This document shows positions 1-64,000 of a stretch of DNA of 64,000 nucleotides, piece after piece. Made by a program: the position numbers and the translations under genes. The stretch's first letter is position 1. Each line of letters starts with the position of its first letter. The stretch is from Phaeosaccion multiseriatum (lineage: Eukaryota > Protista > Ochrophyta, other classes): contig OZ218954.1 of assembly GCA_965112735.1 (NCBI GenBank), forward strand, positions 4,154,001 to 4,218,000, given 5' to 3'. The notes under the pieces were generated by a model. The model saw nothing but the letters and a program-made list of their open reading frames with translations. It did no database searches and had not been told where the DNA came from.

Positions 1-2405
1 AAGACAAAAGACCACAGTCAATGGGATGGTGGCCAATGGCAGGCACACAAGAACCCAAAGGTATGGTGTTAGAAGGGGCTGAAACGGGTGGGGCGGAGTG
101 GGACACAGGCATCGGCAGCGCCCTCCTTCAAGACAACGTGTCACCGCCCTCTCTCTGGCTCCCTCCCCATCCGGTGCCATCCACCATCTGGTGCCATCAC
201 CCATCCCCCATTCCCCAACCGCCGCTACCTGTATCCACTGCCCGCCTCCCCCCCATCATTCAGTCCCATTCCCCAGCCCCCCCCCCCCCCGCCATCCATT
301 GCCATCCCCCTCCTCACCTGTATCCTCTGCACGAGGTTAGCGAAGTCCATGGTGCACGTCTGAAGTGTCTCCAGCGCCGCCTGACGGAGTTTCAGTTTCA
401 GTTTCAGTTTCAGTGTAGTATTGTAGACCCCTCCCCAAATCCCCACGGACATCCTTCCCATCCCATCGCCTCTGTCGCCTGTAGATTTATGTACCTAGAC
501 AACCCCCCCCCCCCCCATTCATCCATCCCTCCATCCATCCACTGCCATCCGCTATCTCCTGTCTACCTGGCAGTTGTCGGTACTGTGCTCGGCCTCGCAC
601 AGAGAGTACAGCTCGTCCACAGCGCGGTTCACGTTCTTGAATAGATAGTCCCACAGCCTGACGTAGTATGTCAACAAACAATAAGTCAGCAGGCAGGAAT
701 CGGTAAGCAGTAAGTCGACAGCAGTGAGGTTATTCAACACAGGAGCAAGGAGAAAAGTCGAGTGAAGTAGGGCAGAGGCAAACAAAAATGGCAAGTGCGT
801 GCAGTACTTTCCCTCCTATGCCTTCCCGTCCCTTCCACCTATACGCCACCTCTTACCTTTTGCTGAAGTTGCTGGTAGCCCCTCCAGAGCGGTCGCTCCC
901 GTGCTGGCTCGAGGCCTTGTCACACACAATACACGCCATATATGCCATACATACGCCACATTCCAAAATCCAAGGAGACCAACCGAGCGTAAGGGCCCGC
1001 TATTGTTTGAGCGAGTGACTGACCACAAAGGATATCACCTGTCCTCCCACATCCCACACCAATCCACTGCCACTCCCGCCCACAGAGCCTCTCTGCCCGT
1101 TACGTACCCTTCCCGCCCCCTTGTATCACCAACTCCCTCACCTTGCATGCTTCTCTCGTGGTCTTGAATGCCTCTCTGGTGGTCTGTGGTCCTCTCCTCT
1201 TGAGCGGACTCGTGCCCTTCTCCACCACTTGCCGAGCGAGGAGAACGCCGCCCCCGCTCCCCCCCAGCCCCCCCGCGGGACAGGTACCACCCGTCACTCT
1301 GCTGCCGCTGCTGCCGCCGCCTCCTTCCCTCCCTCCTCCTTCTCCTCCTCCTCCCCCTCCCCCTCCCCCGTCTCCTCCTCCCGGGCCCCCATACCCCGCC
1401 GCGCTGCTCGTCGTTGTACAATGACTACCCGTATGAGTCCCATAGCCTCCACCGTTCCGCATGGTGGTGGGCCGCGGTATGCCCACCATGCCACTGCCAG
1501 AGGTCCCCACCCCTGTGCTGATGTAGGACCCGTTCATGGGGGTGGGGGCACTGATGCCTCCTGCTGCCCCTCCTGCTCCTCCTCCTCCTCCTGGGCTGGG
1601 GTTAGGCACTCTCCTACACGGTGGCGAGAAGGAGAGAGGGAGAAGGAGGGTTAAGAGGGAGAGAGAGGGAGAGAGGGCTAGCGATAGAGAGGCGCGGAGA
1701 GAGAGGGGGGGGGGGGGGGGACTGAGAGGACGAGCAACAGAGAGGGAGGGAGAGAGAGAGGGAGAGCGAGAGAGAGAGAGAGAGAGACTAGATAGGATCA
1801 AGGGAGGGGAGGAGACTTGAAGAGAGAGGGGAGAGTAGGGTGAAGTCACATCCTCCGACTAGAGAGGGGTCGCTCGAGTATACGGTGGATGGGCAAAGCA
1901 CCGTACTACCTACGAGGAGGCAGGGAAGGAGGGCACGAGGGAAGGCAACGAGTCGAGTGGGGTGGATCGAAGTAGGGATGGTGGGTACAGAGGGTAGGAG
2001 GACCTCCAATACTCACCAGGAGAGAATGTTGCGAGCATCTGGGCCCTCGCTGCTGATGATCTTGGCGATGTCCGTGGACACTCGCAGGGGCTGCGGCTGG
2101 GACGCCGCGGGATCGGGGGGGGGGGACGGCGCCCAGCCTTCTCCTCCTTCTTCACCATCTTCTTCATTCACCCCCTCCTCCGCTTTGCCGTCATCGTCCT
2201 CCTGACCCTCGTTCTGCCCCTCCTTGTCCCTATCGACCGCTCCCTCCTCCTCCTTCTCGCCTCCTTCGATCTCGTCCTCCACTTCGTCGTGCCCAGGCTT
2301 TGTCTTGTGCCCCCCCTCCTCCGCGGCCTTGTCCCCTTCCTTCGCCACGTCCTCCCCAGGTTGCATGTTTTCCTCCTTCTGCCGGTTCCTGCGGGTCTCC
2401 TCCAT
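1..2405 (-). CDS. SCAPER-like protein (SCAPER_N domain), spliced, 3' end probably beyond window start
   Basis: Exons ~567-656 and ~318-380 join as RLWDYLFKNVNRAVDELYSLCEAEHSTDNCQ/AALETLQTCTMDFANLVQRIQ, resembling the SCAPER N-terminal motif (W.FLF.N..RAVDE.Y..CE). Upstream low-complexity exons at ~2017-2405, ~1142-1612 and ~857-916 have GT-AG ends. Confidence 0.7.
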
Positions 2406-2612
2406 CTCAAGCTTTTGTCAGACTGGAAGGAGTGCAGCAAGGCGGCAGCCTCAGACTGCCACAACACACAATGGCGAATGGGAGAGGATCCGTTCGTTGC
2501 ACATCACGTCCCCTTCTTCTTCTCTCTCCGCTCTCAACCTCCCTTCAACACCGTAATCGTCCAACTGGTCAGTTTTTTACTCTTAGCACACGGCGGCGAG
2601 GACAGAAACACC

Positions 2613-4444
2613 ATGTAAAGTGGAGGAGGCGCTGCAGCTCGTCCAAGAGTGGGAGCAAAAGAAGGGAGGGGAAGGGCGTCGGTGCAGATGCGGGGAAGCG
2701 TGAAGCTGCTGAAGGACTGCGGGCTTGAGATGAGATGAGTGAAATACGATGGCAAGACCGCGCTGACCCAAGCTTCATTAAAGGGCCATTTCGCTGCAGG
2801 AGCTCGTGGAGGAGGGTGCAGATGTGAGCAAATGTGATCGGTGTGAACTTCCTCCCTTAACTGCGGGTTTCGGCCCGTTTTAAGTATGCATCGTCGGAGC
2901 ATGGGGCCAAGGTGGAGGGTAGCTACGCCTTGCACAGTGCCACACAAGCCGGTTGTCGTGAGTCTGTGCGATTGCTACTCAAGCCCGGTGGAAGTTGAAT
3001 GAGGATGCATTGATAGTTACACACCAGCCAGGCGTTGGTGTGTAGAGGTGGACGACGGCAACACCAGCGAAAGAATGGAGGCCCTGTCCTTACTGCTGGA
3101 GCTAGGAGCGGATTTGAACGTCAACCATGACAACGGGTGGTCTCTTTTGCACTTCGCTGCTGAGGGAGGTCACGGTGAACTCATCGACGAGTTCGTCCGT
3201 CGAGGGCTGGAGGTGGACGCGAAGGACTCTTATCAGCGCACTCCTCTTCACCTCGCTGCTATGCACGGCACGTCCACCTGTGTGAAGGCGCTCATCCGCC
3301 TCGGTGCCTCCCTCGACGCTGTGGATTGCTAGACTAAGAGAACGCCACTCCACACTGCCCTGGAGTCCAAGAGGGTGGACGCTTCTGCCGAGCTGATCAA
3401 CGCGGGAGCCAACGTTAACGCCGAGCGAGACTGCAACATTGCACCCCTTCATCTGGCAGCAGCAGCATGAGGCTTGTGTACCTCCTGTTGGAGGCTGAGG
3501 CTGAGGTCGACGCTCTGACCACCAAGGGGAGCAGCCCCTTGATGGTGTGCTTGTCTCCCAGAAAGGGTGACAATGTGTCAGCCCTGTTTGGGTATGGAGG
3601 GTGGTCAGGATCGAAGGAAGATAGGGAGAAGGTGGCGGCACTCCTGCTGGAGATGGGCGCTGCCGTCACCAAGCCAGTCATGGCCTTGGCTGGAGAGAGC
3701 GATTGTGGGGACGTCATTGGGGCGCATTTCAGTAAGGAAAGGGACGCACGAGATACTTCTAATCGTGTTTGCAACACCATAGCTGGCCACATCTCTTCCG
3801 GCTCTGCCTACTCTGAGGCCGCCAAGGAGGGCCGTGTGGTGCGAGTGCGCTGGGTAGACAGGACGACGGGGAAGAGCAAGGACACGCAGTACACACTGAG
3901 CATACCCCTGATGGAGCTGCTGATGAACAAGACTGAGGGAGAGGGAGGGAGCTCTGACGGCTCGGACAGGCATGACACGGCTGCAGGCAGTCTCCCCACA
4001 ATGCTGGACCCGGCGGGGCGTGGCTTCATGGGCATCAAGGGCAAGGCCAAGGACGAGGTGGAGGTGACATTTGACGGAGTGGACTTTACCGAGGAGGGCT
4101 TTGCGGCTGTGGTGCAGTTCGTCACGACGGGTAGCGTCAAGAGCCTGCTTACCCGAGGGCGCCATGGGCAGCTGAGTAGTAGCGGCTGCTCCGAGACGGT
4201 CGGCGGCGGCGGTGGTGAAGTAGGTGGTGGGAGTAGTGAGGCAGGAGGAGAAAGGAAGAGGGAACGCGTGAAGCTGTTCGACGAGGTGAGAGCGAAGCAG
4301 GCTCTGCAGGCAGCGGGCTTCTTCTGCATCGAGGCCATGTCGAGGGAGGTGAAGGCGCTCATGACTCTGTACGGCTTCGAGCTGGCCAAGGAGGCGGAGG
4401 AAGAGGATGAGCCGCCGAGGAAGCGAAGCAGGGAGGATCCTTAG
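2613..4444 (+). pseudogene. Ankyrin-BTB family copy 1, disrupted 5' half, intact 3' ORF 3467-4444
   Basis: Homologous to copies 2 and 6 from ~2625. ATG at 2613 is followed directly by TAA; there are internal deletions, TAG at 3330-3332 and a 7-nt deletion near 3460. AATAAA at ~4500. Confidence 0.85.
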
Positions 4445-4703
4445 CCAGCCCTTGGCATCTTAGCTTGTGGCTTGCTGCTCTGCTCTATGAATACATTTCA
4501 ATAAAATTGGTGATGAAGGGGGGAGAATGGATGTCCGCGACATCGAGGTCGACTTGCAGAATGTGAGTTTTGCGGGGGCTCGACATTTGAGGAGCTGAAA
4601 CTGAAACTGGATCCTCCCCCGACCGCTCCTCTCCCTCCCGACTCCTTGCCCTTGTGCTCCCGCGTGTAGCATGGCGCTGGAAAGTGGGCACTGCTCCTAC
4701 TCT

Positions 4704-7518
4704 ATGGCATTGCTAGTGGTACTGGCATCGGTCACCGTTGGGCGGTGCTGGATCGTTCCACCAATTCCCTCTGCAACACCTTCCAGGCCAACGATGGGAT
4801 CAGCTCATGCATTGCTCAGGTATTTGCCTTCAACAGCAGCAGGACCTCACACGGGCCCTCCGCGCAAGCGAGGTCGGGCAGCGATGACCAGGTCAGTGTA
4901 GAAGAAGGGTAGAGAGGCAGCCAGGCCCAGGGTTTCGTTCCCCTCCTCCTCCCCTCATCTCTTTCTCACACACTCTCTCGTCCCACTGGTACGAGCAGCA
5001 GGCAGCGCATGGCATCGGATCCAGACGGAGAGGATTCAAGCGGCAAGACGGACCAGAGCAGAAAAAGAGGTAAGAAAATAGCCCCCCCCACCCCCCCCTG
5101 CAACACACATGATACCCTATTCCTTTCCAAGCCTCCACCCCTCCCTCAATACCTCTTCCTACGATGCGAATGCCGCTCATACGTCTTGTGCCTCCCCTCT
5201 TGTCGATAAAACAATCACACCCATACAATCACACGGTTCTGCAGAGCGAAACGTGCAGGAGCTGCGAGACTTGACATCTGCGATGGAGTCATCATCATCA
5301 TCGTCGTCGTCGGGAGAGGCCGACGGCGGGAAGGACGGCGGAAACGAGGGGGTTGAGAAGGAGGAGGCGAAGCAACAGGACGAAGACGAATCGTCGTCAG
5401 CTGCGGACGGGCTGCAGGGGTTATTCGACTTCTCCTTGTCGCTGGGGGGACAAGGGGAGGAGGAGGAGGAGGAGGAGAAGGGGGAAGCCGGGGCAGCAGC
5501 AGAAGAAGGAGGAGGAGGGGAAGGAGGCAGCGCTCCAGCCGAAAATGAGGTCTTTCAAGGACTTTCAGACCTCTCTCTGGCTCTAGGGGGGGGGGCACCG
5601 GAGGCGCCCAAGGGCTTGGACTCGACAATAGAGAAGGTGTTCGAAAGCGTGATTGCTGAGGTGAAGGCGGAGGTCGCCGAGAAGAAGAATGCAGCGCTGC
5701 TGGTACGTACGCAAGTATTGCATAGAAAGAGAAGCCGGGGAGGAGAGGAACAGGGACAGGGAGAGAAGGAGAGAGAGAGAAAGAGTTAGAGGTGGGGGAG
5801 GGAGGGGTGTGGGGGGAACAGAGGGAAGGAAAGAGAGGCGCGCTGTGTGTTTTGGGCCCTGAAATCGCACTATACCAAGCCTGTGATGACTGTTTTCTAA
5901 ACCATACCCGACGTTGACTTGTTCGTCTTAACCCTCCTCTCCCCTCCCCTCCCCTCTGCTCCGCTCCTCTCCTCTCCTCTTCCCCCTCCTTACTCTCTCC
6001 TCCTCCCCTCTCCTCTCCTCTCCTCTCTTCCTTCTCTCCCTCTCTGTCTCTGTCTCTCTCTCTTTCTCTCTTTCTCCACTTTCTCTCAGGAGGTGAAGTT
6101 GGAAGAGATAGAGGCGTTAGAACGTGTCAAGGAAGAGCTCGTAGGTACAGTATTTAATGCTCCCCATTACACCTCGTTAACTGTGATCGCTGTAATGCCC
6201 ATTGCGTGAACTGTGATGTGCATGACGTTCAGTATTTGCGTAATTGCGAGATGAAAGTTAACGAGATGGGCATGACTTTCCGTATGAGTTGCTTTGTTTC
6301 AGTGGTGTCCCATGTTCAGCATTAATTGTGCACTCCGCGCTTTCCATCTCCTTTTACTTAATTGGCTCAGACGAGATGGAAGCGTTTCGGAAAGAGCAGC
6401 GAGAGGCCGGGAAGGACACGATGCAGCGGGCGGAGAAGGATCTTGAGGATAGTAATGTAGAGGTCCGGAAGATAGAGGTGAGGGAGGGACGGAGGGAGGG
6501 AGGGACAGAAGGAGGGAGGGACAGAAGGAGGGAGGGAAGGAGAGCAGGAGGGAGGGAAGGAGAAAGGAGATAGAGGAAACGAGAGAGAGAGGAGGGAAGG
6601 AGAGGGGGAGGAGACGAGCGTCTTTCTCCTCCCTCCCTCATCCTCCCTCCGCCCACAACATCCTCCTTGCGACCAAATCCACCTGACCACCGACGCTCTT
6701 CCGTACACACGCACACTCACACACACAAGCACGTATATACATACACACCACCAACGTCGACTGACGCCTCCTACAACAACCCACTCACACCCTGATACAC
6801 GCACGCACACACACATACACACACACGCACACACACTTGCTTTCTTGCTTGTGTGAAGGCGTCCATCGAGGAAGAGATCAAGATGATAAAGGCCCTCGGG
6901 GAGGAGCTTGTCGGAGACGACCCCAGAGAGAGCACGTTTGGCAAGATCCTCGCCAAGCCAGGCTGGCAGAGGGCTGCACTTGCTCTGGCCATTGCCGTCG
7001 CCAACCAAGCAGCCAATCAGGTGGGAGGGCAGGGAGAGGGGAGGGGAAAGGATGGGAGGAGAGGGGAGAGGAGGGGAGGGGGAGGGGAGGGAGCAGGGAT
7101 GGTAGGGGATGGGAGGCGATGGCGAGGAATGGCAAGTCAACTTCTTTGCTTAGGCGGGAATTGCAGGGGAATGGGTGACAGAGCTCGACGGGCAGAGGGA
7201 ATGTATGGCCTGACTCCGTTGCTGCTCCTTGACCGTCCCCTCCCTCCCTACCTACCTACCTACCTACCTCCCCTCACCTTGCCTCCACTCCCTCACCTCC
7301 TTCCTCTCTCCCCTCCCCTCCCCTCCTCTCCCTCTCCCCCCGCCCCCCTTCCCTCCCTCTCCTTCCCTCCCCTTCCCTCGCACCCCAAACAGGGCTACTT
7401 GGTCTGGCAGGACAGAGGGGGTGACCTCACAGTGGCCTTGGCGGAGCTTGCCGTGGTGGGAGGGCTGTTGATTGCGTTTGCCCTGCCCGCTAGTGGCGAT
7501 GATGAGGAGAAGGATTAA
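4704..7518 (+). CDS. Hypothetical protein with signal peptide, coiled-coil and C-terminal hydrophobic segments (possibly plastid membrane)
   Basis: N-terminus MALLVVLASVTVGRC-W. Exons ~5244-5702, 6090-6144, 6371-6477, 6860-7020 and 7393-7518 are linked by GT-AG introns. Ends LAELAVVGGLLIAFALPASGDDEEKD*. 5' exon structure uncertain. Confidence 0.55.
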
Positions 7519-7749
7519 TTGACTGATTGGTTGGTTGGTTGGTTGGTTGGTTGACTGGCTGTCTGACCGCTTGACTCACTGATTCAATGACTGACTGATT
7601 GATTCACTGACTGGTTGACTGATTGGTTGATTCGCAGTCATCTGCACAGAGTTCCGCTGTCGCAAACCCCGTAAGTAGACTTAACAACGGAATTACCGTA
7701 GTACTTCGATCTATGTCTACCTACCTACCTATCTATCGATCGATCTGTC

Positions 7750-8377
7750 TCCGATGAGGGGGAGTGGTCTGTCATCTCCTCCTCCTCCGTCGCCGCTCTA
7801 CCCCTCTTCCTTCATGCATCCCTTCACCAGAGCCTGGGCCTCTCTCTTTCTCTTCTTCTTCTCCCCCCCGCTGGGCCGCTTACCCCCCTTCTTTCTCTTG
7901 CGCTTCTTTCCCTCCCCCAGCCCTCCTCCTCCTCCTCCTCCCCCGGGCCAAGCTGCTGCTGCTGCTGCTGCTGCTGCTGCACCAACTGCAGTATCACCAA
8001 CTGCTCCGCTTCTCTCCAACAAGGCCACAAAGAAGCCGTTTGTGTGGTCCTCCTCGGGCTTTGCCCTCACCATACACCGCACCTGAGCGGCGCTGAGCCC
8101 CTCTGTGGGCACCCCCCTCCGCCCCCACAAGGGTAGACATGGTACAAGCTGAAAGGGCTCAATCGGCGGCTGTCTTGCTCCTGCCGCCTCTTCTCCCCCC
8201 TGCCCCTGCTGCTGAGAATCCATCTGTGAGGCCAGCGCTGCCCGAACCACCAACTCGTTTTCTTCATGGTGGATGGAGCATGTTGAGTACACAATACGTT
8301 TCACCTGCAGAACCGATTAAGAGAGAGAGAGAAGCGAGTGTGAGAGAGAGAGTGACTGCCTGCCTGCCTGCCTGTAT

Positions 8378-8415
<38 letters not shown>

Positions 8416-10126
8416 GGTCTGTCTGTCTGTCTGTCTATCTAGCTGTATGTCTCAAACCGAAACAGGACCGAACACACACAGCATGTCTGCCCGAAACTCT
8501 CGTGTAAAGTTAAGTAAGCTACGTACCTGGGGGAAGCTCATCGCCTTTCTTAGAGCCGTGAGCTGGAACTGAGCCAGGGAGTGAATGCGAGCCTGAGCCT
8601 TGGCCCGACGTTTGTCATCAACTGTTCCTTCTGCTGCTGCTGCTGCTGCTGCTCCTCCTCCTCCGCCTTGCCTCTCCTCCTCCTCCTCCTCCTGCTGCTG
8701 CTGCTGCCCCTCCTCCTCTTCGTCCACGTCGTAGAGTCTGTCCGGGGTGGAGATGATACCGCCTGTTGTTGTGTTTGTTTCGCGGTATCGAGGGGTTCGA
8801 GATTGAAGATTCGAGATTGACGGTCCATTAGAAGAGAGTGTCGGGAGGGAGTGTACGGTAACAGAGAGAGAGAAAGAGAGAAGGCGAACGCGAAGGGTTG
8901 AACAGAGGAAGTAGGAAAGCAGACCGTGGGCTCGTCTTTCTGTTGTTGTTGTCCACAGAGGAGGGTTAACAAAACAAAACCACAACGCCCAGCCCCCCAG
9001 ATAGATAGAAAGGAGCAAGCAACACTTGACACGCAAACACCTGAAACTGAAACTGACACTCACTTCCACTGCAGCTGGGGTCGAGCAGGATGGCAGTGAC
9101 GTCCCTGTATGTGCGCGAGTTGGGATCCACCTCAAGAAAGTCCTGCAGGCTGGCGACGATGCGGCCCTCGCCGCCCGCCTCCTTGGCTCTGCGCTGCAGG
9201 GTACGGAGCCGCTGAGGGTCTGAGAGGGGAGGAGAGACAAGCAGAGGGAAGGGGATGACAGTGGATGGGGGAGGGGAAAGTAAGGTTAAGTAAGGCCCAT
9301 CCAAGTAAGGTCCATCCCATATCTGTCCAATACCATCAATCCATCCATCCATCCATCCATCCATCCATCCATCCACTGCCATCTCCTCCATCCATCCACT
9401 GCCATGTCCTCCATCCACCCAAGTACCGCCGTACCTTTGTCGAAAGCGAACACCTTGCACGTCCTCTCCCTCCGTTTCTCCTTCCCCTCCCCTCTCTTCC
9501 CCTTCCCCTTGGCCGCTCCTGCTTCTGCTGCTGCTGCTGCTGCGACTCCGGCGGCCCCGCTTCCGCTCTCCTCGCCATCCGCTGCCATCTTCTCCCTCTG
9601 GAAGAGCAGCGAAGCGGCGTGGGAGGTCTTGTTGCCAGGAGCCGCACACGCGTCGATCACGTCACCAAACACTGAGGAGTGGAGAGGCAGAGAGGCAGAG
9701 AGGTAGAGAGAGTGGCTTTAGTAGGCTGAGGCAAAGGCAGAGGGACACAGGGAGAGAGGCAGCAGGGGTAGATAAGTAGACAAGTCAGAGAGAGAGAGGT
9801 AAAGAAGCATTGTCCCTCTCCCTCTCCCTTCTCCCCCCCTCCCCCCCTCTCTCTCCCTCTCTCTCCCGTTCCCTCCCTTCCTCCCCCTCCCCCCCTCTCT
9901 CTCCCTCTCCCTCCCTCTCCCTCTGCCTCACCCTCTCTCTCTGCCCCCCCATCCCCAAGCAGGGCCTGAGCGGAGAAGCAGGAACTCTTGTCCTGCAGGA
10001 TGAGGCTCCCCTTCTTTACCATAGAACTGAGGTGCAGCTCCGTCCCCACCGGGAACACGAGCAGAGAAGGCACCACCGTATCCACCTGGGCATGCACACG
10101 CGCACACGCACACACGCGCAGAGAGA

Positions 10127-10174
<48 letters not shown>

Positions 10175-11488
10175 GAGAGAGAGAGACACTGCATAGAGTC
10201 AGCATGACATGCTTTTAGCTCACTGCTCATCTCCATCCACTGCCATCCCCACCCACCTGGGGATGTAAGCCGCTCTTGGCAAGCTCCTGAAGTGCCCCTT
10301 CCACGCTTATGCGCATGAGACTCACTCGCGCGTACCTGACGAGGGGGTGGATGGATGGCAGTGGATGGATGGTAGTGGATGGATGGCAGTGGATGAGGGA
10401 CGGGTTGGACTGAAACTGAGGCCCTGTCTTACCCACGCATTGGCATATTGCACCCACCTGGGGAAGAAGTGCCGCCTGGCGCGAGGGGGTAGCAGCATCT
10501 GCACCGAGGCTTCTGAGTTGAGGCCCTTCTCCTCCCGGAGCTGTGCAAGAGCTTGTTGGAGGGCGGGCTGGTGGCTGCTGAAGTGACGCTTGAGTTTGCC
10601 CCCTCCCTGCATGGGTGGGGTATAGGGTATAGGGTATGGGTATAGGGTATAGGGTGTAGGGTACAGGGTAGGGAGGGTAGTGTGTTGTGGGGACGATAAG
10701 GTATGGGTGAAACAGTGGATGGACAGGGTAGGAACAGGTTGGGGACAGGACAACGGCAGGACAATGACAGGACGGGATAGGACGGGACAAGTCAGCACAC
10801 AAGGCAAGCAAGCAAGCAAGCGAGCAGCACGCAAGCAACAGGCAGGCAAGCAAGCACGCAAGAGAATTTTTAGTGGGTCTCTGTGGAGCGGACCGAATCG
10901 GATCGTTATTCGATTGAAGTGAAAGCTTCTACCTCTTTACCTGGATGGACTTCTTGCCAAATAGGAGATCGTAAAGCATCACATAGCCCTGAGCCTTGTC
11001 ACGCACCAGCTCCGGGGAAAAGAGGGTGCCGCTGTGATAGGGAGGGGAGGGAGAGAGGGAGGGGGGGGGCGAAGGTGGAACATGAATATACTCCATCCAG
11101 GCGAGCAAAGAACAGTGCACCAAGACAGAGAGAGAGTGCAGGGGGTCTTGTCTAGAGAAAGCGATGCAAAATTGGTGTGTGGAGAAACCATGGGTGGGGT
11201 CCGGGGGATTGCTTCATTGATTCCCTCTCCTCCCCCGCTGGGCTGCCAGTTCCCGAATGGCAGAGAGCCTCACCTCAGGTCAGCAGCCTGTGCGAGCTGA
11301 TCGATGAGTGGCGTGAAGCGCAGCGTCTCACTGACCAGCGCATAGAGCTTCCTCTTGCGCTGCCTGGCGGGGTTGTTCTCGCCCCCCTCAGCTTCCTTGC
11401 CCCCCTTGAAGGCGAGCGTCTTGAGACTGCCCTTGCGCTGATTTACGGCCGACAGTAGGCGTGCGGCCTCTCTGTACTGGAAGGACAT
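7750..11488 (-). CDS. NSUN5: NOL1/NOP2/Sun family rRNA m5C methyltransferase, NSUN5/Rcm1-like, ~9 exons
   Basis: Motifs LYALVSETL, YARVSL, LILQDKSSCF, DVIDACAAPGNKTSH, ILLDPSCSGG, LAQFQ..L.KAMSFP, RIVYSTCSIHHEENELVV and HTNGFFVA on successive exons. Exact stop uncertain. Confidence 0.9.
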
Positions 11489-11715
11489 GTCTCTCTTTGG
11501 TCATACCCTTTTCTCTACTTGCACTAGCTGCCAAGTCTAGTTCAGGAGGGTTGGGCTATCTTCATCGTGGAAAGAGAAGGATTTGGGATGCAGGCAAATC
11601 ACTTTGTTTGTGTTTTTTTGCTTTGATGATCGTGGATGTTGTCGTTCCATCTATGCGTGTTGGTTCTTCGATTTGGCCCTAAAGTTGTCACTGATGATCT
11701 CACGTTCTATATTCA

Positions 11716-14700
11716 ATGGGGGATGACACGCTGGACTCGCTCCTTCGTGGCAAGTCGGCGCAGCAGCTTGCGGAAGTCCTTTTGGCCTTGGAAGGGCGGT
11801 TAGTCTGCGCAGGTAAATAAAGTGCATGAGGAGAGGAAGGAGGGGAGGGAGGGGAGCGGAGGGAAGAGAGAAGAGCTGCAAGCTGCTGTGAATAATATCT
11901 GCCTCGCTTTTGTTTCTTTATTCTCTCGACTCTCTCTCTCTCTGTCGCTCCATCCATTCCACGAGACTCCGTCAGAGAAGTCATTCTTCGCACAGCAGGA
12001 GGAGTGACAGGAGAAGTAAGTACAGGCTCTCCTGATGTACGCTCCCCTGACACCAAGCGAGCTCGGTTAGATAAGAAGACCCTCGAGCTCACACCCGAGT
12101 CTGGCCATGCGCTGCAGATGGGGCAGGGTCTCGAGGAGGGAGAGGACGGAGGGGGGAAGGGGGGCGCAGGGACGCCTCAGGACAAGGAGGTCAAAACCTC
12201 CCAAAGAGTGAGTAGGTGCCGATTAGAAAAAGGCGCCAAGGCCGAGGGATCTGCAGACGTCGAGGAGGGCTTAGGTGGCGAGGGAAGTGGTCGGGAGCAT
12301 GGGGAAACAACTGGCGCAGCAGCAGCCGCAAAAGCAGCTGCAGGAGGGGCGGGAGGGAAACCACCGAACAACAAGCCGCAAAAGGAGGGTGGTAAGGCGC
12401 GTCAGCAGCGCGGCGTAGAGCAGCAGCAGAAGCAGCAGCAGCTACACCCCGCCCAGGGACTCAAGAACGCCACGCTGCACGCTGCCAAACAGGCCAAGAA
12501 GCAGAAGAACTGGGAGAGGAAGATGAAGAGAAAGGATAAGAAGTCAAGAAAACGTTTCGACTTCTCGAAAACCTATTTCCGACATGTGGCAATCAAGTTT
12601 CTGTACGAGGGGGGGGGCTACTCGGGGCTGACTTTGCAGGGGAAGAGGTACGAGAACGTGGAAACGATTGAGAAGCATCTCTTTCACGCGCTGAGGACGG
12701 TGCGACTTATTAAGGACGACAGCTTAGAGGACATGGACAGCGAGAAGGAGGATGAGGAGGAGAAGAAGAAGGAGGAGCGGGGGGAGGAGAGGAAGGGCGA
12801 GGGAGAGGAGGGGGAGAAGAAGGAGAAGGAGATCGATAACAAGAGCCAGAAGCAGCCGAAGAAGAAAGATAACAACTCAAGCCGCATGGGTATGGGTACA
12901 GCAAGCTTTGAATACAGCAGATGTGGGAGGACGGACAAGGGGGTGAGCGCCTACGGACAGGTGTCAGGACTGCGGATACGCTCGGCCTTGACGGAGGAGG
13001 AGATTGCATCCGACCCCAAGGCCTCGGGTGAGTGTGAGTGAGAGAGAGAGGGCAGTCGGTCGCAGTCGGTGGCAGTCGATGGCAGCGAATGAGGGGGCTG
13101 TGGGCATCAGGGAGTCGTGTGAATACACAGGCGTACGGGCATGGATGGACTGTGGGGGCGAACTAGTCTAAATTTATGTGCTGTGCCCACCCTCACGTGT
13201 TGTGCGTTCCGGTTCTAGGGTACGGATTTGGGTGGGTGGGTGAGTGAGTGAGTGATCGAGTGAGTGAATGACTGAGTGTGGCAGATTCAAGAGGACTGAG
13301 CATCCCCTCCTCTCTCCTTCGGTCTATCTCCCCAACCCCAATAGGCCCCCTGGGGGACGGCTTCCCTCGACCTGACCCGGAGAAGGGCGGCAAGGAGATG
13401 AAGATGGTGAAGGAGCTCGACTACTGCACACTCATCAACAGGTCACACCTAGAGTTTATTCCTCCTTTTCCTCCTCGCCTCCTTGTCCTCCTTCTCCTCT
13501 TCCTCCTCCCAAGTACCCATCCACTGCCATCCTCCTCCTCCTCCTCCTCCTCCTCTTCCTCCCCCTGAATACCTATACACTGCCATCCCCCTCCTCCTCC
13601 TCCTCCTCCTCCTCCTAACCACCCATCCACTGCCATCTTCATCCCCCCCTAACAGGGCCCTCCCTCCGGACATCCAGGTGGTGGCTTGGGCCCCCGTCAG
13701 CGACCACTTCAGCGCACGATTCTCCTCCATCAACCGCACCTACAGGTATGACAGTTGGTGGTACGGTGGGCTGGTTTCAGCTTCAGGTGCTATGTTGGTG
13801 TTTCAGCTTCAGTTGTGTAAGGTGGTTAAGTGCAATCGCAGTGGCAGTGTTTATGTCTAACTGAACTGCCTACCTACGCACCCACCCACCCACCTACCTA
13901 CCCACCCACTCACCCACTCACCCCCTCACCCACTCACCCACCTCCTTCCTACTTCAGGTACTTCTTTGTGCGTCGCTCTCTCGATGTGGAGGCAATGAAC
14001 CGCACGGCCATGCGGCTCGAAGGCCTGCACGACTTTCGCAACTTGTGCAAGCTCGACACTGCGAACGTGTCCAACTTCACACGCAACATCTTCAGCGCAT
14101 CCGTCAGGCCTGCGTGGGACGGGAGCGGTGGTGAGAGAGGGGAGGGGAGGGTGGAGGTGGGGTGAGGGGGGGGAGGGAGGGGAGGGGAGGGGGGGTTGGG
14201 GGGGGGATAGGTGAAGGGTCTACTTGTGAACAAGACTGAACCTGAAGCTGGAAACTCTCGTGTGTGCTACTCTCTTCGCAGCTGCACAGCATCATAGGCA
14301 TCAGAAGATGGCAGTAGATGGGGAGGGAGAGAAGAAGGGGGGTGGAGCAGATGGTGAATCAGCAGCAGTGGCCAAGGAGGGGGAGGGTCTCCGAGCAGAG
14401 GAGGAGGAGCGGCAGAGGCAGCAGCAAGGGCTGGACGACTACTGGCAGGTGAGCTTGTGTACAGATAGTATCGATGCGTTCGAAATTGGTCGGTGAGCAT
14501 ACGTCATCCGGGAGGAGGGGAAGGGCCTGACGTGAAGCACACACAGCAGTTGGTGATACAGCAGCCCTGACTGATCCTCTGCCGAAGGTGTACATGCCCT
14601 TCTGCCCGCCCCATGCGCCCGTGTCGATATCCTCTGTGACTCACAACTGCCGTATATATATACATGTGTATGTGTATGTATAACAGGTGTGCGTGTTCGA

Positions 14701-17338
14701 GGTGCAGGGCTCGGCGTTCCTGTGGCACATGGTGCGGTGCATCATGGCCGTGCTCTTCCTCGTGGGGGAGGGGGTGGAGAGGGAGAACATCGTTGACTTC
14801 CTCATCGACACTGAAGGTTAGCAAAGGATGCTTCATCGTGCTCTCACTGTCTACCTCTGCCTTTCTCCTGACACTCTGTCTCGGTCCTGTCACCTGTTTC
14901 TATATCGTGACACTCTACCGCGCTCTGACCCTGTCCTGACACTCTGACTCTGTCCTGACACTGCCTGGTGCCTGGTAGGGGCCTGCAAGAACAAGCCCAT
15001 CTACGAAATGGCCCCCGAGCTGCCCCTCGTGCTACAAGACTGCGGCTTCTCAAACTTGAAGTTCGAGCACCAGGTACGTTCATCTTCAACTTGAAGCCCG
15101 AGAAGTTGAAGCTTGGGTACCCCCTCCTCCCCTCCATTCCTTCTTCCTTACCTACCTACCCACCTACCGGCCCACCCACCCACCGACCTAACACCCGTGC
15201 CTCTCCATCTACTGCCATCTCCCCCTCACCCCCCTCCCTAGCCCTACCCCCTCTGGATGCTCCAAAACAAACTCGAAGTATTGTTCGACGAAGCCGCCAT
15301 TCGCACCGCAAGGTAAGGTGCTGTCTCAGCCGCCAAGAGCGTACGCCATAGTGACTACCACCTCCTCCTTCTCCTCCTCCTCCTCCTCCTCCTCCTCCTC
15401 CTCCTACTCCTCCTCCTCCTCCTCCTCCTCCTCCTCCTCCTCCTCCTCCTCCCCCTCCCCCTCCTCCTCCTCCCCCCCCTCCTCCTCCTCCTTCTCCTCC
15501 TCCTCCTCCCCCTCCTCGTCCTCCTCCTCCTCCTCCTCCTCCACCACCACCACCACCACCACCTCCTCCACCACCTCCTCCTCCTCCTCCTCCTCGTCCT
15601 CTTCCTCCTCTTCCTCCCCTTCCTCCTCAATAATCTTCCCCCTCCTCTTCACCCTCCTCCTCCCCCTCCTTCTTCTTCTTCTCCTCCTCCTCCTCCTCTT
15701 CCTCCTCCTCCTCCTCCTCCTCCTCCTCCTCCTCCTCCTCCTCCTCCTCCTCCCCCTCCCCCCCCTCCCCCTCCTCCACCACCTCCTCCTCCTCCCCTCC
15801 AGGATCCGAAACGCCATCGACTCCCTCCTGGGGTACGAGGTCAAGAAAGCCGATCTGGAAGCCATGCTCCAAGGAATGACCAAAGAGAACGACAAGAGGT
15901 AGCGTGAGGAGTGAGAGTATAGTCGGGGGGGGAGCTCTCTCTATCTCTGTCTCTCCGCGTGTGTCTTTCTCCCCATCTCCAGCTCCCTCTCTCACACACA
16001 CATACTGTCTCTCTCGTCTCCCTCTCTTTCCTCTCTCCCCATGTCCCTACTTCTATCACTATGGTTATCTCTTTCCTCCTTCCTCTCTCTCTACAGTGCG
16101 ACTCATCTCAGGGACAAGAACGGCGCCCAGAAGAAGACAGAGGACAAGAAACTGGAACTCAAACTTGGGAACGGCGGAGATGCCATGGAGGTGGGCAGTG
16201 AATGCTCTGAAGGCGGGCAGCATGAGGAATTGGTGATACAAGAGGAGAAGGACGAGAAGGAGGAGGAGGGGAAGGAGGGGGGGGAGGCCGGTGGGGTGCC
16301 AGCAGTGGGAGGAGAAGGGGGTGCCACATGCAGTCGTATGGGTAGCAGCAGCAGTAGTCCTGACACCCACAGTGGAGGCGGTGGGGGGGGGGGTCATAGA
16401 AGCGGGTCTACTGAGATGGAAATGGTGCCATGGGCAGAGGCTTTGGCCACCCTGAGGGGCAAGCGAGGCACTTACTGCATGAGGAAGACCAATGGGGCCT
16501 TACGCGCGGGTGAGTGTAGTGTGTATTGTGCCTCTCCCCTCCCTCCGTCCTTCCTTCCCCTCGTTCGCTCCTGCCTTCCGTCCTTCCTTCCTTCCCTCCC
16601 TCCCTCCCTCCCTCCCTCCCTCCCTCCCTCCCTCCCTCCCTCCCTCCCCCCTCCCTCCTTCCCTTCGTTCCTTCCTTCCTTCCTTCCTTCCCTCCTCTTC
16701 CTCCTCTCCCGCCTCTGCCTCCCTCCCTGCCTTCCTCCCTTATGGTGAAGGAAGTGAATATCAATGATATGGTCACACTTGGAGTGATCAGTGCATTGGG
16801 TGCTCACAGTCTCCCCAATTTGATCTTCACCCTCACCCTCATTCTGCCTGACCTTGCTCGTGCCCCTGCCCCATGCTATGCCCGTCTTCTCCCTCTCCTC
16901 AGCCCCCCGTCGGCTGTATAAGTCAATGGACACACGCCTTACATTACGCACTTACGAGGAGAGTGTGGCGGACCTGCATGGCTACAAGCGGGCACGGTAC
17001 GTAAGCTTACGTGAGGGAGGGACGGAGAGAGGGAGAGAGGGAGGCCCGGTATCACTTCGAGTCGTTTCTACTTCCAAGTTTTGCTTTATTGCCTCCATTG
17101 CTTATGGTTATTTTTGTTGTTCGCTCCTACTATTCACAGATACGACCGTCACATCAGCCTGAAGGAGCGAGGCAAGGACGGGAGGGACCGTGCCTTCTAC
17201 ATGCAAGCAAGGAGGGCGGGATCCATCCCTTTCTACAATCCTGCACTGCTGCTGCCCGGAGCGGGGCCGGAGGGGGGGGAGGGGCAGGACTGGCAGGCGG
17301 TGGAGGAGGAGGAGGAGGAGGAGGAAGAGATGGGGTAG
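11716..17338 (+). CDS. PUS3: tRNA pseudouridine(38/39) synthase, TruA family, PUS3/Deg1-like, spliced
   Basis: Motifs RHVAIKFLYEG..YSG, TIEKHLFHAL, YSRCGRTDKGVSAYGQV, NRALPPDI.V.AW, FSARFS...RTYRYFF, HDFRNLCKLD, GSAFLWHMVRCIMAVLFLVG and KPIYEMAPELPLVL. Exon 1 (11716-11812) splices in frame to 11999. Confidence 0.92.
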
Positions 17339-17975
17339 GAGGAGGAGAGACAGGAGGAGCAATGGGAAGGCTAGCAAGGCGACGGAGGAGGAGGGGAAGG
17401 AAGTTGACGGCGTCGTGCTTGCATCCATTCCTCCATCCATCAGGGCTTTGCAGGCCCTCCTCCATACATACACGAGTCAGGCCTCCGTATCTGACTCACA
17501 GATGGATGGACCTATACGCGAGCAGTGGATGTCAGCGGATGGCAACGGACGGCAGCGGATGGGGGTGGGGCGTGGTCTCTTGCCCCGTTGGGGATGGCAG
17601 TAGACGGCAGTAGGGTGGTGTCAGGGTGGTGCAGCCTTTGGGGGTGAGCAACACAAGGAACTTGCACTTTCTCACTGCTGCTGCTGTCGTCGCTGCTGTC
17701 ATCGCTGTTGTCATCGCTGCTGCTACCAGCCCTCATGCCCTCGCTGAGCTTAAGTCTCTCCGCCACGGCAGCGGGAATTTCAAAATCCTCGCTGAGTGGT
17801 GGGGGAAACGTTCATTTTTCCTTGCACCGGACACTGGCACAGTTTTCAATTCAATTCGTCACTTTCGTAAATTTTATTTTTGCAATTGGACGATGCTTGC
17901 CTACCTCCCCCTTCTTCTACCTTCATTTTTCTTTTCCTGTTTTTTTTTTTTGACAGGTTTCACTAAAAAAAAATT

Positions 17976-18213
17976 GTTGCTCTATCACCGACTGCCGCGC
18001 TGCTGCTGCTGTACCACCAACTGCCGCTGATGCTGCTCTATCACCGACTGCCGCAGATGCTGCTCTATCACCGACTGCCGCAGATGCTGCTGTATCACCA
18101 ACTGCCGCTGATGCTGCTGTGCCACCAATTGCTGCAGATACTGCTGTATCACCAACTACCGCTGATGCTGCTGGATCACCAGCTGCTGCTGTTGCTGCTG
18201 CATCACCAATTGC
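17976..18213. repeat. 27-bp minisatellite (TGCTGCTCTATCACCGACTGCCGCAGA-like), about 8-9 degenerate units
   Basis: Period directly visible; the minus strand reads (AASAAVGDT/R)n in ORF 17923-18237. Confidence 0.9.
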
Positions 18214-18332
18214 CGTGCTTTGTGGTGAGCTGCTCATGTTCTTCCCCGGCGGCTCGTCTTCGCTCCTCTTGGTTAGCTCGAAGCCATGTATTCACAACAC
18301 CTCTCAGTGAACAAAAAACAACTCCTCCGGGG

Positions 18333-20372
18333 CTAAGGGTCCTCCCTGCTTCGCTTCCTCGGCGGCTCATCCCCCTCCGCCTCCTTGGCCAGCTCAAAGC
18401 CGTAGAGAGTCATGAGCGCCTTCACCTCCCTCGACATGGCCTCGATGCAGAAAAAGTCCGCTGCCTGCAGTGCCTGCTCCGCTCTCACCTCGTCGAACAG
18501 CTTCACGCGCTCCCTCTTCCTTTCTTTTGATGCCTCACCACTGCTCCCACCATCTACTTCACCGCCGCCGCCGACCGTCTCGGAGCTGCGGTCAGTGATT
18601 CCATCCGTGTTCTCTGTGCTCAGCTGCCGACGGCGCCCTCGGGTAAGCAGGCTCTTGACGCTACCCGTCGTGACGAACTGCACCACAGCTGCAAAGCCCT
18701 CCTCGGTAAAGTCCACTCCGTCAAGCGTCACCTCCACCTCGTCCTTGGCCTTGCCCTTGATGCCCATGAAGCCCCGCCCCGCCGGGTCCAGCATGGTAGG
18801 GAGACTGCCTGCAGCCGTGTCATGCCTGTCCGAGCCATCAAAGCTCCCTCCCTCCCCTTCAGTCTTGTTCATCAGCAGCTCCATCAGGGGTATGCTCAGT
18901 GTGTACTGCGTGTCCTTGCTCTTCCCCGTCGTCCTGTCTACCAAGCGCACTCTCACCACACGGCCCTCCTTGGCGGCCTCAGAGTATGCAGAGCCGGAAG
19001 AGATGTGTCCAGCTATGGTATTGCAGACACGATCAGCAGATTCGTGTGCCTGTCTTTCCTGTCTGACATACGCCCCGACAACGTCCCCACAATCGCTCTC
19101 GCCCACCAAGGCCATGACCGGATTGGTGACGGCAGCGCCCATCTCCAGCAGGAGTGCCGCCACCTTCTCCCTCCCTCGCGTGGACCCGCTATACATATAT
19201 ATATATATATATTTGCGAAGAATAATAATAACCTTTGCAGGAGCCATGCACACCATCAAGGGGCTGCTCCCCGTGGTGGTCAGAGCGTCGATCTCAGCCC
19301 CAGCCTCCAACAGGAGGTACGCCAGCCTCATGTTACCCCATGCCGCTGCCAGGTGAAGGGGTGCAACGTTACCCTCTCGCTTGGCGTTCACGTTGGATCC
19401 TGCGTCGATCAGCTCGGCTGCAATGTCCATTTTCCCGCACAGCAGAGCACTGTGGAGCGGCGTGTTGTTCTTGGAATCAGCAGCGTCGAGGGAGGCTCCG
19501 AGGCGGATGAGCGCCTTCACACAGGTGGACATGCCCTTCATAGCAGCGAAGTGCAGAGGAGTGCGCTGATCAGAGTCCTTCACGTCCACCGCCAGCCCTC
19601 GACGGATGAGGACGTCGATAAGTTCACTGTGACCGGCACCAGCGGCCTCGTGCATGAGAGAGCGGCCGAACCGGTCCTTCACGTTCAAATCCGCTCCTGC
19701 CTCTGTCAGCAAGGACAGGGCCTCCAATCTCTCGCTGGTGGTGCTCTTGGTCAAACCAGAGCAGCACAACTTGGCTGGTGTACTTCGGCAGAAGTCGTCT
19801 TTCAGCTCGTTCACCTTCGCACCGGCCCTGAGTAGCATCCTGATAGACACAGGACAGCCGGCGCGGGCTACGTTGTGCAAGGCGTAGCTATCCTCCACCC
19901 TGGCCCCATGCTCCAGAAGGTACGACACGATCTTGGGGTGACTTTCGCTCAAGTAGCTGCCCGCAGCGGCAGCCAAGGGAACTAAGCCATACACATCACA
20001 TTTGTTCACATCTGCACCCTCCTCCACGAGCTCCTGCACCAAAGCGAAATGGCCATGGAATGAAGCTTGGACCAGCGCGGTACTGCCATCATCAGCAGCC
20101 TCTCCTCGTGTCATGTCAATGTCCAGCCCGCAGTCCTTCAGCAGCTTCACGCACCCCCGCATCTGCAAACCCTTCTCCTCCATGGTGATCTTGTCCATGT
20201 CAGCAAGAACGTGCAGAGGCGTGTTGCCCTTCCTGTGAAGGGATTCAAAGTTGATGGATGTGAGCATGGCTGCCAGCAAAAAAGAAAGCTCGTCCACACC
20301 AACGCCCTTCCCCTCATGGCTCCCATCACGCCACTCTTGAATCAGCTGCAGGTTCTTGCTCAAGGCCCACAT
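18333..20372 (-). CDS. Ankyrin-BTB family copy 2, full-length, intronless, 679 aa
   Basis: About 10 ankyrin repeats (TPLHFAA, TPLHSAL, APLHLAA, G.DVN). C-terminal BTB-like segment (VTLDGVDFTEEGFAAVVQFVTTG...QALQAADFFCIEAM) and PPRKRSR tail. Confidence 0.92.
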   Translation of the reverse strand: MWALSKNLQLIQEWRDGSHEGKGVGVDELSFLLAAMLTSINFESLHRKGNTPLHVLADMDKITMEEKGLQMRGCVKLLKDCGLDIDMTRGEAADDGSTALVQASFHGHFALVQELVEEGADVNKCDVYGLVPLAAAAGSYLSESHPKIVSYLLEHGARVEDSYALHNVARAGCPVSIRMLLRAGAKVNELKDDFCRSTPAKLCCSGLTKSTTSERLEALSLLTEAGADLNVKDRFGRSLMHEAAGAGHSELIDVLIRRGLAVDVKDSDQRTPLHFAAMKGMSTCVKALIRLGASLDAADSKNNTPLHSALLCGKMDIAAELIDAGSNVNAKREGNVAPLHLAAAWGNMRLAYLLLEAGAEIDALTTTGSSPLMVCMAPAKVIIILRKYIYIYMYSGSTRGREKVAALLLEMGAAVTNPVMALVGESDCGDVVGAYVRQERQAHESADRVCNTIAGHISSGSAYSEAAKEGRVVRVRLVDRTTGKSKDTQYTLSIPLMELLMNKTEGEGGSFDGSDRHDTAAGSLPTMLDPAGRGFMGIKGKAKDEVEVTLDGVDFTEEGFAAVVQFVTTGSVKSLLTRGRRRQLSTENTDGITDRSSETVGGGGEVDGGSSGEASKERKRERVKLFDEVRAEQALQAADFFCIEAMSREVKALMTLYGFELAKEAEGDEPPRKRSREDP

Positions 20373-20600
20373 GCTCTTCAGGCGTTCGTTGTTTAAAGGT
20401 GAGGAGGAGGAGGAGGAGGAGGAGGAGGAGGAGGAGGAGGAGGAGCAAGGAACGGACGGATTTAAAATTTAATTGACATAATTGACGGATTCGGTTAGTC
20501 GGTACTGACGCCATCTGTGACCACGTCCTCTCCCGCCCGTCCGCCCGGCGCTGCCCCCGCTAATTTCCCAAAGCCTTCACGCAAACAGAGTAGTGTAGAG

Positions 20601-20880
20601 ATGGCACCCTCTGTGCCGGACTCAGTATCAGGAGGAATCCCGGACACCGCCGCTCCTCCTCCTCCCGGCTTTGTGGAGAAGGCTGAGCACGATGAACGAG
20701 ACTATAAGACCATTGTGCTGGAGAACAAGATGGAGGTAATATATTGTGTGTGTTTGGTGGGGCTTGGGTGTTGTGTGTGTGCGCGCGTATGCTCGTGCGT
20801 TGTTCCCTCACCTTCCCCTCCTTTCCTTGTTTTATTCTACGTGCCCGCCCACCCCTTTCACCCCCTTCACCCCCCGCCTC

Positions 20881-20913
<33 letters not shown>

Positions 20914-22151
20914 AGGTGCTGCTAATACATGACAAAGAGGCCGACAAAGCCGCGGCAGCTATGGTGAGGACAGCGAGGAAGAGATGCATCCTCACCTTCC
21001 TCTCTCTCGCTCGCTCTCTCCCTCCCTCCCTCCCTCGTCCATCGCTCTCTCCCCCTAAATTTGATGATACAATGGTGTGGTGGTGAGATTATTTCCTGTC
21101 TTAGACAATGTCACGCCCTACCCTGCACTGCCCAGGCTCCGAACTAGACCCTGAGCGTAACTCGCAGCCCCACTCACACCGTGCTTTGTGTCCCGCCTCC
21201 TTGACTCTTGACTCCGAACCTTCCCTCCTGCCCTTCCTCTCCCTCTACTTCTCTTACCTATCCACCTATCTGTGTACCTACCAACCTCCTTGGGTGCCTT
21301 TCTTCTCTATTTATCTGCTATGGGTTGTTGCCATGTTTTGTTGTTGTTGCTGCTCCTCTCCTGCTCTGCCCTGCACCTGCAGGACGTGAAAGTTGGGCAA
21401 CTCAATGACCCTAAGCACGCCATGGGTCTGGCGCATTTCTGCGAGCACAGTGAGTAAAGTAGTTACAGTAACATTGGCAATCACAGTGTTAGTTTGTTCT
21501 TCTCCCGAGCACCCGCACCCCCCCGTCCCCTATCCACTCTCTCTCAATCTCTCAGCTCCCTTCCCTCCTTCCCTCCTTCCCTCCTTCCCTCTACATCTCT
21601 CCCTCTCCCTCCCCCCCTCTCTCTCCCTCTCTCTCCCTCTCTCTCAGTGCTATTTCTCGGTACAGCAAAGTACCCTGACGAAGGCGCTTACAACGCCTTC
21701 CTCAACGGACATGGCGGATCGAGGTATGGGGGGGGGGGGGCAGGATGGCAGTGGATGGAGGCTGGGGGATGGCAGTGGATGGAGCCTTGAGAAGGGATGC
21801 CCAGCGGCTTAGGGTCGTCGAGGTTTGTCAAGATCGAGTCGCTCACACGCTTTCCCCGACGGGAGCTTCAATCTCTTCCTCACTCTCTCATTCTTCCTCC
21901 ATGACTCACTCCCTCTCTCGCTCTCCCCCCCTCTCTCCCTCCATCTGCCTCCCTCTCTATGTGCGTGTGTGCCTCTCTCCTGCATCCCCGCCCCGCGTCC
22001 CTCAGTAATGCCTACACCGACATGGAACAAACGAATTATTATTTCGATGTCAACCAGGAGCATCTCGAAGGTGCGATGGCAGCCTAAGTGTACGGCGAAG
22101 GTACCACATGGCAAGAGGAACTGATTGCTCGGATTAGTCGCCAGACGCGTG

Positions 22152-22204
<53 letters not shown>

Positions 22205-25200
22205 GAGGAAGGAAGGAAGGATAGAGATAGAGGTAGAGAGAGAGGGAGGGAGAGAGACAGCGGGGGAGAGAGAGCGCGGGCGAGAGGGAGAGAGAGGGGG
22301 ATGGAAAGGGACAAGAAAGAGAGGATGGCCCGACCTCCCTACGCTACCGACAATCACACCCTCCACTGACATACTCACCCGCCCACTGACATACTCACCC
22401 TCCCACGCGTGTGCTCTCATAACTGTAGGCGCTCTGGACATCTTTAGCAACTTCTTCAAAGAGCCGGTGAGTGAGTGAGTGAGTGAGTGAGGGAGTGGGT
22501 GGGTGAGAGAGTGAGGGCGATGAGAGGCATATGGCGAGGAAGAGAGGGAGGGAGGGAGGGAGGCAGGGAGAAAGAGAGAGGGGGGGGAGAGGGAGGGAGG
22601 GAAGGACGGAGGAAGAGAGGGTGAGGGAGAGGGATCGAGGGAGGGTGCTTTTGATGTAATGTTATTCTTATATTACCCCACCCCCGGTCCACCCCCTTGC
22701 GCGCCTCCCTCTCCCATGCGTATCACTCACGGGTTCGTCTCGATTTTGCACAGCTCTTTACGGAAGGCGCGACGGACAGGGAAATGAATGCAGGTATATG
22801 GGTACGCGTCTATAAATTGGGACAGACAGAGCAGTTTCGGGAGATAAAATGGAGCAGTTTCGGGCCGCTCCCTGCCGCACGTGTGCCGTCGAGTGGTGTG
22901 GATAGACACCAACGTAACACCTGATACCTGACATGACACCTCTGATTGACACCTCACACCTCACATTTTGTACTTCACACCTGACACCTCATGCTTCACA
23001 TCATACACCTCATGCTTCACACCTCACACCTCACACCTCACACCTCACACCTGATACCTGACATGACACCTCACACCAACAACCACATACTTCACACCTG
23101 ACACCTCACTCCTCACACCTCTGATACTTCACACCTGACACCTCACTCCTCACACCTCTGATACTTCACACCTCACGCCTCACACCTCACACCTGGTACT
23201 TCACCCCTCTAACAGTTGACTCTGAGAACTCCAAGAACCTGCAAAGCGACACGTGGAGGACCATCCAGCTCTATAAGACTTTGGCGTTGGAGGACCACCC
23301 CTTCAGCCAGGTACATGTACAGGCTTATGGGCAGGATAGGGGTGTATGGGCAGGGCCTCATGGCCAGAGGCATATGAAAGGGCAGAGTCATATGGAAAGA
23401 ACAGAGCAGGGAAGAGAGGAGAGCGGAGCAGAGCAGTGCCCGGGTTTTACATAGAGCACAACGTTTGGTGCCAGTTGTTGCCGCCCCCGATCACACTTAC
23501 TCACTCACACACACACACACACACGCACGTACACACTATCTCTCTCACACTCACACACACCCTCTCCGTGATACCAGTTCGGGACCGGAAACCTCCAGAC
23601 CCTTAAAGACGACCCCCTTGCCGCGGTGAGTACGATATTCAATGTCGACCCCTTTTGCCTTGGTCGACATCTCGATATTAAATGTCGGTATCTATATTGT
23701 CCGCTTGTGGAGGGGGTCGGACAAGAGGAAGATGCGATTTGGAAACCGAGGAGTTGGGAGGTCTCATTTCTTCCTTCCTCTCCTCTCCTCTCCTCTCCTC
23801 TCCTCTCCTCTCCTCTCGTCTCGTCTCCACTCCTTTCCTCTCCTCCCCTCATCTCTTCTCCTCTCCTCTCCTCTACCCGCCTCCCTCTCCCCTTCTGCCC
23901 ATGTACCTCCGCCCTCCTCCCTTCGCCCCTCCCCTCCTCCCCTCACCCCCTCCTCTATCCTCCCTCCTCCTCCCAACTTGGCGACGCTCCTCCGCATCAC
24001 CAACACTAGGGCGTGAACATCCGAGAGGAGCTGCTCCGTTTTTACAATTCTCAGTACAGCGCAAATCGAATGAAACTCTCCGTCCTGGGCAGGCATAGCA
24101 TCGGTGAGTGCGTTATTTACCACCTCACCTCCCTTCTTCGTTCTCTCTCTTTCTCTCTTTCTCTCTGTCTCCTCTCTCTCTCTGTGTGTATATTCTGTGT
24201 GTGTGTGATTCTCTCCCATCCATCCCCCATCCACTGCATGGCCTTTAACTCATCCCATCCACTGCCATCCACCCACTGCCATCAGCCGATCTGGAGGCCA
24301 TGGTCCGCTCCAATTTCGAGGAGGTGGAGAACAAGGACCTTCAGCGCCCCCCCGAAAAGGGCAGCCCCTTCACGCCAGACCTGCTGGTGGGTAGGGAGGG
24401 AAGCAAGGATGATGCATGGATGGATGCATGGATGGATGCATGGATGGATGGATGGATGGCATCTGGATAGATGGATCCCAGCAGAGGGCAGCAGATGGCA
24501 GCAGATGGCAGCCGATGGTATCGTTGGTATCGTATTGGTTCATTTACATCTGTATTGACACTGAAGCTGAAATTGCCACCCCTCCTTCTCCTCTCTCTCT
24601 CTCTCTCTCCGTACTCACAGGGCCGTCGCCTGAATGTCGTACCCGTCAAGGACATCCGTCAGGTGAGCTACGAAGTCGACACCCCCTCTTTCTCTCACGC
24701 ACCTACTCGCACACACATGCACACGCACGCACTATGTCTTTCGCACACCCACCCACCCAGCCATCCACTGTCGTGACACCCACCCACCCACGTTGGTGAT
24801 ACGCCATTCCCCACCCCCCCTTACCCGCCCGACAGGTCCAAGTGGCATGGATCCTCCCCTCTGTGCAGGCCCATTGGAGAACCAAACCGCTCAACTACAT
24901 GAGCCATTTGTTGGGGCACGAGGGAGAGGGTAGCTTGCTGTCCCTGCTCAAGAGGAAAGGGTGGGCCAACGAGCTCGGAGCGGGCGAGTTTTATTCCACG
25001 AGCGAGTTTAGTACGTTTACGGTGTCAGTGGACTGTACGGATGAGGGCATGAAATGCCAGGACGATGTGAGTGAGAGTGAGTGAGAGTGAGTTAGAGAGT
25101 TGGTGTCTGAGGGGGGGTTTATTGACTTCGTTTAGTGTATGAGGGTGTCAGGGGACAACACGGATGAGGAGAGTGTGAGTGTGAGTTTGAGTGTGAGTGT

Positions 25201-28200
25201 GGCAGTGAGTGTGACAGCGGGCTTGACCATATTTTTGACCAAGCTTGACAAAGGCTCGAGAAGGCCACCCTAAACACTTCAACACCCCTTGACACCGCAA
25301 TTCCCTTGGCACTGCATTCACTGCTGACTCATTGCTGACTCAGGTGGTGAGCGCCATCTTCAGTTACATCGAAGTCATGAAGAAGGTCGGGCCGCAGGAA
25401 GAGGTACGTAACGTTATGTATCATATGGGGTGTATGTGATTGCCTCTGCAGCCATGTGCGGTATGAGTTACGTGTGCGGTATGGATGCCTCTGTGTCCAC
25501 CCCCACCCCATCCAATGCCATCCCTATCGTAGTCTGCGGTTTCCGCCATATACTTTCGCTTCTCCACCACTAACCCCAACCCCCCCCCCCCTTGCCCCAT
25601 TAAATGGCATCCCCCCTTCCGTCCATTGCCATCCCTCCTGCCCATCCATCCACTGCCATCCCTAGACCTTCAAGGAGCTGTCAGCGGTTTCCGCCATGAA
25701 TTTCCGCTTCTCCTCCAAGACCCCCCCAGCGGGGTACGTCAGCCGCCTTGTGTCAAACATGCAGCACTTTCCCGTGGATAAGGTGAGAATCGAGCTCGAA
25801 ATAGAGTTCCATATAGAGCTCCATTTAGAGGTGTAGAGGTTGATACAGTATTCCCCTTTGCCAAAGCTCCATCCCTTTCTGTACCGCCTTACCGTTGCCA
25901 TCCACGACCATCCGCTGCCATCCCCTCTATACCGTTCCCCACGCCTCCTCGTCTCGTGTTACCGCCTTACCGCTGCCATCCACTGCCATCAGCTGCCATC
26001 CCCTCTGCACCCTATCTAACCTTGTCTCACCGCTGCCATCCGCTGCCATCCCCTCTGCACCCTATCTAACCTTGTCTCACCGCTGCCATCCGCTGCCATC
26101 CCCTCTGCACCCTATCTAACCTTGTCTCACCGCTGCCATCCGCTGCCATCCCCTCTGCACCCTATCTAACCTTGTCTCACCGCTGCCATCCGCTGCCATC
26201 CCCTCTGTACCCTATCTAACCTTGTCTCACCGCTGCCATCCGCTGCCATCCCCTCTGTACCCTATCTAACCTTGTCTCACCGCTGCCATCCGCTGCCATC
26301 CCCTCTGCACCCTATCTAACCTTGTCTCGCCGCAGTGCCTCTCGGGCCCTCGCCTGTACGAGCATTTCGACCCCGCTCTCATCAGCCGATTCACTGACTT
26401 ACTCACACCGGATATGATGCTGCTCGTGGTGAGTGGAGTCATATGAGTAGAGTGCTGACGTGTTTATCTCTGGTGCTGATACGGGGAGAGGGACGCAGGG
26501 AGAGGGGCGGAGGGAGGGAGGGAGGAAGAGGAAGGGAGGAAGGAGGAATGGAGGGAGGGAAGGAAGGAAGGAAGGAAGGAAGGAGGGAGGGAAGGAGGGA
26601 GGGAGAGGGGTGAGGAAGAGGAGGAAGGAGGGGAGGGAGGCTCGTAGAGGGGCGGATGGAGGGAGGGAGGAAGAGGAGGAAGGAGGGGAGAGAGGAGGGA
26701 ACGAGGAAAGGAGAGAGGGGAAGAGACCGCGAAGTCAAGGCGGGAGCGGATTCACGTCAGGGGGTAGATGTACAATGCCTTGACTCATCTCTCCCTGTCC
26801 ATTCACTGCCATCCATCCGTTCATCCCTGCCCATATGCCTCTCTCTGCCTATACCCGTATGCCTCTATCTCTCTCTCTCAGGTGCAAAGCAAGGCGAATG
26901 CGTCCCTCCCCGACCTGTGCACAGAGCGGTGGTACGGCACTCAGTACACGTCCGAGAAGGTCGACAGCGCAAATGTAAGCAAGGCAGGCACGCACGGCAG
27001 CGCACACGTGCGCGCGCACACACGGATGCACACACGCACGCACACACACAAACGAAGACCAAGCACACACACGCGTTCACGCGCGCACGCACGCACGCCC
27101 ACATGCTCAAACACACAAACTCTCTCTCACACACATATACGCACACTCGCTGACCTGTCTGCCAACTCACTTACCAACCTACCCCTCACTTACCTTCTTG
27201 CCCACTCACGACTCGCGACTCGCAATTCACAGCTGGCAAAGTGGACCAACCCCCCTACGGAACCCTCCCTGCACCTCCCTGAGCCGAACCCGATGATCGC
27301 AACCGACTTCAGCCTCAGAAGTACAGGTATATAGTATATAGAGTTTTAGGAGATTGGCATATAGTTGTCGATTTAGAGGTCGATGTAGAATATCTCGGCA
27401 TCTCCATATGTCTGTCCATGCCCCCTAACCAAATCAATCGTGTTGATATGATTCGTTTCTCCGCCTTGCCCTTCCCCCGCTGCCCTCTCCCGGTGGGCTG
27501 TCTCTCTCCGTCTCTTCTCACTCCTTCCCTCCCTCCCCCCCCCTCCTTCCTCCCTCCCTCCTTCCCCCCTCCCTCCCTCCCTCCCTCCCTCCCTCCCTCC
27601 CTCCCTCCCTCCCTCCCTCCCTCCCTCCCTCCCTCCTTCCGTCCCTCCCTCCTGTCTCACAGGGTCTCCCCCGGTGGGCTCAAGCGATGCGGAGGTCTCA
27701 GCAGAGCTCAACCGCCCACCCGAGGTGGTCCCAGACGGCCCCCCGGGGACGAAGCTCTGGTACAAGCAAGACAGGTATTGAAAGCAAGCCAATGCGAAGC
27801 AAAGCAAGCTGACAGCTGGCTGTGCTGTGCAGTGAAGTGAGAGGGAGTGGAGCCACAAGTGTCTGTGTGTGTTTCTTTGTCTCCTTTTCTGTCTTTCACT
27901 CTCTCCCTCCTCTCTCGACTCTCTCTCGCTCTCCCTTCCTCCCTCTCCCCCTCTCTGTCTCCCCTTTACTGCCTCTTTCTCTCCCTCTCGATCTCTCGTC
28001 AGATGAGCCACTCAATCGAACGCCCCTCCCCACCACCCTGCTACACACCCCCTCACTTTCCAACAAGCTGAAGCTCGAAACTTTTTTCCTTCCCTTCCTC
28101 CTGTTCCTGTCTCAGATTCTTTAAGCGGCCCATCTTAAACTTCAGACTGAGCATGGGTGAGGACAGAGCATGTTGGGACGGTGTGGGGGTGTCAGGACAG

Positions 28201-29427
28201 AGGGTGTGGACCTGACCCCTCCCCTCCCCTCTTGTCTTCCTCTCTCTCCCCCTCTCTCCCCCTGTGTCCCTCTCCCCCTCTCTACTCCTCCCCCTCCTCC
28301 CACTCCTCCTCCTCCTCCTCCTCCTCCTCCTCCCCATGAACTGCCATCAGTCACCCCTGCCAGTGTATCCTGACACTCATCACCCTGCTCCCCATCTACT
28401 GCCATCCTCTATCCTGAAACCCACCACCCTCCTCCCCACCCTCTTTCCTGACACCCACCCACCCATCCATCCATTGCCATCCTTCGTCTTGACACCCACC
28501 CAGCCACCCCGGCAATCTATGAGTCCCCCGAGGCCTTCATCCTCGCAGAGCTCCTCCAGCGCATCCTCACTGAGCTGCTCAACGAAGAGGACTACCTCGC
28601 ACAGCAGGCGGGTCTGCACAGCGGGGTGTACCTTACCAGGGTAAGGGGTATGGAAGGAAAAGAGGGTATCGTAAGGAGTGTGTCAGGGGATGTGTACCTA
28701 TACATTTAGACTGCCATCCCTGATTCTGTCCATACTCTGCACCCCCTTATGCCTCCTCTCCGTACTAACCATTGACTACCATCCTATATACCCATATACC
28801 TCTTTTCCCCAATACGCCTTTATTCAGGCGGCTCTGTGCATCGACTTCTCTGGCTACAACCACAAGCTCTCCGTGCTCGTGGAGAGAGTCATGCGGCAAG
28901 TTGCCATCTTCCAGGGGGGAGGTCAGTGTCCTGTCCATGTGCCTCTATCATAGGGGGACTCCTCTGCCTCCCTCTCTCGCCCCCTCCCCCCCCGTCTCCA
29001 CCCACCCACCCTCACCCTTCTCCCGACGCCTTCCCTCTCCCCCCCCCCTCAGCCGATGCAAAGTTCGGATCAGCTGAGGAGGAGGAGGCCGTCTTCCAGC
29101 GCCTAAGGGAAAAGCTCGACAAGGAAATGACCAACTCGTTGGTGCGTGTGCGTATGAAAGCGTGCGTGCGGGGCGTGTGTGCGGGCATGCGGGGCAAGTG
29201 ACCTCTCTCGTCCACAACCATTCGCTACCATCCACTGCCATCCACTATCATCCACTGTCATCCACTGCCATCCTCTCCGTCCACTGCCATCCACGACAAT
29301 CCTCTACCATCCGCTGCATCCACAGCCTCTCCTCTTCGCTCCTCTCCCCTCCTCTCCTCTCCTCTTGCCTCCTCACGCCCCTCCTCCTCCTCTGCTGCTC
29401 CTACTTATCCTCCTACTGCTACTCCTC

Positions 29428-29489
<62 letters not shown>

Positions 29490-29547
29490 GCTACTACTAC
29501 TGCTACTGCTACTACCCCTCCTACTCCTACGACTACTGCTGCTGCTG

Positions 29548-29578
<31 letters not shown>

Positions 29579-31661
29579 CGCTACTATTCCTCCTCCTCCA
29601 CCTCCACCACCGCCACCCCCTCCTACTCCTCCACCTCCCCTCCCACCTCCCCCCCCCCTGCCCCCCCAAAACAGTACGCCCAACCCTATGAGTTGGCCAT
29701 GAGTGCCAACAGTGAGTGTATGCAGCTCCCCAAGTGGTCTTTGGAGGAGAAACTCGCCGCCTGTAGGCTGCCATCCGTCTCCCTCCGAGCCGTGAAATTG
29801 CATGGGGCAAGGGTGTTGGGACAGATGAGCATCGAGGCCCTTGTGCACGGCAACGCCACCAAAGAAGGTACGAGTAGAAGGCATCATACGAAGTATACGA
29901 AACAAGCGGAGGATATCGTGGGGGTGGGTTGGGGGGGGGAAGGGGGCAATGGGGAATGGGGATGGCAGTGGAGGGGAAGGGGACGGCAGTGGATGATGAG
30001 ATTCTTAGCCCTGAGAACCGATATCGACGCGCTCCAAGAGCGCCCACCATCACCCCTCTTTACCTCCCCTCCCCCACCCGTCCACTGCCATCCATCCGTG
30101 CAGAGGCAAGAGCTCTCTTGGATATCGTCACCGATGCTCTGGGGGATGGTGGAGGAGGAGGGGCAGCAGTTGGTGATACAGCAGGTGTGGACAAGGCTAA
30201 GAGGGGCGTATGCCCTCTGCCAGAGGCGCTTTACCCGGACACACGTACGGTATGCCTGGATGAGGGCAAGGCCTACACATTTAGAAAGAAGGCTTCCAAC
30301 CCTGAGGAGCCCTGCAGCGCGGTGGAGGTGAGGGAGGGGAGGATGGCAATGGATGGGTGGAGGAGGAGGAGGGGGAAGAGGAGGAAGATGGCAGTGGATG
30401 AGAGGAGGAGGAGGAGACAGGGACAGGGACGAGGTCTCGAAAGCACAGCAACGGGGGGGGCGGGCGAATCCTGGATTCATCCCTCGTTCCACCTGCCTTG
30501 AGTTTGTCCTTCGTCTCCCCACGCCGTCTCCTATCGCATCCCCGTCTTTCCTTCTGTGCCCTCTCTATCCCTGCCTCTCTTCCTCTGTTCTCTCTCCCCT
30601 CTCTCTCCCTCTCCCCTCTCTCTCTGCCCTTTCTCTCTCTCTCTCTCCCTCTCTCTCTACGTTCTCCATCCTCTCTGCCTCTTTCTATGTCTCTCTCCCT
30701 CTCTTCTCTCGTGTGTGCATGTGTGTGCGTGCGTGCTTACAGGTGATTTACCAGGCGGGGCCGGAGACCATGGAGCTTGCCGCTCGCCTTCAGCTCCTCA
30801 TGCACCTCATCAATGTACGGCTGCCTCCCTTATGCATCTGTCTGTCTTGCCGGCCCATATGCCTCTGTCTTGCCTGCCCATATGCCTCTGCCTGTCTTCT
30901 CTGTAACTGCCTATCTGCCGCTCGCGCCTTCAGCTCGTCATGCACCTCATCAGTGTAGTGCTGCCTGCCCATATGCCTCCGTCCGTCTTCCCTCTCTTTG
31001 TGTGCGTGCCTCTATCTTTCTGTCTCTCTGTCTCTCATTGTCTGTCACTCTCTGTGTGTCTGTCCTCCGTCTCTTCGTAAGTCTCTCTCGCTCTCTGTCT
31101 CTGTGTGTCTGTCTTTCTGTGCGCCTCTTTTCCTTCTCTCACCCTCCCACCCCCCCCCCCTCCCTAAGGACAAGGCCTTTGAGCAGCTGAGGACGAAGGA
31201 GCAGCTGGGCTACATTGTGTTTACAGGCACAGTGAGTCAGGCAGACTTTATCCTCGGTGCTCGCTTTATCGTCATGAGCAGCACCTCCGGCCCTCTCTAT
31301 TTGGAGGAGAGAATAGAGGCATTCATAGACGGCTTCCAGGTAGGAGGGTACGGTATTAGTGTGATTGGAGTGGTTGTGCATGAGTAGGGAGGGAGGGAGG
31401 GCGGGAGGGGGTGGGAGGGGGGAGGGAGGGAGGGAGGGAGGGACGGAGGGAGCGAGGAGGTAGGGAGGAAGGTAGAGAGGGAGGGAGGGAGGGAGGGAGG
31501 GAGGGAGGGAGGGAGGGAGGGAGTGAGTGAGTGAGGTAGAATGGATGAAGCAATGGAAAGAAGAATGTGTCGGTCATACACGCCCCCCATTCACCCCCAC
31601 CCTCCGTCCCTGCGTCGCTGCCTTTGCCTCTTATTTTTTTTCTTTTGACCTGACCTGTATT

Positions 31662-31713
<52 letters not shown>

Positions 31714-32467
31714 GACTTTCCTGGAGGAGCTCAGCCCTGAGAAGTTTGTGTCCAACGTGCAGGCTGTCATCGACCACCTGTTGCAGAAGGTCAAGAGCCT
31801 TGGAGAGGAGAACAGGAAGCACTGGAAGGTGCGTTCGGATTGTGACTGGCTGCTGCTCGATTCGTAGCTCAGTTTCCAGTTTTAGTTCCCTTTGTATGTG
31901 GTATGTTGCCGTATCTACTGCCACCGCATTCTCCCGTGAAGGGAAAGGGGAAGGCCTTGTTTCGTTCCCCACACGTTCTCGCTTCCCTATCCACTGCCAT
32001 CCCTCCACCCACCCACCTGCCATGAATGAATCGTATCACGTATCGTATCACCAACTGCAACGCATGCACCGCAGGAAGTGTCCATCCGCCGTTACACCTT
32101 TGACCGCAGCAGCAAGCTCGCAGAGGCCGTGAAAGCCCTCTCTCTGGAAGACATCAAGCACACCCTCCGCACGTACCTCCTCTCCTCCTCACCGCATCGC
32201 CGCAAGTTCACTGCCAGCATCTACGGAGCAGAGCAGCCGCACGTGGACGTCGTCGTGGGGGAGAAGGAGGGAGCTGGTGGTGGTGGTGGCGGTGCTGCTG
32301 CTGCTGCTACAGCGGTTGGTGGTACGGCTGAGGTGGTGGTGGTGAAGGACGCGACTGAGTTCAGGCGCTCCATGCCTCTGTACCCGCTGCGCCCCCGCCC
32401 GGCAGAGGCAGGGCTGTCCGCTGCTGCCGTTCCAGCAGCCACCGAGGAGCCGAGTGCCAAGCTGTGA
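20601..32467 (+). CDS. IDE: Insulin-degrading enzyme / insulysin (peptidase M16A), about 30 exons, C-terminal PTS1 (AKL)
   Basis: DERDYKTIVLENKMEVLLI, GLAHFCEHMLFLGTAKYP (HxxEH across a splice), SNAYT, SHLLGHEGEGSLLS.LK.KGW, LWYKQD, FSGYNHKL, FEQLRTKEQLGYIV; ends SAKL*. Confidence 0.95.
22915..23205. repeat. Degenerate 7-bp-based (CACACCT/GACACCT) array in IDE intron
   Basis: Directly visible, ending just before the acceptor ctctaacag at 23215. Confidence 0.85.
25992..26335. repeat. 50-bp tandem repeat x7 in IDE intron
   Basis: ccctctg(c/t)accctatctaaccttgtctc recurs at 26001, 26051, 26101, 26151, 26201, 26251 and 26301. Confidence 0.95.
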
Positions 32468-32742
32468 TGTGACTCATGTGAGGTGTCAGCCGGAGCTTTG
32501 CCTGGGGCCTTTGTGTTGGGTGTTGAGGGACGAGGTAGGGTGATGGGAGAGAGAGGAGAGGGGCGGGAGGGGGGCTATGATCTCACTGACTGGCTGATGT
32601 GAGCCTTTCGCGCCAGGGCCTAGCCTTGTTTGGGCGGGAGTGGAGGGGGGCGACCAAAGAAAGAGCGGGAGGAGAGAATATAGAGAGGGCGAAGGAAGAA
32701 CGGAGTGAAAGGGCGACGAGGGAGGGGAGGGAGGAGGAGGCG

Positions 32743-33244
32743 AGGGAAGGAGCTCTGACGCCCCCAACGGGCATGATACGGCAGCAGGCAGTCTCTCCCC
32801 ACCATGCTGGACCCGGCGGGGCGTGGCTTCATGGGCAGCAAGAGCAAGGCCAAGGACGAGGTGGAGGTGACGTTTGACGGCGTGGACTTTACCGAGGAGG
32901 GCTTTGCGGCTGTGGTGCAGTTCGTCACGACGGGTAGCGTCAAGAGCCTGCGTACCCGAGGGCGCCATGGGCAGCTGAGCAGTAGCAGCAGCTCCGAGAC
33001 GGTCGGTGGTAGCGGTGACGGAAGAGATGGTGGTAGTAGTAGTGAGCCATCAGCAAAGAGCAAGAGGGAGCTCGTGAATCTGTTTGACGAGGTGAGAGCG
33101 GAGCAGGCTCTGCAGGCAGCGGGCTTCTTCTGCATCGAGGCCATGTCGAGGGAGGTGAAGGCGCTCATGACTCTGTACGGCCTCGAGCTGGCCAAGGAGG
33201 CGAACGACGAGCCGCCGAGGAAGCGAAGCAGAGAGGGCCCGTAG
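32743..33244 (+). pseudogene. Ankyrin-BTB family copy 3, 3' fragment only (ORF 32804-33244)
   Basis: Homology starts at ~32743 out of a purine-rich tract. There is a 2-nt insertion before the ATG at 32804, then an open BTB C-part and PPRKRSR tail; AATAAA at ~33276. Confidence 0.85.
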
Positions 33245-33526
33245 AGGAGCTGTTGATAATCCCCCTCCCGCGTTCAATAAATACGCTCATAAGCTCGTAA
33301 AGGCTTTGCTGACTTTTATTTTTTCCCCTCTTTCTCCTCAAGGTGCCACGGTGGCTGCAGCGGTGGGTGGGCGTTTATTGACTTTATAGAATTCCCTCCA
33401 GCTCCCCGGGGGGCGCCGACTGAACGTAGAGGGTTCTATCCACCGTAGTCTCCGTACAAAGCAGAAGAGAAGAGAAGAGAAGGAAGTTCGCCTTGAGATC
33501 AACTGAAACTGAAACTGGTGGGTAGC

Positions 33527-35369
33527 CAAGTGGCTGAAGGAGTGTGGGCTGGACATTGATGCGAGACGAGGAGGAGAGGTAGCTGACGAATATTTGGACG
33601 TTAGGGATAGGACAACTCCGCTGATCCTAGCTGCCGTGGAGGGCCACTTCGCTTTGGTTCAGGGGCTTGTGGAGGAGGGTGCAGATGTGAACATTGGTGA
33701 TTGGGGTGGCTGTGTTCCTTTGGCTGCCGCTGCAGGTGGGGCCCGCGCGTGGGACTGTAGTGGGTGGGAAAGTGACCCCATAATCGTGTCGTACCTTCTG
33801 GAGCATGGGGCCAGGGTGGAGGGAAGCTCCGCCTTGCACGGTGCCGCAGAAACTGGTTGTCCTGAGTCTGTTAGCATGCTTCTCAAGGCCGGGGCCAAGG
33901 TAGAGGAAAGACACTATAATACCACCCCAGCCCAGTTTTGCTGTGAGGGGCAGGGCGAGGGCGGCACCGAGAGATTGGAGGCCCTGTCCTTGCAAATGGA
34001 GGCAGGAGATGATTTAAACGTGAAGATTGAGGAGGTTGGCCGGTCTCTCTTGCACACTGCTGCTGAAGCCGGTCACAGTGAACTCATCGACGAGCTCGTC
34101 CGTCGAGGGCTGGAGTTGGACACGAAGGACTCTAATCAGTACACTCCTCTTCACCTCGCTGCTGTTACGGGCAAGTCCACCTGTGTGAAGGCACTCATCC
34201 GCCTCGGTGCCTCCCTCGACGCTGTTGATTCCAGGGGTAACACGCCGCTCCACTTGGCTCTCAGTGCGTTTACCCTCCTGGTGGACATTGCAGCCGAGCT
34301 GATCGACGCGGGAGCCAACGTGAACGCCAAGCTAGACGACAACTTTGCACCCCTTCATCTGGCAGCGGCACGGGGCAGCATGGAGCTTGCGTACCTCCTG
34401 TTGGAGGCTGGGGCTGAGGTCGACGCACTGACCACCAAGGAGTTCAGCCCCTCGATGGTGTGCATGGCTCCTGCAAAGGCCGAAGCTTCATGCCTGGCCT
34501 TCACAGGGTCCAAGCGAGGGAGAAAGAAGGTGGCGGCATTCCTGCTGGAGATGGGCGCTGCCGTCACCAAGTCAGTCATGGCCCTGGCTGGAGAGAGCGA
34601 TTGTGGGGACGTCATTGAAGCTTTCGTCAGTGCCGCGAGAGACGCACAAACTGCTTCTGATGGTGTTTGCAATACGGTGGCTGGGCATTTCTCCGGCTCT
34701 GCCTACTCTGAGGCCGCCAAGGAGGGCCGTGTGGTGCGAGTGCGCTTGGTAGACAGGACAACGGGGAAGAGGAAGGACACGCAGTACACACTGAGCATAC
34801 CCCTGATGGAGCTACTGATGAACAAGACTGAGGGAGAGGGAGGGAGCTCTGACGGCCCGGACAGGCATGCTACGGCGGCAGGCAGTCTCCCCACCATGCT
34901 GGACCCGGCGGGGCGTGGCTTCATGGGCATCAAGAGCAAGGCCAAGGACGAGGTGGAGGTGACCTTTGACGGAGTGGACTTTACCGAGGAGGGCTTTGCG
35001 GCTGTGGTGCAGTTCGTCACGACGGGTAGCGTCAAGAGCCTGCTTACCCGAGGGCGTCGTGGGCAGCTGAGCACGGAGAGCGGAGGTGGTACGAATAGTA
35101 GCAGTAGCAGCAGCAGCTCCGATGCAGTCAGTTGCGGCGGTTATGGTGTAAGTAGTAGTGAGGCAGCAGGAGAGAGGAAGAGGGAGCGCGTGAAGCTGTT
35201 CGACGAGGTGAGAGCGCAGCAGGCCCTGCAGGCAGCGGCCTTTTTCTGCATCGAGGCCATGTCGAGGGAGGTGAAGGCGCTCATGACTCTGTACGGCTTC
35301 GAGCTGGCCAAGGAGGGGGAGGAGAAGGATGAGCCGCCGAGGAAGCGAAGCAGAGAGGAGGACCCTTAG
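33527..35369 (+). CDS. Ankyrin-BTB family copy 4, uninterrupted frame but lacking the N-terminus and an upstream ATG
   Basis: Homology starts at KWLKECGLDID (~33527) with an in-frame stop just upstream, and the frame is then open to 35369. It may be spliced to an unseen exon or be a recent truncation. Confidence 0.8.
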
Positions 35370-36369
35370 TATGTCAGCCTTCCTCTCACTGACTCATATA
35401 TTGATGGGTTCCGAAGAGTGGCGTGAGGAGAGCTGAAGCTACGATCGTAACCGTAGGAGGGTAACAACAGGTGCCATTTGTTGAACCATCACCTCGTCCA
35501 CTGTCAAACGGATGACAACCAACGTTACACAGCCCAAGACAAGACCAACAAGCAAGGTGTCTTCCAAGCAAGCCCAAGTTCAAAGTTCGAAGTAAATCAT
35601 CAAGGCTGAGAGAGAAGCAAGAACAAAGGAGACAACTCCTCTGAGTGGGCACCTACTGTAGTGGGTAAATAATGCTAGAGTGAGTCAGTGGGTAAATAAT
35701 ATGGTTATAATCATAACTGGAGTGGAGTGAGTGGTTAAGGGCTTGGAAGAAGCTCTCCCATACACGGCAACGTCGTGTCGTAGTCTACACATTTCCCCAC
35801 AAGCATTGTACACCATCGTCGAGCCATAGAGTGCCATTCTTTCCATGTCGATGGCGCTCTGTCGCTCGACTCACCAAACCTCGATTGGCAATCATTGGCT
35901 GCGGACACCGAGTACCATTCTCTGTTGTACTTAGTACGTCAAGCCAAAGAGTGCCGAATGCCTTCCTTCTGCTGCGATTGTAGCAATGGCATTCCATGGA
36001 TGGACCGCCCGACACTCTCTACACAGGTCGACAGGCACGTCTCTCCAATTGGCGAACCAAAGACAATGGGCACACGCAGATGAAACTAAACCAAATTAAC
36101 TATTTAAAAAAAAAAAAAAAAGTAAAAAAAAAAAAGAAGGGAGAAGCGGCATGCGGCCGAAAGCCGAGAAGCCAGGGGCTGGGCGGCGACCAGCAGAAGG
36201 CAGTCACCAGTGGGAAAGAGCGACAAGCCAGAAGCCAGAGGCGGCCTACGGCCGAAAGCCGAGAAGCCAGCGCTGGCCTGCGGCCAGAAGCCTATCGCCC
36301 AGAAGCCAGAGGCCAGAGAAATAGCTTTTGGGGCCGACGACTCGATCCCAGCACACTTGCACAGTCCGT

Positions 36370-37236
36370 TCACAGCTCTACAACCTTCTCATCCCTGACA
36401 GCATCATCAGCCTCGACATCACTCCCCGCAGATGATGCTGATGATGATGTCTGCAGCAAGGCGTAGAAGCTCGGGATGGCGCCTGCTTCGCCATCGCCCA
36501 ACGCAATCGTAGTAATGGTGGTGGGTCCCGCTGCGATGGTCACCCACTTGGCAGGGTCGGAGAACCACTGCTCATGGGACTCGGCTCCGAACCCGTGTGG
36601 CATGATTCCATGCTGTATGACTTTGTGCATCCCTGCTGGCAAGCCGGAGGCGCTATCCGAAGACTTGGTCAACAAGTACTCGAGCGCAGTGCCGTCTGTT
36701 TCATACAAGTAAAAACTACCCTTTTCGCCAAGCGCAGAGTGCAAGTTGCCCACCGCAGCACCCATGTGCTGAGCCTTGATAAGATGAAGCACCCCACGAG
36801 CGTGAACGTTCACGTCACCAAGCCGAGTGTGCAAGGCCTCGACGCCGGCGGTGTCGGTCATGTCGAGAACCTCAAACTCGACATTCGACAGACCCGCACA
36901 TGTCGTCTTCTCGGCAAGTGCCACAGCAGCCTGTGATACATCTGCGCAAATGACACGGTCGAAATGCTGGGCAAGCCAGGCACTCCGGCGGCCATTGCCA
37001 CACCCAAAGTCGAGCAGCGGAAGAGTTGTATCCCCGTGGAGCTTGAGAAGCTCAAGGGCTTGCCCCATCATGTGGTCATCTTCGCTGTCCCAAATCACCT
37101 GGCCGCCGACGCCTGCACTCTCGACGGACGACCAGTAGCTGTCCCACTGGCCTCGATAGTCAGAAGAAGAGTAGCCGATGAGTTTGTAGAATGCAATGAA
37201 GGGTGCAGCCCGGAGCATTCGCCATATGCTGGGCAT
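36370..37236 (-). CDS. Class I SAM-dependent methyltransferase, intronless, bacterial-like
   Basis: Motif I LLDFGCGNGR, post-I VICADVSQAAVALA, VEFEVLDM and RGVLHLI; first ATG at 37236. Confidence 0.88.
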   Translation of the reverse strand: MPSIWRMLRAAPFIAFYKLIGYSSSDYRGQWDSYWSSVESAGVGGQVIWDSEDDHMMGQALELLKLHGDTTLPLLDFGCGNGRRSAWLAQHFDRVICADVSQAAVALAEKTTCAGLSNVEFEVLDMTDTAGVEALHTRLGDVNVHARGVLHLIKAQHMGAAVGNLHSALGEKGSFYLYETDGTALEYLLTKSSDSASGLPAGMHKVIQHGIMPHGFGAESHEQWFSDPAKWVTIAAGPTTITTIALGDGEAGAIPSFYALLQTSSSASSAGSDVEADDAVRDEKVVEL

Positions 37237-37509
37237 TTTATCTCCCGCCGGCTGCGTTAGATCCTCTCCCGCCGTGAGGAGGTGAAGAAAGTGGAGCAAC
37301 AACAGTCCCTATTATCCAACGTACGTCTATTGTCACTTGCTCTTGGACGAACACCCAGACGTACTTCTGTTGAGAGGAAGAGATTCTGAGTTTTTGTTTT
37401 TGTTTTATCACGAAGATGCATGCGAGAATCCGAGATGTGCTTGACACGATAGGACTCACAGATTGAATCACCAACGCATTCCAAACCTTCAAATGTGGTG
37501 AAGGGCGGG

Positions 37510-38771
37510 TTGCGGGCTGAACGCTGATGCGAAACGAGGAGAGGACGTTTACGGTATTCTTGGTAACGGGAAGGCTGCGCTGGTCCTGGCCGCACTGAAA
37601 GGCCACTTCGCATTGGTGGGGGGGAGGGTTTGATTTGTCTTGTCTTGTTCCCTTGGCTACCGCAGCTGGAGGTAGGAACCCTTGGACGAAACCACAGACG
37701 GTGAGTGAACCCATGATCATATCATACCCGTTGAGGCATGGGGCCAGGATGGAGGACAGTAAGGCCTCAGGTGCGGATTCTCCTCAAGGCTGGAGCGGAG
37801 CTTGAAGAAGTAGACGGATAAATTACATGACGCCAGTCCAGCGTTGCTGTTCTGCGGTGGATAAGGAGAGCACCACCATCGCCACCAACGAGAACTGGGC
37901 CAACTCGGTCAGGAGGGCCCAAGGAAGATAGGGAGAAGGTGGCGGCCCTCCCGCTGGAGATGGGCGCTGATGTCAGCAAGCCTGCCATGGCCTTGGCTGG
38001 AGAGAGCGATTGTGGGAACGTTATCGGGGCGCATTACAATAAGGAAAGGGACGCACTCGCCTCTGCTCATCGTGTTTGCAACACCATAGCTGGACATTTA
38101 TTTGGCTCTGCCTACTCTGAGGCCGCCAAGGAGGGCCGTGTGGTGCGAGTGCGCTTGGTAGACAGGACAACGGGGAAGAGCAAGGACACGCAGTACACAC
38201 TGAGATACCCCTGATGGAGCTGCTGATGAACAAGATTGAGGGAGAGGGAGGGAGCTCTGACGGCTCAGACAGGCATGACACGGCTGCAGGCAGTCTCCCC
38301 ACCATGCTGGACCCGGCGGGGCGTGGCTTCATGGGCACCAAGGGCAAGAGCAAGGACGAGGTGGAGGTGACGTTTGACGGAGTGGACTTCACCGAGGGGG
38401 GATTTGTAGGTGTGGTGCAGTTCGTCACGACGGGTGGCATCAAGAGCCTGCTTACCCGAGGGCGCCGTCGGCTGCTGAGCACAGAGAACACGGATGGAAT
38501 CATTGGCAGCAGCTCCGAGACGGTCGGCGGCGGCGGTGGTGAAGTAGATGTTGGGAGTAGTGGTGAGGCAGCAGGAGAAAGGAAGAGGGAGCGCGTGAAG
38601 CTGTTTGACGAGGCGAGAGCGCAGCAGGCCCTGCAGGCAGCGGGCTTCTTTTGCATCGAGGCCATGTCGAGGGAGGTGAAGACCCTCATGACTCTGTACG
38701 GCTTCGAGCTGGCCAAGGAGACGGAGGAGAGGGATGAGCCGCCGAGGAAGCGAAGCAGGGAGGACCCTTAG
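37510..38771 (+). pseudogene. Ankyrin-BTB family copy 5, heavily deleted ankyrin region, intact ORF 38214-38771
   Basis: Relics ALVLAALKGHFALV (~37575) and LRHGAR (~37735). A large deletion lies before KEDREKVAA (37921), and a 1-nt deletion at ~38205 (ctgagatacccc vs ctgagcatacccc). Confidence 0.85.
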
Positions 38772-39794
38772 TTTGCTATACGTTCCCTCTGCTGTTCTAA
38801 AGATTGCTTGCACTTTATGGTGTATTGAATGGTGCGAGAGCAAGAGCTTCAACCTACGACCGTAACAGTAAGAGAGGAATCAAACATCCTATTCGTATAA
38901 CCACCACCTCGTCAAACGCCAAAAGGATGGCACCCAAAGGGACACAATCACAGCCCACCGCTGTGGTGAAAGTCTGTACGTTTCCTTCACTTCGTACGCT
39001 GCGTCAGATACCTCTCATAGACGGCAAGAGCCTCAAAGCATTTACACATACGTACGTTAACGAAGGTCGTCCGCCCGAGGGCGAAGAAGGACCGCTCAAC
39101 ACCACTCCACTGCCAAAGAAGGGCAGGCCGAAGAGGGGGGGGCAAGAGAGGAAACACCGGAGGTCGGTCTCTCTCTCTCTCTGTCTCTCTCTCTTCTTTC
39201 TTCCTCTCCCCGCCAGTGTCTCTCTGTCTGTGTCATACCGTATGCGCCGCAATAGTCCTCATCCTAAAGAGTCGCCCCGTGGAGCCCCACCCACATGCGC
39301 GCCCACCTCCACGCGTCCGTCCATTGATTTGTGCAATCGTATCCTCCAGCCAACAGAGCGACAGAGCTTCCGTCGTCAGCAGCGTTGTCACCATCATCGG
39401 CAACAGTAGCAGCCGCCGCGTCTCTCCAGCAGGGTAGGTTTGATTAACGGAGTGCCCTAGTCTGGCCTATCGCCTTGAGCTCGAGCTCCTTGGCCCAAGA
39501 CCAAGCGGCGGAGAGAAAGACCAGGGTGGGGGGGGGGGGGGGCGCAGGCAATACCACCAGCAGCCCGCACCCACTCTCCTTTCTCCCCCTCCACATCAAT
39601 CCATCGCCTCTCACCTGGCAAGCAGATGGACAGACAAGCAGGTAGGTAGGTCTGAAGGGCATTGAATGGCATCTTTTCCAGCGCCCCCCCCCTCGGAGCA
39701 GAGCTCCCCTCTCCACCGGGGCTGTCTGCCGGTCGCTCGCTCGCTCGGTCTCGCTGAACGCCTCTACCCCCTCCATTCACCTAGCTACCGCTAG

Positions 39795-40520
39795 CTAGGT
39801 CATTCCCATCATGCGGTTCATCGCGCGAGGTTGGTCCACATCGCGGAAGCTCGTGCCTCGGAAAAAGGCCAACGACTCCCGCAGCTCCGACACGCCCACC
39901 TCCGCGGTCCACAGGCACGTGTTGGTGTGCTCCGAAACGTGAGGCCCCCCACCTTGCGCGCTACTGAATACGTCGCGGGTCCGGGGAGGTTCAACTCTGA
40001 GTATGACCACGCTACCTCGCACGCCAGCCAGGCTCGGGTGCATGGGGGCCACGAGCGGGAAGGCGGGCCCCTTGGAGTCGGCATCGTAGTAGGCGAATAG
40101 GTCGGGGTAGGAGCTGTATTTGGAGTAGAAGGTCTGGTCCGAGAAGCGGGGCTTCCTCCAGCCCAGCTGACGCTGTAAGTCCTGCATCTCAGCGGCCTCG
40201 CCTCCCCATTCTCCGGTGGGACAGCCAAAGTCATAGGGGGCGATCTCTACCTTGCTGGGGTCGTCTGCGTTCTCCGCGTTGCCGGGTGGGCGCATGATAA
40301 GGGCCTTGGCGCTGTCCTGCACGACGAGGTTCGCAGGCAGGAGTGCGACTGCGTGTCGCTTGGTGTACTTCGGAGGGGGAGGGTTAGAAAATATCACCAC
40401 CCCAACCCTTCCGCGCGCCGGGAGCAGCTCGCTTACGAAGCCCAGAGAGCCATTGAGCAAGCGCCCCCTGTCCGAGGTCAGGTCTTGCACCACCACCAGA
40501 GCTCCCACCTCAGCACACAT
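39795..40520 (-). CDS. Intronless hypothetical protein with N-terminal SH3-like algal module
   Basis: Non-repetitive ORF of ~240 aa. The pattern GALVVVQDL...LLNG..G.V....RGRVGV...LLPANL is typical of a small beta-barrel module in protist proteins. Confidence 0.7.
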   Translation of the reverse strand: MCAEVGALVVVQDLTSDRGRLLNGSLGFVSELLPARGRVGVVIFSNPPPPKYTKRHAVALLPANLVVQDSAKALIMRPPGNAENADDPSKVEIAPYDFGCPTGEWGGEAAEMQDLQRQLGWRKPRFSDQTFYSKYSSYPDLFAYYDADSKGPAFPLVAPMHPSLAGVRGSVVILRVEPPRTRDVFSSAQGGGPHVSEHTNTCLWTAEVGVSELRESLAFFRGTSFRDVDQPRAMNRMMGMT

Positions 40521-40809
40521 GCCCTCTGCTTTTTCTTCTCTCTGTTGATACAAACACGAATCCAGACATACAGGGTGGGAAATTTGAAATTGGTTGGGGC
40601 ATCCCCCCTGGATCCGCCCTATTTATTTTTTTTGCTTTTTTTTCCCCTCCTTCCTTCCCCCCCACCCCCCTCCCTTCCTCTTCCCTTCTCTTTCTTGACC
40701 TGATAGCTCGCTAAATCACCCAACCCGGCCAGACAGGGGGTGCTCGGTGCGGATCTCCGACGCGGGGACGCCCCGGCAAGGGCACTTAAACGAAAGAAGG
40801 GAGACAACC

Positions 40810-42882
40810 ATGGTGACAATGGGAAAAGCGCTGCAGCGGATTCAAGAGTGGCGTAATGGGAGCAGCAGCAGTGAGGGGAAGGGCGTTGGAGTGGACGAGG
40901 TTTCGGTTTTGCTGGCAGCCGTTCTGTCAACGATCGACTTTGACTCGCTGAAGAGGAAGGGTCACACGCCTCTTCACGCTCTTGCTGAGATGGACAATAT
41001 CGCCATGGAGGAGATGGGGGTGCAGATGCGGGGAAGCGTGAAGCTGCTGAAGGACTGCGGGCTGGATATTGACATGACACGAGGCGAGGCTGATGATGAT
41101 GATGGTAATCGTGATCATGTGGTTGATTATGATGATGGCAGGACCGCGCTGGTCCAAGCTTCATTGCAGGGCCATTTCGCTTTGGTGCAGGAGCTCGTGG
41201 AGGAGGGTGCAGATGTGAACGAAGGTGATCCGTGCGACTTTCTTCCCTTGTCTGCAGCTGCGGGTTTCTTTAGTGGAGCTGATAAGGATGCATCGTACGG
41301 AAGTCACCCCATGATCCTTTCGTACCTTCTGGAGCATGGGGCCAGGGTGGAGGATAGCTACGCCTTGCACAACGTAGCCGGCGCCGGCTGTCCTGTGTCT
41401 ATCAGGATGCTACTCAGGGCCGGGGCCAAGGTGAACGAGCTGAATGAAGATGGCCACGGAAGAACACCAGCCCAGTACTGCTGTGAGGGGCAGGGCAAGG
41501 GCAGCACCGCCGAGAGATTGGAGGCCCTGTCCTTGCTGCTAGAGGCAGGAGCTAATTTGAACGTGAAGGATGAGGACGGGTGGTCTCTTTTGCACTTCGC
41601 TACTGAGGGAGGTCACGTTGAACTCATCGACTTGCTCGTCCGTCGAGGTCTGGCGGTCGATACGAGGGACTCTCATCAGGGCACTCCTCTTCACTTTGCT
41701 GCCGATTCTGGCAGATCCACCTGTGTGAAGGCGCTCCTCCGCCTTGGTGCCTCCCTCGACGCTGCTGATTACCAGAAGAACACGCCGCTCCACTGTGCGC
41801 TGCAGCACGGGAAGGTGGACGTTGCTGCCGAGCTGATCGACGCAGGATCCAACGTGAACGCCAAGCGAGACGGTAACGTTGCACCCCTTCACCTGGCAGC
41901 GGCACTGGGCAGCATGAGGCTGGCGTACCTCCTGTTGGAGGCTGGAGCTGAGGTCGACGCACTGACCACCACGGAGTTCAGCCCCTTGATGGTGTGCATG
42001 TCTCCTGCAAAGGACGACATCAAAGTTTCGGATGTATGTGTCGGGTCCACTCGAGGGAGGAAGAAGGTGGCGGCACTCCTGCTGGAGATGGGCGCTGCCG
42101 TCACCAATCCGGTCATGGCCTTGGTGGGCGAGAGCGATTGTGGGGACGTCATTGGAGCGTATGTCAGCAAGGAAAGAGACGCACACGAATCTGCTGATCG
42201 TGTTTGCAACACCATAGCTGGACACATCTCTTCCGGCTCTGCACACTCGGAGGCCGCCAAGGAGGGCCGTGTGGTGCGAGTGCGCTTGGTAGACAGGACA
42301 ACGGGGAAGAGGAAGGACAAGCAGTATGCACTGAGCATACCTCTCATGGAGCTGCTGATGGACAAGACTGAGGGAGAGGGAGGGAGCTCTGACGTCCCGG
42401 ACAGGCATGATACGGCTGCAGGCAGTCTCCCCACCATGCTGGACCCGGCGGGGCGGGGCTTCATGGGCCTCAAGGGCAAGGCCAAAGACGAGGTGGAGGT
42501 GACGTTTGACGGAGTGGACTTCACCGAGGAGGGCTTTGCAGCTGTGGTGCAGTTCGTCACGACGGGTAGCGTCAAGAGCCTGCTTACCCGAGGGCGCCAT
42601 GGGAAGCTGAGCAGTAGCAGCAGCTCTGAGACGGTCGGTGGTAGCGGTGACGGAAGAGGAGGTGGGAGTAGTAGTGAGGCATCAGGAAAGAGCAAGAGGG
42701 AGCGCGTGAAGCTGTTTGACAAGGTGAGAGCGGAGCAGGCTCTGCAGGCAGCGGACTTCTTCTGCATCGAGGCCATGTCGAGGGAGGTGAAGACGCTCAT
42801 GGATCTGTACGGCTTCGAGCTGGCCGAGGAGGCGGAGGAAGAAGATGAGCCGCCGAGGAAGCGAAGTAGGGAGAACACATAA
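40810..42882 (+). CDS. Ankyrin-BTB family copy 6, full-length, intronless, 690 aa from ATG 40810
   Basis: Colinear with copy 2 from the N-terminus (LQRIQEWR) to the PPRKRSR tail. Confidence 0.92.
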   Translation: MVTMGKALQRIQEWRNGSSSSEGKGVGVDEVSVLLAAVLSTIDFDSLKRKGHTPLHALAEMDNIAMEEMGVQMRGSVKLLKDCGLDIDMTRGEADDDDGNRDHVVDYDDGRTALVQASLQGHFALVQELVEEGADVNEGDPCDFLPLSAAAGFFSGADKDASYGSHPMILSYLLEHGARVEDSYALHNVAGAGCPVSIRMLLRAGAKVNELNEDGHGRTPAQYCCEGQGKGSTAERLEALSLLLEAGANLNVKDEDGWSLLHFATEGGHVELIDLLVRRGLAVDTRDSHQGTPLHFAADSGRSTCVKALLRLGASLDAADYQKNTPLHCALQHGKVDVAAELIDAGSNVNAKRDGNVAPLHLAAALGSMRLAYLLLEAGAEVDALTTTEFSPLMVCMSPAKDDIKVSDVCVGSTRGRKKVAALLLEMGAAVTNPVMALVGESDCGDVIGAYVSKERDAHESADRVCNTIAGHISSGSAHSEAAKEGRVVRVRLVDRTTGKRKDKQYALSIPLMELLMDKTEGEGGSSDVPDRHDTAAGSLPTMLDPAGRGFMGLKGKAKDEVEVTFDGVDFTEEGFAAVVQFVTTGSVKSLLTRGRHGKLSSSSSSETVGGSGDGRGGGSSSEASGKSKRERVKLFDKVRAEQALQAADFFCIEAMSREVKTLMDLYGFELAEEAEEEDEPPRKRSRENT

Positions 42883-43619
42883 ATAGAAGAAGGGAGAGAT
42901 CGGTGGAAGAAGAACTTGAGTTTTGGGAGAGTTCGGTGGGAGAAGCGCTATAGCTCTTCGTGTAGCTCTTTGAGATGCCTATCGATCATAGTCTTTCGGC
43001 TTTCATCGCTTTTTCCCTTCCCTACTCAACAGCACAAGAGCACTTTCCCTTGCGGCCCGATCTAAACGGGTGATTTGCGCGATTACTGAACGTAAATCGG
43101 ACACTATAGTATCCAAATCGATTGTAAAAAAACAACAATAAAAAAAAAAGAGGACAGCTGTAAGAGGCAGCGAGGGTATAGCTTTGCAAAAGGCAGCAGG
43201 GGACAATATAATATTGACTTACAATATAGAAATCAAGCTAATAAGGTAATATACGTAACTAGGGTCGGGAAGAAAGAAAACTATGGAGGAAAAAATTGAG
43301 GCGTCTGACACTTTAGGTCGACGCAATCGAAGCCAAAATCGGGGCCAGTGGTCCACTGGCAAAGGAAGGAGCTGGCCGGAGGGGCACTCTCTCCCCTCCC
43401 TTCCTTCCTTCCTTCCTTCCTTCCTTCCTTCCTTCCTTCCTTCCTTTTTCCCTCCCTCTGATGAAGGAAACACAACCACGCCAGAGCCAGGGCAGGCGAG
43501 AGGTGCAGAGAGGAAGGAGAGCAGCAGCCTAGAACCAAGAGCCAAACAGCCAAGAGGTTAGAGGAAAGCAGGGCTAGAGTAAAGCAGGTGTTTGTCACAC
43601 CGTCCTTCGCGTCCTTTCC

Positions 43620-46600
43620 TTACTGCCGAGTGCTGTCGTGGACGAGCTCAAGGCCGGGCATCGAGGAGGCGGCGGCTTCCTCCACCGCATCGGAGAGGGC
43701 AGCCAGCGCAAGTAGAGCAAGGAACTCCTCCGCATCCGCTCCGGTACCCGTGGTCGGAGGGAGGTCCAAGTAGAGGGTGTAAGAGATCGTGTAGTAGAGA
43801 GCCTGTACCTCGCTGTCTTCCCTATCCTTGTCGTTCAGTAGCGCGTTTGGGGTTAAGGAGAAGGAGCCCTCTTCGATCCCGGAGTCAAGTGCATTGGCTT
43901 CCGTAGCGGCAAGAAGCGCAGAAGCTTGCACGACGGAGAGGATGGCGGCACGGAGCTTCTCGGGGGATAGGGTAATGACTGTTCTTTGGCCGTCGGATAT
44001 GAGGGCCAGGACGGTCTCGCTGGTGAGTAGGATGTCCGTAGATACGTCAGTTGTGATGCGCATGCCTTCTATTGCCTGTGGGAGGGAGGGGGGAGGGAGG
44101 GGGGAGGGAGGGAAGGGGAGGGAGGGAGTGTACGAAAGGGTTCAGCATGAGCATGAGCTTCCTTGTTCAGCAAGAGGATAAGAGGAGAGGAGGAGGAGGA
44201 CGGCAAAGCAGAGCAGAAGAGAGCGACAGACAAAGGACGGGCAGGGGAGGAGGAGTAGAGGTGGGCAGCACATCGTTACATGCGTACATACGTACATACA
44301 TATATACCTGAGTGGGGGCAGCGGCGGGTCCAGGAGTCCGAGTTACCGACGAGGAAGGCGGAAGCGGGGCCATGGTGGGGGGGGCGAGGGTAGGAGGAGC
44401 AGGCGCCGGGGCCGGGGGCATGGAGTCGTCTCCTGCGGGGGGACAGGCAATACCCGCATACGCTCCGAACTCGCAAAAGCGACATTCAGGCACTCCCTTC
44501 ACTCGGCACCCGAGCATGCCGGGCACGCAAGAGTAATCCATAAAGCAGTTCTCTCCGAAACCGTCACACACGCAGGCTTCAGCCCCCTTCGCTATAGGGG
44601 TTGGGGTCATCGCGTCACCAGCCGAGGAGGAGGGGGAAGGGGTAGATGAGTCACTTCCGTCCCCGGCGTCACCTCCGCCTCCATCCCCTCCGACGACTTC
44701 CTCTTCCTCTCTGTCTCCGTCTCCATCTCTCACGTCGAGATTGCACGTCTCGTCCGTCACTCCGCTGGAGGGGCAAAAGTAGACCCCGGAGGAAGGCTCC
44801 TTGGGGTGGGCCGCTAGGAAGGCAAGAGCGCCCTGTTTGGGTAGGGGAGAGGAGGGTAGGTCGGTCGGTCGGTCGGTAGGTGGTAGGTGGGTGGGTGGGT
44901 GGGTGGGTGGGACGGTGAGTGGAGTCGTATGGGACACGAGTCGACCTTGAGTTGAGGTCGCGCCCTGACCTCCTCCCTGTCAATCCTCTTGTAACTGTCT
45001 ATCCTCTTTCCTTCTCTCACCTCACACGACAAGTAGCAACCACGGCAGTTCTGCGGCAGGCCGAAGAAGCCACACATGGGGGGGGCACCTTCTGTCTTTC
45101 CCTCCCATACAGTGCAGCGACCGTCAACCACCATGCACTTGTTGTAAATGTTCTGTGGTGAGGAATGGCAGTGGATGGGTAGGGAGGGAGGGAGGAGGGG
45201 AGGGAAAGCATTACGTCTCGTACTTGGGATTGACTCACGGGGTTCGGGTACCCACGTGTGTCTCCTCTCTTCTCTCCTTACCCCCCCCCCCTCCCCTCTA
45301 CAGTCCGGTGTGCACTCCCTCATACCCTCCTCACTCACCCACCCACTCTCACTCTCTCGAACTCAGTCTCTCTCACTTCATCTCACTCAATCACTCACTC
45401 ACACTCTCTCTCCTACTCACCTACCCACTCTCTCTCTCACTCTGTCTGTGACCCGCTCTCACTCACTCACCCACTCTCACCCACTCTCTCAATCACTCAC
45501 TCACCAAGGAGAGCCTATCCGCACCAGAAGCCGCAGAGCACATGGAGGGAATGGAACACTCTTCAGGTATGTCAACAATAGCCTCCTCCTCCTTCTCCTC
45601 CTCCTCCATAGCAGGTTCGGTAGGGGGTGCCTCCGTCTCCACGGGAGTAGGCATGAGCACTCTGTCGATGACGTGTGCCACGCCGTTACATGCGAGCAAG
45701 TCCGTGGCTGTGATGGAGGAGGTGGCACCTGAGCCGTCCGTGATGACTCCCTCCTCGCTCACTTCGAAAGTACCTCCGTTCAACGGTTTGACGGTGGTGC
45801 CAAGGATGTCCGCGGCGAGCAGGGAGCCGGGAGCGACGTGGTAGATCAACATGGCCGTGAGGGTGGCCTGATGCACGGTGGTGACGTCGATGCATGCGTC
45901 AAGGGCCTCGGCGGTGGCGCTGAGAGAGGAGAGGGGAAGGCGGAGGGGCAAAGGAGGGGAGGAGAGGGGAAGGGGCAAGGGGGGGAGGAGGGAAGGAGAG
46001 GAGAGGAGAGGAGAGGAGAGGGGAAGGGAAGGTGCAGGGAAGGGGCAGGAAGGGGAAGCGTACAAGTCGCGGTTAGCTACGGTCACGGGAGAGGAGAGTA
46101 GAGGAGGGGAGAGGAGGGACGAAGGGCGGAAGCGGCACCTTTCCTTCCCAACAACCAACACAAGCCTTCAACACACTCACCAAAGGCCGGCTTCAGCGAA
46201 GGCAGCGTCTGTGGGCGCGAACACAGTCAGCTGCGAGGAGAGGGGAGGGGAGGGGAAGGGGAGGGGAAAGGGGGCAGGGGAGGACGTGTCAGACCGATGG
46301 CAGCAGACAGAGAGAAGTCACAACTGAAAAGGCAAACGGCAAAAGTGAAAGAAGCAAAGCGAAACGGAAGCCTTCCCTTCAAATGTAACTGTAAAGAAAT
46401 CGCAGCGTTGATGTACCTCATCGGTGGAAAGAATGTCGGCGAGTCCCTCCACGGAGGAGACGGCGTCGATGAGCGCGTCGAAGTCTCCGTCGCTGTTGGC
46501 CCCCAGCAGCAACGAAACAAGGTCCTGGCACGTTTCCTCGGGCAATCCGACGACTTCATCCATCTCCTCCTCCTCCTCCTCCTCGTCGGGTGCCATGGTG

Positions 46601-49600
46601 GCCTCGGGGGTGGGGGGAATAAGCACTCCGTCAATGACGTGTGCCACACCGTTACCGGCGAGCAAGTTCGTCGCGACGATGGCACAGGTGGCGCCAGCGG
46701 AGTCGGTGACGATGCCGTCAGCGCTCACGTCGAACGTGCCGCCGTTGAGGGTGGTGACGGTGGAGTCGAGGACATCGGCGGCCAGTCGAGAGCCGTCAGC
46801 AACATGGTAGAGCAGGATGGACTTGAGAGACTCCTCGTTCATGTTGGTGATATCGGTGCATGCCTCAGTAGTCTTGGCCGAGGCGCTGAGAAGAAGGGAA
46901 GGGTACAGTCAACGGCAAGGACAAGGGGAAGAGGAGGGGCGCAAGAGTGTTAGTCATAGCCACGGACAGAGAGGAGAGCAGGCGCACAGGAGGAGAGCAC
47001 ACCGGACCGCAGAGGAGGGAAAGCACACCGGGGTAGGAGAGATGGTGGAAGCAGCGGAGGCGTAGTGGGCATTGGCTGGCACCGCCATCTTTTCTTCTCA
47101 ACACTCAGTGCAAGCCTTTAACAACACGCGCACACACTCACCAAAGGCCGGCTTGAGCGAAGGCAGCGTCGATGGGTGCGAACACGGTCAGCTGCGACGG
47201 GAGGGGAGGGGTGGGGGAGAGGGAATTGGTATTCATATTCATTGCCTGCGTGGAAGCCTGTTGGTCAGGACAGCATGCACTGAGAAGGGAAAAGAGAGCG
47301 GTGAAGGGAAGTACAATCGATATTGTAACTGTCGACTGCAACATCGATAACGACATTGTAACCGCCTTCCCCCCCTTCGGACGCCAACTGATGGTTACCT
47401 TAGAAGCGGAGAGGGTGCTGGCGAGGCCCTTCACAGAGGAGACGGCGTCGATGAGTGCGTCAAAGTCTCCCTCGGTGTTGGCCCCCACCAGCAACGAAAC
47501 AAGGTCCTCGGACTCCTCACTCTCCTCCAAGGGGGGCTCGGTAGGGGGTGTGGGTGCGCGTGTGGGTGTAAGAGTGGGTGCGTGTGTGGGCGCGCGCACG
47601 GGTGCCAAAGTTGGAGTCGAGGTAGGAGGGGGAGTAGGGGCGTTGGTTGGGGGGGGAGTAGGGGTGTTTGTTGGGGGAGGAGTAGGGGTGTTTGTTGGGG
47701 GGGGAGTAGGGGTGTTTGTTGGGGGAGGAGTAGGGGTGTTCGTTGGAGGAGGAGTAGGGGTGTTTGTTGGGGGAGGAGTAGGCGCGTTGGTTGGGGGGGG
47801 AGTAGGGGTGTTTGTTGGGGGTGGAGTAGGGGTGTTCGTTGGAGGAGGAGTAGGCGCGTTGGTTGGGGGTGGAGTAGGGGTGTTTGTTGGGGGAGGAGTA
47901 GGCGCGTTGGTTGGGGGAGGAGTAGGGGTGTTTGTTGGGGGTGGAGTAGGCGCGTTGGTTGGGGGTGGAGTAGGGGCGTTGGTTGGGGGTGGAGTAGGTG
48001 AAGGGGTTGGAGGGGGAGGGGGAGGGAGCCTGTTGGAGCTGTCGCCACCGTTGCATCGCGGGTAGGTGCCGACGTAGACCTCGCCCAGACTGTTGAGGCC
48101 TCCGGAGGCATTCAAGAGGTCGGCTCCTTGGACAGGTGAGGCGCTGAACCATGCGTAACGCTCAACCGCAGGGTGGAGCTCAAGAAGGAGCAGGGCGTCG
48201 GGCATGTAGTCGAGCTGCTTGCCTAAGGTTGGGCCCCCTTCCCCGCATGCAAACTCGGTGAGCCATATTGGGCGGTTGAAGTGGAGGTAGGCATGGAGTT
48301 GTTTGTTGAGGTACTGGGCCTCGCAGGTGTAGCTGAGGGGGGTTGGGGGTGGGGTGGGATGGCAGCACATGGGGGTCGGATGGCAGTGGATGTGGGTGGA
48401 CGTGTGTGGACGGGGGGAGGGGCGGAGGGGGGAGTGTATAGGGCAAGGGAGAGGGGAGAGGACGGATGGATGGCAGTGAAAGGCGGGGGGGGGAAGTTTG
48501 AAGTTGAGGTGCATTCAGGCCGACAAAACATACAGGGAAATGCCTCCATTGCGAGGGAGACCACTGCCAATCTCCACGCTCCGCTCGCAGATTCATTGTA
48601 CAAGCAGCAGTGGCAGTAGCAGTGGTAATAGAAGCGGCAGGAGCTGTTAGCAGCGCCCTTCTTCCCTCCCGTCCCCTCCCCTCCCCTCCCTCCGTCCATC
48701 CGTATCACCAACTCCCTCACCTGTGCATGGAGATTTTATCAAAGTCGGCACTCAGCCCCCCGCCCAGGGAGATAAAAAAGTCATCCAGCCACGCAGCTGG
48801 GTCGGTGTAGCCCCCTACACAGTTACCCGAACAAATGTTCATGGCCGGAGAGACCATGGACAGGCCGCTCACCGATGGCGACGACCTGAGGTTGGAGTAC
48901 AGGTCGGCCGCTTGCCCGGGTGTTTGGGCAGCGTACTGAGGGAAGTTGGGCTCATTGAGAAACAAGAAGTGGTCCACATTGCCGGAGGCGGTGAGGGTAC
49001 GGAGGGGGTCGTTGTCCAGGAACTGCTCCTGGACGGGTAGCGCTAGAAGTGGCGCGAACTCGAGATTCTGTGGTGGTCGTGTGGAAATTGCGAGAGAGGG
49101 AGAGTGGGGGGGGCAGAGGGAGGAGGAGAAGGAGGAGGAGCGAGGAGGGAGGAGGGCGGGTGGAGGTTCGAGGGTTAGGAGAGGGTGAGACAAAGTGCGG
49201 CCGTACGAAAAGAATATAAACCAACCGAACAATTGTTTCCCTTCACGCCCACACAATAATCACCATGGATGAACAGGTACATCACATGCACCGGCATCAC
49301 CACCTTCAGGCATGTCGAGGGTTAGGAGAGGGTGAGACAAAGTGCGGCTGTACGAATAGAAGATAAACCAACCGAACAATAGTTTCCCTTCACGCCCACA
49401 AAGTTATCACCATGGATGAACAGGTACATCACATGCACCGGCATCACCACCTTCAGGCATGTCGAGGGTTAGGAGAGGGTGAGACGAAGTGCGGCCGTAC
49501 GAATAGAAGATAAACCAACCGAACAATAGTTTCCCTTCACGCCCACAAAGTTATCACCATGGATGAACAGGTACATCACATGCACCGGCATCACCACCTT

Positions 49601-50151
49601 CAGGCATGGCCCGCACGCTCCCCTCTAGCCCCCTCACTCACGTTGCTTTGGGCCGTCTGGATGACGTCTTCCGGTAGGCCCTCACCAGGTGTCCAGTCAC
49701 ACCACCATGAAATGCCACGAGACAGCGAGGACAGCTGAGCACCTGTCGTCAGCTGCTTTGCAATGCCCTTCTTGGTCGAGCACGATGGACCGGTCAGTGA
49801 GGGCGGTGTCGGTTGCCCGCTCCGTGCCACACCAGAGAAGGATACGTAGCGAGTGCTCGGCTGAGAGGAGAAGGTCGTCTTCAGATAGCATAGCGCCTCA
49901 TCTTGATCGAAAGTTGCTGCCTGACAGCTTGTGTCCTCACAGCAGAGATCCCTGCAATGGTCCTGGCTGAAGCTGATCACAGCCCCCCCGTACAAGGTCG
50001 GAAAGGGCGACCCGGCGCCGGGGTTGCTCACAGAGGGGCCGTATAGAACTTCAGCTCGTGTGCTTGACCATGTGCAATCGTAGGCCTGCGCTGCGTGAGC
50101 CGCCAGGAGGAGTGACGCGACGAAGCGGGGAGTCCATGGCTGAAGACCCAT
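43620..50151 (-). CDS. Secreted modular protein: signal peptide, PAN/apple-like, GH128-like (Glyco_hydro_cc) beta-1,3-glucanase, Pro/Thr linker, two FAS1 domains, Cys-rich modules
   Basis: PAN-like [17 protein letters not shown]...CYLK. GH128-like [35 protein letters not shown] and VERYAWF. FAS1 motifs LTVFAP.DAAF, LLYHV and [10 protein letters not shown] occur twice. 3' end uncertain. Confidence 0.85.
47630..48010 (-). repeat. Coding 24-bp repeat (PTPPPTN[T/A])n, about 15 units
   Basis: Visible in ORF 47138-48514. Confidence 0.95.
49167..49608. repeat. ~147-bp tandem repeat x3 in the first intron of the GH128-FAS1 gene
   Basis: cgagggttaggagagggtgagac recurs at ~49169, ~49316 and ~49463 with near-identical units. 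Confidence 0.95.
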
Positions 50152-50758
50152 GCGATTGCCTCCTTTCTCTTTTGTGCTTACTCCTCACACAGTAGTGTGT
50201 GTGGGCAATAATGGCATGAGGACGAGGCACGTCCAATGCATTATTTATGCACATCATGGATCCTGACGACCCCCCCAGTCTGCTCAGGCGTTAAGAAAGC
50301 GTAGCGCCAGGAGGTGGTGTGTACGTCATAAGTCAATGAAGTCCCCAAGAGCTCGATTCTTTCAAGGCGCTAGAATCTTCAGAAATTCACAGATGGCTGG
50401 CTGACGGTTGACAGGATTTCCCTTCTATTGTTTTGTCCAGGAGAGCAAGTGGAAGCGTCTTATCATAAATAAGGCCTCTGGGACAGACATCTTCTCCTTT
50501 TGTGCTTCGGGGGAGTGGCGCGGAAGTTATGGAAGCGCATGACTACCGAGAAAGACGAGTAAAAGCTCAGAATGCCTTCCACGGCTCTGCGCTTGTCTGC
50601 TCGCTTTGAAGTGACCTTGCAATGGTGAGGCGGAGAGCAGGAATGTGTGACATCAAGACTGTTAGATGGTCCGAATGTGTGGGCGGCCATTCTTGCTCTC
50701 ATCCGTAGCACTTAAAGCCTCCCGCTAACTATCGTTGACGAAGAAGAGGCTCGACACA

Positions 50759-64000
<13,242 letters not shown>

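Follow-up and report, generated by a model that had tools for sequence, protein, structure and literature searches.

The MATH-BTB adaptors of nematodes and grasses join a variable binder to a constant cullin-docking module (PMC4091423, PMC6883508). In poxviruses, ankyrin-repeat adaptors are coupled to Cullin-1 through an F-box (PRANC) and to Cullin-2 through a BC-box (PMC4353913, PMC9414399, PMC6232478). Here, we describe six copies (c1 to c6) of an ankyrin-repeat gene in an algal genome, found in a 64,000-nt stretch of DNA (the window). Our favoured reading, to which we assign a probability of about 0.55, is that the intact copies c2 and c6 are modular adaptors with a variable ankyrin groove and a constant BTB-fold tail, and that the copies belong to a lineage-specific family of single-exon genes that evolves by birth and death within a cluster.

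Copies and their surroundings

The two long ORFs were used as tblastn queries against the window, which revealed six paralogous stretches within 40 kb (Table 1), in agreement with the number and positions given in an earlier note on this DNA; the peptides quoted there from the variable repeats are present in the translations. Two of the six copies (c2 and c6) are intact and three are dead. The view that all copies are intronless genes was therefore upheld for c2 and c6 and not for c1 and c5, which are frameshifted, for the fragment c3 or for the start-less c4. Both c2 and c6 run uninterrupted from ATG to stop and are collinear over their full length with an outside homologue, and we thus regard them as intronless. 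The proteins encoded by c2 and c6 consist of ten ankyrin repeats followed by a helical linker, the BTB-fold domain with its two disordered insertions and a basic tail. An AT-rich stretch in c2 was considered as a short intron and rejected because a GT..AG intron would be 44 nt long and disrupt the reading frame; additionally, the other copies carry unrelated in-frame sequence at the same place.

The matched stretch of c1 extends from 2613/2682 to 4441, with an ATG-TAA at 2613, an in-frame TAG at 3330-3332 and four frame changes (near 2794, 2880-2897, 2989-3021 and 3455-3464). That of c3 extends from 32739/32792 to 33241 and is 91% identical to c6 at the DNA level. The c4 frame is open from 33513, with its first in-frame ATG only at 33876, and the ankyrin part of c5 is 35-50% identical and contains stops. 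The dead and truncated copies, as well as the probable shaping of the pattern by exchange between paralogues (concerted evolution), had been missed in the earlier note.

Table 1. Coordinates of the copies and their features in the window
Feature	Position	Strand	Description	Basis
c1	2613..4444	+	ankyrin half a pseudogene; last 325 codons (3467-4444) open	
c2	18336..20372	-	intact single-ORF gene, 679 aa	ORF and translation
c2 ankyrin region	19128..20240	-	R1-R10, about aa 45-415	Pfam Ank_2/Ank; mapped repeat anchors
c2 predicted BTB/POZ-fold core	18405..18959	-	about aa 472-656, two disordered insertions	AF2 model; Foldseek and VIA
c2 (TA)9 microsatellite	19195..19212	-	in frame, within the hypervariable loop of R10, the final repeat	
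c3	32739..33244	+	fragment; BTB tail only, final ~150 codons	
c4	33528..35366	+	5'-truncated, ~77 N-terminal residues missing; remainder open	
c5	37511..38771	+	decayed copy; 1-nt deletion near 38204	
c6	40810..42879	+	intact single-ORF gene, 690 aa	full-length AF2 model
c6 ankyrin region	40945..42093	+	about aa 46-428	Pfam; AF2 pLDDT >90 over most of aa 170-400
c6 predicted BTB/POZ-fold core	42271..42807	+	aa 488-666	E-E-H-H-E-H-H-H-H in full-length model
c6 PPRKRSR basic tail	42850..42870	+	NLS-like; putative function	alignment of six copies

Ordinary genes, namely those for a glycosyl hydrolase, a fasciclin and a methyltransferase, are found nearby. Splicing, which had been ascribed to the neighbours in general, was confirmed for at least one of them, a minus-strand Glyco_hydro_cc gene that is divided among three or more ORF blocks. 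None of 20 neighbouring ORFs was identified as a viral or transposon gene, and the GC content of the copies equals that of their surroundings. Past the coding sequence, c4 and c5 have 134 nt of 3' flank in common, and no other flank homology was found between copies. Similarity ends at the stop codon, and no common 3' UTR, poly(A) or terminal repeats were found among the copies; a transposon or retrocopy origin was rejected on the absence of common flanks, poly(A) and terminal repeats. Exact-protein look-ups of c2 and c6, intended to reveal transcripts or other assemblies, returned no record.

When the copies were compared, the nearest neighbour changed along the gene. Informative sites supported the three topologies in the ratio 46/26/18, and the clustering of conflicting sites was marginal (PHI-like p 0.06-0.10). 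Because similarity ends at the ends of the coding sequence and the site patterns conflict, gene conversion among the copies is suggested by these sequence comparisons.

Variable positions of the ankyrin region

The N-terminal regions of c2, c6 and c4 matched Pfam Ank_2 with E-values of 1e-36 to 1e-51 and Ank with 1e-37 to 1e-41, with 1e-51 reached in c2; these tandem matches, together with modelled helix pairs with pLDDT >90, identify them as ankyrin repeats. Per-column counts in c2, c4 and c6 bore out the description of a constant scaffold with a variable hairpin and helix 1. In particular, the average number of distinct residues peaked at repeat positions 3, 5, 13 and 14 (2.2-2.5 of 3), and next in rank came positions 2 and 33 (of 33 per repeat); it was 1.1-1.3 of 3 at positions 6-9, 11 and 12. 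Positions 2, 3, 5, 13, 14 and 33 are, as we take it, those randomised in DARPin design. The proposed correspondence to the DARPin positions was supported: evolution at these codons is 4-5 times faster than at the scaffold codons that lie between them (p = 1e-15).

Selection was analysed with these six positions per repeat, chosen in advance, as the face codons; the tests rest on three usable sequences, c2, c4 and c6, of which c4 is possibly non-functional. The NG86 dN at face codons was 0.50-0.68, compared with an ankyrin-region dS of 0.22-0.41, and the within-class NG86 omega at face codons was 0.95-2.0. In the codon maximum likelihood analysis with a fixed partition and a shared silent rate, omega_face was 1.89 (p = 5e-4 vs 1), and omega_other, for the rest of the ankyrin region, was about 0.45-0.47 (face vs other, p = 1e-15). 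After gapped columns or R3/R5 were dropped, or the gene was halved, omega_face was 1.9-3.0 (p 0.012 to 9e-5). When face codons were given their own rate, omega_face was 1.69, with p = 0.13 against omega = 1. The expectation that dN/dS would exceed 1 on the ankyrin face was thus supported with a shared silent rate (omega 1.9-2.1, p = 5e-4 to 9e-5) and not with a class-specific one, the excess being significant only if face codons take the silent rate of neighbouring codons. Point estimates of omega_face exceeded 1 (1.7-3.0) in every partition and pair, c1 included, and the pseudogene c1 showed the same face/other pattern as the other copies. The tail omega was 0.34-0.40 between the intact copies and 0.46-0.80 in comparisons with the fragments c3 and c5. 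Overall, the scaffold (omega about 0.45) and the tail (about 0.34) are under purifying selection, and the six canonical target-contact positions of each repeat accumulate replacements as fast as silent changes or faster (omega 1.7-2.1).

C-terminal tail

The C-terminus was nearly constant, as the earlier note had stated: its 255 aa were 83-88% identical between copies, and DEPPRKRSRE was invariant in the alignment of all six. Searches by sequence recovered no BTB domain from this tail. Pfam BTB (PF00651 and relatives) gave no match to the 255 aa even at E<=10, and Pfam also gave no match to PRANC or F-box in the C-terminus or to BACK/3-box after the BTB region. A profile of 10 family members compared with PDB sequences retrieved ankyrin chains only and no BTB; phmmer of PDB sequences yielded nothing beyond weak kinase EF-hand noise; and a word-indexed homologue search with the tail gave no match.

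The AF2 domain model of the tail (mean pLDDT 58, core elements 70-86) revealed a core with the order E-E-H-H-E-H-H-H-H, which recurred in the full-length c6 model. Both models contain the B1-B2-A1-A2-B3-A3-A4-A5 arrangement of a BTB fold, a three-stranded sheet with five helices, and one additional helix follows A5 in the c6 model (H654-666). Of the 50 top-scoring chains in VIA, about 45 have the BTB/Skp1/T1 fold. The Z-scores were 9.5 for KLHL26, 8.3 for KEAP1, 7.8 for BTBD6 (102 of 109 residues at 2.9 Å) and 7.5 for vaccinia A55; across KLHL26, KEAP1, BTBD6, KCTD and BCL6 they were 7.5-9.5, and nearly the entire target domains were covered. The best Foldseek matches, with weak E-values of 0.06-0.4, were KEAP1, SPOP and Skp1, and the pdb and BFVD lists consisted mostly of BTB/Skp1 proteins. 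As the structural matches were almost exclusively BTB, we conclude that the tail, as modelled, is a very divergent BTB-fold domain; the fold assigned in the earlier note is therefore backed by the AF2 model and two independent structure searches. A candidate phi-x-E contact site for Cullin-3 lies just before helix A4. It reads F-D-E in five of the six copies and F-D-K in c6, and it differs among the outside relatives; its placement follows what we take to be the arrangement in KEAP1 and KLHL3.

Relatives outside the cluster

A profile search of 1.84e9 representative proteins identified four relatives with ankyrin repeats and the same tail, all from one metagenome (ENA assembly ERZ1426853). P0001 aligned collinearly with c2 along 618 aa (31% identity), and its 11.8-kb contig contained ten closely packed unspliced genes, Pox_VLTF3 among them; the contig of P0002 contained 15 small packed genes, including a RING gene. 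At least two of the four relatives lie on giant-virus-like contigs, a call made from precomputed Pfam labels and gene density. The viral connection that had been raised for this family is consistent with these relatives, the only ones found. No confirmed relatives were found in IMG/VR scans with the family alignments and P0001 or in a JGI metagenome scan with one of these alignments, and a word-indexed homologue search with the P0001 tail retrieved only P0001 itself. A tree of the family, drawn for the direction of virus-host transfer, had long branches and an unsupported branching order. In the literature on ankyrin-BTB proteins in giant viruses or algae, we found no description of this family.

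Possible function and alternative explanations

If the intact copies are modular adaptors, each paralogue would hold a different protein in its variable ankyrin groove, and all paralogues would be linked to a single shared partner by the constant BTB-fold tail. This partner would most plausibly be the Cullin-3 N-terminal domain, so that the gripped target would be ubiquitinated; BTB-mediated self-association may precede cullin coupling, and the basic PPRKRSR tail may send the protein to the nucleus. Diversity would arise from duplication, from point changes under diversifying selection and from exchange between paralogues. The family may also have been exchanged between the algal lineage and giant viruses, in either direction, in which case viral proteins would be the likeliest targets or rivals. 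Taken together, these observations hint at a changeable recognition system in host-virus conflict. A more far-reaching proposal, which we consider doubtful, is that the alga and giant viruses use the shared ankyrin-BTB family against each other, with a host receptor repertoire opposed to viral copies. On the host side, recombining and diversifying intracellular receptors would bring viral proteins to a Cullin-3 ligase, which would amount to an innate-immune-like system of natural DARPin-type binders; on the virus side, divergent copies could act as mimics, decoys or counter-adaptors.

The variability could instead reflect relaxed constraint only, with exposed groove positions drifting at an omega of about 1 in a decaying family that has no repertoire function. 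The half of the copies that are dead or truncated, the p of 0.13 under the class-specific rate and the within-class NG86 omega at face codons (0.95-2.0) agree with such drift, as does the loop of the last repeat, which varies by microsatellite slippage; the (TA)9 in c2 means that unconstrained stretches exist. However, the point estimates of omega_face lie above 1 throughout, the excess is significant with silent rates from codons only a few bases away, and constraint is evident in both the scaffold and the tail of these genes. We therefore regard relaxed constraint only as unlikely; if it were correct, the cluster would be an ordinary set of decaying paralogues, notable only for how divergent its BTB domain is. 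We also consider it very improbable that the copies are remnants of endogenised giant-virus genes, mobile-element cargo or retrocopies of no use to the alga. Such an origin would suit intronless copies in an intron-rich genome, outside relatives on giant-virus-like contigs and broken copies whose 3' part survives, as in 5'-truncated retrocopies, but it is opposed by the purifying selection on scaffold and tail in the intact copies, by their unremarkable GC content, by the lack of viral or transposon genes among the neighbours, which include ordinary genes, and by the missing common 3' ends and terminal repeats.

With regard to the tail, BTB folds also serve in oligomerisation or partner docking, as in BTB-ZF proteins, KCTD/T1 and NPR1-like regulators. 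The tail could be such a module that does not engage Cullin-3, and the family could comprise nuclear scaffolds or regulators. KCTD, T1, BCL6 and Skp1 differed by no more than about 2 Z units from the KLHL/KEAP1 chains, so the fold alone predicts no cullin binding, and the unmatched BACK/3-box and the variation of the candidate phi-x-E site between copies and relatives point the same way. Nevertheless, the best structural matches are the Cullin-3 adaptors KLHL26, KEAP1 and BTBD6, and, by analogy, expanded adaptor families such as MATH-BTB, and poxviral ankyrin proteins too, typically join a variable binder to a constant cullin dock; we thus consider a non-cullin tail to be quite unlikely. If the modular adaptor reading is true, a protist would possess a germline-encoded, variable intracellular recognition repertoire of ankyrin repeats wired to the ubiquitin system, and the counterpart family in giant viruses would open the conflict between alga and giant virus to experiment. 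Ankyrin plus BTB would then join ankyrin/F-box and ankyrin/BC-box among virus/host cullin couplings, and the family would offer natural, evolution-tested binder scaffolds.

Comparison with known systems

Ankyrin repeats are also combined with BTB in ABTB1/BPOZ, ABTB2, BTBD11, IBTK and plant NPR1, some of which act with Cullin-3. These proteins showed no homology to the family in the search of 1.84e9 proteins and, unlike it, they have a canonical Pfam BTB. The animal ankyrin-BTB proteins and NPR1 have other domain orders or numbers, and we know of no hypervariable multigene families among them. The MATH-BTB adaptors resemble the present family in their multigene clusters, fast-evolving substrate-binding domain, constant BTB and birth-and-death turnover, although no sequence homology was detected between the two. 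In contrast to the MATH-BTB adaptors, the binder here consists of ten ankyrin repeats N-terminal to the BTB, and the BTB is unrecognisable by sequence, contains two long disordered insertions and is a putative rather than an established Cullin-3 binder.

The poxviral ankyrin adaptors share N-terminal ankyrin repeats, a C-terminal cullin-docking module (putative here), multiple copies and fast evolution with this family. They are encoded by large DNA viruses, and the relatives found here include one on a contig with a poxvirus-type VLTF3. However, the C-terminus here is a predicted BTB fold of ~190 residues, whereas theirs is an F-box-like or BC-box motif of ~30 residues, and the present family resides in the genome of a cellular organism, an alga, where it has expanded. 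DARPin libraries differ in that the copies described here are natural paralogues with an attached effector domain, with irregular repeats that carry indels in R3-R5 and with variability also at positions 4 and 10; nonetheless, the most variable positions of this family are those that are randomised in the libraries.

Organization of the gene cluster

The window consists of GC-rich (55-60%) eukaryotic DNA. Its two longest ORFs, belonging to copies c2 and c6 of the ankyrin and BTB-fold family, encoded paralogues with 74% identity, and a tblastn search of the window with both ORFs recovered all six copies (c1-c6, numbered by position) that the earlier note had placed there. Of the six copies, two were intact genes and one was truncated; the other three were dead, and each of them had kept the 3' part, which encodes the tail (the C-terminal ~255 residues after the ankyrin repeats). 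Frame changes in c1 were located near 2794, 2880-2897, 2989-3021 and 3455-3464, with an in-frame TAG at 3330-3332. We regard c2 and c6 as intronless because they are single ORFs that are collinear with an outside homologue over 618 residues; the adjoining glycosyl-hydrolase gene occupied three or more separate ORF blocks, as expected from the description of these copies as intronless among spliced genes. The cluster is real, and the earlier observation was mostly correct.

The domains found in 20 other ORFs of the window (Glyco_hydro_cc, PT repeat, fasciclin and methyltransferase) were all ordinary. The multi-exon gene near the ankyrin genes was spliced and otherwise ordinary. A 147-bp unit occurred in three tandem copies that were situated between, and in part overlapped, two of its glycosyl-hydrolase exon blocks; this arrangement could be an exon-intron duplication. 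The methyltransferase gene between c4 and c5 appears to be unspliced. We also observed a 50-bp-period tandem array by self-blastn, scattered low-complexity stretches of ~130-300 bp with a mutual identity of 75-90% and register shifts of 4 nt, which are tetranucleotide-type microsatellites, and a second low-complexity set.

Coordinates of the gene copies, neighbouring genes and repeats in the window
Feature	Position	Strand	Remarks
c1	ATG-TAA start at 2613		dead; last 325 codons (3467-4444) open
c2	18333-20372 (ORF)	minus	intact, ATG to stop, 679 aa
c3	32739-33244		dead; last ~150 codons only
c4	33528-35366		truncated, lacking first ~77 residues; open only from 33513; first in-frame ATG 33876
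c5	37511-38771		dead; ankyrin half decayed, 1-nt deletion near 38204
c6	40747-42882 (ORF), ATG 40810	plus	intact, ATG to stop, 690 aa from ATG
(TA)9 microsatellite of c2	19195-19212	minus	in frame, last-repeat loop
Shared 3' flanks of c4/c5	35370-35531, 38772-38946		134 nt, 70% identity
Methyltransferase gene	36370-37302	minus	single ORF, 310 aa; Methyltransf_25 (SAM-dependent methyltransferase), E 6e-10
Multi-exon gene	45493-50151	minus
Signal peptide and Cys-rich N-terminus	49600-50151	minus	multi-exon gene
Glyco_hydro_cc	48717-49256, 47138-48514	minus	multi-exon gene; at least two further ORF blocks
Long (PTPPPTN)n linker	about 47621-48025	minus	multi-exon gene
Fasciclin domain	45493-46161	minus	multi-exon gene
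147-bp unit x3	49168-49608		95-97% identity
50-bp-period array	25980-26333		96-98% identity
Tetranucleotide-type stretches	6475-6611, 16534-16700, 26484-26725, 27500-27653, 31386-31550, 52950-53250, and others
Second low-complexity set	15354-15800, 57280-57630, 61750-61946		3-nt register

Structure of the ankyrin region and the tail

Pfam revealed only ankyrin families, at about residues 45-415 (E down to 1e-51), and the full-length model of c6 had a pLDDT above 90 over the greater part of the ankyrin stack. The copies showed no relation to one another in either the sequence or the length of the loop within the last repeat; that of c2 contained an in-frame (TA)9 microsatellite and an AT-rich stretch, reading ..VIIILRKYIYIYMYS.., in an otherwise GC-rich gene. 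This loop looks unconstrained rather than 'CDR-like'.

The earlier note had assigned the C-terminus to the BTB family, which held for the fold but not for the sequence. With the threshold relaxed to E<=10, Pfam still found no domain in the final ~255 residues, and a family sequence profile gave no BTB match among PDB sequences. The six tails were aligned with four outside relatives, and the c2 tail was folded; the model had a mean pLDDT of 58 (70-86 in core elements) and the order strand-strand-helix-helix-strand-helix-helix-helix-helix, broken by two disordered insertions. The c6 full-length model showed the same order, with strands at 488-495, 501-509 and 561-566 and helices at 510-518, 539-544, 573-585, 623-635, 638-650 and 654-666. 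When the c2 tail was compared with 48,161 PDB representatives using VIA-align, BTB-fold chains made up about 45 of the best 50 rows, including the KLHL26 BTB (Z 9.5), KEAP1 (Z 8.3), BTBD6 (Z 7.8; 102 of 109 residues at 2.9 A), KCTD9/15 (Z 7.7), BCL6 (Z 7.5) and vaccinia A55 (Z 7.5), and Skp1 matched with Z 5.8-6.2. Foldseek E-values against PDB and BFVD were weak (0.02-0.4), and BTB and Skp1 proteins dominated both lists. By its modelled structure, the tail is a very divergent BTB/POZ-fold domain. The F-D-E just before helix A4 in five copies, F-D-K in c6 and variable in the outside relatives, is a candidate phi-x-E contact placed by reference to KEAP1 and KLHL3, and a lead only. The motif DEPPRKRSRE at the end of the tail, invariant in all six copies and missing from the outside relatives, fits the K-R-x-R monopartite nuclear-import pattern and would suggest a nuclear location.

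Divergence of the groove codons

Before variation was examined, 56 groove codons were fixed by mapping positions 2, 3, 5, 13, 14 and 33 of the repeat, which are those randomised in DARPins, onto the ten repeats (R1-R10) via the TPLH-type motif. Nei-Gojobori estimates gave dN of 0.50-0.68 at these positions compared with dS of 0.22-0.41 for the whole ankyrin region, an omega of ~0.5 at other ankyrin codons, and dS of 0.22-0.27 with an omega of ~0.36 in the tail. A GY94-type codon likelihood model (F3x4, three-taxon tree, branch lengths common to the interleaved classes) gave an omega of 1.89 for groove codons and 0.47 for the others (p=1e-15 between classes; p=5e-4 for groove against 1), and 0.34 for the tail. 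The groove estimate was 2.11 (p=9e-5) with gap-free columns only, 1.89 (p=0.002) without the indel-rich repeats R3 and R5, 3.03 in R2-R5 and 1.88 (p=0.012) in R6-R10. The same contrast was found in the in-frame stretch of the pseudogene c1 (groove dN 0.54-0.76, dS 0.21-0.28). Variability was highest at positions 3, 5, 13 and 14, followed by 10, 4 and 2, and position 33 varied no more than position 1. Tail omega was 0.35-0.40 among the intact copies and c1 and 0.46-0.80 against c3 and c5, as expected of dead fragments.

Synonymous differences within groove codons were also raised, and when this class was allowed a separate rate multiplier (r=1.27), its omega was 1.69 and not significantly above 1 (p=0.13). 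Of the proposal that target-binding positions are diversified, the rate contrast stands, whereas the groove omega significantly exceeds 1 only when silent rates are shared with neighbouring codons. It is secure that the groove positions change 4-5 times faster than the codons around them, and at a rate equal to or above the neutral one. Diversifying selection is the best reading and, with three sequences, probable.

Probable exchange between paralogues

Similarity among the copies at the DNA level began at the ATG and ended at the stop codon. Sensitive blastn between copies found no homology in the flanks beyond the CDS apart from 134 nt on the 3' side of c4 and c5. This was the only such pair, which suggests that the duplication behind it took in the 3' flank as well; neutral flanks would be expected to remain alignable, since dS in the CDS was only 0.2-0.4. 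The nearest neighbour switched along the gene, and parsimony-informative sites were distributed 46/26/18 over three four-taxon topologies, with marginal clustering of conflicting sites (p 0.06-0.10). Together, the CDS-bounded similarity and the conflicting sites suggest that gene conversion has probably homogenised the copies within the limits of the CDS. Exchange alone does not create the omega contrast because groove and scaffold codons are interleaved; micro-conversion that spared the groove codons could have raised their silent divergence.

Relatives outside the genome

A six-tail profile matched only four (P0001-P0004; E 8e-15 to 1e-7) of 1.84 billion representative proteins, all from a single ENA metagenome assembly, ERZ1426853, and all with ankyrin repeats followed by the tail motifs ML.P..GF, DG.DFT..GF and ALQAA.FFC as in the algal copies. 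No further relatives were found in the IMG/VR and JGI metagenome scans or by word-indexed homologue search. The 11.8-kb contig of P0001 carried ten closely packed genes, including the late transcription factor Pox_VLTF3, a hallmark of Nucleocytoviricota, and the 10.3-kb contig of P0002 carried fifteen small packed genes, one of them for a RING protein. P0001 matched c2 (31% over 618 aa, 201 bits) better than it matched the paralogues from its own sample (at most 141 bits). Because the four proteins came from one assembly and shared only 22-28% identity with each other, the presumed viral side also has several copies of the family, and these are highly divergent. A tree of the family and these relatives did not resolve the branching order, and hence gave no direction of transfer.

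Proposed mechanism and comparison with known systems

The most likely mechanism, to which we assign a probability of about 0.55, is a modular adaptor. The ankyrin groove, specific to each paralogue, would bind differing protein targets, and the constant BTB-fold tail would link all of them to a common partner, which is most plausibly Cullin-3 and would serve their ubiquitination. Duplication, point changes under selection and exchange among the copies would generate new specificities, and disused copies would decay.

Relaxed constraint alone at exposed positions is favoured by the groove estimate under the class-specific rate, and we consider it unlikely beside the probable diversifying selection. 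It is improbable that the tail serves oligomerisation or docking to a partner other than Cullin-3. That the copies are functionless viral or mobile leftovers is highly improbable; among the 20 other ORFs of the window, none carried viral or transposon-like domains.

In the literature searched, we found no description of an ankyrin and BTB-fold family common to an alga and giant-virus-like contigs. The modular adaptor would have counterparts. The combination of a variable receptor with a constant cullin binder is established in MATH-BTB families (PMC4091423, PMC6883508), and the algal family likewise pairs a variable ankyrin part with a constant tail. Among poxviral proteins, those of the BTB-Kelch type bind Cullin-3 (PMC3185573), and those of the ANK/F-box and ANK/BC types carry N-terminal ankyrin repeats and a C-terminal cullin-system module (PMC4353913, PMC9414399, PMC6232478), an arrangement similar to that of the algal proteins, in which the C-terminal module is a BTB fold.

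Follow-up and report, generated by a model that had tools for sequence, protein, structure and literature searches.

Variable-length loops in an ankyrin-BTB gene family of a stramenopile alga probably arose by indel turnover between gene-converted flanks

Proteins that combine ankyrin repeats with a BTB/POZ domain (e.g., those of ABTB1/ABTB2-type architecture) are candidate cullin-3 substrate adaptors. In the ankyrin topology, each repeat has its inter-helix turn at one end and the fingers and the groove at the other. In the LoopDARPins of Schilling et al. 2014, the added loop reportedly replaces the β-turn of an internal repeat. Loops along the scaffold's finger edge hold the diversity of LoopDARPins (PMC5405424). 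The window analysed here, a stretch of 64 kb of algal DNA, contains six copies of one ankyrin-BTB gene. In these copies, three fixed positions (sites 1-3) hold sequence of variable length, as does a fourth, S/G-rich linker. Coordinates of the copies and of their loops are collected in Table 1.

Only copies 2 and 6 are full-length and start with an ATG. Additional paralogues found in genomic contigs supply more site-1 variants similar to that of copy 4. The depth of the family summed over genomic contigs is ~20-90 times that of unique flank, a depth figure not equal to a copy number. The gene family is young, multi-copy, and intronless.

Table 1. Coordinates of the gene copies, loops, and other features within the window
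Feature	Position	Strand	Description
Copy 1	2740-4444	+	N-terminal part broken (frameshifts, stops); C-terminal ORF 3467-4444 intact
Copy 1, loops	2740-2756; 2869-2894; 3566-3607	+	17, 26, and 42 nt; the last at site 3
Copy 2	18333-20372	-	Full-length, 679 aa
Copy 2, site 1	20082-20099	-	
Copy 2, site 2	19941-19958	-	
Copy 2, site 3	19188-19232	-	
Copy 3	32792-33235	+	C-terminal fragment only
Copy 4	33528-35369	+	Open frame running from the first linker as far as the stop; 5'-truncated, with neither an ATG nor the first ~98 codons
Copy 4, site 1	33579-33614	+	
Copy 4, site 2	33738-33773	+	
Copy 4, site 3	34479-34505	+	
Copy 4, S/G linker	35058-35177	+	
Copy 5	37511-38775	+	Degenerate
Copy 5, site 2	37674-37706	+	
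Copy 5, site 3	37881-37914	+	34 nt, no multiple of three
Copy 6	40810-42882	+	Full-length, intronless gene, modelled as ANK (9 repeats)-BTB; ATG at 40810 aligns with the start of copy 2; TAA stop
Copy 6, site 1	41089-41142	+	ADDDDGNRDHVVDYDDGR; decayed (GAT)n, period 3; hairpin/linker before ankyrin repeat 1; pLDDT <50
Copy 6, site 2	41266-41304	+	FFSGADKDASYGS; helix 1-helix 2 turn of ankyrin repeat 2; related to the copy 1 loop
Copy 6, site 3	42013-42042	+	DDIKVSDVCV; helix 1-helix 2 turn of the last ankyrin repeat
Copy 6, C-terminal domain	42265-42822	+	Predicted BTB/POZ fold with two disordered inserts
Copy 6, S/G-rich linker	42598-42693	+	Fourth indel site; disordered insert within the BTB-fold domain

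The ankyrin identity of the N-terminal part follows from matches to Pfam Ank, Ank_2, Ank_3, Ank_4, and Ank_5 (E 1e-22 to 1e-51), and nine ankyrin helix pairs are present in the structure model with pLDDT of 80-94. Pfam BTB (PF00651) gave no match even at E<=10. In the first model, made without distant homologues, pLDDT of the C-terminal domain was below 50 and the domain was unusable, whereas with distant homologues in the alignment it was modelled at moderate confidence (core pLDDT 70-85). VIA-align matched the BTB core fold (three strands and five helices) with Z of 8-10.3 and rmsd of ~3.2 Å over 100-113 of 103-130 residues, and all 37 top-scoring chains carry a BTB/POZ domain. The top rows of Foldseek are mostly BTB or Skp1, at E of 0.13-1 only, and also include ankyrin-repeat chains, whose match is to the repeat that the model still contained; in the Atlas language-model feature search, BTB accounts for 22 of the 30 hits. 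The protein is thus predicted to consist of nine ankyrin repeats followed by a C-terminal BTB/POZ-fold domain.

Within the confident model of the ankyrin part, the segments of low pLDDT (residues 114-130, 176-182, and 421-431) coincide with the three loops. As assigned by DSSP, site 2 is located between helices 167-172 and 188-196, and site 3 between helices 413-418 and 435-447, each inside a single repeat (repeats 2 and 9, respectively). Site 1 precedes repeat 1 and, in the model, appears to occupy a hairpin position adjoining the groove. A sequence-only reading of this DNA had likened the loops to CDRs and to those of LoopDARPins, a likeness that the model does not bear out, with sites 2 and 3 placed in helix 1-helix 2 turns rather than in the β-turn. 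The S/G-rich linker was missing from that reading.

Searches for relatives of the family returned only five, all metagenomic and 26-33% identical, among 1.84 billion representatives in a collection without the proteins of this alga. All five have a variable-length insert at the S/G linker as well as at site 3, and their contigs are dense, ORFan-rich, and virus-like. The whole-protein homologue search was dominated by generic ankyrin proteins; a search limited to the C-terminal region gave no match, and scanning of the C-terminal domain against viral and metagenome contigs found no relative. Judging from these comparisons, the ankyrin-BTB family appears to be lineage-specific.

At site 3, the loops of copies 2, 4, and 6 are bounded by the same flanks, CCTGCAAAGG and GGGTCCA, as the sequence-only reading had described; translation and reading of the DNA recovered all of the peptides and coordinates that it quoted. 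Its description of the loops as unrelated is correct for site 3, where none of the 10 copy pairs scores better than shuffled sequence, but not for the site-1 loops of copies 1, 2, and 6 (p 0.002-0.018) or the site-2 loops of copies 1 and 6 (p 0.006), which are related. The site-1 loop of copy 2 corresponds to that of copy 6 without its 36-nt (GAT)-like expansion. The closest pairs (copies 2 and 6 at site 1, copies 1 and 6 at site 2) can be aligned through intermediates. Copies 2 and 6 are 99% identical in the 90 nt downstream of site 3, yet their site-3 loops have no detectable homology. The silent-site divergence of the flanks is low (0.09-0.55, and 0.09-0.3 in the comparison with the site-3 loops), and at flank dS of 0.1-0.3 point substitution alone cannot account for the loops. 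To that extent the earlier preference for replacement over point mutation holds, but wholesale replacement is unsupported, with no donor in the 64 kb and with loops of the broken copies out of frame.

Mean GC is ~0.49 in the loops and 0.59 in coding sequence. The site-3 loop of copy 2, with 18% GC, consists of (ATT)3 followed by (TA)n and encodes VIIILRKYIYIYMY, and no other window of the copy 6 CDS is as periodic as its site-1 loop, with its period-3 signal. Overt tandem-repeat periodicity is found in only 3 of the 14 loops, which removes slippage as the sole cause; 435 tandem-repeat rows are present in the window.

All 10 loops in open copies have lengths that are multiples of three and contain no stops, in agreement with the claim that the frame is preserved in intact copies. 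In contrast, the broken copies include loops of 17, 26, and 34 nt, none of them divisible by three, so the process itself is not frame-preserving, and selection acts as the filter. These data also bear on whether the inserts could be tiny spliceosomal introns, read through in the ORF translation and free to diverge between paralogues. The site-3 loop does start AAG/GT in copy 2 and AAGG/GT in copy 1, with AG at the end of both, and the 42-nt GT..AG segment of copy 1 would splice in frame. However, the GT..AG segment of copy 2 at site 3 is 44 nt long and would break the frame, no frame-preserving GT/GC..AG pair exists for any loop of copy 6, neutral introns should still align at such low flank divergence (dS of 0.1-0.3), and inserts are found in the same place in the distant relatives on virus-like contigs. 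Together with the uniformly in-frame, stop-free loops of the open copies, the splice-site evidence led us to dismiss introns as an extremely improbable explanation.

A related possibility is that the inserts are exonised remnants of an ancestral intron, or that transposon excision and end-joining repair at a preferred site left them as footprints or filler. The low GC of the loops and the AT-rich, non-coding-like character of the copy 2 loop at site 3 would fit such an origin, as would the G that starts every site-3 loop and the AG that ends several of them. The terminal AG is not significant, because its G is conserved and belongs to the next codon, and the AG is common to copies 1 and 5 by descent; the intron-remnant idea was rejected on these grounds. 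Site 2 has no splice-like ends, neither transposon ends nor target-site duplications were seen, and the insert is already present in the distant relatives. We therefore regard remnants or footprints as very unlikely.

The placement of unrelated sequence at fixed sites within sharply conserved flanks, in many copies, might also suggest a programmed or templated system that rewrites the loops, either by gene conversion from silent donor cassettes or by targeted mutagenesis. Donor searches with each loop had been proposed in the sequence-only reading; within the 64-kb window, such a search found neither donor nor cassette, the best off-target matches being <=14 nt and at chance level. The site-1 loop of copy 6 does not differ between contigs from four runs, which represent two samples, although contigs drop rare variants. 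Additionally, the loops are spread over several separate germline genes rather than confined to one expressed locus, the broken copies hold out-of-frame loops, and no associated enzyme was seen among the neighbouring ORFs checked, one with a methyltransferase domain and the other with a glycosyl-hydrolase domain. We give such a system hardly any credence.

Conversion tracts were mapped statistically by a runs test. Identity between copies swings from 70% to 99% between adjacent 90-nt windows, and the quartet-informative sites, divided 26/44/17 over the three topologies, show clustering (p=0.016). Upstream of site 3 the topology groups copy 1 with copy 2 and copy 4 with copy 6, whereas downstream it groups copy 1 with copy 4 and copy 2 with copy 6. 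By this signal in the alignments, the copies are mosaics.

We consider it probable that the loops reflect ordinary indel turnover in permissive segments, accompanied by gene conversion of the flanks, and not antibody-like swapping of loops. The loops are disordered surface segments that would be structurally permissive, with ordinary germline insertions and deletions building up in them, and replication slippage in short tandem repeats would contribute to this turnover in a genome that is very rich in microsatellites. Only in-frame, stop-free versions of the loops are retained in open copies, while the framework would be kept alike by purifying selection and by gene conversion between copies. 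If conversion tracts tend to stop at the non-homologous loops, the loops would hold older or faster divergence and so would appear "replaced". The absence of detectable homology between the site-3 loops of copies 2 and 6, next to their nearly identical flank, obliges this explanation to invoke either more than one event or a conversion tract with its end exactly at the loop.

A broader notion, that of an ankyrin family undergoing diversification, is supported, as the canonical binding positions are far more variable than the framework. At positions 2, 3, 5, 13, 14, and 33, variation is found in 19 of the 24 cases, compared with 24 of 108 at the other positions (Fisher p=2.6e-7), and omega is 0.45-0.9 in the ankyrin part versus 0.2-0.4 in the BTB part. 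Both observations would suit a different explanation, in which the loops are CDR-like determinants of specificity that arise by ordinary mutation, with their diversity held by diversifying selection, and the ankyrin-BTB proteins form a cullin-adaptor-like repertoire for target recognition. The predicted position of site 1 next to the groove and the retention of a site-3 insert of variable length among relatives at 26-33% identity also agree with it. However, sites 2 and 3 are found in the inter-helix turn, at the end of the repeat opposite to the fingers and groove, and the AT microsatellite at site 3 of copy 2 resembles an accident rather than a selected binding loop; dN/dS, in turn, is not computable on unalignable sequence. 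On balance, we find this explanation unlikely, although it deserves some weight. We can speculate further that the loops and the hypervariable groove residues make up a natural recognition repertoire with two modes, in which the loops set the targets of ankyrin-BTB adaptors and gene conversion shuffles loop alleles over dozens of germline copies, a germline "loop library" engaged in host-virus conflict; this extension is more doubtful.

If indel turnover with conversion of the flanks is the true cause, indel-tolerant loops between converted flanks can look like loop replacement by design, a resemblance that should be excluded before natural CDR-like systems are claimed. The wider family is perhaps of more weight. 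Intronless and present in many copies, with a variable binding face and relatives on viral-looking contigs, it suggests that this stramenopile alga possesses a repertoire of recognition proteins or of ubiquitin adaptors, and such a repertoire could bear on the conflict between alga and virus.

As in ankyrin-BTB/POZ proteins, an N-terminal ankyrin stack is followed in the model by a BTB-fold domain, but the algal BTB is invisible to Pfam, carries two long disordered inserts, and belongs to a family that seems to be lineage-specific. With LoopDARPins, the algal proteins share an ankyrin scaffold that combines an extra, sequence-variable loop with variable canonical binding positions. They differ in loop position: two of the three loops are in helix 1-helix 2 turns, and one is in the linker that precedes repeat 1. 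Concerted evolution of multigene families, in which indel-rich loops form islands of divergence, shares with this locus the mosaic identity, the incongruent and clustered tree signals, and a breakpoint at a loop; in the algal copies, we infer that heterology blocks conversion.

Using the longest copy as query, tblastn located six copies (c1–c6) of one ankyrin-repeat gene in the window, the GC content of which is ~58%. Open frames are found in c2, c4 and c6, while c1, c3 and c5 are broken or fragmentary. Since ORFs encoding cellular-type domains occur close to the copies as well as between them, the copies are dispersed in a gene-bearing region and do not form one clean tandem array. Fragment c3 precedes the 5'-truncated c4 by ~290 nt, an arrangement that looks like a broken array or like the outcome of a deletion in which two tandem copies were fused. 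In four runs, contig depth summed over the gene amounts to roughly 20–90x the depth of the unique flanks, a figure that is not a copy number but suggests dozens of related copies.

Copies of the gene and neighbouring ORFs in the window
Feature	Coordinates	Strand	Description	Source
c1	2794-4438	+	N-terminal part broken, C-terminal ORF intact	tblastn
c2	20396-18339	-	full length, 679 aa	tblastn
c3	32792-33235	+	fragment, C-terminal part only	tblastn
c4	33528-35357	+	open frame without ~98 N-terminal codons and without ATG	tblastn
c5	37511-38765	+	degenerate	tblastn
c6	40810-42882	+	full length	tblastn
Methyltransferase-domain ORF	36370-37302	-	between c4 and c5, cellular-type domain	
Glycosyl-hydrolase-core ORF	47138-48514	-	downstream of c6, cellular-type domain	

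Just 3' of the c2 stop lies a 27-nt tandem repeat (17978–18215, 8.7 copies; alternatively, period 81), with a unit that includes GTATCACCAAC, which is the 11-mer GTTGGTGATAC in reverse complement. A perfect (GAG)15 (20401–20445), which is (CTC)n in the gene orientation, directly precedes the c2 start codon, and a (CCT)n microsatellite of ~147 units (15361–15800, 440 nt, 86% matches) is present within an ORF-like stretch.

In the gene product, Pfam matched ankyrin repeats alone; the C-terminal 255 residues lacked any Pfam match at thresholds up to E<=10, and a word-indexed search against 5.8 billion proteins likewise gave no hit. When 1.84 billion representatives were searched exhaustively with a profile, five true but distant relatives (26–33% identity) emerged, two of which (P0121 and P0123) are found on 10–12 kb contigs of the ENA metagenome assembly ERZ1426853; these carry densely packed short ORFs without Pfam hits and look like large-virus DNA. 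The core of the C-terminal domain, modeled with the five relatives in the alignment, has pLDDT of 70–85. Compared by VIA-align, this model superimposes on BTB domains with Z of 8–10.3 and rmsd of ~3.2 Å over 100–113 of 103–130 residues, and all 37 best-scoring chains contain a BTB/POZ domain. Foldseek alone is weak (E 0.13–1), its top rows being mostly BTB or Skp1, interspersed with ankyrin-repeat chains aligned to the last repeat, which the model still included. Language-model features likewise point to BTB. The gene product is therefore an ANK-BTB protein whose BTB fold is predicted to contain two disordered inserts, one of them an S/G-rich linker.

When the DNA of all six copies is aligned, three length-variable blocks stand out within well-conserved flanks (site 1, before repeat 1; site 2, in repeat 2; site 3, in repeat 9) and a fourth in the S/G-rich linker. 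All peptides and coordinates quoted in the sequence-only reading were located by translation and in the DNA. Silent-site divergence between copies (Nei-Gojobori) is 0.09–0.55, and 0.09–0.24 adjoining site 3, so that neutral sequence as old as these flanks should still be 80–90% identical. When each pair of loops was aligned and scored against 2000 shuffles, all ten pairs at site 3, as well as the majority of those at sites 1 and 2, were at chance level. Related loops were detected at site 1 in c1, c2 and c6 (p 0.002–0.018) and at site 2 in c1 and c6 (p 0.006). The description of the loops as unrelated thus holds for site 3 and most pairs elsewhere, but not for these. Because pairs are at chance level despite low divergence of the flanks, the observation is real and, as had been proposed, exceeds what substitution explains.

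The reading frame is kept in the open copies, as also claimed earlier: their ten loops are all divisible by three and stop-free. The corresponding segments of broken copies are 17, 26 and 34 nt long. The possibility that the loops are introns was rejected on this open frame and on enumeration of every GT/GC..AG pair around each loop: none preserves the frame in c6, and the tempting GT..AG pair in the AT-rich site-3 loop of c2 would span 44 nt.

In the alignment with the five relatives, site 3 and the S/G linker carry an insert that differs in length and sequence in every member; site 3 is a permissive position of long standing in this family and did not arise locally among the window copies. 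Some loops bear marks of slippage. Site 1 of c6 consists of 18 codons, 15 of which differ from GAT by at most one change, with a period-3 score higher than in every other window of coding sequence, and the c2 loop matches it except for lacking a 36-nt expansion. The site-3 loop of c2 is (ATT)3 plus (TA)n (GC 18%). The 64-kb window contains 435 tandem-repeat rows. Slippage has thus been shown to contribute, but with visible repeats in only three of 14 loops it does not account for everything. Further c4-like, purine-rich site-1 variants occur in other paralogues in genomic contigs. The site-1 loop of c6 is identical in contigs of two samples; to the extent that contigs reveal it, the germline sequence of the loops is stable.

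The flanks are mosaic, with identity between copies ranging from 70% to 99% across neighboring 90-nt windows. Quartet-informative sites of c1, c2, c4 and c6 back all three trees (26/44/17) and show clustering along the gene (p=0.016). The favored tree changes from a c1c2/c4c6 split just before site 3 to c1c4/c2c6 just after it. Such a pattern is the hallmark of gene conversion or of recombination among the copies, a breakpoint lying at the site-3 loop. Conversion would homogenize the framework, and its tracts may tend to stop at the non-homologous loops, which would therefore retain older or faster divergence. The lower GC content of the loops (~0.49 vs 0.59 in the coding sequence) would fit escape from codon selection or from GC-biased conversion.

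While the variable loops themselves are confirmed, their interpretation as CDR-like, wholesale replacements is unsupported, with no donor for any loop elsewhere in the 64-kb window. We consider turnover by indels, in permissive loops of an ANK-BTB family that evolves fast and undergoes gene conversion, to be the probable explanation. In the four canonical repeats, the positions randomized in DARPins (2, 3, 5, 13, 14 and 33) vary in 19 of 24 cases, compared to 24 of 108 elsewhere (p=2.6e-7), and omega is 0.45–0.9 in the ankyrin part and 0.2–0.4 in the BTB part. A role of the loops in target choice is possible.

The AlphaFold2 model of c6 contains nine confident helix pairs (pLDDT 80–94), and its low-confidence segments, 114–130, 176–182 and 421–431, are exactly the three loops. 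Site 1 is placed within the hairpin/linker preceding repeat 1, and sites 2 and 3 between helices 1 and 2 of their repeats, the end of an ankyrin repeat lying across from its fingers and groove. For the AT-microsatellite loop of c2 (VIIILRKYIYIYMY), a β-hairpin with pLDDT of ~57 is predicted (model of 41911–42879, m9a32eccece9e), an example of the way in which slippage could furnish the scaffold with an additional structured element. In the LoopDARPins of Schilling et al. 2014, the loop reportedly replaces a β-turn. The likeness to LoopDARPins proposed from sequence fails by position at two of the three sites: their diversity is placed in loops that line the finger edge (PMC5405424), whereas the predicted loops at sites 2 and 3 of c6 occupy the inter-helix end of the repeat.
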